The notes under the pieces are model-generated. The model was not told the origin of the DNA and made no database searches. It worked only from the letters and a program-made list of their open reading frames with translations. Shown one piece after another: positions 1-64,000 of a DNA stretch of 64,000 nucleotides. A program made the position numbers and the translations under genes. The number at the start of each line of letters is the position of its first letter. Positions within the stretch are counted from its first letter, which is position 1. Source of the stretch: Rebecca billardiae RCC1528 (Eukaryota > Protista > Haptophyta); NCBI GenBank assembly GCA_965240325.2, contig OZ251228.1:2046001-2110000 (forward strand), given 5' to 3'.

Positions 1-256
1 CAAGGCGGAGGTGAGCCGACGCCCCCGGTCCGCGTCCTCTTCCAGGCACCGCCGCCATTTCCCGTGGGCGACACCGTTCCGCGTTTCGTCTGCACCCAGT
101 CACCCTTTCACCCACAAAGAAACAGATGAAGGCAGACGACGAAATGCTGCAGTGGGCAAACGCCGCAAACAGCTCTCCGGCTGCTGGCCGGCCGTGAGCC
201 GCGAACGTCGAACGAGCCCAAGCCGCCCGAGGCCGCCGCCGGCCGGCTTGCGGACA

Positions 257-1186
257 ATGGGTGCTCCGTCGCCACGCCTCGAGTCGCGCATCGACGTGCC
301 GTTCGAGTGCATCTGCGGCTTCTCGTGCGGCACGTCGCACGCTCTCAAGTCCCACCTGCGCCGAGGCCAGCTCTCCGGCGCCAACCACCTTGCGGTCGCA
401 GGCCGCGTCTCTCCGGTGCCGCTCGCGACCGTCGACCTGCCCGCGACAGCGGACGGCCGCGTGCGCCTGCTGTTCGTGCGGCACGGCGAGTCGGCGAACA
501 AGTCAATGGCCTGCCAGACACACGTCGAAGACGCGCCCCTCTCCCCCCTGGGCTACAGGCAGGCGGAGGCGCTCGGCGCGGCGCTCGGCGCGCAGCTCAG
601 TCCGTCTCAGACGCTCGTTGTGGTCAGCCCGATGAGGCGAGCGCTGCTCACGGCAGCCCCGCTGATCTCGCGGCTCGGCCTCGCGCGTGGGCGCGTCATC
701 TGCCACGGCGAGCTGTGGGAATGGCGCGGCGCCCACCCGGCCTACCCGGGGCGTTCGGCCGCTGCGACCGAAGCGGACAAGCAGATGCCCTCCGTGCGCT
801 GCGAGTGCTTCGGCGAGGGCGGAACGACGTGGCAGTTCCACGGGCACGGGCACCTGGAGAACGAGACGGACATGCGCCGGCGCGCGCACTCGTTCCGCCG
901 CTGGCTGCACGCCCAGATGCCCCGCCGCCTCGACGGCGACACGGTCCACACGGCCGTGATTGTCGGCCACCTTCACTTCTTCGACCTGCTGCTGCAGATC
1001 CTGCTCAAGGGCACGGCGGAGGACTGGTACGCCTCGCTGCGCGAGTACGCGCTGCGCAACGCGGCGGTGACCGAGGTCATGTACGACTTTGGCACGGGCT
1101 GCGCCATCCTGGGCACGGAGAACAGCGTCGTCCATCTCAAGGAGCGCGGGGTGGCCGTGACAGGGGGTGCGCACGATTCCTCTTGA
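257..1186 (+). CDS. Histidine phosphatase (phosphoglycerate mutase) superfamily protein with an N-terminal C2H2-like motif
   Basis: LLFVRHGES catalytic motif, DAPLSPLGYRQA, VSPMRRALLTA, VIVGH. First in-frame ATG at 257; CICGFSC...H motif upstream. Confidence 0.85.
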   Translation: MGAPSPRLESRIDVPFECICGFSCGTSHALKSHLRRGQLSGANHLAVAGRVSPVPLATVDLPATADGRVRLLFVRHGESANKSMACQTHVEDAPLSPLGYRQAEALGAALGAQLSPSQTLVVVSPMRRALLTAAPLISRLGLARGRVICHGELWEWRGAHPAYPGRSAAATEADKQMPSVRCECFGEGGTTWQFHGHGHLENETDMRRRAHSFRRWLHAQMPRRLDGDTVHTAVIVGHLHFFDLLLQILLKGTAEDWYASLREYALRNAAVTEVMYDFGTGCAILGTENSVVHLKERGVAVTGGAHDSS

Positions 1187-1209
1187 TGAGTTCAATATAG
1201 TCACTCATC

Positions 1210-1349
1210 GTCATCGCCGATTTAGTGAATAGACAATAGCAGTAGTGATGATGACGCGCTGACTAGCTAGCTAGTAGCTGTCATCGCCGATTTAGTGAAT
1301 AGACAATAGCAGTAGTGATGATGACGCGCTGACTAGCTAGCTAGTAGCT
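1210..1349. repeat. Perfect 70-bp tandem duplication
   Basis: gtcatcgccgatttagtg...ctagtagct at 1210-1279 and 1280-1349. Confidence 0.95.
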
Positions 1350-1530
1350 AGCAGCTTAGATACCGCGCTAGTACTGCGTCCGATCACTCGCGGACGACTG
1401 ATCAGACACTCGGCCGCCTCACACTCAATGCTACGGTCACAGAGTACGGACAGATCGGATGCATGCTGCCGCCTGAGCCACTCAGCCTGAGGCCGTTAGA
1501 ATGGCAGTTTAGTAGTATAAGTCTTGTCAG

Positions 1531-1532
<2 letters not shown>

Positions 1533-1610
<78 letters not shown>
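1533..1610. repeat. (TA)n microsatellite
   Basis: Direct reading. Confidence 0.98.
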
Positions 1611-1612
<2 letters not shown>

Positions 1613-1829
1613 TCGGCAACACTCGCTCATTCTCAGCAGTGACAGTTGGCCTACTGTCAGTGATGGTGCCATGGCATCATCCGACCGCAGTGGGCGAGTG
1701 CGGAGTGGCTCGGTTCAGCCGCCACAATCCTCGGCCAACTGGCATCACTGAGCTTCACTATACGTCACAGACCCACGACCGGCCGGAGTCGGATCGCAGC
1801 CGCGCCGGAGCCCGTGCTGCTGCAGCCAC

Positions 1830-3252
1830 TCACTCGCGGTGGGGGAGCTCCGCTCGGCGCATCAGGCTCGCCTTCTTCCGCGCCTTGTCATGGGACGCCT
1901 GCCGCGTGGATTGCGTCACCTTTGCCATCCTGACCACGGCGGTGGCCGGCTTCTCGAACAGGAGCTCCGTCGGGTCGACCGCGCGCACCGCGTCGAGGTA
2001 GCCGTGCCGGGGCGGCTGCACGCTCGGGCAGCACTGCTTGGGCACGCCCCTGCACTCGGAGCTCCCGTCGCCGTGCCGATCGCAGTCGGCGGCCGGGCAG
2101 TGCGCCTTCTTGTCCCACTCGCTGCACTTGGTCAGCACGCACGCCTCCTGCTGGCAGAAGATCGACTTGACGAACGGCGGGATCGGCCACCGGGCGGCAT
2201 TGTCCGCGGCCGCGCGGTCGGCGGCCACCTCCTGCTGCTCCTGCGCGCGGAAGGAGCGCACCCAGCGGCGCTGCCGGCCGCCCTCGAGCTTCTGCGTGGT
2301 GAGCTGCTCGGCCCACGAGGCGAGCACGTCGGGCAGCGGGTAGCTCCCGCCCGTGTCACCAAACTCGCCCTTCCGGCTCATGGCAATATCCTCGATGAAG
2401 TAGAGCCCACCCTGTTCGGGTGGTGGAGGGGCCCGCGTGCGGCGCAGCGCGCACGCGCGCTCGTGGGCAGGCGGACGAGTCCGCACGCGCGCCGAGTGCG
2501 CCTACGCCTCGCCTCGCGCGCGGCGCGGCGCGTCGCCGGCGACGGACCGGATTGAGCGCCTCGTTCCACAGCACGTCGAACGCGCGGAGCACGTCCGAGC
2601 TGCGGTGCGTGCCGTCGTCGATGATCACGTCGAAGCCGCCGTCGGGCGCGCCGCGAGGCATGCGCTTCACCCACTCACGAAGCGTGCGCGCCTTGCCCTG
2701 CGGCCCAGTGAGCACGCCGGAGACCGCCCTGAGCCCGTTGCGCCGCCTCGCCGCGTCGATGCAGGTCTGATTCGCGTCCGCCGCCCACACCTCGGCGTAC
2801 GGCAGGTACTCCCGCCAGACGGCGATGGACGGGTTGAGCGCGTGCGCGCGCGTGCAGCCGTTGGCAATCTCGAGAACGCGCAGCCCCTCGACCTCAACCA
2901 GCGGCGAGAGGAAGAGGCCGTACATCGTCTCGTACGTGTGCAGGGTGAACTTGTCCGAGATGCGCCCATGCTTGCGCTTGTGCGACAGCGCGAGCTCGCG
3001 CAGCTCGTTCGTGACAAACGCGCTGTGCAGTGCGCCCGTCTTGCTCTTCAGCCGGCCGCGAAGCGGGAGGGAGTGCGGGAGGCCCCAGAGCCGGCGGGCT
3101 CGCGGTGCTGGGGCTGCGCTGACGTCGCGCGCCGACGGAGCCGCTGGGCGCGCGCCCCAATCGCCCGAGAGCACGAGTGTCGCGACGGCCACGCCCGCGG
3201 CGAAGGCCGCGCCGAGCTGGAAGGCGAGATGGGCGCGTCGTGCGCCCGCCAT
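1830..3252 (-). CDS. Membrane-anchored class I SAM-dependent methyltransferase-like protein; exons 3252-2548 and 2411-1830
   Basis: N-terminal hydrophobic anchor; SDK..H.Y..MY, RVLEI, FDVIIDDGTH, LNP|GGLYFIED. A GT-AG intron at 2547-2412 joins the motif in phase 0. Confidence 0.8.
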
Positions 3253-3491
3253 TGGTTTGCCGGCCACCGAATGACTGCCCACCCCAGCGCCAAGCCGGAA
3301 AGCAGGGTGGTCCCTACGCCCCTGGCCAGCGACCGAGCGACCGCCGTGCCCGCCTGCGTAGCCCTGCACAAGGTACCTGCGCCGACGCTTGGCCGACGGG
3401 GGGGTCGCCGAAGCCGCAACCGGAGGCCGTCGTCGATCGGCGACGCACACGCCAGCCGGTGCGCTACTGCGCTGCGCACACGCTGGCCGGC

Positions 3492-5741
3492 ATGGTCGAC
3501 GCGAAGTACCCCAAATGTGATCACGCCGGCTGCACCAAGCAGCCTTCGTTCGGCATGCCGGGCGACGCGCGCGCCAGCCGGTGCGCCACGCACAAGCTGG
3601 CCGGCATGGTCGACGTGGTGAGTCGCAAGTGTGATCACACCGGCTGCACCAAGTGGCCTTCGTTCGGCATGCCGGGCGACGCGCGCGCCAGCCGGTGCGC
3701 CACGCACAAGCTGGCCGGCATGGTCGACGTGGTGAGCCGCAAGTGTGATCACACCGGCTGCACCACACGGCCTAACTTTGGCATGCTGGGCGACGCGCGC
3801 GCCAGCCGGTGCGCTGCGCACAAGCTGGCCGGCATGGTCGACGTGAAGAGCTCCAAGTGTGATCACACTGGCTGCACCAAGGGGCCTTCGTACGGCATGC
3901 CGGGCGACGCGCGCGCCAGCCGGTGCGCCACGCACAAGCTGGCCGGCATGGTCGACGTGAAGAGCTCCAAGTGTGATCACACGGGCTGCACCAAGGGGCC
4001 TTCGTACGGCATGCCGGGCGACGCGCGCGCCAGCCGGTGCGCCACGCATAAGCTGGCCGGCATGGTCGACGTGAAGAGCCACAAGTGTGATCACGCCGGC
4101 TGCACCAAGCAGCCTTCGTTCGGCATGCCGGGCGACGCGCGCGCCAGCCGGTGCGCCACGCACAAGCTGGCTGGCATGGTCAACGTGGTGAGCCCCAAGT
4201 GTGATCACACCGGCTGCATCACGCGGCCTTCGTTCGGCATGCTGGGCGACGCGCGCGCCAAACGGTGCGCTACGCACAAGCTGGCCGGCATGGTCAACGT
4301 GAGGAGCTCCAAGTGTGATCACACGGGCTGCACCACGGGGCCTTCGTACGGCATGCCGGGCGACGCGCGCGCCAGCCGGTGCGCCACGCACAAGCTGGCC
4401 GGCATGGTCGACGTGAGGAGCCCCAAGTGTGATCACACCGGCTGCACCAAGGGGCCTTCGTTCTGCATGCCGGGCGACGCGCGCGCCAGCCGGTGCGCTA
4501 CGCACAAGCTGGCCGGCATGGTCGACGCGAAGAGCCACAAGTGTGATCACGCCGGCTGCACCAAGCAGCCTTCGTTCGGCATGCCGGGCGACGCACGCGC
4601 CAGCCGGTGCGCCACGCACAAGCTGGCCGGCATGGTCGACGTGAGGAGCCCCAAGTGTGATCACACCGGCTGCACCAAGGGGCCTTCGTACGGCATGCCG
4701 GGCGACGCGCGCGCCAGCCGGTGCGCCACGCACAAGCTGGCCGGCATGGTCGACGTGGTGAGCCGCAAGTGTGATCACACCGCCTGCACCAAGGGGCCTT
4801 CGTTCGGCATGCCGGGCGACGCGCGCGCCAGCCGGTGCGCCACGCACAAGCTGGCCGGCATGGTCGACGTGAAGAGCCACAAGTGTGATCACGCCGGCTG
4901 CACCACGCGGCCTTCATTTGGCATGCCGGGCGACGCGCGCGCCAGCCGGTGCGCCACGCACAAGCTGGCCGGCATGGTCGACGTGGTGAGCCGCAAGTGT
5001 GATCACACCGGCTGCACCAAGGGGCCTTCGTACGGCATGCCGGGTGACGCGCGCGCCAGCCGGTGCGCCACGCACAAGCTGGCCTGCATGGTCGACGTGA
5101 AGAGCCACAAGTGTGATCACGCCTGCTGCACCAAGCAGCCTTCGTACGGCATGCCGGGCGACGCGCGCGCCAGCCGGTGCGCCACGCATAAGCTGGCCGG
5201 CATGGTCGACGTGAAGAGCCACAAGTGTGATCACGCCTGCTGCACCAAGCAGCCTTCGTTCGGCATGCCGGGCGACGCGCGCGCCAGCCGGTGCGCTACG
5301 CACAAGCTGGCAGGCATGTTTGACAGTCGGCTCGCCGTCCCCAAGCGCAGGCTGGGGCATGGCACCGGCGACCAGGGCACGCGCGCCGCGAAGCGACAGC
5401 ACAAACCCACCAGCTGCGTTGCCGCTGTTTCGGACGCCGCGCCGCAGCTTTCCCCACCGCCGCCGCTGGTCTCTGTCAGCATCGTCCGCTGGCGCTCGCA
5501 AGATGGCACGATCTATTCGGTTGACGACGCGGTGGTCAATGATGGTGCCTGGGCCCTGGACGAGCGGCACCTGCCCGGCAACGCAGGCGACGCAGTCCGG
5601 GCTGCCCATGGAAGCTACGACCAGGGTCTACCAGCACTACCGTCACCATCGATGGCGGCGGGAGCAGCACGACGGCAGCAACCACAGGACATACCTGTGG
5701 TGATGGCCAGGAGGGTCCCGGCCCGCGACGGTGCAGGCTGA
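3492..5741 (+). CDS. EsV-1-7-type Cys/His repeat protein, copy 1 (16 x 38-aa repeats, tail type A)
   Basis: Repeat CDHxGCTxxPxFGMPGDARASRCATHKLAGMVDVxSxK (C-x4-C-x16-C-x2-H); open frame; start uncertain (ORF open from 3177). Confidence 0.8.
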   Translation: MVDAKYPKCDHAGCTKQPSFGMPGDARASRCATHKLAGMVDVVSRKCDHTGCTKWPSFGMPGDARASRCATHKLAGMVDVVSRKCDHTGCTTRPNFGMLGDARASRCAAHKLAGMVDVKSSKCDHTGCTKGPSYGMPGDARASRCATHKLAGMVDVKSSKCDHTGCTKGPSYGMPGDARASRCATHKLAGMVDVKSHKCDHAGCTKQPSFGMPGDARASRCATHKLAGMVNVVSPKCDHTGCITRPSFGMLGDARAKRCATHKLAGMVNVRSSKCDHTGCTTGPSYGMPGDARASRCATHKLAGMVDVRSPKCDHTGCTKGPSFCMPGDARASRCATHKLAGMVDAKSHKCDHAGCTKQPSFGMPGDARASRCATHKLAGMVDVRSPKCDHTGCTKGPSYGMPGDARASRCATHKLAGMVDVVSRKCDHTACTKGPSFGMPGDARASRCATHKLAGMVDVKSHKCDHAGCTTRPSFGMPGDARASRCATHKLAGMVDVVSRKCDHTGCTKGPSYGMPGDARASRCATHKLACMVDVKSHKCDHACCTKQPSYGMPGDARASRCATHKLAGMVDVKSHKCDHACCTKQPSFGMPGDARASRCATHKLAGMFDSRLAVPKRRLGHGTGDQGTRAAKRQHKPTSCVAAVSDAAPQLSPPPPLVSVSIVRWRSQDGTIYSVDDAVVNDGAWALDERHLPGNAGDAVRAAHGSYDQGLPALPSPSMAAGAARRQQPQDIPVVMARRVPARDGAG

Positions 5742-6374
5742 TGAAGCCGTGAAGCGTGGCTGGTCGTGATGATCTCCCGGCGGTCATCACGACGAGCTTT
5801 TCGTTCGAGCGAGCGCTGGCATCGGGCCGTGGATTCCGAGACGCCACCGGGCACTGCAGAAGGTTTTCACCGCGCTCGACTTCACGCCCCTGTTCCGCTC
5901 ATGTCGACCGGCGCCCCTCCACTCACGGCCGGCAAGGGCTGGCCCATCGAGCTGCTCAAGACCTTCATCGTCACTGACTCTGACAGGGACGTGCCCTGGC
6001 CGCACATCGGCACGCTCGGCAAGCAGCTGCCCTTCCCGGAGGCGTGCGCGATGGCCCAATCCGCAATCGATGGCGCAGAAGCATGGGTACGACGCTGTGC
6101 ATCTCGACGTGGACTTCCTGCTCGAGCACGGCGGCCCGACGCGGTGGTCGCGCTGCTCGCGCAGCACTGCCTCCAGCCCAGCTCACGTGCGGCTGGCACT
6201 TCGGACGTACCGTGCCACCTAGTCACAGTCGTACACCACCTCTCCGACGCCGATGACGGATGAGCGCAACTGCGCAAAGCGCTCCGCGCTTGTGAGGTTG
6301 TGCCCACTGCCGGTCCGGTGGATCCTGACCACTTGACCAGCTTTTGGCGACGAAGTTGCTGGCTACAATCTCGC

Positions 6375-6420
6375 CTGCCTGAGCTGTGTGCGTCTCTTAT
6401 TCTTAGTAGTAAACTGTAGC
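6375..6420 (+). repeat. ~43-bp dispersed motif, copy 1 (second copy 32165-32207, minus strand)
   Basis: ctgcctgagctgtgtgcgtctcttattcttagt(agt)aaactgtagc matches the reverse complement of 32165-32207. Confidence 0.85.
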
Positions 6421-6469
6421 GGCCTGGCTCGTCGTGTCCCAACCGGGGTGGCGGGAACGCCTGCGAGCC

Positions 6470-7528
6470 ATGTGCACGGCCACGGCGGGCACACCTGATC
6501 CAATGAGGAACGGGGGGCGCAAGTGCGCGGCGAGTGGCGACGTGCGCGAGGTGAGCGTCCTCGCCCAATCCGACGGGCCTTCGGCATGCGGCACCCCGGC
6601 GTGCGGCCCCACCAACGGCGAGGGCAGGCGGGTGCGCAGACGCACGCTTGGCGCGGCGCTCGTCGCGGCCGCCGCGATCGCGGCGGCACTCGTGCGCTCC
6701 GCGTGGATGCACGACCATGTGTGGACATCCTTATGGCACGGGCTCGCGAGCGGGCAGCTCGGCGCCGTCGCCGGCCTCGTGCAGGTCCTCTCCCTCATGT
6801 GGCTGCGCACAGTGATGAACTACCAGTACGCGCACGGCACTGGCTTCGCCGAGACGATCCGGATAATGTGGCGCGAGGGCGGCGTGCGGCGCTTCTACCA
6901 GGGGGTCTCGCTCGCGCTGATCCACGCGCCGCTCATCCGCGCCGGCGACGTCGCGGCCAACGAGGGCGTCGACCATCTCTTCACGAGCGCGTGGGCGCAC
7001 GTGTGGCTCTCGCCGATGCGCGCGCTCATCATCAGCTCGCTCGCGACGAGCTGGCGGCTGCTGCTGCAGCCGCTGGACGCGCTGAAGACGAACATGCAGA
7101 TACACGGCCACTCCGCGCGCGCCGTCCTCACCGCGCGCGCGCGCGCCGAGGGCCCCCTGTTCCTCTTCGACGGCTCGTGCGCGTCGATGCTCAGCACGTT
7201 CATCGGCCAGCTGCCGTACTGGGCGACCTTCAAGGCGTGCTGTGCGCGCACGGGGCCGTCGGCGCTCTCGGTGGGGCTGTGCGCGTGGGCGGCGACGTGC
7301 GTGAGCAACCTGGGCTCGAACGTGTTCCACGTGCTCAAGACCGCGCGGCAGGCCAGCGGCGCCCGCTCGTACGCCGACGCGGTGCGCGCAATCGTGCGCA
7401 AGGACGGCGTGCGCGGACTGTTTGCGCGCGGCCTCTTCACGCGCATGCTGGCCAACTCGATGCAGTCGGTCGTCTTCACCGTCGTGTGGCGACTGCTGGC
7501 CACGAAGGGTCAGCGGAGGCATGCGTGA
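6470..7528 (+). CDS. Mitochondrial carrier family protein
   Basis: MWLRTVMNYQY, EGGVRRFYQG, PLDALKTNMQ, DGVRGLFARGL carrier motifs; start uncertain. Confidence 0.85.
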   Translation: MCTATAGTPDPMRNGGRKCAASGDVREVSVLAQSDGPSACGTPACGPTNGEGRRVRRRTLGAALVAAAAIAAALVRSAWMHDHVWTSLWHGLASGQLGAVAGLVQVLSLMWLRTVMNYQYAHGTGFAETIRIMWREGGVRRFYQGVSLALIHAPLIRAGDVAANEGVDHLFTSAWAHVWLSPMRALIISSLATSWRLLLQPLDALKTNMQIHGHSARAVLTARARAEGPLFLFDGSCASMLSTFIGQLPYWATFKACCARTGPSALSVGLCAWAATCVSNLGSNVFHVLKTARQASGARSYADAVRAIVRKDGVRGLFARGLFTRMLANSMQSVVFTVVWRLLATKGQRRHA

Positions 7529-7869
7529 TCGTGAGTTGGGCCGAGCTCGCAGGACTCTGGCTGAAGCGCGGGCGCTCTGTGGGCGTGGCACCATCGACGC
7601 GGTATGACTATGCCTTATCACTCAGTCTCATGCCTGTGCAGTGTGCCGCTGTGCGAGCGCAGATGGCTGACGATCAGTGCTCCGACAATGAAGTCTGGAT
7701 AACGAGCGAGTCGCATTATCGTCACTTAGACCCAGCAGTCGTCAGTCGTCAGACACCCGTGCCCGTGCCCGTGCGACCGCGTGGACACTCGGAGTAACTC
7801 GTCGGCCGCCGCACGGCAGCCTCTGCACTCAGCACTCTGCACTGGCAGTGGCAGTAGCCGTCACGTCGG

Positions 7870-9201
7870 TCACCGCGAGACCGCCCTCACCTCGCGCAGG
7901 AGGGGCCTGAGCTTCCCAGCGTCGCGCAGGGGCAGCAACCCGGGCGCGTCGGCGCCGCTCCCGTCGTTGCACCCGCCGTAGTACTTCCCACCGATCCACA
8001 CGCTGGGCATGGATGTGCGCCCGGTCCGCGCGCCGAGCCGCGCGCGCACGGCCGCCCCCTCTTCGTCCAGGTCGAGCTCGATCGCGCTGAAGCGTGCGCC
8101 CTCCTCGGCCAGCGCCTCCTTGGCACGCTTGCAGAACGGGCAGCCGGTGAACGAGTAGAGCACGACGCCGTCGGCGACCACCTCGCGGTCGATGCGCGCG
8201 TCGATCGCGCCGGCGTCGTACTCGCCCGCCGCCCGCTCGACGATCGCCTGCTTCAGCCCGCCCAGGTTGGCCGCGGTCCACGCCGACAGCCGCTGCGGGA
8301 GTGACTCCTGCTGCGCCCACGCGGTGGGCTCGCCCTCCCAGCCGTCCTCCTCCGGCGCCAGCGCGCCCACGCGGCGGAGCAGCCGCACGGCGGGGCCGAG
8401 GACGGGGTCGAGCTTGGGCTCCGCCGGCGGGCCGCCCTCCGCGGCCGCCGCTTGGCCGGCCTTCACCCCGGCAGCTGGCGCGCTGCCAGCCTGCCCCTGC
8501 GCCAGGCCGTCGGGCGGGCCGGGCCGGAAGAGCTGCCGCACGCCCTCGCCGGGCGAGACCTCCCAGCGCTCGATGTGCTGCACGACGAGCGCGGTGCGCG
8601 GGTCGAAGACGTGCTCCACGCCCCACACCCACGCGAGCACCGGCCGCCACGGCAGGGCCAGCTGCAGCTTCACCAGCAGGCGCGTCGTGTACGACGGGCG
8701 CTCGCCGTCGCGCTCGAGGGACGTGTCGAGGGTGCGGATGCGCGCGTCGGTGATGAAGCCGCCCGCGAGGTTGCGCAGGTTGTCCACGAAGCGCTGGCGC
8801 CCGCGGAACGACGCGAACGGGTCGGCGAACTCGCAGTCCTCCGCGTACAGGGCCTCGTCGACCTCGCCGCTGATGAAGTAGTCGCGCTCGTAGTCGGCGC
8901 GCAGCCGGGCGACGGCCTCGTCGATCGAGGCGGGGGCGAGGGCGACGCCGTCGGGAGCGGCGTCCGGCGCGCCACGCACGAGGGACGCCACCTTGCCGAA
9001 GGCCTCCGTCGCCTGCCACACCGCCTTGAGGCCGAGGCCAGCCGCTGGCTCCTGCGCACTCTCGCCTTTGCCCGGCTCGCCGCCCGGAGAGCCGAGGCGG
9101 ACGGAGGCGCGGGGCGTGATGACCACGCGAGGACCGGGGACAGCGGCGCGGAAGGCCTCCGCGCTCGCCACGAGAAGCGCGAAGCACGTCGCCAGGCGCA
9201 T
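7870..9201 (-). CDS. Plastid-targeted DUF2358/SnoaL-like plus glutaredoxin (CPFC) fusion
   Basis: Signal MRLATCFALLVASAEAF; LRADYERDYFISG..LYAEDCEFADPF..F.G; LPWRP; C-terminal YSFTGCPFC...GRTSMPSVWIGGKYYGGCND. Confidence 0.85.
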   Translation of the reverse strand: MRLATCFALLVASAEAFRAAVPGPRVVITPRASVRLGSPGGEPGKGESAQEPAAGLGLKAVWQATEAFGKVASLVRGAPDAAPDGVALAPASIDEAVARLRADYERDYFISGEVDEALYAEDCEFADPFASFRGRQRFVDNLRNLAGGFITDARIRTLDTSLERDGERPSYTTRLLVKLQLALPWRPVLAWVWGVEHVFDPRTALVVQHIERWEVSPGEGVRQLFRPGPPDGLAQGQAGSAPAAGVKAGQAAAAEGGPPAEPKLDPVLGPAVRLLRRVGALAPEEDGWEGEPTAWAQQESLPQRLSAWTAANLGGLKQAIVERAAGEYDAGAIDARIDREVVADGVVLYSFTGCPFCKRAKEALAEEGARFSAIELDLDEEGAAVRARLGARTGRTSMPSVWIGGKYYGGCNDGSGADAPGLLPLRDAGKLRPLLREVRAVSR

Positions 9202-9310
9202 CGTCCGCCCCGAGGCGCGGTCCCGGCCGCGAGCGTGCTGGACCGTAGATTCCCGATACGATGCGAGTCGTACGTACTGTTCGAGTCGTTCTCCAGTGCC
9301 GAAACTGTTG

Positions 9311-11764
9311 ATGGCAAGGGCGATGGCGGCCGCTCGTCCCTGGGCCAACCCGGAGCTCCCAGAAGAACACGAGGCCGACGCCGAGGCGGACGATGACGCG
9401 GGGGCTGTTGATCCGGCCTTTATCATCTCGCTCCATCGCGCGCTCCTGCCGCCCCACGCGGGCGCGAGCGAGCCCGCGGGCGCTGAGAGCGCCAATGGCG
9501 GGCCCGCGGCCGAGCGCGACGAAGAGGTGCTGGAGGCCGCCGACGACGAGCGGATTCGCGCGTGCTGCCTCCTCTGGGACCTGACCGTGGTGCGGCACCA
9601 CGCGCTCTTCTGCCACGAGCACCATCTGGCGCCGTTGCTCCTGCGGTACCTCCACGCCGAGCCCGGCCGCCACTCGGCGCGATTGCTCGAGGTCTGCGCC
9701 GGCGCCCTCGCGAACCTCGCCGCTGTCGCCACGATTGCGCGAGCCTTGCTCGAGCGCGCAGATCTGCCTCACGTGCTGCTGCGCGCCATTCTTACCTCTT
9801 CCAGTGCCGACGTCCTCGCCGAGGCGCTGCGCCTCCTGAGCACGGCGCTCGCAGCGGCTGGCGGCGACACGGCGCGCGCGTGGGTACGCGCACACCTCGT
9901 GGCCGACTCCACCGAGGGCGGCTGCGCCGACGCAGTGGCGGCGCGTCTCGTCTTCATGCTGGGCAACAGCCGGCGCGCGCTGCTCGTCGAGCGATCGGCC
10001 TCCGTGCTCGAGGCGCTGCTCTACCACGCGCCCGAGCCAGCCATGCGCGCGCTCGGGCTGCTGCGAGGGGCGGACGGCCCGGGCGGCCATGCTGACGGGG
10101 GCTGGCCGGGCGGGGCCGGCACGGCCGGTGCTAGCCACGCCGCGGCCTCCGAGCGTGATACTAGCGGCGTGCAGCCCGCTCCCGCCAGCGCCGCCGACCC
10201 CGCCGAGCCCGGCGTGTGCGACGTCCTGCTCGGCCTCGTCGGCAGCGCCCTGCGCGCGTTCGCGCCGCCTGGGCCTGCTGCGAGCCCTGGCCCCGCACTG
10301 CTCGGGCCTCAGCCGGCTGCTGCTCGGAGCCCAGGGCAGGCGCGGGCTGCGGGGGATGCAGGGCAGCCGGCGGCCGGTCCTGCCGACGCAGTCTCGGCCC
10401 GCAGCCCCGCCGTGCTCGACACCTCTCCCGCCCCGCCGCGGCCGTGCGACGCCGCGGAGGAGGCGGAGGTGACAGAGCTGGCCCTCGCGTCGCTGCCGGC
10501 ACTCCTCGCCCTGTGCGAGAGGCTGCTGCTCGCTGCAGGCAGCACCGCGCGCGCCGGGGCGTGGCGCGTGAGCCCGGGTGAGCCACAGCACGCGGGCGAC
10601 GTGTTCGCGCACCCGTTCAGCGGTGCGGCCAGTGGCGCCGGTGCGGGCCAAGCCGGTGCGGGCCTTCTGACTCTCCTCAGCCACCCTCTGTGGCTCGCAG
10701 TGGGCGCGCTGCTCGGTGCGCAGGGCGATCTCGCGCTGCCGGCTGCGAGCGATGGCGCGGCGCTGGGCAGCCCGAGCACGTGGTTCGGCGCCGAGGAGGG
10801 CGCCGCTCACGATCGGGACGATGCCGGCCGGCAGCCCAGTGCCGACAGTTGGATCACACACCAAGACTCGGCGCCGCAGCGGGCCGCCCGCGCGCGCCCG
10901 CCCCACGCGGCCGAGGCTTCGTTTGGCCTCGGCTTCAGCGCAGAGATTTGCCTGGGCGTGTGCGCCACGCTGGACGCGCTGATGGGACTCGGCGCCACGC
11001 ACGGAGGCGAGCCGTGCGCCGCGGCCGCGACGGAGCTCGAGCACGCGGCGGGCGGCACGGGCGGCGCCGCAGCGCGCGCATGCTCGGATCTGACGGCCGT
11101 GGCGGCCGCGGCCGCACTCCGAGCGCTGTGCGGCGGCGGGGGCGCGCAGCAGTCCGTGCGCGCGCTGTGTGAGCTCATGCGCATCGGCGTCGCCACCGCG
11201 CGGGACGATGCGCGAGGCGCATGCGCGGCCACCGCCGAGGACGCCCCCGAGGCCGCGTCGCCGGCGGTGTGGGCGTGCCTCGTGCTGCTCAGCACTCCGC
11301 TCGACGGCATGGGCCTCGCCCTCGCGCACACGCCCCCGGCCAGGCCCCACGGGCGACGTCGGCGCGCCGGGCTCGCGGGTGCACGGGAGCTCACGCCCTG
11401 CGCGCCCAGCGCCGCCCGCGTGCCCACGCTGGACGAGGCGCTCGCCGACTGGACGCGGGAGCAGCGGCCTGTCTTCGACGAGCTCGTGCGCGGTGCGCGC
11501 GCCGTGTCGTGGGCGCACGGCCTCGTGCGCGCCGCCGCGCAGGCCGAGCGCTCGGCCGGCCGCGCCGAGGGCACTGCCGGGACTTGCGGCCTCGCGCGCG
11601 CTGAGGAGCTGGGCGCGAGATGCCTGGCGCGCGCTGTCGACGCGGGAGGCGTGCTCCACGCCGCGCGTCACCCGCTGCCGCTGGACGACCCGCTCGGCGT
11701 CGCCCTGGCGATGCTGCATGCCGCACTCGATGCGGAAGTGCAAGACGCGTGGCCATGGTCGTGA
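9311..11764 (+). CDS. SAAL1-like ARM-repeat protein
   Basis: CCLLWDLT..HALF..RLLEVCAGALANLA resembles the SAAL1 N-terminal ARM region; divergent from the 9201 gene across about 110 bp. Confidence 0.65.
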   Translation: MARAMAAARPWANPELPEEHEADAEADDDAGAVDPAFIISLHRALLPPHAGASEPAGAESANGGPAAERDEEVLEAADDERIRACCLLWDLTVVRHHALFCHEHHLAPLLLRYLHAEPGRHSARLLEVCAGALANLAAVATIARALLERADLPHVLLRAILTSSSADVLAEALRLLSTALAAAGGDTARAWVRAHLVADSTEGGCADAVAARLVFMLGNSRRALLVERSASVLEALLYHAPEPAMRALGLLRGADGPGGHADGGWPGGAGTAGASHAAASERDTSGVQPAPASAADPAEPGVCDVLLGLVGSALRAFAPPGPAASPGPALLGPQPAAARSPGQARAAGDAGQPAAGPADAVSARSPAVLDTSPAPPRPCDAAEEAEVTELALASLPALLALCERLLLAAGSTARAGAWRVSPGEPQHAGDVFAHPFSGAASGAGAGQAGAGLLTLLSHPLWLAVGALLGAQGDLALPAASDGAALGSPSTWFGAEEGAAHDRDDAGRQPSADSWITHQDSAPQRAARARPPHAAEASFGLGFSAEICLGVCATLDALMGLGATHGGEPCAAAATELEHAAGGTGGAAARACSDLTAVAAAAALRALCGGGGAQQSVRALCELMRIGVATARDDARGACAATAEDAPEAASPAVWACLVLLSTPLDGMGLALAHTPPARPHGRRRRAGLAGARELTPCAPSAARVPTLDEALADWTREQRPVFDELVRGARAVSWAHGLVRAAAQAERSAGRAEGTAGTCGLARAEELGARCLARAVDAGGVLHAARHPLPLDDPLGVALAMLHAALDAEVQDAWPWS

Positions 11765-11800
11765 ACATGCACGCGGACGACGGGTGGCCCGGGCGCCTAT

Positions 11801-11950
11801 GGGCGGTGCTCCCGATCCCGGCCCCGCTCCCGCAGGGGTGCAGGGCTGCGGGTGTCGCACTCCGTCTGGTCGGAAGGCGCGGACGCATACGAATATGTGT
11901 CTGCTAAGGTGTGACACTCTGACTACTCTGAGCCCGACGCTTGCCCGTTG
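11801..11950 (+). repeat. ~150-bp dispersed repeat with GC stem-loop (in every array unit; inverted copy at ~47575-47703)
   Basis: ggcggtgctcc..cccggccccgctccc-GCAG-gggtgcagggctgcggg...ctctgagcccgacgcttg is homologous to the reverse complement of 47575-47703. Confidence 0.75.
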
Positions 11951-11960
11951 CATATAGTGA

Positions 11961-13605
11961 TGGCCCGCGGTGCAGGGCGGAGCGCGCAGCGTGGAGCCCG
12001 CACCAGCGGGCCCGAACAACGTTTCAAAAAGATCTTTGATCAAGAAAAAAGGGACGGGGGACGATTTTCATGGCTGGAGGAGACCGAGTTTCGAATTTTG
12101 AGACCCTCTCTAACATGCATCACGGCCGAAAAAGGTCGCGCCCACGGCAAGTTCATAGTAAATAAGCGTGGAGTGACGCCCGTCCAAAAAACTTCACGCC
12201 CTTTAGGATCCCTAACGTAACGAACCGTTATAAGCGATTTTTCCGGCCAATGAGATTGCAGCAAGGTCCAAGGAGCGATGACGTATCTAGATAGAGATTG
12301 CCGCGAACCGATGTGACCATGTACGTCCCTTGAATCAGTTGAATCAACTATTCAATCGCGCCGTGTCTGTATCAGGAGCCGACGAGGCAAGGGTCAGTAG
12401 CCGATGGGCCAACCTCGGCGAATCTCAATACTATCTGACACCGGAGCGGGAGCCGGGGCGCGCGGGCCCGCGTTTTCTACGCCACGGCTGCGGCGAGACC
12501 GCGAGAGGATGAGGCGAGCTGACGAGCGACCGACGGGTGAGGACGGCGATGGGCAGGTGCGCGCGGCGAGTTGCGCCTGGAGCGCGCGGCTGCGGCGGGT
12601 CCCGACTGCCGTCGACATCGCGTTCGTGCCCCCGCTCACTCCGCGCGCCCCCGCCGCCCCGTGTCGATGCCTGCGCGCGGCCGCGCGCCGGTCGGCGCCT
12701 AGGCGCCCCGGCCGCGCCGCGGCAGCCGCCCTGTATTCGGGCGCTCGCAAGCTCGGGGGCAGCGGCGCCTGATGCCGGACTGATCGATCTCTGAGTCTTC
12801 GACTTCACCACGCGCCGCCCTTGCCATGCCTTTCCGGGGAGCGCCGACGATCCGAGTCCATCGTCGACCGGTCGACTCTGAGCGAGGGCTACGCCTCGGA
12901 ACTGAACGGTACTCTACGAGGAGGACGAGCTGCGCGGGCGACGGTGGTGCGTGACGTCCCCAGAGCTGGCTGTGCCTCTGCAACGCGTGCCGAGCCTGAT
13001 CGAGGTGTGTCAGCCCGTGCACGCGCGGCGTGCGCGAACGATCTGTGACTGGTGCCCAGTCGCACCTCCGACCTCGGCACCGTGCTCCCTCGGGCTGTCA
13101 GCTCCGCGTGGCCTGGCGTGCACGTCGAGTTGCGCTCATGCGTCGATCACGCCTCGCGCCCGCCTGTCGGCCGTCGCGCAGGCGCTGGTCGAACCCTACT
13201 CGGACCAGTGCAAATCACCTAACTATCCTGGCGCTGCCGCGGTGCGCGGTGACCCGCGGCGGGACAGCGGTCAGTCAGCAGCAGCGGCCCGAACGAATCC
13301 GCGGCCCCGCACCGTGCTCCCTGGCTGTCAGCTTCGCGTGGCCTGGCGTGCACGTGGAGTCGCGCTCATGCGTCGATCACGCCTCGTCGCATCCGCCTGT
13401 ACACAATCGGCGCCGCGCCGGCGGCTGCGAAGTGCGCCGATGGGCCCGCGCCCCGGGCGCGGCGGGCGGCGGCGCGCCGCTGGAGTCTAGTTGTACGGGC
13501 ATGCAACTCCGGGTCTGTCAATAGACGACTGCGATGGAGGGTGCACCGCCACCGCGGGCCCTGAACTACGTTCGTTCTACGGAAAAGGACCGCGGAACGC
13601 GGTCA
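11961..13605 (+). mobile_element. Non-autonomous Helitron2/Helentron-like element A
   Basis: 5' T+GGCCCGCGGTG(C) pairs with an internal IR at 12000-12012 and a subterminal IR at 13550-13560. 3' hairpin GACCGCG-GAA-CGCGGTC at 13588-13604. Inserted at A^T relative to the empty site at 26802. Confidence 0.75.
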
Positions 13606-13750
13606 TATACCATATATATATATGTGTGACACGTCGTTAACTATATGCAGCATATGCATCGCATCACTATATATATATATATCGTCATCAGCGCGCATCA
13701 TTGCGTGCGGAACTAAATATATATATATATATACTACTACACTAGCTAAT

Positions 13751-15100
13751 CTAATCGTAGTCGGACGAGGCGGATGACAGATCGGATGCCATCACCGTCC
13801 AATGGTCAGACTCATCATCAGTGTCTGTGTCACCGTGTGGCGACAGTCGGCAATCCGCCCCGTTGCCGCTCTCGAGTCTCCCGACCAGCGGCGGCGGTTG
13901 GGGCAGCTGCGGGGCGGCGTCCGAGACAGTGACAAGGTGGCTGGTGGGTTTGTGCCGGCGCGTCGCTGTGCGCGTGCCCTGATCGCCAGCGCCATGCTCC
14001 AGTCTGCGCTTGGCAATGGCGAGCCGAGTGTTAACCATGCCGACCAGCTTGTGTTCAGCGCACCGGCTGGCGCGCGTGTCACCCGGCATGCCGAACGAAG
14101 GCCACTTGGTGCAGCCGGTGTGATCACACTTGCGGCTCTTCACGTCGACCATGCCGGCCAGCTTGTGCGTGGCGCACCGGCTGGCGCGCGCGTCGCCCGG
14201 CATGCCGAAGTTAGGCCGTGTGGTGCAGCCGGTGTGATCACACTTGCGGCTCTTCACGTCGGCCATGCCGGCCAGCTTGTGCGTACCGCACCGGCTGGCG
14301 CGCGCGTCGCCCGGCATGCCGAATGAAGGCCCCTTGGTGCAGCCGGTGTGATCACACTTGCGGCTCTTCACGTCGACCATGCCGCCCAGCTTGTGCGCAG
14401 CGCACCGGCTGGCGCGCGCGTCGCCCGGCATGCCGAAGTAAGGCCCCTTGGTGCAGCCGGTGTGATCACACTTGGGGCTCCTCACGTCGACCATGCCGCC
14501 CAGCTTGTGCGTACCGCACCGGCTGGCGCGCGCGTCGCCCGGCATGCCGAATGAAGGCTGCGTGGTGCAGCCGATGTGATCACACTTGCGGCTCTTCACG
14601 TGGACCATGCCGGCCAGCTTGTGCGCAGCGCACCGGCTGGCGCGCGCGTCGCCCAGCATGCCGAACGAAGGCACCTTGGTGCAGCCGGTGTGATCACACT
14701 TGGGGCTCCTCACGTCGACCATGCCGGCCAGCTTGTGCGTACCGCACCGGCTGGCGCGCGCGTCGCCCGGCATGCCGAACGAAGGCTGGTTGGTGCAGCC
14801 GGTGTGATCACACTTGCGGCTCTTCACGTCGACCATGCCGGCCAGCTTGTGCGTACCGCACCGGCTGGCGCGCGCGTCGCCCGGCATGCCGAATGATGGC
14901 CGCGTGGTGCAGCCGATGTGATCACACTTGCGGCTCTTCACGTCGACCATGCCGGCCAGCTTGTGCACAGCGCACCGGCTGGCGCGCGCGTCGCCCGGCA
15001 GCGTCACCCGGACGGGCGCGCGTGGTGCGGCGAGCTCGTCCGCCGGGCCGCGCCAGTTCACCGGATCCACGCCCGCGCGATTCCAAGATCGAGGTTTCAT
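13751..15100 (-). CDS. EsV-1-7-type repeat protein, copy 2 (8 repeats, tail type B)
   Basis: Same 38-aa repeat; start MKPRSW assumed. Confidence 0.75.
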   Translation of the reverse strand: MKPRSWNRAGVDPVNWRGPADELAAPRAPVRVTLPGDARASRCAVHKLAGMVDVKSRKCDHIGCTTRPSFGMPGDARASRCGTHKLAGMVDVKSRKCDHTGCTNQPSFGMPGDARASRCGTHKLAGMVDVRSPKCDHTGCTKVPSFGMLGDARASRCAAHKLAGMVHVKSRKCDHIGCTTQPSFGMPGDARASRCGTHKLGGMVDVRSPKCDHTGCTKGPYFGMPGDARASRCAAHKLGGMVDVKSRKCDHTGCTKGPSFGMPGDARASRCGTHKLAGMADVKSRKCDHTGCTTRPNFGMPGDARASRCATHKLAGMVDVKSRKCDHTGCTKWPSFGMPGDTRASRCAEHKLVGMVNTRLAIAKRRLEHGAGDQGTRTATRRHKPTSHLVTVSDAAPQLPQPPPLVGRLESGNGADCRLSPHGDTDTDDESDHWTVMASDLSSASSDYD

Positions 15101-15164
15101 CAGCCGCCAATGCTCATCAGCTTTCGGAGCGGAATTGCATGCCCTGCCGCATCCCTGACGCACA

Positions 15165-15830
15165 ATGGCGGGCGCGAGGAGCAACGCGACGGGGCGGTCG
15201 CGCTGAGCGCCGCGTTCGTTTCGTACAGCTCCTTCATCCTCGTGCCGGAGCACCGGCTCCTCTTCTGCAAGATCGACCAGGTCGTGAGCCAGAACTTCGT
15301 GCAGCTCTTCCGCGCGGTCCGCGCGCCGCACGACCCGGCGCTGCGCAAGCAGCTGTTCGTGCAGAACACCAACACGCTGCGCTACTTCGGGCTGGGCGTG
15401 GAGGACGGCGCGGCGCGGCTGGAGGAGCCGGCGTGGCACGCCGCCGTCGTCTACAGAGTGCCGCTCGAGCACTTCGCCTCGGCGTACGCGTCCATGTGCA
15501 CCGCGGGCCGTGACATGGACGGCGCGCGCCATTGCTCGGAGGCATTCGGCGTGTCGCGCCCCAGCTTCGACGAGGCGGCGGCAGCGCTCGGGCGAGGGCG
15601 CGTGCGCAACGGCATCAAATGCGGCAGTCTGAGCACTGCGGCGGGCTCAGCGCCACCCTCGGCGCGTACAAGACGATCGAGCGCCTCGAGCCGATGCGCG
15701 CGCGCGCGCAGCCGTCGAGCGCATGCTGCGCGCGGTCGGGGTGGACGTGCGCGCGCTGGCGCCCGAGCTGGACAAGCTGTTCCCCGACGAGCACGCGCGC
15801 GCGGCGCGGCTGCGGAGCGTCGAGCCGGGC
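15165..15830 (+). pseudogene. Frameshifted Sulfotransfer_2-like fragment (unit 1)
   Basis: ILVPEHRLLFCKI..VV, YRVPLEHFASAY, then QSEHCGGL in another frame. Confidence 0.55.
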
Positions 15831-15961
15831 GACGGCGCTCCGCGCAAGCGGCCGGCGCCGCAGCTCGCGGACGGGTGGCGGCGTGCGTGGGCAAAGCGGC
15901 GCGCGCCCGCCGCGCCGAGCGGCGCGTTGCCCTCGAGGCCGAGCGCGCGCGCGCCAAGGAG

Positions 15962-16585
15962 ATGGCGCTGCAGGCCTTCTCGACAATCTCGTACCACGGC
16001 ACGGCGTTCGGCGCGCTGCGCACGCTGTACGACGACGGCTCGCGGCCGGACGGCCGGCCGCTCGCCGTCGGCGCCTCGCCGCCGCCGCGCCGCCCTGCGG
16101 CGCGCGGCACGCCCGAGTCGGCGCACGCGCTGCCGCCCGCGCGCACGCCCAAGCGCGCCGCCGTGCCGCTGCCGACGCTCGGCCGCGTCGGGCTGGTCCC
16201 CGCGCCGGGCGGCGAGGGGTCGGAGGAGGAGGAGAGCCGCGTGCCCACGCTGGACGAGGCGCTCGCCGACTGGACGCGGGAGCAGCGGCCTGTCTTCGAC
16301 GAGCTCGTGCGCAGTGCGCGCGCCGTGTCGTGCGCGCACGGCCTCGTGCGCGCCGCCGCGCAGGCCGAGCGCTCGGCCGGCCGCGCCGAGGGCACTGCCG
16401 GGACTTGCGGCCTCGCGCGCGCTGAGGAGCTGGGCGCGAGATGCCTGGCGCGCGCTGTCGACGCGGGAGGCGTGCTCCACGCCGCGCGTCACCCGCTGCC
16501 GCTGGACGACCCGCTCGGCGTCGCCCTGGCGATGCTGCATGCCGCACTCGATGCGGAAGTGCAAGACGCGTGGCCATGGTCGTGA
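15962..16585 (+). other. Chimeric 207-aa junction ORF
   Basis: MALQAF..EEEES fused in frame to RVPTLDEAL..AWPWS (SAAL1-like C-terminus). Confidence 0.6.
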
Positions 16586-16787
16586 ACATGCACGCGGACG
16601 ACGGGTGGCCCGGGCGCCTATGGGCGGTGCTCCCGATCCCGGCCCCGCTCCCGCAGGGGTGCAGGGCTGCGGGTGTCGCACTCCGTCTGGTCGGAAGGCG
16701 CGGACGGCATACGAATATGTGTCTGCTAAGGTGTGACACTCGCTGACTACTCTGAGCCCGACGCTTGCCCGTTTGCATATATAGTGA

Positions 16788-18796
16788 TGGCCCGCGGTGC
16801 AGGGCGGAGCGCGCAGCGTGGAGCCCGCACCAGCGGGCCCGAACCACGTTTCAAAAAGATCTTTGATCAAGAAAAAAGGGACGGGGGGGCGATTTTTAGG
16901 GCTGGCGGAGACCGAGTTTCGAGTTTTTGAGATCGCATAGAGAGGTCTATTAGGCCGAAAAAAACCGCGCCCAGCTGATTCCCTTAAGTAAAGTGCGATC
17001 CGGACGTCAGCTGGACGTGACAATGTTAGTGTAACGGTTCGTTACGAGCGCGATTTTAAGTATGAGATTGCCGCCAACCGCCAACCGATAAAAACGGCAA
17101 GGCAAGGGATCGGGAAACTTGATCACTTATTCTAACTGTGAATAGTAAAATGCTCTCCCCGAGCGCGCCTGTCGCCTCGCAGGCCGCGCGTCTCGCCCCT
17201 CGCTCCGCTCTCCCCGAGGCTGAGCTCGCGGCCCGCCTGTCACCTCGCAGGCGCGCGCCACGGACACATGCGCGACGAGATCGCGGCGGGGGCGGCGAGA
17301 TCGCGGCGGGGGCGACGGGCAACAACCTGCCCGCGGGCGCGTTCGTCACTCGAGGAGCAGCGCGCAAGGGCGAGCCGAGTCCGGAGCACGCGAGCTCGTC
17401 GCTCGCCGACCGGAGCAGAGCGCGCCGCCCGCCGCCGCCGAGCGAGCGGCGCGGCAGAGCTGATGAGCCGGATGCGCCCGGAGCTCGCGCGGCTGAAGGG
17501 CGAGCTCGAGCACGCGAGCTCGCGCCTCGACGCCGAGCCCGAGCTCCTCCTCAACTCGGTCGACGGCGGCGCGGAGGTCCGGCAGCAGCGTGAGGACTCA
17601 CAGACAGTGTGAGTGAGCCGCGCGCAGCTCAGCCTGCCGCTGGCAGCCGCCGTCTTCGAGGCCGACGCGGCGGAGGAGGCGGCGGGCGACGAGATCGCGG
17701 CGGGGGCGGCGAGATCGCGGCGGGGGCGACGGGCAACAACCTGCCCGCGGGCGCGTTCGTCACTCGAGGAGCAGCGCGCAAGGGCGAGCCGAGTCCGGAG
17801 CACGCGAGCTCGTCGCTCGCCGACCGGAGCAGAGCGCGCCGCCCGCCGCCGCCGAGCGAGCGGCGCGGCAGAGCTGATGAGCCGGATGCGCCCGGAGCTC
17901 GCGCGGCTGAAGGGCGAGCTCGAGCACGCGAGCTCGCGCCTCGACGCCGAGCCCGAGCTCCTCCTCAACTCGGTCGACGGCGGCGCGGAGGTCCGGCAGC
18001 AGCGTGAGGACTCACAGACAGTGTGAGTGAGCCGCGCGCAGCTCAGCCTGCCGCTGGCAGCCGCCGTCTTCGAGGCCGACGCGGCGGAGGAGGCGGCGGG
18101 CGAGCACGGCGGCGCGGTGGAGCAGGCGCGCACGCGAGGCGGCAGGCGCGACGCGCCGCTCGCCTCGTTCCACCGCCCCGAGCTCCGCTCGGTCGGTCTC
18201 GGTGCGCGGCTGCGCAGCCGGCAGGCCGGCGGGCCAGCAGTCTGCAGTGGCGCGCGCTCTCGCTCTGCCGGCACGAGGCGTGCCGGCTGAGCGACCAGCG
18301 GCCCGTCGTCGAGCGCATGGCGCAGGGCGAGTACCTCAAGCAGGTGCGCCCGCTCGCGCGCACGCGCCGGCTCGCGACCAGCGGCCCTTCGTCGAGCGCA
18401 TGGCGCAGCGCGAGCACCTTGCAAGCTGAAGCAGGTGCGCCCGCACGCGCGCACGCGCCGGCCCGGCGCCGCGCGGCGCCTCTCGCCCTCTCGCCCTGCG
18501 CGCGCCGCCGCCCCGCTTCCCCGCGCGGCCCGTCCGCGCCTCTCGCCCTGCGAGCGCGCCGCCCCGCTTCCCCGCGCGGCCCGTCCGCTGGTGTCCCATG
18601 CCACCCTTGATGGCCGTGCGCGCCCGCATACTCGCGCCGAGTCCGAGACTCGGTCTCGGGTCTGACTCTCCCTCTCAGAGTGGCTGAACTGTCTTTCTGA
18701 CTCGGACTGACTGACTCGTCAGTCTCATTCTCAACCACTGCGCCGCGGGCCCCCAACTGCGTTGGTTCTACGGAAAAGGACCGCGGAACGCGGTCA
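16788..18796 (+). mobile_element. Non-autonomous Helitron2/Helentron-like element B with an internal 414-bp tandem duplication (17272-18099)
   Basis: Same termini as element A (TGGCCCGCGG...GACCGCGGAACGCGGTCA), same target position, different interior. Confidence 0.75.
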
Positions 18797-18800
18797 TATA

Positions 18801-18802
<2 letters not shown>

Positions 18803-18880
<78 letters not shown>
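18803..18880. repeat. (TA)n microsatellite
   Basis: Direct reading. Confidence 0.97.
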
Positions 18881-18883
<3 letters not shown>

Positions 18884-18982
18884 ACACGTCGTTAACTATA
18901 TGCATCATGCATCGCATCATTACTATCGTCATCAGCGGCGCGCATCATTGCGTGCGGAACTAATTATACCACACTAGCCAAT

Positions 18983-20446
18983 CTAACCGTAGTCGGACGA
19001 GGCGGATGACAGATCGGATGCCATCACCGTCCAATGGTCAGACTCATCATCAGTGTCTGTGTCACCGTGTGGCGGCAGTCGGCAATCCGCCCCGTTGCTG
19101 CCCTCGAGTCTCCCGACCAGCGGCGGCGGTTGGGGCAGCTGCGGGGCGGCGTCCGAGACAGTGACAAGGTGGCTGGTGGGTTTGTGCCGGCGCGTCGCTG
19201 TGCGCGTGCCCTGATCGCCAGCGCCATGCTCCAGTCTGCGCTTGGGGATGGCGAGCCGAGTGTTAACCATGCTGACCAGCTTGTGTTCAGCGCACCGGCT
19301 GGCGCGCGTGTCACCCGGCATGCCGAACGCAGGCTGCTGGGTGCAGCCGGTGTGATCACACTTGTGGCTCTTCATGTTGACCATGCCGGCCAGCTTGTGC
19401 GCAGCGCACCGGCTGGCGCGCGCGTCGCCCGGCATGCCGAAGTTAGGCCCCTTGGTGCAGCCGGTGTGATCACACTTGGGGTGCTTCAAGTCGACCATGC
19501 CGGCCAGCTTGTGCGCAGCGCACCGGCTGGCGCGCGCGTCGCCCGGCATGCCGAAGTTAGGCCCCTTGGTGCAGCCGGTGTGATCACACTTGCGGCTCTT
19601 CACGTCGACCATGCCAGCCAGCTTGTGCGCAGCGCACCGGCTGGCGCGCGCGTCGCCCAGCATGCCGAAGTTAGGCTGCTTGGTGCAGCCGGTGTGATCA
19701 CAATTGCGGCTCTTCACGTCGACCATGCCGGCCAGCTTGTGCGCAGCGCACCGGCTGGCGCGCGCGTCGCCCGGCATGCCGAAGTTAGGCTGCTTGGTGC
19801 AGCCGGTGTGATCACACTTGGGGTACTTCAAGTCGACCATGCCGGCCAGCTTGTGCGCAGCGCACCGGCTGGCGCGCGCGTCGCCCAGCATGCCGAAGTT
19901 AGGCCCCTTGGTGCAGCCGGTGTGATCACACTTGCGGCTCTTCACGTCGACCATGCCGGCCAGCTTGTGCGCAGCGCACCGGCTGGCGCGCGCGTCGCCC
20001 AGCATGCCGAAGTTAGGCTGCTTGGTGCAGCCGGTGTGATCACACTTGCGGCTCTTCACGTCGACCATGCCGGCCAGCTTGTGCGTAGCGCACCGGCTGG
20101 CGCGCGCGTCACCCGGCATGCCGAAGTTAGGCTGCTTGGTGCAGCCGGTGTGATCACACTTGCGGCTCTTCACGTCGACCATGCCGGCCAGCTTGTGCGT
20201 AGCGCACCGGCTGGCGCGCGCGTCACCCGGCATGCCGAAGTTAGGCTGCTTGGTGCAGCCGGTGTGATCACACTTGCGGCTCTTCACGTCGACCATGCCG
20301 GCCAGCTTGTGCACAGCGCACCGGCTGGCGCGCGCGTCGCCCGGCAGCGTCACCCGGACGGGCGCGCGTGGTGCGGCGAGCTCGTCCGCCGGGCCGCGCC
20401 AGTTCACCGGATCCACGCCCGCGCGATTCCAAGATCGAGGTTTCAT
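18983..20446 (-). CDS. EsV-1-7-type repeat protein, copy 3 (9 repeats, tail type B)
   Basis: Repeats mostly KQPNF/KGPNF. Confidence 0.75.
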   Translation of the reverse strand: MKPRSWNRAGVDPVNWRGPADELAAPRAPVRVTLPGDARASRCAVHKLAGMVDVKSRKCDHTGCTKQPNFGMPGDARASRCATHKLAGMVDVKSRKCDHTGCTKQPNFGMPGDARASRCATHKLAGMVDVKSRKCDHTGCTKQPNFGMLGDARASRCAAHKLAGMVDVKSRKCDHTGCTKGPNFGMLGDARASRCAAHKLAGMVDLKYPKCDHTGCTKQPNFGMPGDARASRCAAHKLAGMVDVKSRNCDHTGCTKQPNFGMLGDARASRCAAHKLAGMVDVKSRKCDHTGCTKGPNFGMPGDARASRCAAHKLAGMVDLKHPKCDHTGCTKGPNFGMPGDARASRCAAHKLAGMVNMKSHKCDHTGCTQQPAFGMPGDTRASRCAEHKLVSMVNTRLAIPKRRLEHGAGDQGTRTATRRHKPTSHLVTVSDAAPQLPQPPPLVGRLEGSNGADCRLPPHGDTDTDDESDHWTVMASDLSSASSDYG

Positions 20447-20510
20447 CAGCCGCCAATGGTCATCAGCTTTCGGAGCGGAATTGCATGCCCTGCCGCATCC
20501 CTGACGCACA

Positions 20511-21175
20511 ATGGCGGGCGCGAGGAGCAACGCGACGGGGCGGTCGCGCTGAGCGCCGCGTTCGTTTCGTACAGCTCCTTCATCCTCGTGCCGGAGCACC
20601 GGCTCCTCTTCTGCAAGATCGACCAGGTCGTGAGCCAGAACTTCGTGCAGCTCTTCCGCGCGGTCCGCGCGCCGCACGACCCGGCGCTGCGCAAGCAGCT
20701 GTTCGTGCAGGACACCAACACGCTGCGCTACTTCGGGATGGGCGCGGAGGACGGCGCGGCGCGGCTGGCCGAACCGGCCTGGCAGGCCGCCGTCGTCTAC
20801 AGAGTGCCGCTCGAGCGCTTCGCCTCGGCGTACGCGTCCATGTGCACCGCGGGCCGTGACATGGACGGCGCGCGCCATTGCTCGGAGGCATTCGGCGTGT
20901 CGCGCCCCAGCTTCGACGAGGCGGCGGCAGCGCTCGGGCGAGGGCGCGTGCGCAACGGCATCAAATGCGGCAGTCTGAGCACTGCAGCGGGCTCAGCGCC
21001 ACCCTCGGCGCGTGCAAAACGTTCGAGCGCCTCGATCTGACGCGCGCGCACGCAGCCGTCGAGCGCATGCTGCGCGCGGTCGGGGTGGACGTGCGCGCGC
21101 TGGCGCCCGAGCTGGACAAGCTGTTCCCCGACGAGCACGCGCGCGCGGCGCGGCTGCGGAGCGTCGAGCCGGGCG
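20511..21175 (+). pseudogene. Frameshifted Sulfotransfer_2-like fragment (unit 2)
   Basis: LLFCKI, YRVPLERFASAY; frameshifts. Confidence 0.55.
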
Positions 21176-21305
21176 ACGGCGCTCCGCGCAAGCGGCCGGC
21201 GCCGCAGCTCGCGGACGGGTAGCGGCGTGCGTGGGCAAAGCGGCGCGCGCCCGCCGCGCCGAGCGGCGCGGTGCCCTCGAGGCCGAGCGCGCGCGCGCAT
21301 AGGAG

Positions 21306-21929
21306 ATGGCGCTGCAGGCCTTCTCGAGCATTTCGTACCACGGCACGGCGTTCGGCGCGCTGCGCACGCTGTACGACGACGGCTCGCGGCCGGACGGCCG
21401 GCCGCTCGCCGTCGGCGCCTCGCCGCCGCCGCGCCGCCCCGCGGCGCGCGGCACGCCCGAGTCGGCGCCCGCGCTGCCGCCCGCGCGCACGCCCAAGCGC
21501 GCCGCCGCGCCGCTGCCGACGCTCGGCTGCGTCGGGCTGATCCCCGCGCCGGGCGGCGAGGGGTCGGAGGAGGAGGAGAGCCGCGTGCCCACGCTGGACG
21601 AGGCGCTCGCCGACTGGACGCGGGAGCAGCGGCCTGTCTTCGACGAGCTCGTGCGCGGTGCGCGCGCCGTGTCGTGGGCGCACGGCCTCGTGCGCGCCGC
21701 CGCGCAGGCCGAGTGCTCGGCCGGCCGCGCCGAGGGCACTGCCGGGGCTTGCGGCCTCGCGCGCGCTGAGGAGCTGGGCGCGAGATGCCTGGCGCGCGCT
21801 GTCGACGCGGGAGGCGTGCTCCACGCCGCGCGTCACCCGCTGCCGCTGGACGACCCGCTCGGCGTCGCCCTGGCGATGCTGCATGCCGCACTCGATGCGG
21901 AAGTGCAAGACGCGTGGCCATGGTCGTGA
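21306..21929 (+). other. Chimeric 207-aa junction ORF
   Basis: As 15962-16585. Confidence 0.6.
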
Positions 21930-22141
21930 ACATGCACGCGGACGACGGGTGGCCCGGGCGCCTATAGGCGGTGCTCCATCGCGGCCCCGCTCCCGCAAGG
22001 GGGCAGGGCTGCGGGTGTCGCACTCCTCTGGTCGGAAGGCGCGGACGCATACGAATATGTGTCTGCTGCTGTGTGACACTCTCTGACTAACTCTGAGCCC
22101 GACGCTTGCCCGTTGCATATATATATAGAATTATAGTGATA

Positions 22142-24086
22142 TGACCGCGTTCCGCGGTCCTTTTCCGTAGAACCAACGCAGTTGGGGGCCCGCGGCGCAG
22201 TGGTTGAGAATGAGACCGTGACGTCGTCAATCCGCACGGTCTGGCGTCTGCCTGGCAGTCAGACAGGCCGAGCCGCACCGTCTCGGAGAGTGAGTGAGAG
22301 TCAGACCCGTCCGTCGGACTCGCGGCGCGTGAATGGGCGCGCCGACGGCCAAGGGTGGCACGGGACACCAGCGGACGGGCCGCGCGGGGAAGCGGGGCGG
22401 CGCGCGCGCAGGGCGAGAGGCGCGGACGGGCCGCGCGGGGAAGCGGGGCGGCGCGCGTGCAGGGCGAGAGGCGCCGCGCGGCGCGGGCCGGCGCGTGCGC
22501 GCGCGCGCGCGCACCTGCTTGAGGTGCTCGCGCTGCGCCATGCGCTCGACGAAGGGCCGCTGGTCGCTCAGCCGGCGCGCCTCAGGCCGGCATAGCGAGA
22601 GCGCGCGCCACTGCTGCCCGCCCACGCTGCGCAGCCACGCGCAGACCGAGCGGAGCTCGGGGTGGGACGAAGCGAGTGGCGTGTCGCGCCCGCCGCCAGG
22701 CGCACGCGTGCCCTGCTCCGCACCGCGCCGCCGTGCTCGCCCGCCGCCTGCTCCGCCGCGTCGGCCTCGAGGATGGCGGCGGCCAGCGGCAGGCTGAGCG
22801 GCGCGCGCTCGCCCACCGTAGCTTCGAGGGCCGTCCACACCTGCTCGAGCTGCTGCAGGGCGTGGACAAGGGCAGCGCGCGCGCCCAGCGCATCCGTGCC
22901 GCGTGACGCAGCGCGTCGAGCTCGGCGTCTCGCTTCGCCAGCTCGGCGCCCAGCGCCTCTGCGCGCACGCGTCGAGCTCGGCGTCGCGCTTTGCCAGCTC
23001 GGCGCCCAGCGCCTTCACGCGCACGTGCTCGTGTATCTGCGCGCGCACGGCCTGCGCGCCGCCGCCCATCTGCGCGCGCAGACTCGGACTCGTCGCGGCT
23101 GGCTGCTAGGGAGTGCTAGGGTGCGCGCCGCGTAGTCGATGGCCAAGGCCTGCAGCCAGCGCGCCTGCACCGAGAAAAGAAGGCGCGGCACGCGCGCTAT
23201 AACCCAGTCCACGCAGACACGCGAGCGCGTGCTGGAGCGGCGCGCCGGGGCAACCGTCCACGTCGGCCGCGCGGGAGCCGCAGGTACTCTCGCGTGCCTG
23301 CGCGACGCAGCGCGCACGCACAGCGAAACGGGCGCGGGGTAGAATTCAGGAGAGCGCCGCCGCCCGCGCACCACCCCACCGAGAGTGCGCACATGCGCAC
23401 GCCACGACATGGCACGACATGGCGCACGAGTCGGACGCAACGCCCGACAGACAGAAGCCTTCGAACATCCGCGCGCGCCCGCAAACGCGGCCGCGCGCGC
23501 GGGCGGGCGCGCGGGCGTGCGTGCGCCACCCGCGCGGGAGGCGCCCGCGGCCGCGCGGGCGGCGCGCGCGCGGCGCGCGCTCCGCGCGGTCGTCCACACC
23601 GATGGCGGTCGATCGAGGGCGACGAGGGCTCGCCCCGTTTTTGGAGCGAGCGCGTGCCGCGCGCCCCCTGGCCCCCAACTGGGTATGATAATACCCACAA
23701 TTACCCAAAATGACCTTATGCCCCCAACACCGTTAGCGAGCCAATGTACTGATATGATAGACTGAACGAGAGTACCCACAATTACCCAATCTATCATTTT
23801 ACTATGGTCACACTAGAACGAGAGTCTACCCACAAAATTTACCCAGCCTGGCACAGTTGGGCGTGGGTTTCGTTGATTCCTCTGTTCACTATTCAAGACG
23901 GCGGACGCGACCTTTTTCGACGCTAATCCATGTGTTAGGAGGTCTCAAAAAATCGAAACTCGGTCTCCCCACTCTGGAAAACACCGCCCCGTCCCTTTTT
24001 TCTTTGATCAAAGATCTTTTTGAAACGTGGTTCGGGCCCGCTGGTGCGGGCTCCACGCTGCGCGCTCCGCCCTGCACCGCGGGCCA
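22142..24086 (-). mobile_element. Non-autonomous Helitron2/Helentron-like element C (inverted)
   Basis: TGACCGCGTTCCGCGGTC at left and GCACCGCGGGCCA at right are the reverse complements of the A/B termini; 22200-22810 is homologous to 18030-18720. Confidence 0.75.
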
Positions 24087-24201
24087 TCAACCACGCATAT
24101 ACTTGTGACGTGTACGTGACACGTCGTTAACTATGCATCGCATCAGCACTATCGTCATCAGCGCGCATCATTGCGGAACAAAATTTACTACACTAGCTAA
24201 T

Positions 24202-25104
24202 CTAATCGTAGTCGGACGAGGCGGATGACAGATCGGATGCCATCACCGTCCAATGGTCAGACTCATCGGCATCAGTGTCTGTGTCACCGTGTGGCGGCAG
24301 TCGGCAATCCGCCCCGTTGCCTCTCTCGAGTCTCCCGACCAGCGGCGGCGGTGGTTGGGGCAGCTGCGGGGCGGCGTCCGGGACAGTGACACTGAGGTGG
24401 CTGGTGGGTTTGTGCCGGCGCGTCGCTGTGCGCGTGCCCTGATCGCCAGCGCCATGCTCCAGTCTGCGCTTGGCGATGGCGAGCCGAGTGTTAACCATGC
24501 TGACCAGCTTGTGTTCAGCGCACCGGCTGGCGCGCGTGTCACCCGGCATGCCGAACGAAGGCCACTTGGTGCAGCCGGTGTGATCACACTTGTGGCTCTT
24601 CACGTCGACCATGCCGGCCAGCTTGTGCGCAGCGCACCGGCTGGCGCGCGCGTCGCCCAGCATGCCGAACGAAGGCACCTTGGTGCAGCCGGTGTGATCA
24701 CACTTGCGGCTCTTCACGTGGACCATGCCGGCCAGCTTGTGCGCAGCGCACCGGCTGGCGCGCGCGTCGCCCAGCATGCCGAACGAAGGCACCTTGGTGC
24801 AGCCGGTGTGATCACACTTGCGGCTCTGCACGTCGACCATGCCGCCCAGCTTGTGCACAGCGCACCGGCTGGCGCGCGCATCGCCCAGCATGCCGAATGA
24901 AGGCCGCGTGGTGCAGCCGATGTGATCACACTTGCGGCTCTTCACGTCGACCATGCCGGCCAGCTTGTGCACAGCGCACCGGCTGGCGCGCGCGTCGCCC
25001 GGCAGCGTCACCCGGACGGGCGCGCGTGGTGCGGCGAGCTCGTCCGCCGGGCCGCGCCAGTTCACCGGATCCACGCCCGCGCGATTCCAAGATCGAGGTT
25101 TCAT
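24202..25104 (-). CDS. EsV-1-7-type repeat protein, copy 4 (4 repeats, tail type B)
   Basis: Variable pairs TR, KV, KV, KW. Confidence 0.72.
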   Translation of the reverse strand: MKPRSWNRAGVDPVNWRGPADELAAPRAPVRVTLPGDARASRCAVHKLAGMVDVKSRKCDHIGCTTRPSFGMLGDARASRCAVHKLGGMVDVQSRKCDHTGCTKVPSFGMLGDARASRCAAHKLAGMVHVKSRKCDHTGCTKVPSFGMLGDARASRCAAHKLAGMVDVKSHKCDHTGCTKWPSFGMPGDTRASRCAEHKLVSMVNTRLAIAKRRLEHGAGDQGTRTATRRHKPTSHLSVTVPDAAPQLPQPPPPLVGRLERGNGADCRLPPHGDTDTDADESDHWTVMASDLSSASSDYD

Positions 25105-25168
25105 CAGCCGCCAATGGTCATCAGCTTTCGGAGCGGAATTGCATGCCCTGCCGCATCCCTGACGCACA

Positions 25169-25830
25169 ATGGCGGGCGCGAGGAGCAACGCGACGGGGCG
25201 GTCGCGCTGAGCGCCGCGTTCGTTTCGTACAGCTCCTTCATCCTCGTGCCGGAGCACCGGCTCCTCTTCTGCAAGATCGACCAGGTCGTGAGCCAGAACT
25301 TCGTGCAGCTCTTCCGCGCGGTCCGCGCGCCGCACAACCCGGCGCTGCGCAAGCAGCTGTTCGTGCAGAACACCAACACGCTGCGCTACTTCGGGCTGGG
25401 CGTGGAGGACGGCGCGGCGCGGCTGGCCGAACCGGCCTGGCAGGCCGCCGTCGTCTACAGAGTGCCGCTCGAGCGCTTCGCCTCGGCGTACGCGTCCATG
25501 TGCACCGCGGGCCGTGACATGGACGGCGCGCGCCATTGCTCGGAGGCATTCGGCGTGTCGCGCCCCAGCTTCGACGAGGCGGCGGCAGCGCTCGGGCGAG
25601 GGCGCGTGCGCAACGGCATCAAATGCGGCAGTCTGAGCACTGCAGCGGGCTCAGCGCCACCCTCGGCGCGTGCAAAACGTTCGAGCGCCTCGAGCCGACG
25701 CGCGCGCACGCAGCCGTCGAGCGCATGCTGCGCGCGGTCGGGGTGGACGTGCGCGCGCTGGCGCCCGAGCTGGACAAGCTGTTCCCCGACGAGCACGCGC
25801 GCGCGGCGCGGCTGTGGAGCGTCGAGCCGG
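25169..25830 (+). pseudogene. Frameshifted Sulfotransfer_2-like fragment (unit 3)
   Basis: Same motifs and frameshifts as unit 2. Confidence 0.55.
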
Positions 25831-25963
25831 GCGACGGCGCTCCGCGCAAGCGGCCGGCGCCGCAGCTCGCGGACGGGTGGCGGCGTGCGTGGGCAAAGCG
25901 GCGCGCGCCCGCCGCGCCGAGCGGCGCGTTGCCCTCGAGGCCGAGCGCGCGCGCGCATAGGAG

Positions 25964-26587
25964 ATGGCGCTGCAGGCCTTCTCGAGCATTTCGTACCACG
26001 GCACGGCGTTCGGCGCGCTGCGCACGCTGTACGACGACGGCTCGCGGCCGGACGGCCGGCCGCTCGCCGTCGGCGCCTCGCCGCCGCCGCGCCGCCCTGC
26101 GGCGCGCGGCACGCCCGAGTCGGCGCACGCGCTGCCGCCCGCGCGCACGCCCAAGCGCGCCGCCGTGCCGCTGCCGACGCTCGGCCGCGTCGGGCTGATC
26201 CCCGCGCCGGGCGGCGAGAGGTCGGAGGAGAAGGAGAGCCGCGTGCCCACGCTGGACGAGGCGCTCGCCGACTGGACGCGGGAGCAGCGGCCTGTCTTCG
26301 ACGAGCTCGTGCGCAGTGCGCGCGCCGTGTCGTGCGCGCACGGCCTCGTGCGCGCCGCCGCGCAGGCCGAGCGCTCGGCCGGCCGCGCCGAGGGCACTGC
26401 CGGGACTTGCGGCCTCGCGCGCGCTGAGGAGCTGGGCGCGAGATGCCTGGCGCGCGCTGTCGACGCGGGAGGCGTGCTCCACGCCGCGCGTCACCCGCTG
26501 CCGCTGGACGACCCGCTCGGCGTCGCCCTGGCGATGCTGCATGCCGCACTCGATGCGGAAGTGCAAGACGCGTGGCCATGGTCGTGA
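25964..26587 (+). other. Chimeric 207-aa junction ORF
   Basis: As 15962-16585. Confidence 0.6.
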
Positions 26588-26790
26588 ACATGCACGCGGA
26601 CGACGGGTGGCCCGGGCGCCTATGGGCGGTGCTCCCGATCCCGGCCCCGCTCCCGCAGGGGTGCAGGGCTGCGGGTGTCGCACTCCGTCTGGTCGGAAGG
26701 CGCGGACGCATACGAATAATAATCCGAATATGTGTCTGCTAAGGTGACAGGTGTGACACTCTGACTACTCTGAGCCCGACGCTTGCCCGT

Positions 26791-26812
26791 TGCATATAGT
26801 GATATACCATAT
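26791..26812. other. Empty target site tgcatatagtga^tataccat
   Basis: Exact join of the flanks of elements A and B. Confidence 0.9.
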
Positions 26813-26932
26813 ATATGTATGTGACACGTCGTTAACTATATGCATCATGCATCGCATCACTATCGTCATCAGCGCGCATCATCATTGCGTGCGGAACTAA
26901 ATATATACGACTACAGTACTACACTAGCTAAT

Positions 26933-27940
26933 CTAATCGCAGTCGGACGAGGCGGATGACAGATCGGATGCCATCACCGTCCAATGGTCAGACTCATCAT
27001 CAGTGTCTGTGTCACCGTGTGGCGGCAGTCGGCAATCCGCCCCGTTGCCTCTCTCGAGTCTCCCGACCAGCGACGGCGGTTGGGGCAGCTGCGGGGCGGC
27101 GTCCGAGACAGTGACAAGGTGGCTGGTGGGTTTGTGCCGGCGCGTCGCTGTGCGCGTGCCCTGATCGCCAGCGCCATGCTCCAGTCTGCGCTTGGGGATG
27201 GCGAGCCGAGTGTTAACCATGCTGACCAGCTTGTGTTCAGCGCACCGGCTGGCGCGCGTGTCACCCGGCATGCCGAACGAAGGCCACTTGGTGCAGCCGG
27301 TGTGATCACACTTGGGGTTCTTCACGTCGACCATGCCGGCCAGCTTGTGCGTGGCGCACCGGCTGGCGCGCGCGTCGCCCGGCATGCCGAAGTTAGGCCG
27401 TGTGGTGCAGCCGGTGTGATCACACTTGCGGCTCTTCACGTCGGCCATGCCGGCCAGCTTGTGCGTACCGCACCGGCTGGCGCGCGCGTCGCCCGGCATG
27501 CCGAATGAAGGCCCCTTGGTGCAGCCGGTGTGATCACACTTGCGGCTCTTCACGTCGACCATGCCGGCCAGCTTGTGCGCAGCGCACCGGCTGGCGCGCG
27601 CGTCGCCCGGCATGCCGAAGTAAGGCCCCTTGGTGCAGCCGGTGTGATCACACTTGGGGCTCCTCACGTCGACCATGCCGCCCAGCTTGTGCGCAGCGCA
27701 CCGGCTGGCGCGCGCGTCGCCCGGCATGCCGAATGAAGGCTGCGTGGTGCAGCCGATGTGATCACACTTGCGGCTCTTCACGTCGACCATGCCGGCCAGC
27801 TTGTGCACAGCGCACCGGCTGGCGCGCGCGTCGCCCGGCAGCGTCACCCGGACGGGCGCGCGTGGTGCGGCGAGCTCGTCCGCCGGGCCGCGCCAGTTCA
27901 CCGGATCCACGCCCGCGCGATTCCAAGATCGAGGTTTCAT
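26933..27940 (-). CDS. EsV-1-7-type repeat protein, copy 5 (5 repeats, tail type B)
   Basis: Variable pairs TQ, KG, KG, TR, KW, matching repeats 4-8 of copy 2. Confidence 0.72.
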   Translation of the reverse strand: MKPRSWNRAGVDPVNWRGPADELAAPRAPVRVTLPGDARASRCAVHKLAGMVDVKSRKCDHIGCTTQPSFGMPGDARASRCAAHKLGGMVDVRSPKCDHTGCTKGPYFGMPGDARASRCAAHKLAGMVDVKSRKCDHTGCTKGPSFGMPGDARASRCGTHKLAGMADVKSRKCDHTGCTTRPNFGMPGDARASRCATHKLAGMVDVKNPKCDHTGCTKWPSFGMPGDTRASRCAEHKLVSMVNTRLAIPKRRLEHGAGDQGTRTATRRHKPTSHLVTVSDAAPQLPQPPSLVGRLERGNGADCRLPPHGDTDTDDESDHWTVMASDLSSASSDCD

Positions 27941-28008
27941 CAGCCGCCAATGGTCATCAGCATTCTTTCGGAGCGGAATTGCATGCCCTGCCGCATCCCT
28001 GACGCACA

Positions 28009-28670
28009 ATGGCGGGCGCGAGGAGCAACGCGACGGGGCGGTCGCGCTGAGCGCCGCGTTCGTTTCGTACAGCTCCTTCATCCTCGTGCCGGAGCACCGG
28101 CTCCTCTTCTGCAAGATCGACCAGGCCGCGAGCCAGAACTTCGTGCAGCTCTTCCGCGCGGTCCGCACGCCGCACGACCCGGCGCTGCGCAAGCAGCTGT
28201 TCGTGCAGAACACCAACACGCTGCGCTACTTCGGGCTGGGCGTGGAGGACGGCGCGGTGCGGCTGGCCGAACCGGCCTGGCAGGCCGCCGTCGTCTACAG
28301 AGTGCCGCTCGAGCGCTTCGCCTCGGCGTACGCGTCCATGTGCACCGCGGGCCGTGACATGGACGGCGCGCGCCATTGCTCGGAGGCATTCGGCGTGTCG
28401 CGCCCCAGCTTCGACGAGGCGGCGGCAGCGCTCGGGCGAGGGCGCGTGCGCAACGGCATCAGATGCGGCAGTCTGAGCACTGCAGCGGGCTCAGCGCCAC
28501 CCTCGGCGCTTGCAAAACGTTCGAGCGCCTCGAGCCGACGCGCGCGCACGCAGCCGTCGAGCGTATGCTGCGCGCGGTCGGGGTGGACGTGCGCGCGCTG
28601 GCGCCCGAGCTGGACAAGCTGTTCCCCGACGAGCACGCGCGCGCGGCGCTGCTGCGAAGCGTCGAGCCGG
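28009..28670 (+). pseudogene. Frameshifted Sulfotransfer_2-like fragment (unit 4)
   Basis: Same motifs as the other units. Confidence 0.55.
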
Positions 28671-28803
28671 GCGACGGCGCTCCGCGCAAGCGGCCGGCGC
28701 CGCAGCTCGCGGACGGGTGGCGGCGTGCGTGGGCAAAGCGGCGCGCGCCCGCCGCGCCGAGCGGCGCGTTGTGCTCGAGGCCGAGCGCGCGCGCGCCAAG
28801 GAG

Positions 28804-29454
28804 ATGGCGCTGCAGGCCTTCTCGACAATCTCGTACCACGGCACGGCGTTCGGCGCGCTGCGCACGCTGTACGACGACGGCTCGCGGCCGGACGGCCGGC
28901 CGCTCGCCGTCGGCGCCTCGCCGCCGCCGCGCCGCCCCGCCGCGCGCGGCACGCCCGAGTCGGCGCACGCGCTGCCGCCCGCGCGCACGCCCAAGCGCGC
29001 CGCCGCGCCGCTGCCGACGCTCGGCCGCGTCGGGCTGATCCCCGCGCCGGGCGGCGAGGGGTCGGAGGAGGAGGAGGACCGCAGGGGCTCGAGCGAGGGC
29101 ACCGCCGAGCGCGTCTCGCGCTCGTGCGAGGCGTTCCACCGCTCGTGGGCCGCGGCGGGGAGCACGCGCTCGATCGCGCAGGCCAAGATGCACCACGCGC
29201 GCATCAACACGCGCAAGTCGACGCGCCGCCTCACCGACCGGCTCTCGCAGGCGCAGGTGGAGGCGACCGCGCTCACCGCGCCGGTGGCACAGCACGTGGT
29301 GATCCCGCTGCCGCGCGTCATGGCGGCCGAGCAGGACGAGACGGTCGAGTCCGTCGACATCGGCAAGCGCCCGGCGCTCGGCGGCCTGGGCACCGTCTCT
29401 GCGCGCACGGGCGGGGGCGCCGAGCTGGGCGTGCTCAGCGCGGCGTCCATGTAG
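28804..29454 (+). CDS. Hypothetical protein, probably a 5'-truncated gene fragment (native continuation of the array unit end)
   Basis: Coding-like codon usage; MALQAF...EEEEDRRGSS...SAASM*. Confidence 0.45.
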   Translation: MALQAFSTISYHGTAFGALRTLYDDGSRPDGRPLAVGASPPPRRPAARGTPESAHALPPARTPKRAAAPLPTLGRVGLIPAPGGEGSEEEEDRRGSSEGTAERVSRSCEAFHRSWAAAGSTRSIAQAKMHHARINTRKSTRRLTDRLSQAQVEATALTAPVAQHVVIPLPRVMAAEQDETVESVDIGKRPALGGLGTVSARTGGGAELGVLSAASM

Positions 29455-29604
29455 CAGAATTGATGTCAGAGTGTATGTAGGTTATGTAGGCTCAATCGGC
29501 GGCCGGCGGATGATTCGTAGAGTGGACGCATGTTACGTGCGCATGTGAACTCGTCGCGATGAGTCCGGCCCGACGGAGTGCACGGCGGCCCCAAGGCCCA
29601 CCTT

Positions 29605-29714
29605 GGCCCCCAACTGCGTTCACAGCGTTGGTTCTGACGGCGGAATATTATTATTGGAATAAAAGGCGGACGGACCGCGGAACTACTGCTACGCGGTATA
29701 GCTCGTCATCATAT
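29605..29714 (+). mobile_element. Decayed 3' end of the Helitron2-like family
   Basis: ggcccccaactgcgtt..ggttct.acgg..aaaagg..accgcggaac..gcggt..cat is collinear with 18748-18798 but interrupted by short insertions. Confidence 0.6.
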
Positions 29715-29791
29715 TCAGCATCATCAGATTAGTATTATCCGAATAATAATACAATTTCTATTCATCAGTCACGTAGCACTTGTTGCAGTCA

Positions 29792-32053
29792 TCAGTCGTC
29801 GTCGTCATCGTCGGCGGACGACGAGCCGCGGGATGACGATGACGCAGATGAGCTCCGCCCCACACCCATGGGCACGCCCCGACTGCTGGCCTTGGTGCCG
29901 CCGACTGTTGTCCACATGCGCCCCACGTGGACCACCCGTTGCTGCGTCTGCTGCTCGCGCTGCCTTCGGCCGGCAGCCCCTGCCTGCCCGCCAAGCGTCG
30001 TCGCCTGAAGCTGCACGCGTGCTGAGGCCAGCTGTGAAGCCAGCTGTGAGTGTGGCGCCTCAGAGTCAGACCGACGAGTTGCATCGCTGCTGCCAACACC
30101 GTCCGGCGAGCGGCGGTCCGAAGGCGGCCCTGGCCGATCTGCGGTAGAGCCTGGCTGCGGCTGCGGCCGTGACTCCCGCCGCGTGGCCTCCTCGCCGCCG
30201 CTGCGCTCGGGCGCGCTCGGTCCGCCGCCTCCTTCGCGCGTGCCGCTTCCGCTCGCCTGCTGCCGTACGCCCACCAGTGCAAAGTTGCGTGGGGAGATGG
30301 TCGGCTCGAAGACGGGCGCCCCGCCCACCGCCCACGCATCTCCGGGCGGCGCGCCGGGGGCATGCTCGGCGGCGCACTCGAGGCCGCCATGCTGGAGGAA
30401 GTGGCACCGGTCGGCGAGGATCACCGACTCGATCACAGGCGCCAGGGCCAGCCTGAGGCAGAAGAACGCGCGTGCACGGCGCCACTGCGCGGCGCAGGCG
30501 CGCGCGCGCTCGAGCGCGCGCGCGCCCAACCCGTCCACGCCGCCGGACTCGGAGGCCAGCGGGTGCCAGCCCATGCCGATGGCATTCATCGCAGCGCGCA
30601 CGTAGGCGTCGAAGTCGCCGGCAGCCGCCGCGTCCACGCACGCGCGTGGCGAGCCGAGCCGGCGGCGTGCCGGGCGTGCGGTCGAGCCGTCGTCGCTGGC
30701 GGGCGCACCGGCCGTCGCGCCACCGTCCGCCTCATCCAGCGCGTGCAGGAGCACCTCGAAGGCCGCGCGGTACCCGTGCAGCCGCGGCGGCGCGCCCGCG
30801 TCCTCGCGCGAGAGCTGCGCGGCGTACCGCTCCGCCTCATGGCACGCGAGCTCGCGCGCAGACCAGCCTAGGGCGCTGCTCAGCCGGCAGCCCGCGCGGC
30901 CTGCGCAGCCCTCGGCTGCCAGGCTGAGAGGGTATCCGACGTCGCCGCGCTCGCCCTCGGAGGGCGCATCGGGCGTGGCGCGGCCGGGGGCGGGTGCTGG
31001 CGGCGCACCCGCGCCCGGCCCGTCCGCGTGCGCCGCGCCGCCCTCAGTCGCTCTCATGTAGCAGCAGCCCACGACTAGGACCGCCTGGACCGCCGCCGTG
31101 TCGCGCGCGAGCCGCAGCACGCGCGAGCTGAGATCGCCGCAGCCGTGCAGGCACACGAGCACGAGCGGCGGCTGGTGCCGCGAGTCGCCAGGCTCGCCCT
31201 CGAGCCCCCGAGCCTCCGCGATCGCCCGCAGCAGGTCGGCCGAAGTTGCATCCACGCCCAGCTGCCACGTACCGTGTGCGAGCGCGCCGCCGCTGGCAGT
31301 GCCGGGCGCGGGCGCGCGCCGTCCGTCGCGCTCGGCGCGGTCGAGCTGCCTTAGCGCGATCAGCGCGCGCTTGCGCGCCGCCTCGACGTTCGCCGCGTCC
31401 ATCTCCAGAGCGACCACGTCGAGCCGGCCCAGCATGGCGGCAGCCTCGGCAGCGCCGGCGCCAGCTCCCCCGTACGCATACGCCAGGGCAGCGGCCAGAT
31501 ACGATTGGCCCGCGCCGATGTCGACGACAAGTGCGCGAGCACCGCGCGCGGCGGAGGCGGCCTCGGCGAGGGCGCGCACGAGAGGCACGAGCGCCGCGAT
31601 CTCGTGCGCCTTCTTGGGGGTCACGCCGGACCGAAGTGGGCGATCGATGCTGGCCGCTGAGGCTTTGCACCGCGCAGGCGAGCGCGCCACGGTCGCCGCG
31701 CGGCAGGCAGCGGCGAAGGCGAGGAGCGAGAGCGGCCAGGGCTCGCCCGTGTCAGGCTGCTCGCTGACATCCGTATCCCCTTCTGAACCGTGCATGTCGC
31801 GCGGCAGAAGGAGCCGGCCGAGCCGGTCCGCCGGAGCGCCGTGGAGCGCGTCCTGCCATGCGCGCGGGAGGCGCTCCCAGAAGCCCTCACGGAAGAAGCG
31901 CGTCATGCGCGAGTCGCACACCCACCTGTACGAGTCGACGAGGGCGAGCTGTCGGGGCATGAGCGCAGCCGCGGCGTCCGCATCAAGCGCGACGCGATCG
32001 AGCGGGAGCAAGGGCCCGGCATGCGGGAGCGTGGCTGGCCGGGAGACCGCCAT
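29792..32053 (-). CDS. METTL25/RRNAD1-like methyltransferase (Methyltransf_32)
   Basis: KKAHEI, VVDIGAGQSYL, LHGCGDLS, VGCCY, LAPVIESVILADR, FEPTISPRNFAL. Confidence 0.85.
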   Translation of the reverse strand: MAVSRPATLPHAGPLLPLDRVALDADAAAALMPRQLALVDSYRWVCDSRMTRFFREGFWERLPRAWQDALHGAPADRLGRLLLPRDMHGSEGDTDVSEQPDTGEPWPLSLLAFAAACRAATVARSPARCKASAASIDRPLRSGVTPKKAHEIAALVPLVRALAEAASAARGARALVVDIGAGQSYLAAALAYAYGGAGAGAAEAAAMLGRLDVVALEMDAANVEAARKRALIALRQLDRAERDGRRAPAPGTASGGALAHGTWQLGVDATSADLLRAIAEARGLEGEPGDSRHQPPLVLVCLHGCGDLSSRVLRLARDTAAVQAVLVVGCCYMRATEGGAAHADGPGAGAPPAPAPGRATPDAPSEGERGDVGYPLSLAAEGCAGRAGCRLSSALGWSARELACHEAERYAAQLSREDAGAPPRLHGYRAAFEVLLHALDEADGGATAGAPASDDGSTARPARRRLGSPRACVDAAAAGDFDAYVRAAMNAIGMGWHPLASESGGVDGLGARALERARACAAQWRRARAFFCLRLALAPVIESVILADRCHFLQHGGLECAAEHAPGAPPGDAWAVGGAPVFEPTISPRNFALVGVRQQASGSGTREGGGGPSAPERSGGEEATRRESRPQPQPGSTADRPGPPSDRRSPDGVGSSDATRRSDSEAPHSQLASQLASARVQLQATTLGGQAGAAGRRQREQQTQQRVVHVGRMWTTVGGTKASSRGVPMGVGRSSSASSSSRGSSSADDDDDD

Positions 32054-32164
32054 CCTGCGCTCGATAATTTGGGCTGTCTATCGTGAGCAGCCGCTGCAGC
32101 CAGTATCTAGTTAGAGTGCCATCGGCAGAGCCTTAATTGAAACCGTTGCGTACAATAGTTCTGA

Positions 32165-32207
32165 GCTACAGTTTACTAAGAATAAGAGACGCACACAGCT
32201 CAGGCAG
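32165..32207 (-). repeat. ~43-bp dispersed motif, copy 2
   Basis: Reverse complement of 6375-6420 without a 3-bp duplication. Confidence 0.85.
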
Positions 32208-32330
32208 AGTGGCACCATGTATGACGTTGAACAGTCATCATCGTCAGTTCTCAGAATATCGTCTGAATATTCGGATCGGTACACAGACAGCGCCGCGCAG
32301 CGGAATACTTGGTGCCATCACCGCATCACT

Positions 32331-32458
32331 TGCGTCTTGCCGGACTTAGCAGGAGTCTCAGCTGGCCATGCCCATCGGGCCCGAAGCCTGCAACTGCGTC
32401 TTGCCGGACTTAGCAGGAGTCTCAGCTGGCCATGCCCATCGGGCCCGAAGCCTGCAAC
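32331..32458. repeat. Perfect 64-bp tandem duplication
   Basis: tgcgtcttgccggac...gcctgcaac x2. Confidence 0.95.
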
Positions 32459-32775
32459 GCTCGCGCCGTGGGCGCCGGGCCCGGTGCGGGTGCGTGGCCG
32501 ACGCGCCATCACGGGGTAGTCTGTCAGTGGCGTGGCATTGACGAAGTGCCGACCGCGACGTCAGCACCGCGAGGGCCGAGTGCCTTGTGAGGCAGAGTCT
32601 GAGTCCAAAGCCAAGCCCGAGGTCCGTCTCACCCTCACTCACTCGGGCGCTGCGGTGGCTCGGCTTGTAGCTGGATTCAGAGAGCGGGCAGGGCCCCATC
32701 TCGCCGTGTGCTGCCGCCCAGACCATCGCGTGACGCGAAGCAGCGCGGCGGGAACGCCGCTGCCCCGCCGTGTCC

Positions 32776-33363
32776 TCATTGCACGAGCACCATCCAGCTC
32801 AGCGAGAGGTAGAAGAGGAAGACGGGGTACGCCGCGAGGGTGCGCCGATTCTCCGGGACGAGCGTGGACAGAAAGCCAACCGACGCGGTCGACGCCCACG
32901 TGTAGCAGAAGGCAACGATGAGCAGCCGGCTCCAAAAGCCGATGAGCGCGCCGATGGTGACGCAGAAAATGCTCGCCACTGTCAGCGGGAAGATGCAGTA
33001 GCCCAGCACGCAGATCGACTGGAAGAAGGAGAGGGTGCCGCCGAGCAGGAGCGCGTTCACCGTCACCACGCCCGAGCCGCACCACACGATGACAAACACC
33101 GAGGTGAAGACGAGTGACTTTTGCTCTGAGGGCGCCGAGATGCTGAGGATAGTCGCGAGCACGAGGCACAGGATCAACGGACCCCACAGGTCCCAGTCCT
33201 TGAGTGTGCTCACGTCTACTGCGCGCGGGTCCATCACGCAGCGCATTTTGTTGCCGACCATGCGGACGTCTCGCATGATCGTGTCCATGACGGGCTCGTC
33301 GAGCGTGCTCTCGAAGGTCGATCCGCCGCCTCCGCCCGCCGCGCTTTCCATCCGCCCCTCCAT
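32776..33363 (-). CDS. YIPF6: Yip1-domain protein, YIPF6-like
   Basis: STLDEPVMDTIMRD, LKDWDLWGPL, VTVNALLLGGTLSFFQSICVLGYCIFPL, YPVFLFY. Confidence 0.88.
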   Translation of the reverse strand: MEGRMESAAGGGGGSTFESTLDEPVMDTIMRDVRMVGNKMRCVMDPRAVDVSTLKDWDLWGPLILCLVLATILSISAPSEQKSLVFTSVFVIVWCGSGVVTVNALLLGGTLSFFQSICVLGYCIFPLTVASIFCVTIGALIGFWSRLLIVAFCYTWASTASVGFLSTLVPENRRTLAAYPVFLFYLSLSWMVLVQ

Positions 33364-33687
33364 GGCTGCCGCTCCAACCTGCCCCCGGCGCCGCGACTTT
33401 CGGCGAGCGCCCACACAAAAGCTGGCGGCGGTGGCAAGCGCAAAGATAGAGCGATGTCGACGGCGCTGGGATCCGGACGAGCGCAACGCCTGCGTCCGCG
33501 CCCGGACTTTGACAGGTCGTCATCGCCCTTGTCGCTCTGCACAACGCACGACTCGCGCAGCAGCAAAGGAGGCCTTGACGAGGGAGGCCTCGTGCGCGCT
33601 GCCCCGCCCCGAGCTTTGGTCACCCAGGCCGGCAACGGCGGGGCGCGTGGCGCGGGGCGGTGGCACGTGGCGCGTGTGACCGAGGCT

Positions 33688-35158
33688 ATGATGACGCCGG
33701 CACAGCCTCCCGCCCAGTCCCCCTGGCTCCTCACCTGGGAGGAGCTGCACAACACGCCATCGCAGATCATTGATGGCTTCTCGTACGAGAAGCTCGAGTC
33801 GTACAGGGCGGCCACGGCCGACTTTATGCAGCAAGTGGGCGTAGCGCTGCGATTGTGCGTGCGCTTCGGCGCCCGTTGCGCGCGCGAGCCGCGCCCTGGG
33901 TGGCCCAGGCGCTCGCGCGCGCGCGCGCGGGCGGCTCGGGGCGCGCGGGTGCTGAGGCCCGCGCGCCGCGCGCGCGCTGCGCGCGCCTGGCCTCGCGCCG
34001 CGCGCAGCCCGCAGCTGTCCGTGTCGACGTCGATTGTATTCATGCACCGCTTTTACGCGCGCAAGTCGTTCAAGGAGTACGACCGCTTCATCCTCTCCTG
34101 CACGTGCCTGCTGCTCGGCGGCAAGGTCGAGGAGACGCCAAAGAAGCTCAAGGACGTGCTCACGGAGGCGTACCGCGTGCGGCACAACTGCAAGCTGTCC
34201 GAGGTGCCGGACGCGGATTCGCGCGAGTTCTGGAAGATGAAGGAGCAGGTCCTCGTCTCCGAGCGCATCCTGCTGCAGACCCTCGGCTTCGAGCTGCAGA
34301 TCGAGCACCCGTACAGGCCGCTGCTCGCGTATGTCAAGGCGATCCAGGCGACGCGCGACTTTGCGCAGCTCGCGTGGAACTTTGTGAACGACTCGTACCG
34401 CACGGTGATCTGCCTGCAGTACACGTACGATACGGTCGCCGCCGCCGCGGTGCTCCTTGCGGCCGCGTACAAGGGCGTCAAGGTATGCGTGCGCGCCGGC
34501 GCGCGGCCGACGCGCGTGCCTCGGCCGGCCGCGCACGCCGCGCGCCGAGGCGGTCTCGGAACGGGCGCTGAACCCTCCACGCGCCACCCGCCGTTGTGCG
34601 GCCGCGCGGGTTCGCGGCGCCCAGCTGACGCACCCGAGCCAGCCCTCGAGCCCGTGGTACACCACCTTCAACGGCGTGCTGGAGGCGGATGTGTACGCGT
34701 GCGCCAACACGATTTGCGATCTGTACGAGCGCGAGCTGAGCAAGGCGGACGGCCGCCAGCCCGCCGAGGCGGCGGACTCCGACGGCAAGGCCGAGGAGCC
34801 GCTCGAGTCCCGAGCCGCGCCCAAGGTGGACGTGGACGCGAAGGCGCTCCACCTGCTGCGCGGCGCCTGCTCGCGCGACTCGACACCGGGCGCGCCACCC
34901 GACGGCGGCGCCGCGGCGAGCGCCGCCAAACGCGAGCGCCCAGCAGAACACACCAGCGCCAGCCCAGCGGCCCAGCGGCCGCGCGCAGACGCGCCACGCA
35001 GCGCAGGTGTGGAGGCGGCGCCGGCGTCGACACCGCCAGTCTCCTCGGCCGCGCCCCCGAACGCGGCGGCCAAGGAGGACGCGGCACAGACAGCCGGGAG
35101 CGGGCAGGCTGCAGCAGCGCTACAAGCGCCTTCCGCAGGCGAGGCGAGGAGAGAGTAG
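33688..35158 (+). CDS. Cyclin T/K family cyclin; introns 33855-34007 and 34483-34624
   Basis: FMHRFY, CLLLGGKVEETPKKLKD, ERILLQTLGFELQIEHPY, AWNFVNDSYRT..CLQY; GT-AG introns restore the frame. Confidence 0.9.
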
Positions 35159-37062
35159 CATCCAGGACGGGGCCGCCCGTCAGCCGGGGCGCAGTCTGCA
35201 GTCAGCGGCAGCGGCCAGTGGCGGACTCGCAGTGCGCGCGTCGTCGCTTGGGGCAGCGGCTCGACGCTGCCGCGTGAGGCCGAGCGTGGACCGATCCACA
35301 CACTGTCGCTCCAGATCGGACAACCCCAACCGTCACCGTGTCACCGCTTGAACCCGTGAGTGGCGGCACTGAACCGCGGGCAGCCCCAGCGGCCAGCCTG
35401 AAGCTGGCTCGGCCAGGCCGCGCCCAGCATGTCGCATGAGCGCAGAGCTGTATGTGAGAGCAGGCTACGACAGCACTCGGGCTGTGATTCAGTCATGACC
35501 GAGTAGTGTCAGTGCCAGACAGTCAATCTAAGATCAGTCATCATCACAGTTTATTCAGATTTGTTTTATTAACGTGCGTCTAAGTAAGGCTCACGGTGGC
35601 AGGTTGCCGCGCCATCCTTCATCGCACGCTCTCCGAAGAGAGACACAGTAGTCCCGAGTGTCACGGTAACTACTATATATATAAACTGCGTCGGGCCGTA
35701 TATACTGTTCACATGACACTTGACACTGATGACAGGGCGGCCCGGGCAGCGGCTGTGAGGCGGCAGGCGCCCGCCGGCCGCAAATCGCGAATCTGCCGAA
35801 ATTGGCTTCAGATCGCTCGAACTGCTTAGCTACCAGCATCAGCAGCTGTTCTAAACTTCTAAAGCTCATAATTGTAGTGCGCATAGAGTCCCGGACCCGG
35901 ACTAAGCCCAGGCGGAGACCGCGAGAATTCGGGCTATAAAGGCGGCCGAGTAAATTCTAAAATTCGGGACCGCCCATATTGGTCAATCGTTGCGGTGCCG
36001 TCTGGCGCTGGATTGCTCACAGTCACAATTATAAGGGGTCCGGATAACGGGATATCACTGGCACAGCCAGGCTCGCCAGCTGATGGCCCCGAGGCAACCC
36101 GAGCCAGGCAGGCAACAAGGGGACTCGCAGTCTGTCAGCCCCCTTGCAACAGCTTCAACTGTCGACTACGACGTCGTCGCCTTCCTTCTGGTGACGCCGA
36201 CGGTGCGGCAAAGGGCACTCTTAGAATGTTCATGTCGTCGTGATACATATATATACGATCTGCCCCTAGAGAGGCGGTGCCAAGCCGAGGACCGCTTGTA
36301 GCTAGAGTATAGTTCCGCGACCGCCGCCAGTTTACGCCGTTAGTGCCGCTCCGATGCGACCCGTTATGGGCTCATGGACACTAACTAGTAGCTTGACAAT
36401 GACATGCGGCTCGGAAGACTCTGTCGCCTGCGTCCCTGAGTAGTCTGACTCCGTAACTAAGTAGTCTGACGGTAGAGTTCAACTAAACTCGGAGGACCGA
36501 AGGAAGACGGTAGTCGTGCCATGCAGCACTAATTAATACTGCCAGCGGCACTCTCCCTCCGAGAGCTGCCGAGGGCTATACGCGTAGCCTGCTGCCGTGA
36601 CTCTTCTGAGCTCCGCTGGGCCCCGTTCCGAGGCCGCCGAGCGGCCCGCTCGGGCCACTGGTGGCCTGGTGGCGCCCCTGGCCGGCGCCTGGCCGTTGCC
36701 GGCGTTGGCCGTTCCGTCATTCGGTTCCGAACGACCGAAGGCGCAGACCCGCCGCGGCCGACGCTTCCGGACCGAGTCCGAGACCGTCAGACCGACCGTC
36801 CGAGGCCGAGCGATGGCGAGACAGCGAGTCCGCCGGGAATCATTGAGGAAGGGTGTCACTTATATAATTATAATAATAATTAATATATATATATAACTCT
36901 CGTCCGCCCGGGAGTCTGCGCCACGCCGCCGCGCGGCGGGCAGCGGCGGCGGGCACAACGGTCCGTCACTCCGTGACCGCGGCCGTACTGAAATCTGAAT
37001 GACAGTGTGGCTCGCTAAGCCAGTCGCAGGACCGCCCGCTCGCAACTCGTTGACGGTCAAAG

Positions 37063-38306
37063 TCAAACGCGCGCCATGGTCGTCTTGCTCGGTGATCTGG
37101 CCGGCCGTAGCCCGAGCGGCGGAACAAGCACGCCGACGGAGTCCACCCGCGAGCGCAACGACGCGGCAGAGAGCGAGCGGCTCGACGAGCCTTTGCGGCT
37201 CGCTGTGCGGCTGGTAGACCTCGTCAAGGCCCCTGACTCAGCCTGCTGCCCCGACTCGTTCGCGGCCGCTGGCTGGGCATGCGACGGCCCCGCCCCGTCT
37301 TTGCCTTTGGGCCCTGCCCTGTGCAGCGTCACAGGCTTGCCCTCGCCCGAGATGTAGTTGGAGTTGTACACTTTTTCGGGCGCCTTGGGCCACCGCGCTC
37401 GCAGCTCCTCGCCTGGCACGGCGATGTAGATGTGCACGCCGCCGAGGCACGGCGGCCAGACGGGCATGTGCACCGGGTCGCGCTGCTGCACATTCCCCCG
37501 GAAGCCCTTCAGCGAGTACCCAAACCCCTTCGCCACGAGCGGGCGGCCATGCTGGTCGTACGCAATCGACGACTCGCTCACCTCGTACGCCGTCGGCTCC
37601 TTGTTTGCGTGCTTGGACGGGCCGTACACAGCGAGCCACGTGCTCCCGTCCGGCACGAACGGCTTGGAGAAGACGAGCTTCGCCGGCCGCGAGCTCTGCC
37701 ACTCGGGCAGGTGCTGCAGCGCGAGCTTCGCCGCCCCGGCTTTGTGCCGCTTGGACGCGACCGCGTAGTACACCTCACACGGGATGCCGCCCACGCTGAA
37801 GCAGGCGGCGTCGAGCAGCCGGCCGACGGAGACGCATGAGCGGCTGGGTGCGCTGTTCAGGTGGCGCTCAAGCTTGCTCATGAACTCCTCGTATTGCGGC
37901 TTCGTGCAGACGGGCTCGAGAGCCTTCACCTGCAACCCAAGGAGCAACAACGAGCGAATATTCGCATGAGCCCAGTGCGCACACCTGCGCGAGGGCGCGC
38001 ACGCCGAGACGACGCGCGCGCACACACCCAGGCTGGTACGATGAATGGCATTGTGTTTTCATCGGCCGGTCCGCCATTAGGATCGCGTTTGAGCTCGATC
38101 AAGATGCCTGTCATCCCATGGTAGTGCTGCTGCTGCACTTTGCCCGGAGCAAGGTAGATGCCGCCCCCCCTGGTGTCGACCTTGGGCTGGTTGAAGGTGC
38201 CCTGACGGCTTGTCCTCGGGCTGCCGTTTCGCGAGGATTGCCGCGGTGAGGCCGGGCGAGACGCTCGCGCCGAGTCGCGCGTTTGGCGCTTGGTGTCGGA
38301 CGACAT
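37063..38306 (-). CDS. Hypothetical protein; intron 38027-37930
   Basis: Two coding-like ORF segments joined by a phase-0 GT-AG intron (PAW|VKAL). Confidence 0.55.
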
Positions 38307-38492
38307 TCGAGTCAGCACGGTGGCGCTCGAGTTCTTCACGGTCCTGACCGCCCTCGTCGGGAGCCTGCGCTCGCGGAGGGCTGCCCGCCTGCCCCGGCCG
38401 GGCGGCCGCGTTTTATGATTTTCTAAAGCGCCCTGTGCGATTGGACGCTCGAGCAATTGGCTCGCGCGAGGCCCCAAGCGACGCTGGCCGGC

Positions 38493-40064
38493 ATGGTCGA
38501 CGTGAAGAGCCCCGCGGCCGAGTGTGATCACACGGGCTGCACCAAGGTGCCTTCGTTCGGCATGCCGGGTGAGACGCGCGCCAGCCGATGCGCTGCGCAC
38601 AAGCTGGGCGGAATGATCAACGTGAGGAGCCCCAAGTGTGATCACACCGGCTGCACCAAACAGCCTTCGTTTGGCAGGCCGGGCGACGCGCGCTCCAGCC
38701 GGTGCGCTACGCACAAGCTGGCCGGCATGGTCGACGTGAGGAGCCCCAAGTGTGGGCACGCGGGCTGCACCACGCGGCCTAACTTTGGCATGCTGGGCGA
38801 CGCGCGCGCCAGCCGGTGCGCTGCGCACAAGCTGGCCGGCATGGTCGACGTGGTGAGCTCCAAGTGTGATCACACCGGCTGCACCACGCGGCCTTCATTT
38901 GGCATGCCGGGCGACGCGTGCGCCAGCCGGTGCGCCACGCACAAGCTGGCCGGCATGGTCGACGTGGTGAGCCGCAAGTGTGATCACACCGGCTGCACCA
39001 AGTGGCCTTCGTACGGCATGCCGGGCGACGCGCGCGCCAGCCGGTGCGCCACGCACAAGCTGGCCGGCATGGTCGACGTGAAGCACCCCAAGTGTGATCA
39101 CACCGGCTGCACCAAGGGGCCTTCGTTCGGCATGCCGGGCGACGCGCGCGCCAGCCGGTGCGCCACGCACAAGCTGGCCGGCATGGTCGACGCGAAGAAC
39201 CCCAAATGTGATCACGCCGGCTGCACCAAGCAGCCTTCGTACGGCATGCCGGGCGACGCGTGCGCCAGCCGGTGCGCCACGCACACGCTGGCCGGCATGG
39301 TCAACGTGGTGAGCCCCAAGTGTGATCACACCGGCTGCACCACACGGCCTTCGTTCGGCATGCCGGGCGACGCGCGCGCCAGCCGGTGCGCCACGCACAA
39401 GCTGGCCGGCATGGTCGACGTGGTGAGTCGCAAGTGTGATCACACCGGCTGCACCAAGTGGCCTTCGTTCGGCATGCCGGGCGACGCGCGCGCCAGCCGG
39501 TGCGCCACGCACAAGCTGGCCGGCATGGTCGACGTGGAGAGCCACAAGTGTGATCACGCCGGCTGCACCAAGCAGCCTTCGTTCCGCATGCCGGGCGACG
39601 CGTGCGCCAGCCGGTGCGCTACGCACAAGCTGGCAGGCATGTTTGACAGTCGGCTCGCCGTCCCCAAGCGCAGGCTGGGGCATGGCACCGGCGACCAGGG
39701 CACGCGCGCCGCGAAGCGACAGCACAAACCCACCAGCTGCGTTGCCGCTGTTTCGGACGCCGCGCCGCAGCTTTCCCCACCGCCGCCGCTGGTCGCTGTC
39801 AGCATCGTCCGCTGGCGCTCGCAAGATGGCACGATCTATTCGGTTGACGACGCGGTGGTCAATGATGGTGCCTGGGCCCTGGACGAGCGGCACCTGCCCG
39901 GCAACGCAGGCGACGCAGTCCGGGCTGCCCATGGAAGCTACGACCAGGGTCTACCAGCACTACCGTCACCATCGATGGCGGCAGGAGCAGCACGACGGCA
40001 GCAACCACAGGACATACCTGTGGTGATGGCCAGGAGGGTCCCGGTCCGCGACGGTGCAGGCTGA
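38493..40064 (+). CDS. EsV-1-7-type repeat protein, copy 6 (10 repeats, tail type A)
   Basis: Tail nearly identical to copy 1; 3' flank to ~40480 is homologous to 5741-6290. Confidence 0.78.
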   Translation: MVDVKSPAAECDHTGCTKVPSFGMPGETRASRCAAHKLGGMINVRSPKCDHTGCTKQPSFGRPGDARSSRCATHKLAGMVDVRSPKCGHAGCTTRPNFGMLGDARASRCAAHKLAGMVDVVSSKCDHTGCTTRPSFGMPGDACASRCATHKLAGMVDVVSRKCDHTGCTKWPSYGMPGDARASRCATHKLAGMVDVKHPKCDHTGCTKGPSFGMPGDARASRCATHKLAGMVDAKNPKCDHAGCTKQPSYGMPGDACASRCATHTLAGMVNVVSPKCDHTGCTTRPSFGMPGDARASRCATHKLAGMVDVVSRKCDHTGCTKWPSFGMPGDARASRCATHKLAGMVDVESHKCDHAGCTKQPSFRMPGDACASRCATHKLAGMFDSRLAVPKRRLGHGTGDQGTRAAKRQHKPTSCVAAVSDAAPQLSPPPPLVAVSIVRWRSQDGTIYSVDDAVVNDGAWALDERHLPGNAGDAVRAAHGSYDQGLPALPSPSMAAGAARRQQPQDIPVVMARRVPVRDGAG

Positions 40065-40508
40065 TGAAGCCGTGAAGCGTGGCTGGTCGTGATGATCTCC
40101 CGACGAACATCACGACGAGCTTTCGTTCGAGCGACCGCCGGCATCCGGCCGCCGGTTCCGAGTGGCCACCGGGCACGTCAGCAGAAGTTCTTCACCGCGC
40201 TCGACTTCACGCCCCTGTTCCGCTCATGTCGACCGGCGCCCCTCCACTCAGACTCAGTGCCGCCGCGGCACCGACTCTGACTGGGACGTGCCCTGGCCAC
40301 ACATCGGCACGCTCGGCAAGCAGCTGCCCTTCCCGGAGGCGTGCGCGATGGCGCAGAAGCACGGGCCCGACACGGGGGTCGCGCCGCTCGCGCAGCACGG
40401 CCTCTCACCCGCACCACCTCCCCGACGAGGCGACGACGATCTCGATGAGCGCAAACTACTGCTGCGAAATAAAGCGCTCCGCAAACAGGATCAGCCGCGC
40501 GCTGATTG

Positions 40509-40511
<3 letters not shown>

Positions 40512-40547
<36 letters not shown>

Positions 40548-40601
40548 TCTGACAGTGTGTGTGTGTGTGTACGTGTGTGTGTGTGTGTGTGTGTGTGTGT
40601 C

Positions 40602-40697
<96 letters not shown>

Positions 40698-40715
40698 TCG
40701 ATATATATATATATA
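40512..40715. repeat. Compound (GT)n(TA)n microsatellite
   Basis: Direct reading. Confidence 0.95.
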
Positions 40716-40761
40716 CTGATTAACTATAGCTCAGATACCTTACAGAGTGCCCTCATAATAT

Positions 40762-43700
40762 CACAGTGAACAAAAACGGGATTATCGTTACCGTAACCCG
40801 TCCGACACGAGCCGATTTTCGGGGAATTTCTCGCGCGGGCCGCACGAGCGCACAGACGGCGCTACGGTGGTCGCGCAGGCGCCTGGCGAGTGCCCCGGGC
40901 ATGGGACTGCAACATCCCACCCAGCCTCCCCATCCCTCCGCCCCTCTCTGCCTCGCCGGGTTGCACGCGGCTGGCCGGTCACGTAGCTCGTGGTGAGCCA
41001 TTCGTGAGCGTGGAGCCCTGCTGCTCAGTGCGGCGATGCAGCGAGGCGAAGCGGCGCGTAAGATGGCGCATCTTACTCCGAATGCAGTCTGCTACCAGCA
41101 CAGCCGCCCTCGCCGGAGTGCCTGGTCGTCACCTTCGTCGTGTGCACGTGTCGCGCGCTGCCCATCAACGAGCGATCGTAAGCCTTCTCCGGAGCCATTC
41201 AAACACGCTCGTCCTCGACTATGCGTGCGCGAGGCACCGCGCGAGCGCGGGAGCGGCCCTTCCTAGCGTAGACCTGCACGGCCATCCACCTCGCCACAGC
41301 CTGCCACGTCACACTCCTCCCCACACACACTGCTCGCGTGCCGCGTGCCGGCCGGTCGACTAGCCAGACAGAAGGGTGCACAGATATTTTCGACTGCGAG
41401 GAGACGGCGGCGAGCACAGGCGCGCAGCGCCGTCCCGCGCTTCATTGGGATGTTCTAGACCAGTCGCGCGCCCGCGGCACCGCACCCGCCCTCTCCGCGT
41501 CGCGTGCCACTCCACACCGCGCGCGTGGCTCTCGACGTGTACGTCGAGGCCATCTTGCGGCCGATTCGTACCCGCATGTATTCAACAAATACGACAAATC
41601 GCCGAGCTGAACGCACCTCGTCGCGCGATGGCATGGTCGCGCTGTTGGACGTCGCTCGCCGCAGGAAAATCGGTACGCGACGAGAGCACGGCGCACGCGC
41701 ACGGCGCGGCGTGGGAGGCGGGGCGGTGGTGTCCTCGAGCCATCCCGCCCACGCCGCGGTGCGCCAGCCGCCACCTCGCCGCGCCGTGGCCCATGCCGCG
41801 CGGCAGGTGTCGACCAGACCGACCTTGCCGCCCAAAAGAGGGCCGCACCGGAAATTCTGTATTTGTTGAATACGGACTTACCCATGTGCCCGCGGTGCGG
41901 CGGCGCCCGCGGCGGCGGCATGGCGCGGCGGCGGCGGCGCGGGCAGCCTGACGGGCCAGATAAGGCGCGCCAGGTCGGGGCGATCGTGATGGGATGGTTC
42001 CATACGCATCAGTGCGTGCTCCTGTGCATCTCAAGAGCGCGCTGGGCGCCCTCTCTCGCGCCTATGCCCATCCCACGCGGTCTGAGAAGCCTCCCGGTTT
42101 GGCCATTGTCGTGCCGTGCTCGGTCGTGGCTGCCCGGCGGGTCGGAGAGGTCGAGGCGAGCCGGGTCGTTCGCGACGGACGATGCCTATGGGTCATGGCG
42201 AGTGCCAGCACGCAGCTCGGGCGCGCGCCCGGCGCCTCCTCGCCGCGCTACATCCACACCAAGATCTGGCCCAAAACCAGGCTTCAAGAGCGAAACTCAG
42301 TCTGGGAGCTCCTCAGGCCGCTGTGTGCGGTTTGAAGGCGCGCAAACTTGTGGAGCGGGTGCCCACATGGGTTGAGCACAATGCGACGTTGCGTTTTTCC
42401 GCGACACACCACTTCCTCGCCTCTCCGCGCGCGTGCCGTGCGGCTCCCGTGAACTCATCTTAACAGGTCACGTGTGGCCGCCCGTGGGGCGAGGGTGGGC
42501 GAGGAGGGGCGGGCGAGGGTGACGCCGCCCCGAGGAACCGCCTTGGCAAGCCGGCCGACGCCTCGCAGCCCCCCTCGCGGCAGTCATGCGCGCACGCCCG
42601 CCGCTCGGAGCGCGCCATCGATTCGAAGGGCGTGCGCACGACCGACCATGCTCAAACGGCTTCCGGCCCGATCTTTCTCCACTGTGCGCGGCGCGAAGTG
42701 CCGCGAACGGGGCATGAAAAAAAAACTGTGCCCTGGCGGGCGGGGGGGTCGGCGGGCCGTGCCAGTGCTGTCGCAATGTATCCTCTGCGGGTTCGCGTCT
42801 TTCCACATTCGCTTGTGGCCGTGGGTGACGGACAGTCGAGTGCAAGGACCAGTGACACGTGAAGTTGGCTCCCCGACGTGTACACGTCTCAGTCTGTCAC
42901 TCTTATGCGCATCAGCGAGGCCCCACACCCACGAGGGAATGTGCAGCACGCGGGGCGGGACGGGTAGCCCGTTGCTCCGCGCGAGCGCGGGTACGCGCTG
43001 TATGTGCCGCATCTCGACCGCGATGGCGTAATCGAGCGCCTCGCCGCCGCCGAAGCCGCCAGAGTAGATCATGTGCATGTCCTCCTGCCGCCAGCCGAGA
43101 GCGGTCGTCGCGAGGATGCTTGCCGATGTCCGCTCCAGGCACGACGGGCTCGGCGCAGGTCGCGTTGACGTCGTACACGGCCGCCACGCTGAGCACGAGC
43201 GCGTTGACGTTCACGCGGTCGTCGCTCTTCGCATCTTTCGACAGGTCTGGCGCCTGCGTGCTCGGGGGCACGAGGAGCTGTTGGTTGTGCGCGCGCGCGC
43301 GCGCCACAGCGACAGCGTGTGCCACTCGCGATCGAGAGTAGACAAGCGCTGCTCACGCGGGCACACGAATCGCAGCGCATCAGTCACCGGCGTGACGACT
43401 TCCGCCTCGTCCCGCAGCGCCTGCGCCATGGACGAGGATGACGCGGCGATGTTGCATGCTCGACGATTCATCTCTCTGCGGATGGCATCACGGGCTTGTC
43501 TGTGTCGCGCTGCGGCGAGGGTCGCCAACTCGCGATGACGCGGTTGCTGCCACGGCGACAGACCCGGGAGGTGCGTCCGCTGCGCGTCGTACGCCGTTGG
43601 CGTTGCGCTTCCGTCGCATTGGTCACCGTCGACGCCATGGAGGCCGGACGTGGGCTTCGGCTGAGGGGCCGGACCGCGAGCGAGGACTGAGTCCGGTGCG

Positions 43701-44333
43701 CTCCGGCGATCGAGTTCAGAAGGCCGCGCCAAATCTTGCGTCGCGTGCGATGGCGCTTCCCGCCCGCGAGACACCTCGTGATGAGGGCCTTTCCGCACCG
43801 AGCCCGACGCGCGGCGGTGGATCGCGCGAGGTGGCTGTCGTGCGCAGCTCTTGATGTTATGGCCAGTGCGAGCGCTCGACTTGCAAGTCGGGCGAGGACC
43901 GCCCCAGGTCGCACGATCGTGTCGACGCGCCGGGCGTACCTCCAAACGCGTCGACTTTGGCCCCCGTTCGACCTGCACGCGAGACGACGAGGGCAGCAAT
44001 CGCGAATCGGGCGAAAACACGTCTCGGGAATCCTCGCGCGATGTCCGCGCCGGCGTTGGATTTGGCGCGCGCCGCCCATGCGCTCCGCGCCAGGCGCCAG
44101 ATGGTTTTCGGCCGAGCGTCCCCAGTGGGAGCTGCGAGGGCGCCCGGTAGTGACTAGTGAGCGAGGCGATTTTCTTTTCTTTGCGAGGCGATTTTCCTTT
44201 TTCATTTTCTTTTTCTTATCTTTTTCCCGGGCACTACAAGGGGCGGACCTACGGCCCGCCATTCCAGCGCATCCCCACTGGGCGGAAGTGCGGACGGGTT
44301 ACGGTAACGCCGAAAATCGATTTCTTTACTGTG
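40762..44333. mobile_element. Non-autonomous DNA transposon with CACAGT TIRs (CMC/Transib-like ends), flanked by ATAT
   Basis: Left cacagtgaacaaaaacg..cgttaccgtaacccgtccg; right cggacgggttacggtaacg..tactgtg; ATAT on both sides; no intact transposase ORF. Confidence 0.7.
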
Positions 44334-44806
44334 ATATTATTAACAGTAGTCGCGTAGCAGCTGATTAGCAGCAGGCGACCGCATAGAGCTCTCGCTACTC
44401 TCTCGGCTCTCTCTCTCTCTCTCTCGAGTCTCGTCGCGGATCTCTCTCGATCTCGTTTCCGGATCTCTCGTCTGGCACTCTCTCTCTGCTCTCTCTCGAT
44501 ATCTAGCTGCTTAGTAACTAATAATAATTGTAGTCTGAACTTGTCACAGAGCGGGGACGGCCGCCGCCAGGCGGTGACAAGTAATCAGGCATAGGCGGCG
44601 GTAGTAGATAAATAACAGTAAACATGCCGTGGCGGACACAGGACAGGCGCGGAGTCGCGCGGACTGACGCGGACCCGACCGACTCCGAGTCGCCCGTCTA
44701 TCGCCCGAGTCTGACACTGAGTCGGGCACACTCACTGTGCTGCCGCCGTACATGACCATGTGCTGCTGACCCTGCTGGACGGGGCTATAGTACTTAGCAG
44801 TAGAAA

Positions 44807-45078
<272 letters not shown>

Positions 45079-45179
45079 AGAGTATAGCTAGTGAGCAGTC
45101 CGATTGTGTGACGCGGTAATGATGACTATAAGCACGGACCGTGGCAGACTAGCCTACGATCGACTGACATTTTAAAATT

Positions 45180-46736
45180 AAAAACTGTGCCCTGGCGGGC
45201 GGGGGGGTCGGCGGGCCGTGCCAGTGCTGTCGCAATGTATCCTTTGCGGGTTCGCGTCTTTCCACCACATTCGCTCGTGGCCGTGGGTGACGGACAGTCG
45301 AGTGCAAGGACCAGTGACACGTGAAGTTGGCTCCCCGACGTGATGTACACACGTTTCACGGTCTGTACTCTTAGAGCCATTGTATGCGCATCAGCGAGGC
45401 CCACACCCACGAGGGAATGTGCAGCACGCGGGGCGGGGCGGGTAGCCCGTTGCTCCGTGCGAGCGCGGGTACGCGCTGTATGTGCCGCATGTCGACCGCG
45501 ATGGCGTAATCGAGCGCCTCGCCGCCGACGAAGCCGCCAGAGTAGATCATGTGCATGTCCTCCTGCCGCCAGCCGAGAGCGGTCGTCGCGAGGATGCTTG
45601 TCGATGTCGGCTCCAGGCATGATGGGCTCGGCGCAGGTCGCGTTGACGTCGTACACGGCCACCACGCTGAGCACGAGCGCGTTGACGTTCACGCGGTCGT
45701 CGCTCTTCGCATCTTCGACAGGTCTGGCGCTCGCGTGCTCGGCGGCACGAGGAGCTGTTGGTTGTGCGCGCGCGCGCGCACAGCGACAGCGTGTGCCACT
45801 CGCGATCGAGAGTGGGCAAGCGCTGCTCACGCGAGCACACGAATCGCAGCGCATCCGTCACCGGCGTGACGACTTCCGCCTCGTCCCGCAGCGCCTGCGC
45901 CATGGACGAGGCCATGGCGCGGCGATGTTGCATGCTCGACGTTTCATCTCTCTGCGGATGGCATCACGGGCTTGTCTGTGTCGCGCTGCGGCGAGGGTCG
46001 CCAACTCGCGATGACGCGGTTGCTGCCACGGCGACAGACCCGGGAGGTGCGTCCGCTGCGCGTCGTACGCCGTTGGCGCTGCGCTTCCGTCGCATGGTCA
46101 CCGTCGACGCCATGCAGGCCGGACGTGGGCTTCGGCTGAGGGACCGGACCGCGAGCACTGACTGAGTCCGGTGCGCGGATTCCGGCGATCGAGTTCAGAA
46201 GGCCGCGCCAAATCTTGCGTCGCGTGCGATGGCGCTTCCCGCCCGCGAGACGCCTCGTGATGAGGGCTTTCTCGCACCGAGCCCGACGCGCGACGGTGGA
46301 TCGCGCGAGGCGGTCATCGTGCGCAGCTCTTGATGTTATGACCGGTGCGAGCTTTCGACGTGCACGTCGGGCGAGGATCGCCCCAGGTCTCACGATCGTG
46401 TCGACGCGCCGAGCGTACCGCTCCAAACGCGTCGATTTAGCCCCCGTTCGACCTGCACGCGAGACGACGAGGGCAGCAATCGCGAATCGGGCGAAAACCC
46501 CCCTCGGGAGTCCTCTCACGATGTCCGCGCCGGCGTTGGATTCGGCGCGCGCGGCCCACGCGCTCCGCGCCAGGCGCCATATGGTTTTCGGCCGAGCGTC
46601 CCCAGTGGGAGCTGCGAGGGCGCCCGGTAGTGAGCGAAGCGATTTTCTTTTCTCTGCGAGGCGATTTTCTTTTTCATTTTTCTTTTTCTTATCTTTTTTC
46701 CCGGGCACTACAAGGGGCGGACCTACGGCCCGCCAT
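45180..46736 (+). repeat. Diverged direct copy of 42720-44262 (interior of the CACAGT element, TIR absent)
   Basis: Collinear from aaaaactgtgccctgg to cctacggcccgccat. Confidence 0.9.
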
Positions 46737-47919
46737 ATAATAAACTACCGCGTACGTAACTAGTGAGACCGTACTACGACATGATTCGTCGTCAATTTAG
46801 AACTCGTCGCTCTACTACTAATAATTAAAGTAGTATATCATCTAATCATCTCTATCTGGCAGACGACGACGCGGCAGCATCATTTCACATATATATATAT
46901 ATGTCTAGCCGTCCTCGAAGCGCCTGCGCCATCCAGATCGGCAGCGAGGAGGCGAGGCACACGCCGGGCAGGGCGGAGCCACGCGGCGAGATACCAGACT
47001 TTATACATTGTATCATATGGGATTTTGTTCCTCGGAAACAAAGTGCGAGCGGCAGCCGCAGCTTGGAAGGCGCAGCTCGAGAGCCGCCAAGCCGCACGAG
47101 AGCAAGGCACGAAGCACCATCGTGCAGAGGGCATCGCGAAGATGCGGACCCGGAAACAGCTGCAGCCATCATGCCAGTGGGCACTTCCGAAGGGCGTTCG
47201 CTGCGAGTGAGCGAGAGGCACTGGACTGCGTCGGTTCGCTCGGCGCCTGATGAAAAAACCCAGTTCACCAATTGGCCGTCCTGTGGCTGTGCCGCCGCCA
47301 ACCTTGCCTATTTGCCTAAGGCCCAGGAGCATCACACAGCGAGTCGTAGGTTGTTCGGGGTCGTTGTGCGAGCGCACAGAGCAGGCTCGAAAGTCCCTCG
47401 TGGCACGAGAAGAGGGTGGCCAAGATGGCAGCCGGACTTGAGCTCGGCCGCCTGGCTCGGGCCGAATGGCAGGCAGGTGTTGATACGGCGCATTGCGCTC
47501 CCATCGTCGTCCTCTTAGACATCAATCAGTTATTGTGCCAATAACCCCACATATATATTTAACGACGTGGCAGCATCGGACAAGCGTCAGGCTCAGAGTG
47601 CAACAGACACATAGAATGCATCCGCGCCTTCCGTCCAGGTCAGACAGTGCGCCACCCGCAGCCCTGCCCCCCTACGGGAGCGGGGCCGGGATGGAGCACC
47701 GCCTCGGCCTGGGGCAGGCGGCGGCGACGGCAGATGCCGCCGCGGCCGAGCGCCTTCCGGAGCACTTGGATGAGGGTGAGGTCGTAGTCGATGTCGCCGC
47801 CCGCCGACCTAGCGGCAAGCTGCTCGCCGCGGCTGTCGCCCCCGTGCGCCCGCGTGGGCGCCTGGATGAGGATGAGGTCGTAGTACGCGTCGCCGCGCGC
47901 CGGCCAAGCGGCGCGCAGC

Positions 47920-47923
<4 letters not shown>

Positions 47924-47983
<60 letters not shown>
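47924..47983. repeat. (GA)n microsatellite
   Basis: Direct reading. Confidence 0.95.
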
Positions 47984-47985
<2 letters not shown>

Positions 47986-49675
47986 GACGTCAGTTGTATT
48001 GCCGCTTTGGATAGTGTGGTCAGTTGTATTGCCAAAAGCACGTTATGACTACCGTGGTCAGTTGTATTGCCGTTTTCAGTAGTATGGGTCAAGAATATTG
48101 CCGCTTTTGGATAGTGTGTCAACAATATTGCCCCTCAAATACTGGTTTCAAACCAATGACCCTTTCACACTACTTGGTTCACGAATATTGCCGTTTTCGA
48201 GCTTGAACATAGTCTGCTCAGAAATATTGCCCTTTCCATAACTATGTGTCAGTTGTATTGCCGCCAGCAGCTGGTGGCTGGGGCACGACTCGCACTCAGA
48301 CAAGAGACTCGCGCAGCCCGTGTGCGCGTGCGTGCAGAGCTGCGACTGCCTGCGCGCGGCATGCAGGATACGCGACTGCAACCAACCGACATGCCATCAT
48401 CATGCGGCCTGCGTAGCTCATCTTGACTTCCAGTAGCAGTCGGCGCTTCCCGTCGCCGTCGCGCTTGCCGCCCGCCGGCGGCCGGCCGCCAGCGCTATCG
48501 GGATGCTGCTACTTCAGCGGCCACGTGAGCCGCATCGCGTCCCATGCCGCTGCACGCGCCGCCTCAAGCTGCGACCGCGCTCGCCAAGCCTGCCACTCGG
48601 GTTCCAGCAGCAGCAGGAAGCGTCGCCTGCCCCTCCTGCTTGCTGGCTCGTCGAGGCGCGCGCGGCGCACCGCCCGCCGGTCGGTGCGTTGTGTCCCAGC
48701 TGGCAGTACGCCTTGGACTTCCTCCTCCACGGGCCAATCAGCCTGCGTTGACGAGTGCGACTGGCGCACGGTCAGCCACCTGCACACGGTTGGCCACAGG
48801 GCAGTCTGCTGTTGGAGTGATGACAATCGCAAAAAGGCACGCGCCAGCAGTGTTGCACGAGCGAGAGCGACGCGCGTTGGTTGATCGCCACGGTGTGAAT
48901 GACAGTCGATGGCAGGCAGTGAGGGGGACGCGCGTCGCGTTGGTCAAGCTCCTTGAGGCCGTTGAAGAGCACACGCCCGTCGTGCACGTTCGACTCCCGC
49001 GAATCGGGGCACAGCAACACACGCTCACCCTGCTTCACGCATGCACCTGCATGCGCTGCCGTCGCAATGTCATCGACTGCGCGCTTGACGGTCCCGGAGT
49101 CGAAGTGAGCACGGAGCAACGCCGATTCGATAGAAGTCGCGACGGATTCTCGCCCGTCTCCGCGTAGACGGCGAGTAGCCCGAGGTGCACGCGCGTGTTG
49201 CACTGCGCGCGCATGCAGCAGCGTTTGTGCAGATTCCGGTCCACGGTTCAGGTCGTCGTTCGGCTTGATGATGTCGAGGAACACGGCGCTACCCCGGCAG
49301 AGATCGTCGTCGTTGAACGTCACTCTTCTGGCCTGGGATCAGCTAGGCCTGCTCAAGGGCACGCCGCGCACGCCGGCGGCGCGTGGGCGCCAGCGCCATC
49401 ATCAGCGCGTGGGCGATCGCGGCAACAAACCTGAATCAAAGATGCGCAAACGGCAACACAACTGACCCACACTACGCGACGGCAATACAGCTGGACAAAG
49501 TATTGGGCCATCATCCACGGCAATACACCTGACACAAGTATTCGACGTTGGCAACAAGATTGACACGTGATTCCCAAACATGGAAAACGGCAATACAACT
49601 GACCACGGTAGTCAAAACGTGCGTTTGGCAATACACCTGACCACACTTTCCAAAACGGCAATACAGCTGACATTA

Positions 49676-49679
<4 letters not shown>
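47981..49679. mobile_element. Non-autonomous TIR element with subterminal repeat arrays (GAG...CTC ends)
   Basis: ~95-bp imperfect TIRs; about 9 TCAGTTGTATTGCC-type motifs on the left and about 8 inverted copies on the right. Confidence 0.75.

Positions 49680-49712
<33 letters not shown>
49680..49712. repeat. (TA)n microsatellite
   Basis: Direct reading. Confidence 0.95.
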
Positions 49713-49717
<5 letters not shown>

Positions 49718-50031
49718 CACTCTTTGGATCATCATCGAACATGTAGACACGGTGACTCAATTACATTACAGCAGCATCATGACGACTGCGCCGAGTACAG
49801 TACGCGTCGCCCGATTCGGTCCGGCCGGTGTCGGGTGGCGGCCGGCCCGTGTGGCGGGCACAACTCGGGCGGCCGCCTGCAGCGCACACGGCGGGCGCGC
49901 GGCGTATGCCATGAGTCTCCGCGACCGCCGACCTCAGCGTTCGGCGTCCGCAGCCTGGGTGACTGCCTGAGTGAGCGCGTCGCCGTATCTGTCGTCATCT
50001 GATTATGACCTGATAGCCTCCTCTCCCGCCT

Positions 50032-52293
50032 TCACATCGCCGAGGTGCGCTGGCGCTTGGAGCCGTCGGCTGCGCGCTCGTCGTCGCCTGCGTCCGGCTT
50101 ACCCCCACGCTGGTGCTGCCAGCCCTCGTGGTCGAAGTAGTGCGCCAGCTGGCGGCCGCCGCGGTCTGACGGGATCCCCTTCTTGTGCCAGTACCCGTCG
50201 CCCGCCTCGTCGGCGGGCACAAACTTGCCCGCCTGGTTGAACGCGCCGCGCACGACGTAGTCCTCGAACTGCGGCTGAGCGCCCGGCCCGGCTGCCGGCG
50301 GGACTGGCGCCTGCGCCGCGCCATGCGCGCCGCCCGGCGGTGGTGGCGGCGGCGGTGGCAGGGCCGAGCCACCCGATGGCGGCGGCGCCGACCCGCCCCC
50401 TCCGGGCAGTGCGTTGAGCAGCTGCTCGAGCCGCGCCTCCTCAGCGCTCATGGGCACAGGCCGTGCGCGCGGCGCGGGCGGCCGTGGCTGCCCGGGCAGC
50501 ATGTGCCGGGGAGGCGGTGGTGGGGGCGGCGCAAGCTCGGCGCGCTGTCCGAGGGGCGTGTGCCCGCGCTCGAGCGGCGTGCGCACGCGCGTGCTCGGCT
50601 GCAGCAGCCCTGCGCCCGCCCACGCGCGCATCATCCCCGTGTCAAACGGGCCCTGCTCTCTGCCAGACGCGTCAATGTAAAACCAAGTGCCACCGCTGCC
50701 ACCCGGCATCGGCGGCGGGAGGGCGTTCGGCATCGGGCCACCGAATGGGGCACGCGCCGACGGTGGTGGCGGCGGGCGGGGCAGCAGCCCGCCGCCCGCC
50801 CCGACCGCGTGCTGCATCCCCGCGCCGGCTGCTGCTGGCATGCAGATGACGAGCTCGGGGATCGAGCCAATCGGACGGAAGGGCTCGGCCGTCGACGCGG
50901 CACCGGCCGCGCCGGCGGCTGGCGCTGCGGCCGGGGCCGTGGCAGGAGCACCGTCCGGCTCGGCAGCAGCGTCGGCCGCGGGCGCGCCTGCGGGACTGGC
51001 CTCGTCAGCCGGCTCAGGAAGCGCAGATCCCGCCTCCGCTGCCGCGGGTGCCGCGGCGGCGGGCGTCGCGGCGGCGGGCGCCGCCGCAGGCGCCTCCGCT
51101 GGGGCGCGCGCGCGTCGCGCCAGCCGCGTGCCCAGGAGGAAGCCCGAGCGCACCCACGTGGACATTTGCGCGTGCGTGAACGGGCCTCGCACGGCGCCCG
51201 TGTCATCGAGGTACTCCCAGCGGGAGGTCGACTGGGCGGGCGGCGGCGGCGGCGGAGGCGGCGGGGGCGGGACAGGCGCGCGCCCGGCCGGAACGGGCGG
51301 CGGAGGCGGCAGCGGGGGCGGAGGTGGCGCGGGCAGCCCCACGTCGCCACCGGACGGGACGCCTGCACGAGGCCCCTCCCCCACGCCCGGCGCGACTCCC
51401 TCCTCCGCCTCGGCGCCACCCTGCGCATCGTCGCCGGCGGTCTCGCCCTCGTCACCTGAGTCGTCGCCGCCACCCGCCGCCACCGCGGCGATCTGAGGCC
51501 AGACGGCAAGCGGCTTCGATGCGCCGCCCTCGCCGCCGAGCACAACTGTCCGGTCTGCGCCGAGGAATGGGGCCCACTCGGCGAGCTGCGCGGCATCGAA
51601 GGGGCCCTGCAGCTCGCCCTCGTCGTCGACGTAGTACCAGCGCGCCTCCTCGCCGGCCTCCACCGCTGCGGCCTCCTCGGCGTCAGGGTCAGCACGCTCG
51701 CCCGACGTGGCATCGTCATCGCCGTGCTCAGCTGGGGTGGCCTTCGGCTCGCGCGCGCTCTCGTAGGCAGCGGGAGCACCGGCGGCGCGAAGCTCGGCCC
51801 ACGCGGTGAGCGGACGCCGCTCGCCCGTCCTCGTCCGCGCGACCGGCCGCTCGGCGCCGAGGAAGGGCGCCCACTCGCGCAGTTGATCTGCATCGAACGG
51901 GCCCTGCAGCACGCCCTCATCGTCGACGTAGTGCCAGTCTGACGGCGGCGGCGGGGCGGCGGAGGCTGGAACGTGCACGGCGGCCACATCGGCCGGGCGC
52001 ATCGGCGTGATGGGCGCGGCCGTGGGCGCAGGCGGCGCAGGCGGAAGCCTGGGCACGCCGTCGCGCCGAGCTCGGCGCTCGGCCGCAAGCGCGCGCCTCA
52101 GCTCGGGATGGTCGTTTGCGCGCGCGAAGCGGAGCGGAGCGTCGTTGCGTCGGAGCAGGCGGTCCTTCGTGAGCACGCCGTCCAGCAGCCATCCTGCGAT
52201 CGTCGCGGTCGGGTATGGGCCCTGCTGCTCGCCCACATCGTCGACGTACAGCCACGAGTCGTCTTCGCCGCTGGCGGAGGCGGCCATCGTCAT
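50032..52293 (-). CDS. Proline-rich protein with five GYF-like domains
   Basis: Five W.Y.D..G...GP[FY] motifs. Confidence 0.82.
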   Translation of the reverse strand: MTMAASASGEDDSWLYVDDVGEQQGPYPTATIAGWLLDGVLTKDRLLRRNDAPLRFARANDHPELRRALAAERRARRDGVPRLPPAPPAPTAAPITPMRPADVAAVHVPASAAPPPPSDWHYVDDEGVLQGPFDADQLREWAPFLGAERPVARTRTGERRPLTAWAELRAAGAPAAYESAREPKATPAEHGDDDATSGERADPDAEEAAAVEAGEEARWYYVDDEGELQGPFDAAQLAEWAPFLGADRTVVLGGEGGASKPLAVWPQIAAVAAGGGDDSGDEGETAGDDAQGGAEAEEGVAPGVGEGPRAGVPSGGDVGLPAPPPPPLPPPPPVPAGRAPVPPPPPPPPPPPAQSTSRWEYLDDTGAVRGPFTHAQMSTWVRSGFLLGTRLARRARAPAEAPAAAPAAATPAAAAPAAAEAGSALPEPADEASPAGAPAADAAAEPDGAPATAPAAAPAAGAAGAASTAEPFRPIGSIPELVICMPAAAGAGMQHAVGAGGGLLPRPPPPPSARAPFGGPMPNALPPPMPGGSGGTWFYIDASGREQGPFDTGMMRAWAGAGLLQPSTRVRTPLERGHTPLGQRAELAPPPPPPPRHMLPGQPRPPAPRARPVPMSAEEARLEQLLNALPGGGGSAPPPSGGSALPPPPPPPPGGAHGAAQAPVPPAAGPGAQPQFEDYVVRGAFNQAGKFVPADEAGDGYWHKKGIPSDRGGRQLAHYFDHEGWQHQRGGKPDAGDDERAADGSKRQRTSAM

Positions 52294-52371
52294 TGCCGAG
52301 CTTGAGAAAAACGCCCCGGACTTCCTGATTCCATTCATTCCAGGACTCCAAGTCGTCGGCACTCGGCAAGC

Positions 52372-53139
52372 ATGGAGGCGCCAGCAGCAACTCCCACGAT
52401 GAACGAGCTCGCGCATGGCACGCTGGCCTTCGTGCTGAGGCCACGCGCATTCTTCGTCGCCTGGAGCGGCGTCCTCACCCTCGTCTTCGAGGGATGGCCG
52501 CCGCCGGCCGCGCGCTTCAAGGCGAGCTTGCGGGCGGCCCACGGTGCATGCTTGCCCGCGGAGGATCCGGGCAGCCGGTTCCCGAAGGTGACGTTGGCCG
52601 CACTGCGAGCGTCGCGCACACCGCTGGAGCTGGACGAGCTCGAGCGTCTCCTAGCGCTGTGCACCGAGCTCGCCCCGCTTGTGCACGCGGTTCCGGCGGT
52701 GCCGGTGTCCGCTCTCAGCTGGACGCTGTGGGCTTGCGGATCGCACGAGCGTCTTGTTGCACGCGCTGACATGGTGCTGGGCGCGCCCACGGACGAGGCG
52801 CACGCAGACGACGAGCACGCGTCCTACGTCCAGAGCGTGCTCGCGGAGGCGACGGACGTGCGCGCGTACCTGCCGAGCGTGCGCAAGCCTGGCAGCATCG
52901 AGCGATACAGAGAACTTCGGCTGACCCCGGGCGCGTCGGTCGTCGCGTTTGTCGGCCGTGGGGGCGTCTCGCATCAGGACGACGGTAGTGTGGCCCACGC
53001 CCACCTGTGGCGGGTGCTGGCTGAGTTCCGCAGGCGCGTTGAGGCCGCTGTGCCTGGCGTGTATGAGTGGATCGACGAGCACGCGCTGCACTGCACACTG
53101 CTCGCACTTGCGCCGGCTGCACCGTTCCAAGCGGCATGA
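52372..53139 (+). CDS. Conserved hypothetical protein, possibly 2H-phosphoesterase-like
   Basis: Coding-like ORF; PKVTL and LHCTL motifs. Confidence 0.55.
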   Translation: MEAPAATPTMNELAHGTLAFVLRPRAFFVAWSGVLTLVFEGWPPPAARFKASLRAAHGACLPAEDPGSRFPKVTLAALRASRTPLELDELERLLALCTELAPLVHAVPAVPVSALSWTLWACGSHERLVARADMVLGAPTDEAHADDEHASYVQSVLAEATDVRAYLPSVRKPGSIERYRELRLTPGASVVAFVGRGGVSHQDDGSVAHAHLWRVLAEFRRRVEAAVPGVYEWIDEHALHCTLLALAPAAPFQAA

Positions 53140-54811
53140 GCCGTCGGAGTATTGGCAGCAGATTGACTAGCTAGGGCTCACTGGGTGACTGGGTCTGGGC
53201 GGCACTCATGACACGCACTACGCAGTGTAGATGACCGGTCATACTGTCGCCAACCGACTCTCACTAGTGTCAGTGACTACACTGCCGCACTGGTGATTCG
53301 CACATCGGAGTCGCGCGTGATGACCGTATCCGCCGGATCCGGTGACCAATCAGTACGGCCATGGTCCCGCGCGCCGCTGACTCTGCAGCGCCGCCATGCG
53401 CAGTAGCTTCTCCCGTTACGCTGAGCGTCGCGTTCGAGGCAGACTGCGCGGCGGCCCGTCAGGATAGACAGATTGTGACCTCAGACGCCCTAAGAATCTG
53501 ACGACTAGCAGGCCAATCAGCCTGGCCTCACGACGACACGACGGCGGTCGGGAGAGTGCGTGCACGAGAGCTGCCGCTGCAAGGTCGGCGGGATCCGCGT
53601 ACCGGTAGCATCTGGCCGACGTTGCACCAGGCAGATGGTGTCTGATGATTGCCGAGAAAGCCACATGCTCCTCTCAAAGCCCATGTCGCAAAGTGGCTCA
53701 TCGTGCATCTCCTCATGCACCCTCGGCTCGCGCCTGCTGCCCTGCTTCACGGCAACCGGGCAACAGATGCTCTGAACTCTCGATTTTCTAGTGGCGCACG
53801 TAGTGAAGACTGGAGTGCAGCACTTCTCACACCTTGCACGTCAAGTGGGGCTACTTCCTGCTCACCAATCCCCTCTCCGCCGGGTGGCATGGTGGACGCC
53901 ACGACTCGCTAATGACGGCCTGAGCGTACGTAGTCGTTCGGCAGATGATGGAACGAAGGAACTTCAATAATCAATACGACTTCATCATCATCGACTTTCT
54001 CAACGGCTTCGTACGGCCCTTCGTCTTCGGCACAGGAGTCCTTCAGGTAATCCGGTTACGTGGCTCTGTTCGGTGAGGAACTCCGCGACGAACCGCAAAG
54101 TCATCAAACTTCCATAAAGTTTGCACAGCTTCTCTCGCGGCTCACAGCATGGACGATTCAGAGGTGACCGGAGAGCTTGAACTGATCTATGAGTGAATAA
54201 GAAATTACGGGTGGGCGCAGGGATGATAAATGAAGATCCCGACGACCGCGATCGAGCCGCCCGACTCCGATCCCCGATCGATCGATGTCGCGATCGCAGT
54301 TGCGCCGGTGCCCACGCGTCATGACCAACTTGCGGGCGCAAGACCCCGTGCATGTCGCGTGGTGGTCCGGAGCTGCGTGCATGACTTGAAGCTACGCCTT
54401 CTGTAGGGCCCGCTTGACACCTGTCTGCTGCCACTTGCGCCCACCAACGCTCAGCATGCATGGAAGAATCTTGTGCATCGCCGCGCCATCGGCGACGCGA
54501 GTCGGCCGAATCGTGCTGTCGCCACGGCGAGCGATAGTCAGCGTCCCGCGTGCATGGCACCCGACAATCGTTGCTGCGCGGGTCACCGCAGTCGGATTTG
54601 CAATCGTTCGTAACGGCAACTCATTCAACTAAAGCAGAAGGCTATATATATACTGTGACTGAGAGCTGATCACAAGCCGTCACCGGCGCAGGCGGCTCGG
54701 GGAGGCAACGCCGCGCAGAGTCGCGTCGGGAGTGACGAGGCGGTGCCCGGCATGCGTGCCCATGCGCGGGCTTTCTGACCAGATGAGCGCGCTTGGCGCG
54801 CCAGGCTGTCA

Positions 54812-55510
54812 TCATTGAACGGTCGTGCACTGCACGACATCCTCGAAGCAACACCGCAGCGGTCGCTTCCGCGGCGGAAGCATCGTTGAGGGCGAGTATT
54901 GCCTCTTGCGCGGCGGAAGCAGCACTTGTGCGGGTGGCACAGGTGTGTGCTCATCCGTGGGGGATGCGTCGTCGTCGACGTCGCTGTCGTAGTCGGACAC
55001 GTCATCGATCTCGTCCCACAGGCTGATCGCGCACACGGGCGACGTCGCGTCGGCCGAATCCAGATCCTCATCCACCTCGGTGGCCACGCTGCACGAGTCG
55101 TCGTCGCGCAGCGCGTAGTGCTCATCCCCGTCCGGGCCAGCGGCGGCGGCGGCGGGCTCGTAGAATGCGGCGTCAAAGCACACGCAAATCGCGACGCAGC
55201 GCTTGTTCCCGCATGGGGGTGGCATGCCGTGCAGCCAGCTGGGCGGCGTGGGTGTGGCGGCGGAGCACATTCTGCGCGTCGTGGACGGTGCGCACAGCCT
55301 GCACTCGGCGGGCAATTTGTTGCGCCGGTTAAGGCCACAGATTGCTGAGCTCATCAGAACCCAGCTGCATCTTCCGGCCGGCATGACGAATCGGTTGGAC
55401 GACGTCTCGATGCGTCGCGATGCACGGGCATCTGGAATCTCAACCGCATCGCCTATCAGGCCTGACCGCCTGATTGGTGCCTTGAGCCGAGTCTTGCACG
55501 TTTTCATCAA
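54812..55510 (-). CDS. Hypothetical Cys-rich and acidic ORF with duplicated LPPRKR
   Basis: ORF only; lies in a lower-GC region. Confidence 0.25.
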   Translation of the reverse strand: MMKTCKTRLKAPIRRSGLIGDAVEIPDARASRRIETSSNRFVMPAGRCSWVLMSSAICGLNRRNKLPAECRLCAPSTTRRMCSAATPTPPSWLHGMPPPCGNKRCVAICVCFDAAFYEPAAAAAGPDGDEHYALRDDDSCSVATEVDEDLDSADATSPVCAISLWDEIDDVSDYDSDVDDDASPTDEHTPVPPAQVLLPPRKRQYSPSTMLPPRKRPLRCCFEDVVQCTTVQ

Positions 55511-55858
55511 ATGTCAGTAAACTGTACTATGGCGCACGTCTCGACGGCGCGTCCCATTTGCATGGACTCCATCATTTTGCAGCGTGAAGACGTAGCCAAG
55601 TAGGTAGTCCGGCGATTTGAGCAATTGAGCCCAACCCCACGGGGCACATAATTTCGCAAATTACTTGGCAAAGATGCGCGCCTGGGCTTGCTCACAGGCC
55701 TGGGCCAACCGTGGCAAATGGGCGGCGCATATTTTACCTCCTCCGCCGCCTCCGCCCGTTAAAAATCGAGCATACTGCATCTTACACGCCACTTATGTGC
55801 AGCGGCACCGGTTCGCATTCAGCGCATCCAGCCACGAGACCCGAACCGATCGCCAGGC

Positions 55859-56596
55859 CTACTGGTGCGCCGCCGGCTGCGCCCCCCAGTGCTCGCGGAG
55901 AAGGCCCACGAAAGTGGGCACGCTCGTCGCGCCTGGCTTTGCAAAGTGGTACAGTCCGTGGTCCATTGGCGCGTCCGCCGACGTGCCGCGCAGGAAGTGC
56001 GCGCCGACCACCGCGGCCGCGTTGATCCTGACCCACTCCATCGTCACCCTCGGCTCGACCTCGGCGTCCTCGAGGCCGTGGACGAGGACGACGGGGCAAG
56101 AGCGCACGTAGGGGAATGGTGGGTGCTGCCGAAGGTCGGCGACAAATTCCCAGCGCAGCCCGCCACTCCCGTCTCCCGTCTGGTTGAAGCCGTCGTCGCA
56201 CACGTCGTCTGCCGGCGTCGCGCCCTTTCCCCAGCTCGGGTGCGCCGCGCACAGCGCGCCCACCCAAGTGCCAAGTGGATCGAAGGCAGGAGCGAGGAGG
56301 AGGAGGCGCTGGATGAGATCGGGCCGCCGCGATGCCACCAGCGCGGCAAGATAGGCGCCGTGCGACGAGCCGACGAGGCTCCATTTGGCGGCGCCGCCGC
56401 GCTCCTCGAGAAAGGCCTCCAGGCGCGACAGGACGCGCGACGTGTTGGTGTGCGCGTAGCCGCCGGCATGGCAGTCGAACGAGTGCACCTCGAAGGCGCC
56501 CGCCAGGTACTCACGCATGAGCTTCGCCTTCACGCCGTCCGGCCCCACACCCCAGCCGTGCACATACAGTGCCGGCGGCAAGCTGGACGGCGCCAT
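55859..56596 (-). CDS. YqiA/UPF0227-like alpha/beta hydrolase
   Basis: LYVHGW..GP...KA, LVGSSHG nucleophile elbow, LVHGLEDAEV, DHGL. Confidence 0.82.
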   Translation of the reverse strand: MAPSSLPPALYVHGWGVGPDGVKAKLMREYLAGAFEVHSFDCHAGGYAHTNTSRVLSRLEAFLEERGGAAKWSLVGSSHGAYLAALVASRRPDLIQRLLLLAPAFDPLGTWVGALCAAHPSWGKGATPADDVCDDGFNQTGDGSGGLRWEFVADLRQHPPFPYVRSCPVVLVHGLEDAEVEPRVTMEWVRINAAAVVGAHFLRGTSADAPMDHGLYHFAKPGATSVPTFVGLLREHWGAQPAAHQ

Positions 56597-57190
56597 CGTG
56601 GGGCGCACGGCTATTAATAAGTCTGATGCGCCCCACAAGGACAGGCCCACGCCCGAAATAGCTTGCTGCGCCTCATCATTATTAAGCAGTAGTACTCATC
56701 TTCGGCCGACGACGGCCATTTTATGAGATGCTCAAGTTCTCAACCACAAAAGAGGCGGCGGAGGCGTGCGGGTGCAAGCCGGTGCGGCGCAAAGGTGGTA
56801 CGAGAGCATCGACGCGTGCTATGATTATCTGCTGTGGAAACTTGACGGAGCCGCATCCCTGGGCTTCTGATTGGCGCGGGAGTATCGGTCTACCCGGGCG
56901 CCCAAGTTTGCTGCAAGTTTGTAGCCTGCCGTGCACCCGCATTTGTGGGGCGCCTAGGCAACCAAAGGGAAGGTGCCGTGTAATGACTGAACCGGGATCC
57001 GTTTCACACCCCACGGCCGGCGCGCCGCGCCGGAGGGCATTGATGACAACTGATGTAGAGACTGTAGTAGTAGCCGGTGAGAATCCCACACAGCGCAGCG
57101 CCAGATCCCGGGACAACACTGAGCTTGGTTGGCGGAGCGAAACCGAGACACGTCCGCCACTGCCACCCAACCCCCAAACCGGCCGCGACG

Positions 57191-58955
57191 ATGTTTGCGG
57201 ACGACTGGAAACGTGACGCGCCTCCGCGGCTGGAGGTGGGCGCGTCAGACGGCACCGACGGTCTCGTCGTGTGCACGACGCCGCCCAGCCCGAGCGCGCC
57301 CACCGCGGGATCACCCCCGCCCCGCCCCTCGCTCGGCTCGCCGTCGCCGGCGCACGCGCGCTGCGATGGCCATCCCGACGGCGCGGCTGACTCGCGCGAG
57401 TGGTTCTACCGCGATGGCGAGCCCGCGTTCGCGAGGGTACGCACGCTCGGGCAGGGCTCGCAGGGCACTGCGTACCTCGTGACCGACGCGCACACCGGCG
57501 CCGAGCTCGTGCTCAAGCGCAGGCACAACGTGCCGCACTCGCCGCACGGCCGAGACGAGGCCAAGGCCCTCGCCTCCGTCCGCCACCCCAACATCGTGCG
57601 CTCGCTCGGCTCGTGGTTGGACCCGGCGTCGGGCGCGACGATGATCCTGATGGAGTACGTGCCGGGCGGCACGCTCCGCGAGCGGCTCGATTCGATGCAG
57701 GCCGGCGCGGCCGAGGGCGCGGCCGAGGGCGCGGCCGAGGGCGTGTCGGCTGGCGAGCCGCTCGCCGCGCCCGCCGTGCGGCGCGTGGCGGAGGAGGCGC
57801 TGCTGGACTGGGCCGCGCAGCTGCTCTTCGCGCTGGCGCACATGCACGAGGTGGGCGTGATCCACCGCGACATCAAGTCGTCCAACGTGCTCGTCGACGA
57901 CCGCGACGGCGCGGACTCGCTCGAGCTCAAGCTGGGCGACTTTGGCGTTGCGCGCACGCTGCCGTCCGCGGCCGTGCTGGGCGAGGGCCAGGACGGGCTG
58001 GCGCACACGTGCATCGGCACGCCGCTGTACCTCGCGCCCGAGGTGATCGAGGGCAAGGGCTACGGCTCGGGCTCCGACGTGTGGGCCCTCGGCGTCCTGC
58101 TGTACGAGGCGGCGACGCTCTCCATGCCGTTTGAGGCCGATAATCTGGGCGCGCTCGCGCTGCGGATCCTGCGCGGCAGCTACGCGCCGATCGACGCGGG
58201 GCGGTACTCGGACGCGCTGCGCGGGCTGGTCGGGCGCTGCCTCGAGGTGGACCCCGCCAAGCGCCCGTCCGCCGCCGAGCTGCTCCACGACCCCGCCATC
58301 TGGGAGCGCGCGCGCGTGCTGCGCGCGCGCGCGCGCGCCCAGGGCAGCGTCGGCAGCCCACGCGCGCCCGCGCCGCGCGCGCTCGCGCGCGCGCACTCGC
58401 TGCCGTCGCCCTACTCGGTGTCGACGCCGCTCTCGTCGCTGCCCACGGCGCGCAACGTGCACGCCTCGCCGCGCGCGCTGGGCCACGACGAGCCCTGCCA
58501 CCTCTCGCTCGCCAGGGAGGCCGCCATGCTGAGCGCGGAGCTCGAGGCGAACGTGGGCGGCGCGTGGAGCGAGCGCGCGCGCACCGCTCTGCGCAGGCTA
58601 TCGCTCGCGGCGTCGCGCCCGCCGTCGCAGCCGGAGACGCCGATGGAGGGCTCGCCGCGCTCGCCCAAGCGCTCGGCGCGCGCGCCGCGTGGCAGCGACG
58701 ACGACGACGGGTACGAGAGCGACGGCGCCCGCTTCGTCGGAGGTCCGTTGGCGACTCTGCGCGAGGGCGCAGCCGCGCCGCTCGAGCCGCCGCCGCTGCC
58801 GCCGCCGCCGCCGTCGCAGCCGCGCGTGGCGGAGGCGGCGGCGGAGGCGGCGGAGAGCTACGTGCTCAGCGTGCCCACGGCGCACACCAAGCCAAGGCGC
58901 GTGCGCAGCGCGGCCGAGCCCTCCCCGCCCGCCCCGCCGGACGCCAAGCCGACGA

Positions 58956-58989
<34 letters not shown>

Positions 58990-60699
58990 AGCGGGCGCGC
59001 CCTCGCGCTCGGCCGCTAGGCACCGGCCAGTGGCACGCTCGCTCAGCATGGGCAGCGGCGCGGGCGCGGGCGCGGGCGCGGCGGCGGCGGAGGCTGCCGG
59101 GCAGGCGTGGCCGCTCGCTCGCGCCGCGCTCGAGGTCGCGCTCCCGGACTCGGACTGGTGCGGACCGGACGGCGCGGCCGCCGCGGCCGCGGACGGCGCG
59201 GCCGCCGCCGACGCGCCGCGCGCCGGCTGCGCATCGGCCAAGCTCGTGCGCGCCGAGCTCAGCTCGCCCCGCTCGCGCGTGCCGTCGCCGCTCGCGGCCC
59301 GGCTCTCGCGCGCGGCGGCGGCTCGCGCCGGCGCCATGTACAAGACGCGGTGCGACGCGCTCGGCGTGCACGCACGCCCCGCCGTGCGCGCACACCTCGA
59401 GCGGTTTGTCGCGCGGCGCGCGTGCGCCTTTTGCGCGGACGCGTGCGCGGACGGCGGCGCGCCGCCGGCGGCGGAGGAGTTGGACGCGGTGTGCGCCGCG
59501 CTTGCGCACGGGTGCCCGGAGGAGCTGCGCTCGTTCAGCGTCGAGCGCGGCGCGCGGCTCTGCGCCTCCGCCGCGCCCGCCCTCGGCGCGCTCCTCGCCG
59601 CCTGCCCGGCGCTGGAGACGATCGCCGCCGAGCACAGCGGTCTGAGCGCCGCGGCGCTCGACGGCTGGGCGGCGGCACTCTCGCGCGCCGAGCGGGTGCC
59701 CACGCTGCGCGACGTGCGGCTGCACGGGCCGCTGAGCGCGCCGGCCGTGGTCGCGCTGTGCCGCGTGCTCACGCACGCGCGGCGCGGCCTGCGCGAGCTC
59801 GAGCTCACCGGCTGCGACGGCGTCGGCGACACGCGCGCCGCGCGCTCGCTCGCCGCCGTGCTCCGGTCGCCCGCGTGCCGAAGCTCTCTGGAGCGCCTCG
59901 TTATCGCAGAGGCGCCGCTCGGCACGGCGGAGGCGGCGGTGGTGGAGAGCGTCGTCGCGCCGTGCGCGCGCTCGCTCCGCTCGCTCTCCCTCGCCGCGTG
60001 CCGCCTCGAGCTCGCCGCCGTGTGCGCCGCGCTCGGCAGCTGCCCGGGCGCGCGCGCGGCACTGCAGCAGCTCGACCTCAGCTCCAACAAGCTGAGGGGC
60101 GGGCGCGCGGCCGAGCGCGCGCTCGCCTCGCTCGTGCGCTCGGCGGAGCGGCTGAGCGTGCTGCGCGTCTCGCGGCTCACGCCGCCGCCCTCGGCGGAGG
60201 GCCTCGCGCTCGTGCTCACCGCCGCCGCGCGCAACCCCAACCTCGACGCCTTCGAGCTGGACGCTTCGGACAACTGTCTCGGCCCGGCGGGCGCGGAGGC
60301 GCTCGCTGCCGCCCTCATCGGCTCTGGTGGGCGCGAGGGGCCGCCCAAGCTGCGCGCGCTCGACCTGAGCAGGAACGAGCTGGGCGCGAGGGGGATGCGC
60401 GCGCTGCTCGGCGCGCTGCGCGGGCAGCCGCTGCACGAGCTCCATCTCGACGGCAACCTCCGCCAGCGCCGCTCGCGCGCGGCGTCGCTCAGCGCCGGCC
60501 TGTCGACAACTCCGGCCGCCGCCGCGGCGCACGCGGCGGCGGCGGCGGCGTCTGTTGGTCTCACCGCCGCTGGTGGCGGTGGCTCCGGCACGGCGTCGCC
60601 TGCTTCCGGCAGCGGCGGCGTGCCCGCCTCACGCGCCGCCACGCGCGCCGCCCTCAGCCACTTTGTCGAGGCCACGCCCTCGCTCCGCGCGCTGTCGCT

Positions 60700-60738
<39 letters not shown>

Positions 60739-61390
60739 GCTCGGCGGCAGCGTCGGCCGGCGCGCTCTCACGCCCGGCGCGCGCTCGGTGGCAGGCCTCG
60801 GCACCGCGGCTCCGGCCGAGGCCGAGGCGGTGGGCGCGCGGCGGCAGTATCTGACGGGCGACGAGCCGCTCGTGCGCCGGCGCATGAGCGCGCCGCCCGT
60901 CTCACTCGGCGCGCACGCGGGGCTGTCCGCGTCAGCGGCTGCGCACGCGCGCGCCCTCCGCTCCCCGGCCACCAGCCCAGTCGCGCCCGCCGCTGCCGGC
61001 CAGAGCCGCGCGCCCTCGCCGCAGCCGCAGCCGGCGGGCGAGCGTGGTGCGGCGCGGCGTGGGCTGGCCGTCCGGCGGCACACGCTTGAGGTGCCGACGC
61101 CACCGCCGCTCGCCCGAGCGCGCGGGCACAAGCGCTCGGGCAGCGAAGGCGTCGCCATCGAGCGAGGGTGCGGCTCCGGCCTCCTGGCAGACGTGACGGT
61201 CCACGCCCTCGTCTTTGCACTCGCGGGCTGCACTCGGCTGGAGAGGCTGGACGTCACCGCCGTGATGGGCGGGGAGGGCGTGGGCGCGGCGCAGGCCGAG
61301 GCGGAGGCGCACCTCCTCCGCCGACTCTTCGAGCGCACGCCGTCGATTGCCGCCCTCGAGTGCGGCGAGCTCGCGCTCACGCGCGGCTGA
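57191..61390 (+). CDS. NEK-like Ser/Thr kinase with C-terminal RNI-type LRRs
   Basis: GQGSQG, HRDIKSSN, KLGDFGVAR, TCIGTPLYLAPE, SDVWALG; LQQLDLSSNKL, LRALDLSRNELG. Confidence 0.88.
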
Positions 61391-61601
61391 CGCGGCCGTG
61401 TGGCGCCAAGACAGTCGGGAATTGAAAATCATCCGCCAGCATCGTCAATATTCATCAAAATCGATCGGCGGAGATCCGCACCCGGACCAAAGGAATAGAA
61501 GAGAGAACCCGGACTTTCATCTGCGCGCTGCGCACTCCGGTGATAGATGAGAAGCTCCGCGCGCGCGCGCGCGCTTGGTCCTTGCTGCCTTCGGTTCATT
61601 C

Positions 61602-64000
61602 ATGAACGCGGAGGCGGACGAGGGACAACGGTCTTCGCTCACGCACTGGCTCACCAGCGAGCAGCACGCGAACGGCGCCGACATGCGAGCGGACGACGCG
61701 CAGCCCAACGAGGGCGAGGTGACTCCGGACCTCTTTGAGCTCCACCCGGCGAGCACAGACGCGAAGAAGGCGTGGTACCGCCTGTGCGAGGCTGAGCGCC
61801 TGCACGCGGAGGCGCACAACGAGGCGTGCCGCACGAAGGAGCGCCTCGCGTCGGCCGAGGCGCACGTCGGGCGGCTCGAGGATCAGTGCGCGCTGCTCCA
61901 AAAGCAGCTCAAGTTCAACAAGGACACCCAGTCCGCGTCCCTCGCCATCGAATGGCGGCGCGTCGAGGCCCTCGAGAAGCAGGCCGGCGCGCTGCAGGAG
62001 CGCACGGAGAACGCGGAGAAGGCCCGGTGGCACATCACCGCGCACCTCGAGGCGTGGGACCGGCTGAACGCGAAGGTGAAGGAGAAGATCGACGAGCTGA
62101 CCGAGGAGGCGCGCACGCGCGAGGCGTCGCTGGCCGAGGCCAAGCGCGAGCTCGCCGCGGCGACGGCCGACGCGAGCGCGCGCGCGGATGCGCTCGAGAA
62201 GCACAAGGCGGACGCGGACGCGGAGCGGCTCGCGCGCGACGAGCAGCTGCGCGACCGCGCGGCTGAGATCGAGAAGCTCGACGAGAAGGTGGCGGCGCAG
62301 GCGTGCGATCTCGACTCCGCGCGCGCCGAGGCACGCGACGCGCACGCCAAGTGCGCCGAGCAGGCCAAGCGGATCGAGGAGGCCGAGGCGGCGATGAAGA
62401 CGGTTGCGGACGAGCTCGCAGCCGCGCGCGCGACGGCCGAGCGGCTCGACGTCGAGCTCAAGGCGTCGGTCGCGCAGCTGCAGCAGCGGAAGGACGAGAT
62501 CGACGCGCTGCGCGCATCCGCCGACGACGCGAGCGCCGCGCACGCCACGCAGTGCGCCCAGGCCGACGCGCGGCTGCAGGACGCCAAGGCGCATGCGCAG
62601 CAGCTGCTCGACGCGCATGCGCGCGAGCGCGCGCTGCTCACTGAGAAGCTCGATGACGCGGCCTCGAAGGGCGACGAGGCGCGCTCGAAGCTCGAGCAGC
62701 TGACGACGCAGTTCGAGAGCGAGCAGGCCAAGCACCGCGAGCTGCGCGCCGCGTTTGACCGCCTCGCCGGCGCGGACAAGGAGCGCGCCGAGCTCGCAGA
62801 GCGGCTGCGCGCGGCGCAGGAGGCGGGGCAGCAGGCCGTCATCAGCGCCAAGGCGGAGGCCGCGGCCGCGCAGCACGAGCTCGGGTCGAGCCGGGCGTAC
62901 GGGAAGGAGCGCGATACGGAGCTGCGCAAGGCGGAGGGCGCGCGCAGCGGGCTCGAGACCCAGCTCGACCGCGCGCGGCAGGACCTCGAGAGCGCCCATG
63001 CCGAGCTCAAGACTGCGAAAGCCGAGGCGGCAGATGCGCGCGAGCAGCTGGCGGCCATGCGCGCCAAGCTCGATGCGGCGGAGCGCGCGCGCAAGGAGCA
63101 GCTCGAGGAGATCCAGGCGCACAAGCGCAAGCTGGACGAGCGCGCTGACGAGCTCACGGGCGCGCAGGGCGAGATCAAGCGCCTCAAGACCGACCTCGAG
63201 CACACCGCCAAGGCCAAGCTCGAGGCCGCGCAGCGCGCGTCAGACTCGGAGCGCGCAGGCGCGGAGACGGCCAAGAAGCTGACGGCGATGCAGAAGAAGC
63301 GCGATGACGTGCAGTCCAAGCTGGAGAAGGCGAAGGAGGACGGGAAGGCGAGCCTGGCCAAGCTGAAGGAGAAGGACGAGCTCGCCAAGGAGGCCGAGCG
63401 ACGGCGCGAAGCCGCCGAGGACGGGCAGCGCAAGGCGAGCACGGCGGCGAGCGAGGCGCGCGAGCAGCTGCAGGGCGCGCACGAGAAGGCGGTGCGCGCG
63501 CTCGAGGCCAAGCTGAGCGCCGCCGAGGCGACGAAGAAGGAGCTCGAGCAGAAGTACGCGGCGGAGTGCGAGCAGAGCCAGAAGCACCGCTCCGACAGCA
63601 CTTCGCTCGAGCTGCGCGCGAAGGAGTCCGAGGAGAAGCTCGCCGCCGCATGCGGCGATCTCGCCAAGCTCCAGGCGGAGCACGAGAAGCTTCAGTCGCT
63701 CGTCGAGGAGAACAATGGCAAGCTCGTCGCGGCCGGCGAGAGAATCATGCAGCTCAACAGGCAGGAGACCAAGAAGGACGAGGAGGTCGGCACGCTCATG
63801 CGCAAGCTCGAGCAGGCGGAGCTGCGCGGGCAGACGCCGGACTCGCGCGCGGCCTCCGACCCCGGCGGCGGCACCACGCCGTCCGCGTCCACGCCGGCGT
63901 GGGCTGGGGCCGCGCAGCCGCCGGGCGCGCCGATCGACACCCTGGCCGGCGGCGGCGAGCAGCTCAGCTCGCCGGCAGCGAACGTCGACGACATCGACGC
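61602..64000 (+). CDS. Long coiled-coil protein (runs off the window end)
   Basis: Open frame from ATG 61602 (MNAEADEGQ...), rich in E/K/A/L heptads. Absent from the ORF track, consistent with no stop codon in the window. Confidence 0.8.
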   Translation, partial: MNAEADEGQRSSLTHWLTSEQHANGADMRADDAQPNEGEVTPDLFELHPASTDAKKAWYRLCEAERLHAEAHNEACRTKERLASAEAHVGRLEDQCALLQKQLKFNKDTQSASLAIEWRRVEALEKQAGALQERTENAEKARWHITAHLEAWDRLNAKVKEKIDELTEEARTREASLAEAKRELAAATADASARADALEKHKADADAERLARDEQLRDRAAEIEKLDEKVAAQACDLDSARAEARDAHAKCAEQAKRIEEAEAAMKTVADELAAARATAERLDVELKASVAQLQQRKDEIDALRASADDASAAHATQCAQADARLQDAKAHAQQLLDAHARERALLTEKLDDAASKGDEARSKLEQLTTQFESEQAKHRELRAAFDRLAGADKERAELAERLRAAQEAGQQAVISAKAEAAAAQHELGSSRAYGKERDTELRKAEGARSGLETQLDRARQDLESAHAELKTAKAEAADAREQLAAMRAKLDAAERARKEQLEEIQAHKRKLDERADELTGAQGEIKRLKTDLEHTAKAKLEAAQRASDSERAGAETAKKLTAMQKKRDDVQSKLEKAKEDGKASLAKLKEKDELAKEAERRREAAEDGQRKASTAASEAREQLQGAHEKAVRALEAKLSAAEATKKELEQKYAAECEQSQKHRSDSTSLELRAKESEEKLAAACGDLAKLQAEHEKLQSLVEENNGKLVAAGERIMQLNRQETKKDEEVGTLMRKLEQAELRGQTPDSRAASDPGGGTTPSASTPAWAGAAQPPGAPIDTLAGGGEQLSSPAANVDDID

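What the first reader, a model, noticed from the sequence alone, without database searches (positions are those of the whole stretch)
3492..40064. Six EsV-1-7 repeat arrays with a hypervariable di-residue: candidate programmable (PRDM9/TALE-like) binding proteins
Seen: the 114-bp units are almost identical, even at synonymous sites. Variation clusters at the pair after GCT (KQ/KW/KG/KV/TR/TG/TQ/NQ/QQ), the next P[S/N/Y/A][F/Y], and the linker V[K/V/R]S[R/H/P/S]K. Each copy has its own string. Copy 1: KQ,KW,TR,KG,KG,KQ,TR,TG,KG,KQ,KG,KG,TR,KG,KQ,KQ. Copy 2: TR,NQ,KV,TQ,KG,KG,TR,KW. Copy 3: KQ,KQ,KQ,KG,KQ,KQ,KG,KG,QQ. Copy 4: TR,KV,KV,KW. Copy 5: TQ,KG,KG,TR,KW. Copy 6: KV,KQ,TR,TR,KW,KG,KQ,TR,KW,KQ. 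All stay in frame and end in a KRR-x-basic tail resembling a bipartite NLS. Established: EsV-1-7 repeats occur in algal viruses and Ectocarpus IMM, and PRDM9 and TALEs encode specificity in a few variable residues of homogenised repeats. Inference: these are rapidly re-coded modular nucleic-acid (or ligand) recognisers, possibly for TE or virus defence.
Basis: partly seen in the sequence, partly recalled or inferred. Interest (0 to 1): 0.9.

Follow-up and report, generated by a model that had tools for sequence, protein, structure and literature searches.

The report
Clustered EsV-1-7 zinc-repeat genes, variable positions
Six neighbouring genes in a GC-rich, probably algal genome each encode 4 to 16 near-identical 38-residue zinc-finger-like EsV-1-7 repeats that differ mainly at a few fixed positions, which fits a modular binding protein, but neither positive selection nor any binding target is shown.

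Summary
All match Pfam EsV_1_7_cys (E 1e-61 to 5e-222).

Three corrections:
- Synonymous sites are not unusually conserved (piS 0.094, piN 0.095).
- The "di-residue" is one hypervariable residue (9) with a coupled K/T at 8.
- The linker hot spots are residues 35 and 37.

The scaffold is constrained. All 208 zinc ligands are kept, there are no indels in 5.9 kb, and omega is about 0.17 for 64% of codons.

A site model gives omega about 4 at codons 9, 35 and 37, nominal p 1e-5. My simulations of neutral evolution with free recombination reach a comparable signal (empirical p about 0.05). The data do recombine almost freely. Positive selection is therefore suggestive, not established.

Independent homogenised arrays in giant-virus and algal relatives vary at the same positions.

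Supporting a nuclear polyanion binder, by inference only: net charge +3.2 per unit, a strict 38-residue period, an NLS-like segment and an acidic tail. No RNA data, solved structure or known fold was found.

First readers of this scan flagged similar arrays 38 times across this genome, this window's own among them; none has been followed up.

The parts
3492..5741 (+). Gene c1 (type A). First in-frame ATG at 3492; the ORF opens at 3177. Sixteen full EsV-1-7 units at 3516-5321, preceded by a half unit. A 139-aa tail follows, with the NLS-like segment KRRLGHGTGDQGTRAAKRQHK at 5343-5405.
   Evidence: (E 5e-222)
13751..15100 (-). Gene c2 (type B). Candidate ATG at 15100 (MKPRSWNRAG...). A half unit, then 8 full units at 14033-14926. 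A 93-aa tail follows: NLS-like at 13949-14011, then an acidic end (net -10 in the last 40 aa).
   Evidence: (E 4.5e-115)
18983..20446 (-). Gene c3 (type B). Nine full units at 19265-20272, all with N at residue 11, which shows homogenisation within this array. NLS-like segment at 19181-19243.
   Evidence: (E 3e-128)
24202..25104 (-). Gene c4 (type B). Four full units at 24493-24930. The tail carries three separate in-frame 3-nt insertions relative to c2, c3 and c5. NLS-like segment at 24409-24471.
   Evidence: (E 9e-61)
26933..27940 (-). Gene c5 (type B). Five full units at 27215-27766. They are positional homologues of units 4-8 of c2 (7 nt differences in 570). NLS-like segment at 27131-27193.
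   Evidence: (E 1e-75)
38493..40064 (+). Gene c6 (type A). Ten full units at 38523-39644. The 5' end is degenerate, with a 2-residue insertion in the first linker. It has the most deviations at conserved positions (1.0 per unit), so it may be decaying. The tail differs from that of c1 by 3 nt in 450.
   Evidence: (E 1e-138)
14918..16585 (+). A + strand ORF lying head-to-head with c2. Third-codon-position GC reaches 0.98. Its first exon-like part resembles the sulfotransferase 2 family. Paralogous copies lie upstream of c3, c4 and c5 within the segmental duplication of about 5 kb (about 20346-22123, 25004-26798, 27840-29076).
   Evidence: Atlas score 0.94, a lead only; no Pfam hit

Best explanation

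Organisation. There are two types. Type A is c1 and c6. Type B is c2 to c5, which lie in a tandem segmental duplication of about 5 kb, each paired with a sulfotransferase-like ORF.

Function and constraint. Most copies are functional, because the scaffold and the C-terminal tail are under purifying selection.

How the arrays change. Whole units are gained and lost by unequal crossing-over. Variants are also exchanged over very short tracts, so they assort almost independently.

Where diversity sits. Amino-acid diversity is concentrated at residue 9 (with a coupled residue 8), residue 11, residue 25 and linker residues 35 to 37. These positions evolve at least neutrally and probably under selection that favours diversity.

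Inferred mechanism. These residues alternate with conserved core residues (P10, F12, V34). They therefore most likely lie on an exposed stripe that contacts a ligand, one unit after another, along a regular rod. Given +3 net charge per unit, a fixed 38-residue period, an NLS-like segment and an acidic tail, the most likely ligand is nuclear DNA or RNA. Each array string would then set its own preference.

Shown: family membership, constraint, position-specific diversity and unit shuffling. Inferred: exposure, zinc binding, nuclear location and nucleic-acid binding.
For: Family: Pfam EsV_1_7_cys at E 1e-61 to 5e-222.

Constraint:
- 52 of 52 units keep all four ligands plus H3, P10, G16, R22, L28 and M31.
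- There are 0% indels in the arrays, whereas the flank after the c1/c6 stop codons shows 18 gaps in 769 bp.
- Site model M2a puts 64% of codons at omega 0.17.
- The c1 and c6 tails differ by 3 nt in 450.
- The c4 tail has only in-frame insertions.

Diversity:
- piN/piS is 3.6 at codons 4, 8, 9, 11, 25, 35 and 37, against 0.44 elsewhere.
- M2a gives omega of about 4 with P above 0.95 at codons 9, 35 and 37.
- Parsimony steps at nt1/nt2/nt3 are 8/10/0, 4/7/0 and 3/12/0 at codons 9, 35 and 37. No synonymous third position has more than 5.

Family-wide pattern:
- Residue 9 is the most variable position within arrays across 44 relatives (0.78), followed by 11, 36 and 35.
- Independent homogenised arrays (P0045, P0042, P0025, P0097) show three or more states at residue 9 and at 35/36.

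Regular structure:
- The period is 38 aa in 315 of 383 listed unit spacings in relatives.
- The AlphaFold model has pLDDT 81.
- All 152 residues superpose on an ESM model of a chlorophyte relative at TM 0.78 and rmsd 2.8 A.

Charge: +3.2 per unit here and +2.4 in relatives. The type B tail is +6, then -10.

Shuffling:
- c5 equals units 4-8 of c2.
- c4 shares units 1, 3 and 8 of c2.
- Linkage decays to background within 10 nt.

Fusion lead: one viral Atlas cluster combines a GIY-YIG nuclease domain with EsV-1-7 (automatic annotation).
Against: - Positive selection is not secure. Under a neutral null with free recombination, 20 of 36 simulated data sets exceed the nominal 5% LRT threshold, and one exceeds the observed 29.0.
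- Between positional homologues the N:S count is 13:4, which is about neutral, and no change falls on residue 9.
- No RNA run was listed, so expression is unknown.
- Start codons and any introns are unresolved.
- The model has pTM 0.40 and matches no solved fold.
- No nucleic-acid-binding domain or homologue of known function was found.
- In the papers searched, the only genetically studied member (Ectocarpus IMM) has no reported biochemical activity.
- c6 shows signs of decay.
Confidence: 0.45

Rival explanations
1. The proteins are functional zinc-repeat scaffolds, but the variable positions are simply unconstrained surface or loop residues. Old neutral variants are shuffled among units by gene conversion. 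There is no recognition code and no selection for diversity.
For: - A neutral null with recombination often reproduces the positive-selection signal: LRT up to 32, omega2 of 3-5, and several 'selected' sites.
- Linkage is almost absent beyond 3 nt.
- The N:S ratio is about neutral between positional homologues.
- The most polymorphic synonymous site (codon 24, per-codon piS 0.48) is about as diverse as residue 9 (piN 0.50).
Against: - The observed LRT (29.0) lies in the top 5% or so of the null.
- All six hot nucleotide sites are tri-allelic at appreciable frequency, while the third positions of the same codons are invariant.
- The same positions are the most variable in independent homogenised arrays of distant relatives.
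- Residue 37 is conserved K in relatives but hypervariable here.
Confidence: 0.25
2. The arrays are modular binders of proteins or another ligand, not nucleic acid. One possibility is binding to giant-virus or host proteins in a host-virus conflict. The variable residues would tune protein-protein recognition, as in LRR or ankyrin repertoires.
For: - The closest database relatives sit on giant-virus-like contigs.
- There are weak sub-threshold matches to the SP-RING/MIZ finger, a protein-interaction finger.
- No DNA-binding homology was found.
- The family expands in tandem clusters, as conflict genes do.
Against: - A strict period with a conserved linker and a uniformly positive unit charge fit a periodic polyanion better than varied protein surfaces.
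- The type B tail has an NLS-like segment and an acidic end.
- One viral cluster fuses the motif to a GIY-YIG nuclease.
Confidence: 0.2
3. The arrays are untranscribed or decaying remnants: coding minisatellites left by a past amplification or an ancient viral insertion. Open frames would persist only because a GC-rich repeat has few stop codons.
For: - No RNA run was listed.
- Other frames of the arrays are also open.
- c6 has a degenerate 5' end and the most deviations at conserved positions.
- Start codons are uncertain.
- Mobile-element-like insertions lie between the copies.
Against: - There is not one indel in 5.9 kb of array, although the flanks have many.
- All 208 ligand codons are intact.
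- 64% of codons have omega 0.17.
- The tails are conserved well beyond the flanks and have only in-frame indels.
- Third-position GC of 0.88 in the Pfam frame matches the host genes.
Confidence: 0.07

Closest known systems
EsV-1-7 repeat proteins (Pfam PF19114): Ectocarpus virus EsV-1 gene 7, Ectocarpus IMMEDIATE UPRIGHT, and the large brown-algal and giant-virus families
   Same: - Same motif, C-x4-C-x16-C-x2-H.
- Same 38-residue period.
- Repeat-only proteins.
- Genes clustered in tandem.
- The closest relatives (47-60% identity) lie on giant-virus-like contigs.
   Different: - The units here are far more homogenised: 83% identity against 61% within arrays of relatives.
- Arrays reach 16 units.
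- Linker residue 37 is hypervariable here but conserved K elsewhere.
- The papers found describe no variable-position pattern and no biochemical function.
PRDM9 and KRAB-type C2H2 zinc-finger arrays
   Same: - Coding minisatellite of zinc-binding units.
- A conserved scaffold with a few highly variable residues.
- Arrays change by unequal recombination.
- Paralogues lie in tandem clusters.
   Different: - Different ligand spacing, and no helix predicted.
- No PR/SET or KRAB domain.
- Positive selection is not established here.
- DNA binding is unknown.
TAL effectors (Xanthomonas)
   Same: - Near-identical tandem repeats with variation focused at one or two residues.
- A small set of recurring states: KQ, KG, TR, KW, KV.
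- A C-terminal NLS-like segment followed by an acidic end in type B.
   Different: - No sequence or fold relation.
- Zinc-type Cys/His units of 38 aa, not 34-aa helical hairpins.
- Several further variable positions.
- A eukaryotic host gene family, not a secreted effector.
- No base code is known.
WRKY19-type zinc finger (Pfam PF24906)
   Same: - A viral relative (P0001) passes both PF19114 and PF24906 (35.9 bits against a cut-off of 27).
- Atlas structure and feature searches place WRKY19-finger clusters next to EsV-1-7 clusters.
- The best Swiss-Prot fold hit, though not significant, is Arabidopsis WRKY19 residues 118-281.
   Different: - The window's proteins do not reach PF24906, even at E up to 10.
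- The function of that finger is also undescribed in what I could read.

Membership tests
EsV-1-7 cysteine-rich repeat family (PF19114) | Motif C-x4-C-x16-C-x2-H in every unit | tested here: met
   52 of 52 units carry it, with invariant ligand residues.
EsV-1-7 cysteine-rich repeat family (PF19114) | Profile HMM score above Pfam's gathering cut-off (25 bits) | tested here: met
   202 to 718 bits for the six ORFs.
EsV-1-7 cysteine-rich repeat family (PF19114) | Tandem units with a 38-residue period | tested here: met
   The period is 114 bp in all six arrays. The same period accounts for 315 of 383 listed unit spacings in relatives.
EsV-1-7 cysteine-rich repeat family (PF19114) | Zinc coordination by the Cys3His set | not testable with these tools
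   [quoted passage not shown] The structure tool returns no coordinates.
TAL effector repeats | Helical repeats of 33-35 residues with a variable di-residue at positions 12/13 | tested here: not met
   The units are 38-residue Cys/His units. The model shows only short strands and one 3-residue helix. There is no TAL Pfam match.
TAL effector repeats | One repeat reads one base | not testable with these tools
   This needs binding experiments.
PRDM9 / C2H2 zinc-finger arrays | C-x2-4-C-x12-H-x3-5-H beta-beta-alpha fingers with a PR/SET (and KRAB) domain | tested here: not met
   The ligand spacing differs. Pfam finds no zf-C2H2, SET or KRAB.
PRDM9 / C2H2 zinc-finger arrays | Positive selection at the ligand-contacting residues of a homogenised array | tested here: inconclusive
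   The LRT is 22.8 to 29.0, with omega of about 4 at codons 9, 35 and 37. A neutral null with free recombination gives an empirical p of about 0.05, and the data show almost no linkage.
SP-RING / MIZ zinc finger (PF02891) | Profile score above the gathering cut-off (33.5 bits) | tested here: not met
   17.7 to 32.4 bits, made of partial matches to profile positions 4-28.
WRKY19 zinc finger (PF24906) | Profile score above the gathering cut-off (27 bits) | tested here: not met
   It is not listed for the c4 protein even at E up to 10. The viral relative P0001 scores 35.9 bits.

The most novel reading that the evidence does not exclude
EsV-1-7 arrays may be a previously unrecognised class of natural modular nucleic-acid readers. 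Each 38-residue zinc unit would contact a fixed step of DNA or RNA. Residue 9, helped by residues 8, 11 and 25 and the preceding linker residues 35-37, would set the preference. Host and giant-virus arrays would be re-coded by unit shuffling in an arms race. This would explain the family's expansion in brown algae, other algae and giant viruses, and would give the developmental regulator IMM a biochemical mechanism.
Probability: 0.15. Interest if true: 0.85.

Novelty: new variant of a known kind. Interest (0 to 1): 0.5.

Why it matters
In the papers I could search, the EsV-1-7 domain has no reported biochemical function. Yet it forms the largest orthogroup found across brown-algal genomes, includes a developmental regulator, and is common in giant viruses.

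Diversity falls on the same few residues in highly homogenised arrays here and in independent arrays elsewhere. That names concrete candidate specificity residues (9, 11, 35-37) to test. It also supplies natural allelic series (six arrays in this window and many more in the genome) for binding assays.

If the residues do set specificity, this would be a new programmable binder scaffold and a new example of conflict-driven zinc-finger evolution outside animals. If not, it remains a clear case of concerted evolution with very short conversion tracts.

Tried and rejected
1. Expression. No RNA run was listed for the arrays (earlier attempts failed because the machine was busy). The single run found (X1, kind unknown) gave only short, low-depth contigs with no joints.

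2. Gene models. The exact-sequence look-ups I tried (c4, from either ATG) found nothing. Start codons remain unresolved.

3. The long N-terminal ORF extensions of c2-c4 are rejected as coding. They are the antisense of a + strand gene with third-position GC of 0.98.

4. Known fold. None was found:
- PDB sequence-profile search: nothing.
- Foldseek against PDB and Swiss-Prot: nothing with E below 0.5.
- Wide VIA search: best Z 2.1.

5. The nominal positive-selection result (p 1e-5) is rejected as it stands, after my recombination simulations (the first attempt timed out).

6. Recent giant-virus insertion is rejected. GC is uniform at 60-80% across the window, the arrays' third-position GC matches host genes, and cellular genes flank them (kinase, cyclin, GYF, methyltransferase).

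7. Fusion partners. Ten long relatives have no second real domain. A tblastn search of phage genomes for the GIY-YIG fusion found nothing.

8. Organism. A cyclin search returned no named close relative, and the Atlas kinase look-up was uninformative. The organism stays unidentified.

The single-protein scan found five giant-virus contigs.

10. Macaisne et al. 2017 is not held in the library.

Full report
**What is there**

Tandem Repeats Finder reports six arrays of a 114-bp unit: 3468-5318, 14034-15000, 19266-20346, 24494-25004, 27216-27840 and 38483-39641. They have 89-95% matches and no indels.

In the frame that matches Pfam they encode 16, 8, 9, 4, 5 and 10 complete 38-residue units. A six-frame scan finds no other unit in the window.

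All six ORFs match Pfam EsV_1_7_cys with E from 1e-61 to 5e-222. Matches to the MIZ finger and DUF4322 are essentially sub-threshold (one DUF4322 score, 27.6 bits on c3, just clears its 27-bit cut-off) and no matched stretch passes on its own in the six-ORF scan.

The window is a GC-rich eukaryotic chromosome segment (60-80% GC). It carries ordinary cellular genes: kinase plus LRR, cyclin, GYF, methyltransferase and histidine phosphatase. The arrays share the host's codon style, with third-position GC of 0.88. They are therefore host genes, not a fresh viral insertion. I could not name the organism.

**Organisation**

There are two gene types.
- Type A is c1 and c6, on the + strand. They share a 139-residue tail.
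- Type B is c2 to c5, on the - strand. They share a 40-residue leader from a candidate ATG (MKPRSWNRAG...), a half unit, the array and a 93-96-residue tail.

Type B lies in a tandem segmental duplication of about 5 kb whose flanks are 95.6-96.6% identical.

Each type B gene lies head-to-head with a + strand ORF that has third-position GC up to 0.98. Its first part resembles sulfotransferase family 2 (a lead only, with no Pfam hit). The long 'MARAVHV...' extensions of the mechanical ORFs are the antisense of that gene. Different insertions separate the duplication units (earlier notes s1-341037 and s1-341217).

Start codons and possible introns remain open, because no RNA run was listed. The one run found gave only fragmentary contigs.

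**Are the genes constrained?**

Yes.
- All 208 zinc-ligand residues are intact, and H3, P10, G16, R22, L28 and M31 are invariant.
- There is no indel in 5.9 kb of array. By contrast, the c1/c6 alignment that starts just inside the arrays and runs downstream has 18 gaps in 769 bp; since the coding tails line up codon for codon, the gaps lie past the stop codons.
- The coding tails of c1 and c6 differ by 3 nt in 450. Their arrays differ by 8.3% in the best register.
- The c4 tail has three insertions, all of 3 nt.
- My codon site model puts 64% of codons at omega 0.17.
- c6 has a degenerate first linker and the most deviations at conserved positions, so it may be decaying.

**Where is the variation, and is it selected?**

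Entropy peaks at residue 9 (Q, G, R, W, V) and residue 37 (R, P, H, A, S). Residues 35, 25, 11, 36, 8 and 4 follow.

Synonymous diversity is not low: piS is 0.094 and piN is 0.095. The seven hot codons have piN/piS of 3.6, and the rest have 0.44.

On a maximum-likelihood tree of the 52 units, M2a beats M1a. The LRT is 22.8 with the IQ-TREE tree and 29.0 with the FastTree tree. Omega is about 4, and posterior support falls on codons 9 and 37, plus 35 with the second tree. In those three codons the first two nucleotide positions need 44 parsimony steps and the third positions none. No synonymous third position needs more than 5.

The units are mosaics, however. Linkage falls to background within 10 nt, and 65-88% of site pairs show all four gametes.

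I therefore simulated 36 data sets with no positive selection (73% of codons at omega 0.155 and 27% at omega 1, matched to piS) and free recombination between codons. I ran them through the same pipeline. Twenty exceeded the nominal 5% threshold. Fitted omega2 was typically 3-5, with up to 11 'selected' sites. The largest LRTs were 32.3 and 28.5, against the observed 29.0. The empirical p is about 0.05.

Between clear positional homologues (c2 against c5, c2 against c4) the N:S count is 13:4, which is about neutral. No change falls on residue 9.

My reading: the hot positions evolve at least neutrally and perhaps faster. Positive selection is suggestive, not shown.

**How arrays change**

c5 equals units 4-8 of c2, with 7 differences in 570 nt. 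c4 shares units 1, 3 and 8 of c2. Since the duplication, arrays have changed mainly by gain and loss of whole units.

Array c3 has N at residue 11 in all nine units, yet it varies at residue 9. Homogenisation inside an array therefore spares residue 9.

**The wider family**

A search of 5.8 billion proteins found 367 relatives at 33-60% identity and none closer. The named ones come from Ectocarpus, Sphacelaria, Coccomyxa and the dinoflagellate Effrenium.

The two closest that I inspected sit on dense contigs with ribonucleotide reductase, topoisomerase II and RNase III. That is typical of giant viruses. Giant-virus MAGs and many Nucleocytoviricota clusters hold the family.

Across 44 relatives with four or more complete units, residue 9 is the most variable position within arrays (0.78), followed by 11, 36 and 35. 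The profile correlates with the window's profile (Spearman rho 0.65). KQ and TR are also the commonest pairs family-wide.

The most homogenised foreign arrays (79-89% unit identity) again show three or more states at residue 9 and at 35/36. The position-specific pattern is thus a property of the family. It is sharpened here by stronger homogenisation (83% unit identity against 61%).

**Structure and likely mechanism**

A four-unit AlphaFold model built on 89 aligned fragments has pLDDT 81 and pTM 0.40. Each unit shows three very short strands, at residues 12-13, 22 and 32-33, and the model has only one 3-residue helix.

It matches no solved or Swiss-Prot fold. It does superpose over all 152 residues on ESM models of relatives (TM 0.78, rmsd 2.8 A). 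This suggests a regular arrangement between units.

Residues 9 and 11 alternate with conserved P10 and F12. Residues 35 and 37 flank conserved V34. This alternation fits outward-facing positions on extended segments.

Units carry +3.2 net charge here and +2.4 in relatives. The type B tail has a basic KRR...RRHK segment, then 40 residues of net charge -10.

A fixed period, a conserved linker, uniform positive charge, an NLS-like segment and an acidic end point to a nuclear protein that lies along a periodic polyanion. One viral Atlas cluster that joins a GIY-YIG nuclease domain to the motif points the same way. All of this is inference.

**What is known**

The papers I could search describe EsV-1-7 in four ways:
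- It is possibly a new zinc finger.
- It is hugely expanded in tandem clusters in brown algae.
- It is virus-associated.
- It is present in the developmental regulator IMM.

They report no biochemical function and do not mention variable positions.

A viral relative also passes Pfam's WRKY19-finger model. This links the family to a land-plant finger, although the literature says the family is absent from land plants.

**Verdict**

Family membership is certain. The resemblance to TALEs and PRDM9 is one of evolutionary style only, not homology. The programmable-binder reading is plausible but untested.

First readers of this scan flagged similar arrays 38 times across this genome, this window's own among them. 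None has been followed up.

Noticed in passing
window 14918-16585 (+), with paralogous copies at about 20346-22123, 25004-26798 and 27840-29076: Each type B repeat gene lies head-to-head with a + strand ORF whose third-position GC reaches 0.98. The first part of that ORF resembles sulfotransferase family 2 (Atlas score 0.94, no Pfam hit). The coding signal changes frame around 15600-15900, which suggests an intron or a frameshift. The candidate start codons of the two genes are about 10 nt apart.
   Followed up: partly
window 11961-13605, 16932-18857 and 22123-24111: Different insertions occupy the same junction between the segmental-duplication units. One holds a perfect 414-bp tandem duplication (17272-18103) and an (AT)39 tract (18803-18880). 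An identical-length (AT)39 tract lies at 1533-1610. Parts of the second and third insertions match each other in inverted orientation at 83%. Earlier notes call these Helitron-like.
   Followed up: no
window, all 52 units: Variants assort almost independently. Mean r2 falls to about 0.05 within 4-9 nt, and 65-88% of site pairs show all four gametes. This implies very short conversion tracts or recurrent mutation inside a 114-bp unit.
   Followed up: yes
P0001 on L002:10001-11755 (giant-virus-like metagenome contig): This EsV-1-7 protein also passes Pfam's WRKY19 zinc-finger model (35.9 bits against a cut-off of 27). Atlas searches place WRKY19-finger clusters, from plants and giant viruses, next to EsV-1-7 clusters. 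The literature states that the family is absent from land plants.
   Followed up: partly
ESM Atlas cluster, row 9: A 52-member viral cluster of proteins of about 231 aa carries a GIY-YIG nuclease domain (98% of members) together with the EsV-1-7 motif (88%). This hints at a DNA-targeting role for the motif. A tblastn search of phage genomes did not recover it.
   Followed up: partly
window 38457-40064 (c6): c6 has a 2-residue insertion in its first linker and no homology with c1 upstream of the array. It carries three R19C changes and other singletons at conserved positions (1.0 per unit, against 0.2-0.6 in the other arrays). It may be a decaying copy.
   Followed up: partly
window 42721-44262 and 45180-46736: A direct repeat of about 1.55 kb at 93.5% identity flanks a (CT)n-rich tract at 44808-45078.
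   Followed up: no
window 50032-52542 (-) and 57077-61390 (+): One ORF has five GYF domains plus a GYF_2 domain. Another is a 1437-aa ORF with a protein kinase domain and a weak, sub-stretch match to a leucine-rich repeat model (LRR_6). Both are ordinary host genes, useful as context.
   Followed up: no

Follow-up and report, generated by a model that had tools for sequence, protein, structure and literature searches.

How do three different transposable elements come to lie at the same bond in successive units of one tandem array, one of them inverted, with a fourth unit carrying that bond empty? In the initial annotation of the 64-kb stretch of DNA analysed here (the ‘window’), the arrangement was taken to reflect strong sequence-specific targeting or homing, and to represent an integron-like array loaded by rolling-circle-like elements.

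Three filled sites and one empty site in a tandem array

The host array (11416–29082, unstranded) is formed from four periods, the host parts of which lie at 11416–11961 plus 13607–16236 (period 1), 16237–16788 plus 18798–21580 (period 2), 21581–22140 plus 24086–26238 (period 3) and 26239–29082 (period 4); outside of repeats and spacer they are 97–99% identical to each other. Each carries an EsV-1-7 repeat gene on the minus strand (PF19114, E 3e-128), that of period 2 at 18983–20878 and its paralogues at 13751–15532, 24202–25536 and 26933–28219. The insertion site falls 116–185 nt downstream of their stop codons, in agreement with its earlier placement just 3' of each gene. Here the genes, which are GC-rich, flank a short (~190 nt), AT-rich spacer beside a (TA)n tract, inside which TGAT^AT (the caret marking the bond) occurs exactly once per period; the count of TGATA is likewise one per period, the (TA)n tracts themselves containing no TNATA. 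Repeat numbers vary from period to period, indicating that unequal exchange is clearly at work in the array. Scanning the array for tRNAs and against Rfam gave no matches, and a protein-atlas look-up for the plus-strand ORF of the host unit, on the opposite side of the spacer, was uninformative. A brute-force hairpin scan returned output dominated by the (TA)n tracts.

Three of the four periods are filled: the first by element A (11962–13606, plus strand, 1645 bp, non-autonomous), the second by element B (16789–18797, plus strand, 2009 bp) and the third by element C (22141–24085, minus strand, 1945 bp), which is inverted relative to the other two. Both termini are found exactly three times in the window, against a chance expectation of 0.02–0.04 matches, confirming the sizes, orientations and homologous positions first assigned to the elements.

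What the three have in common is confined to their ends, and covers only ~140 nt on the 5' side and 55 nt on the 3' side. The first 88 nt are the same in all save one base (in line with the ~95 near-identical bases and shared 3' hairpin of the initial annotation), with 5' similarity extending to ~142–182 nt at 86–96% identity, and the last 55 nt are 93–100% identical. Between these ends, the interior of A bears no relation to that of B or C, and carries an internal ~92-bp repeat (13077–13167 and 13309–13400); the 3' half of B is related to C (~90% identity in aligned blocks, with many indels), and B also holds a perfect 414-bp tandem duplication (17272–18103). Pfam searches of the ORFs, together with tRNA and Rfam scans, revealed no recognisable gene in any of the three. 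Since the termini of the elements are 92–96% identical, as compared to 97–99% for the host periods, and their interiors are unrelated or rearranged, the earlier proposal that different family members inserted independently is well supported.

All three elements occupy the homologous GTGAT^AT bond, C in the inverse orientation; read in element orientation, the junctions are TGA^TGG...TCA^TAT in three out of three cases, as previously described. The fourth period retains the empty target, GTGAT^ATACC (GTGATATACC; 26799–26808, plus strand, with the bond between 26803 and 26804). In-silico removal of either A or B, whose junctions are identical to the base, yields joined flanks that coincide with this empty site at each base around the bond, thus substantiating the claim that period 4 preserves it exactly. 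As the dinucleotide AT is present at both junctions, the boundaries of the elements are fixed to within this AT, and the junctions are compatible with either no target-site duplication, as is the rule for Helitron2, or a 2-bp AT duplication. The 2-bp offset originally ascribed to C depends on how the AT is assigned, A, B and C all lying at the same bond once it is given to the 3' end; the part of that observation which stands is that the far flank of C has two extra bases (ATCAACC vs ATACC), creating a TGAT on the bottom strand. There is no TT in GTGATATACC, and the insertion bond is either A^T or T^A.

Terminal structures and their nearest relatives

The ends of the elements read (T)GGCCC...GGTCA(T) and carry two terminal hairpins. 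Working inwards from the 5' end, the first of these (A, 11962–12012, plus strand; −23.5 kcal/mol, z −3.35) is built on an asymmetric inverted repeat, GGCCCGCGGTG, of 9–14 nt that begins 0–2 nt from the terminus; the same hairpin sequence is found in B (16789–16839) and in C (24035–24085, minus strand). In A, a distance of 46 nt separates the 3' end from the subterminal partner of this repeat, CACCGCGGGCC (13550–13560, plus strand), which matches at 11/11 bases in A and at 14/15 in B and C. The partner is followed by a 3' hairpin with a 7-bp stem and a GAA loop, and then by AT (A, 13588–13604, plus strand; B, 18779–18795; C, 22143–22159, minus strand). A small 3' hairpin bears a compensatory C-G to G-C change that distinguishes A from B and C. 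The sole direct repeat at the ends is CGCGGT, which is present because its core, CCGCGG, is palindromic.

Taken together, these features have the look of an HUH transposon with a Helitron2 layout, in keeping with the ‘rolling-circle-like’ ends noted earlier, and we regard A, B and C as distinct non-autonomous representatives of one multicopy, Helitron2-like family that is presumably of HUH / rolling-circle type. Among the window's 115 ORFs with a length of 180 aa or more, a Pfam scan returned no RepHel, Pif1, HUH or other transposase; the enzyme class is thus deduced from the ends, and the autonomous partner (RepHel/HUH or recombinase) envisaged in the initial annotation is absent from these ORFs. 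Canonical Helitrons (Helitron1) have a 5' TC, a 3' CTRR and a single hairpin 10–12 nt from the 3' end, and are excluded by the terminal sequences and paired hairpins seen here.

Members of the Helitron2 (HLE2) group, which include non-autonomous families of Chlamydomonas reinhardtii, generally insert at T^T and have their 3' repeat 20–30 nt from the end (Bao and Jurka 2013, PMC3627910). Our elements resemble them in the asymmetric inverted repeat at the extreme 5' end and its folding into a hairpin, in the order of subterminal partner then hairpin at the 3' end, and in having non-autonomous copies with ends alone in common and mosaic interiors; they differ in their target (TGA^T or TGAT^A, rather than T^T), in the greater distance of the 3' repeat from the end (46 nt) and in the lack, among the window ORFs, of the RepHel (Y2 HUH plus Pif1-type helicase) partner that mobilises Helitron2. 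A closer match for several of these points is provided by FoHeli1 and FoHeli2 of Fusarium oxysporum, which have GAA-loop hairpins, a 3' repeat 38–51 bp from the end and the target TNAT^A (PMC5148889). The Helitron2 layout and GAA loops are shared, our 46-nt distance falls within that range, TGAT^AT satisfies the preferred TNAT^A, and a one-base ambiguity at the 5' boundary is common to both. The terminal sequences are, however, unrelated (TCAG...ATATTTT in FoHeli), the FoHeli elements are autonomous and 5–6 kb in length as opposed to non-coding and 1.6–2.0 kb, and their host is a fungus rather than a GC-rich, alga-like eukaryote.

There is also a functional resemblance to the IS200/IS605 family, where ISDra2 targets TTGAT (PMC2806898) and IS608 targets TTAC (PMC5934647). 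In both cases the element is always found 3' of a 4–5-nt motif that is kept in the flank (here [G/T]TGAT, at four independent loci), the right end closes in a similar tetranucleotide (here TCAT), hairpins are found at both ends, and insertion is orientation-specific with no clear duplication. This likeness is only one of function, and not of family membership: IS200/IS605 elements are prokaryotic and encode a Y1 TnpA, of which there is none in the window, and their hairpin-to-cleavage distances differ from ours. They are not known from eukaryotic nuclear genomes.

Replitrons, an HUH group of eukaryotic algae, have short direct terminal repeats and a Y1 Rep (PMC10288648); as in our family, their non-autonomous relatives share ends of ~50 nt and a right-end hairpin. 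Membership of this group is rejected, as the ends described above consist of an inverted repeat and hairpin, the only direct repeat is the palindrome-derived CGCGGT, and there is no Rep in the window.

Integrons consist of an integrase gene, an attI site and gene cassettes bounded by attC. The likeness of the locus to them goes no further than a succession of different inserts, each at the equivalent position; here the inserts are transposons without coding content, C being inverted, and the array itself is a tandem duplication of a host gene. The window contains no recombinase domain, transposase, attI or attC-like partner, and the elements match no gene, tRNA or Rfam family, so that the integron-like interpretation is set aside.

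Further copies and the target motif

The termini of the family are multicopy. In public run X1, word depth reaches 120–160 at the termini of C, compared with ~9 on exact interior contigs, and the contigs diverge at 22195–22199 and at 23987; i.e. at the edges of the shared ends. The contigs of this run and of a second, X2, are short Logan contigs, none of which spans a junction. They yield two additional copies of the family in unrelated flanks that have only [G/T]TGAT in common. Across the four independent loci, every 5' flank ends in TGAT (AGTGAT for A and B, GGTTGAT for C, TAGTGAT for X2 and GATTGAT for X1), with the extra conserved TG being found on the 5' flank only. Exact-match scans found no copies in JGI metagenome contigs, searched with both termini, or in viral contigs, searched with the 5' terminus.

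Immediately to the right of the array, at a non-homologous intergenic site, the window also contains a degenerate relic derived from the 3' end of the family (29567–29699, plus strand; nhmmer E 0.0026), possibly a mini-element of ~133 bp. Since [G/T]TGAT also stands in front of both copies seen in unrelated flanks, the target amounts to a few bases rather than an extended homing sequence, though target choice is narrower than a bare A^T, as had been argued. Homing, in the sense of recognising a long sequence, is not supported; the position of the relic runs counter to it, as do the window's two remaining EsV-1-7 genes, which have no such element. These two genes do not share the spacer, and so supply no outgroup for the two extra bases of C.

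Routes to repeated insertion at one bond

The explanation that we favour, and consider probable, is that non-autonomous Helitron2-like elements inserted independently into a short [G/T]TGAT^AT target after duplication of the unit. The host unit would first have been duplicated in tandem, with A, B and C each arriving separately at a later time. If the elements move in a manner analogous to Helitrons and IS200/IS605, a transposase provided in trans would recognise the hairpin and inverted repeat of the 5' end together with the inverted repeat and hairpins of the 3' end, nick single-stranded DNA after the TGAT of the left junction and after the TCAT of the right end, and then join the element 3' of the target TGAT. 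Insertion would be orientation-specific, directly 3' of [G/T]TGAT and ahead of AT, leaving no clear target-site duplication. Insertions in the AT-rich spacer would probably be tolerated; the same bond would be reused because each period offers a single TGAT^AT in its spacer, and the four near-identical copies of the site would provide four chances of insertion.

That said, given roughly tens of copies genome-wide, the filling of three out of four neighbouring sites greatly exceeds what a short motif would predict on its own, and elsewhere in the window four GTGAT^AT sites (at 36057, 40763, 44332 and 49719) are unoccupied. This local excess could reflect recognition of much more than [G/T]TGAT, through spacer sequence or structure or by tethering to the 3' end of EsV-1-7, such that the array spacer is a preferred landing pad; a reading we hold to be rather unlikely. 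In a similarly doubtful formulation, an HUH-type family would have a sequence- or structure-specific landing site, comprising [G/T]TGAT^AT and the (TA)n-flanked, AT-rich EsV-1-7 3' spacer, that is loaded repeatedly by different members, with the target possibly being read off the element itself as in IS608. One X1 contig does link the 5' end of the family with another EsV-1-7 paralogue, at the 3' end of the latter, but this joint came to light only because the queried stretch contains matches to each of its sides, and is subject to ascertainment bias. Likewise, a 10-bp inverted repeat (GCATATAGT...ACTATATGC) surrounds the insertion site in three of the four spacers, but is broken at the site of C, and the empty site, folded as single-stranded DNA, has no significant structure, the stability of the folded spacer not exceeding that of shuffled sequence (z −0.5 and −1.0). 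This reading is also weakened by the unrelated flanks of the X2 copy and of the relic, and by the two element-free EsV-1-7 genes.

Less likely again is a single ancestral insertion that was copied along with the unit, its interiors later swapped by ectopic gene conversion or break repair that drew on other family members via the shared ends, with one copy being inverted and one lost. Such a history would account for A and B having the same junctions to the base, would suit an array that undergoes unequal exchange, and could draw on shared ends long enough for homologous repair; it nevertheless requires interiors to have been replaced at least twice, one copy to have been inverted and another to have been lost precisely, has to reconcile non-homologous interiors with a host divergence of only 1–3%, and finds no footprint at the empty site, while the bottom-strand TGAT produced by the two-base flank difference of C is what would be expected of a fresh inverted insertion.

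That the elements are instead cut-and-paste DNA transposons with a 2-bp AT target-site duplication, as might be read from the AT at both ends of every copy and the single AT of the empty site, is highly improbable given the poor true terminal inverted repeat (the partner of the 5' end being subterminal), the strongly asymmetric ends (140 nt conserved at the 5' end vs 55 nt at the 3' end), the restriction of the extra TG to one flank and the absence of a DDE transposase from the window; moreover, no superfamily is known to make an AT duplication.

Returning to independent insertion, we view the locus as a clear case of short-motif target choice and not as a new integron-like system. Four near-identical sites, three filled (one of them in the inverse orientation) and one empty, constitute a natural experiment, from which the limits of this non-canonical Helitron2-like family can be placed with an uncertainty of two bases, and its target identified as TGAT^AT rather than T^T; information that helps in annotating transposons in algal genomes of very high GC content, for which the standard Helitron rules fail. 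The locus also illustrates how a short motif, when scarce in GC-rich DNA and located within tandemly repeated ‘safe’ spacers, can mimic homing. Should the local excess instead reflect an extended target, the family would become a candidate for a site-specific inserter of single-stranded DNA in a eukaryote.

A four-period array with one empty site

Self-comparison of the window (G+C ~69%) delineates an array at 11416-29082 in which exactly four periods follow one another in tandem, each with a minus-strand EsV-1-7 repeat gene (PF19114, E 3e-128; the period-2 gene comprising ten repeats). Some 546 bp into each period lies a spacer that is interrupted in periods 1-3—by the non-coding mobile elements A (11962-13606, plus strand), B (16789-18797, plus strand) and C (22141-24085, minus strand), respectively—and uninterrupted in period 4; the insertion site falling 116-185 nt past the stop codons of the EsV-1-7 genes. 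Probes for the element ends (22 nt at the 5' end, 20 nt at the 3' end) each find three exact matches in the window versus 0.02-0.04 expected, and in-silico excision of A or B yields the period-4 sequence around the bond, ...GCATATAGTGAT|ATACCATATA...; together confirming the observation, made in the initial annotation, of three elements at a homologous site with the fourth copy empty.

The host segments of the four periods share 97-99% identity outside the repeats, and 93-97% in the stretch from spacer to repeats. The number of 114-nt EsV-1-7 repeats varies among the paralogues (about 8.5, 9.5, 4.5 and 5.5, at 14034-15000, 19266-20346, 24494-25004 and 27216-27840), unequal exchange therefore being active within these genes. 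Long ORFs occupy both strands over the remainder of each period (15600-16850 and paralogues), stopping ~50 nt short of the insertion site and finding no match in Pfam or the protein atlas. Beside the site runs a (TA)n tract, with 39 repeats after B (18803-18880) and a handful in the other periods. The empty site is also bracketed by a 10-bp inverted repeat (GCATATAGT...ACTATATGC, 26791-26800 and 26835-26844), found again at the sites of A and B and disrupted at that of C; its fold is not significant against shuffles.

The inserts themselves differ far more than their hosts. Whilst the first 88 nt of A, B and C are identical save one base, similarity at the 5' end extends only to about 142-182 nt (86-96%), resuming in the last 55 nt (93-100%). 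The interior of A has no match in B or C; the common ground of B and C is confined to their 3' halves (~90% identity in aligned blocks, with many indels), their 5' halves being unrelated, and C lies in the opposite orientation to A and B. The time represented by 1-3% host divergence cannot have been long enough for such differences to arise by divergence. As the 5' ends place A closest to B, the 3' ends of B and C do not differ, and the left flank sets period 3 apart, no consistent tree joins units and elements; the mirroring of unit by element phylogeny, which the initial annotation held would speak against independent insertion, is thus not seen. Taken with the excess divergence and the inversion of C, independent insertion is the parsimonious reading of these sequences. 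Within B, we also see a perfect (100%) two-copy tandem duplication (17272-18103, period 414 bp), either a very recent internal event or an assembly artefact.

Element ends and class

No recognisable gene, tRNA or Rfam RNA was found inside A, B or C, and no RepHel, Pif1, HUH, DDE or recombinase domain in ORFs of at least 180 aa across the window; all three elements are accordingly non-autonomous. At their 5' terminus, GGCCCGCGGTG base-pairs with a stretch ~40 nt downstream, forming a strong hairpin (-23.5 kcal/mol, z -3.35); these 9-14 nt recur as a reverse complement 46 nt before the 3' end. This 3' repeat is followed by a small hairpin, with a compensatory C-G to G-C change between A and B/C; the last hairpin, a 7-bp stem with a GAA loop, sits two bases before the 3' end. 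Such a layout is that by which Bao and Jurka defined Helitron2 (PMC3627910), and closely parallels FoHeli1/2 of Fusarium, with their GAA-loop hairpins, 3' repeat 38-51 bp from the terminus and preferred target TNAT^A (PMC5148889). In contrast, the canonical Helitron signature TC...CTRR and the direct terminal repeats of Replitrons (PMC10288648) are absent. Membership of Helitron2 is itself unproven, because no transposase was found in the window and insertion is not at T^T.

A probable short target in the flank

An AT dinucleotide is present at both junctions, leaving a two-base uncertainty in the element ends; insertion at TGA^T, at TGAT^A or with a 2-bp duplication of AT would each be compatible. 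When AT is given to the 3' end, A, B and C all fall at one bond, GTGAT|AT. The far flank of C reads ATCAACC in place of ATACC, so that the bond is flanked by the palindrome TGAT|ATCA and the bottom strand offers a TGAT for the inverted insertion; alternatively, C may have brought this TGAT along from its donor site.

Contigs of two public sequencing runs (X1 and X2), matched to 22001-28000, provide further flanks. Depth at C's termini climbs to 120-160 versus ~9 on exact interior contigs, and the contigs part ways where the shared ends stop (22195-22199 and 23987), so the termini occur in multiple copies, joined to other interiors. No public contig on this interval spans a junction. One X2 contig runs into the element from ...CTAGTGAT and one X1 contig from ...GATTGAT, with other 3' flanks visible in two X2 contigs. 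The X1 contig, of low depth, joins 24090 to 26955: a family 5' end, with TTGAT before it, is separated by 12 other bases from the 3' end of an EsV-1-7 paralogue, which suggests a further family member immediately at the stop codon of a different EsV-1-7 gene. C's interior is matched without differences by X2 contigs (22268-22422 and 23180-23394); X1 and X2 carry different organism labels, indicating either one species under two labels or an element common to different taxa.

Ending in [G/T]TGAT is thus all that four independent 5' flanks have in common, which argues for a short flank-resident target rather than a long homing site. Accordingly, the initial proposal of target-directed, independent insertion holds, whereas homing is not supported. 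The conserved [G/T]TGAT recalls the short targets of ISDra2, always inserted 3' of TTGAT (PMC2806898), and IS608, whose tetranucleotide is read by base pairing (PMC5934647).

Reuse of one bond

TNATA, impossible inside (TA)n tracts, is scarce in this genome, with 88 sites over the two strands of the 64 kb, and TGATA occurs once per period. The empty spacer contains six TGAT and two [G/T]TGAT, AT following only one; given a [G/T]TGAT|AT target, any insertion into a period must use that bond. Elsewhere in the window, GTGAT|AT occurs at four more sites, all empty, and no element was found at the other two EsV-1-7 genes. Directly to the right of the array lies a degenerate, intergenic relic of the family 3' end (29567-29699). 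Its position has no homology to the array spacer, so the family has also used a non-homologous site nearby. The relic may be a ~133-bp mini-element that opens with a 5'-like GGCCCG.

Depth suggests, as a rough inference, a family of only tens of copies; if so, the filling of three of four neighbouring sites is a large local excess that the motif alone does not explain. A longer or structural target, easy melting beside the (TA)n tract, or tolerance of insertions in this spacer could each possibly account for it. A single old insertion, copied with the unit and remodelled later, is a further possibility.

The integron-like cassette loading originally envisaged gives way to a better description of the mechanism, there being no recombinase domain in the window's ORFs: the target behaviour is that of an HUH transposon with a short flank-resident target, and A, B and C are best described as members of a Helitron2-like family, presumably HUH-driven, with a short non-canonical target.
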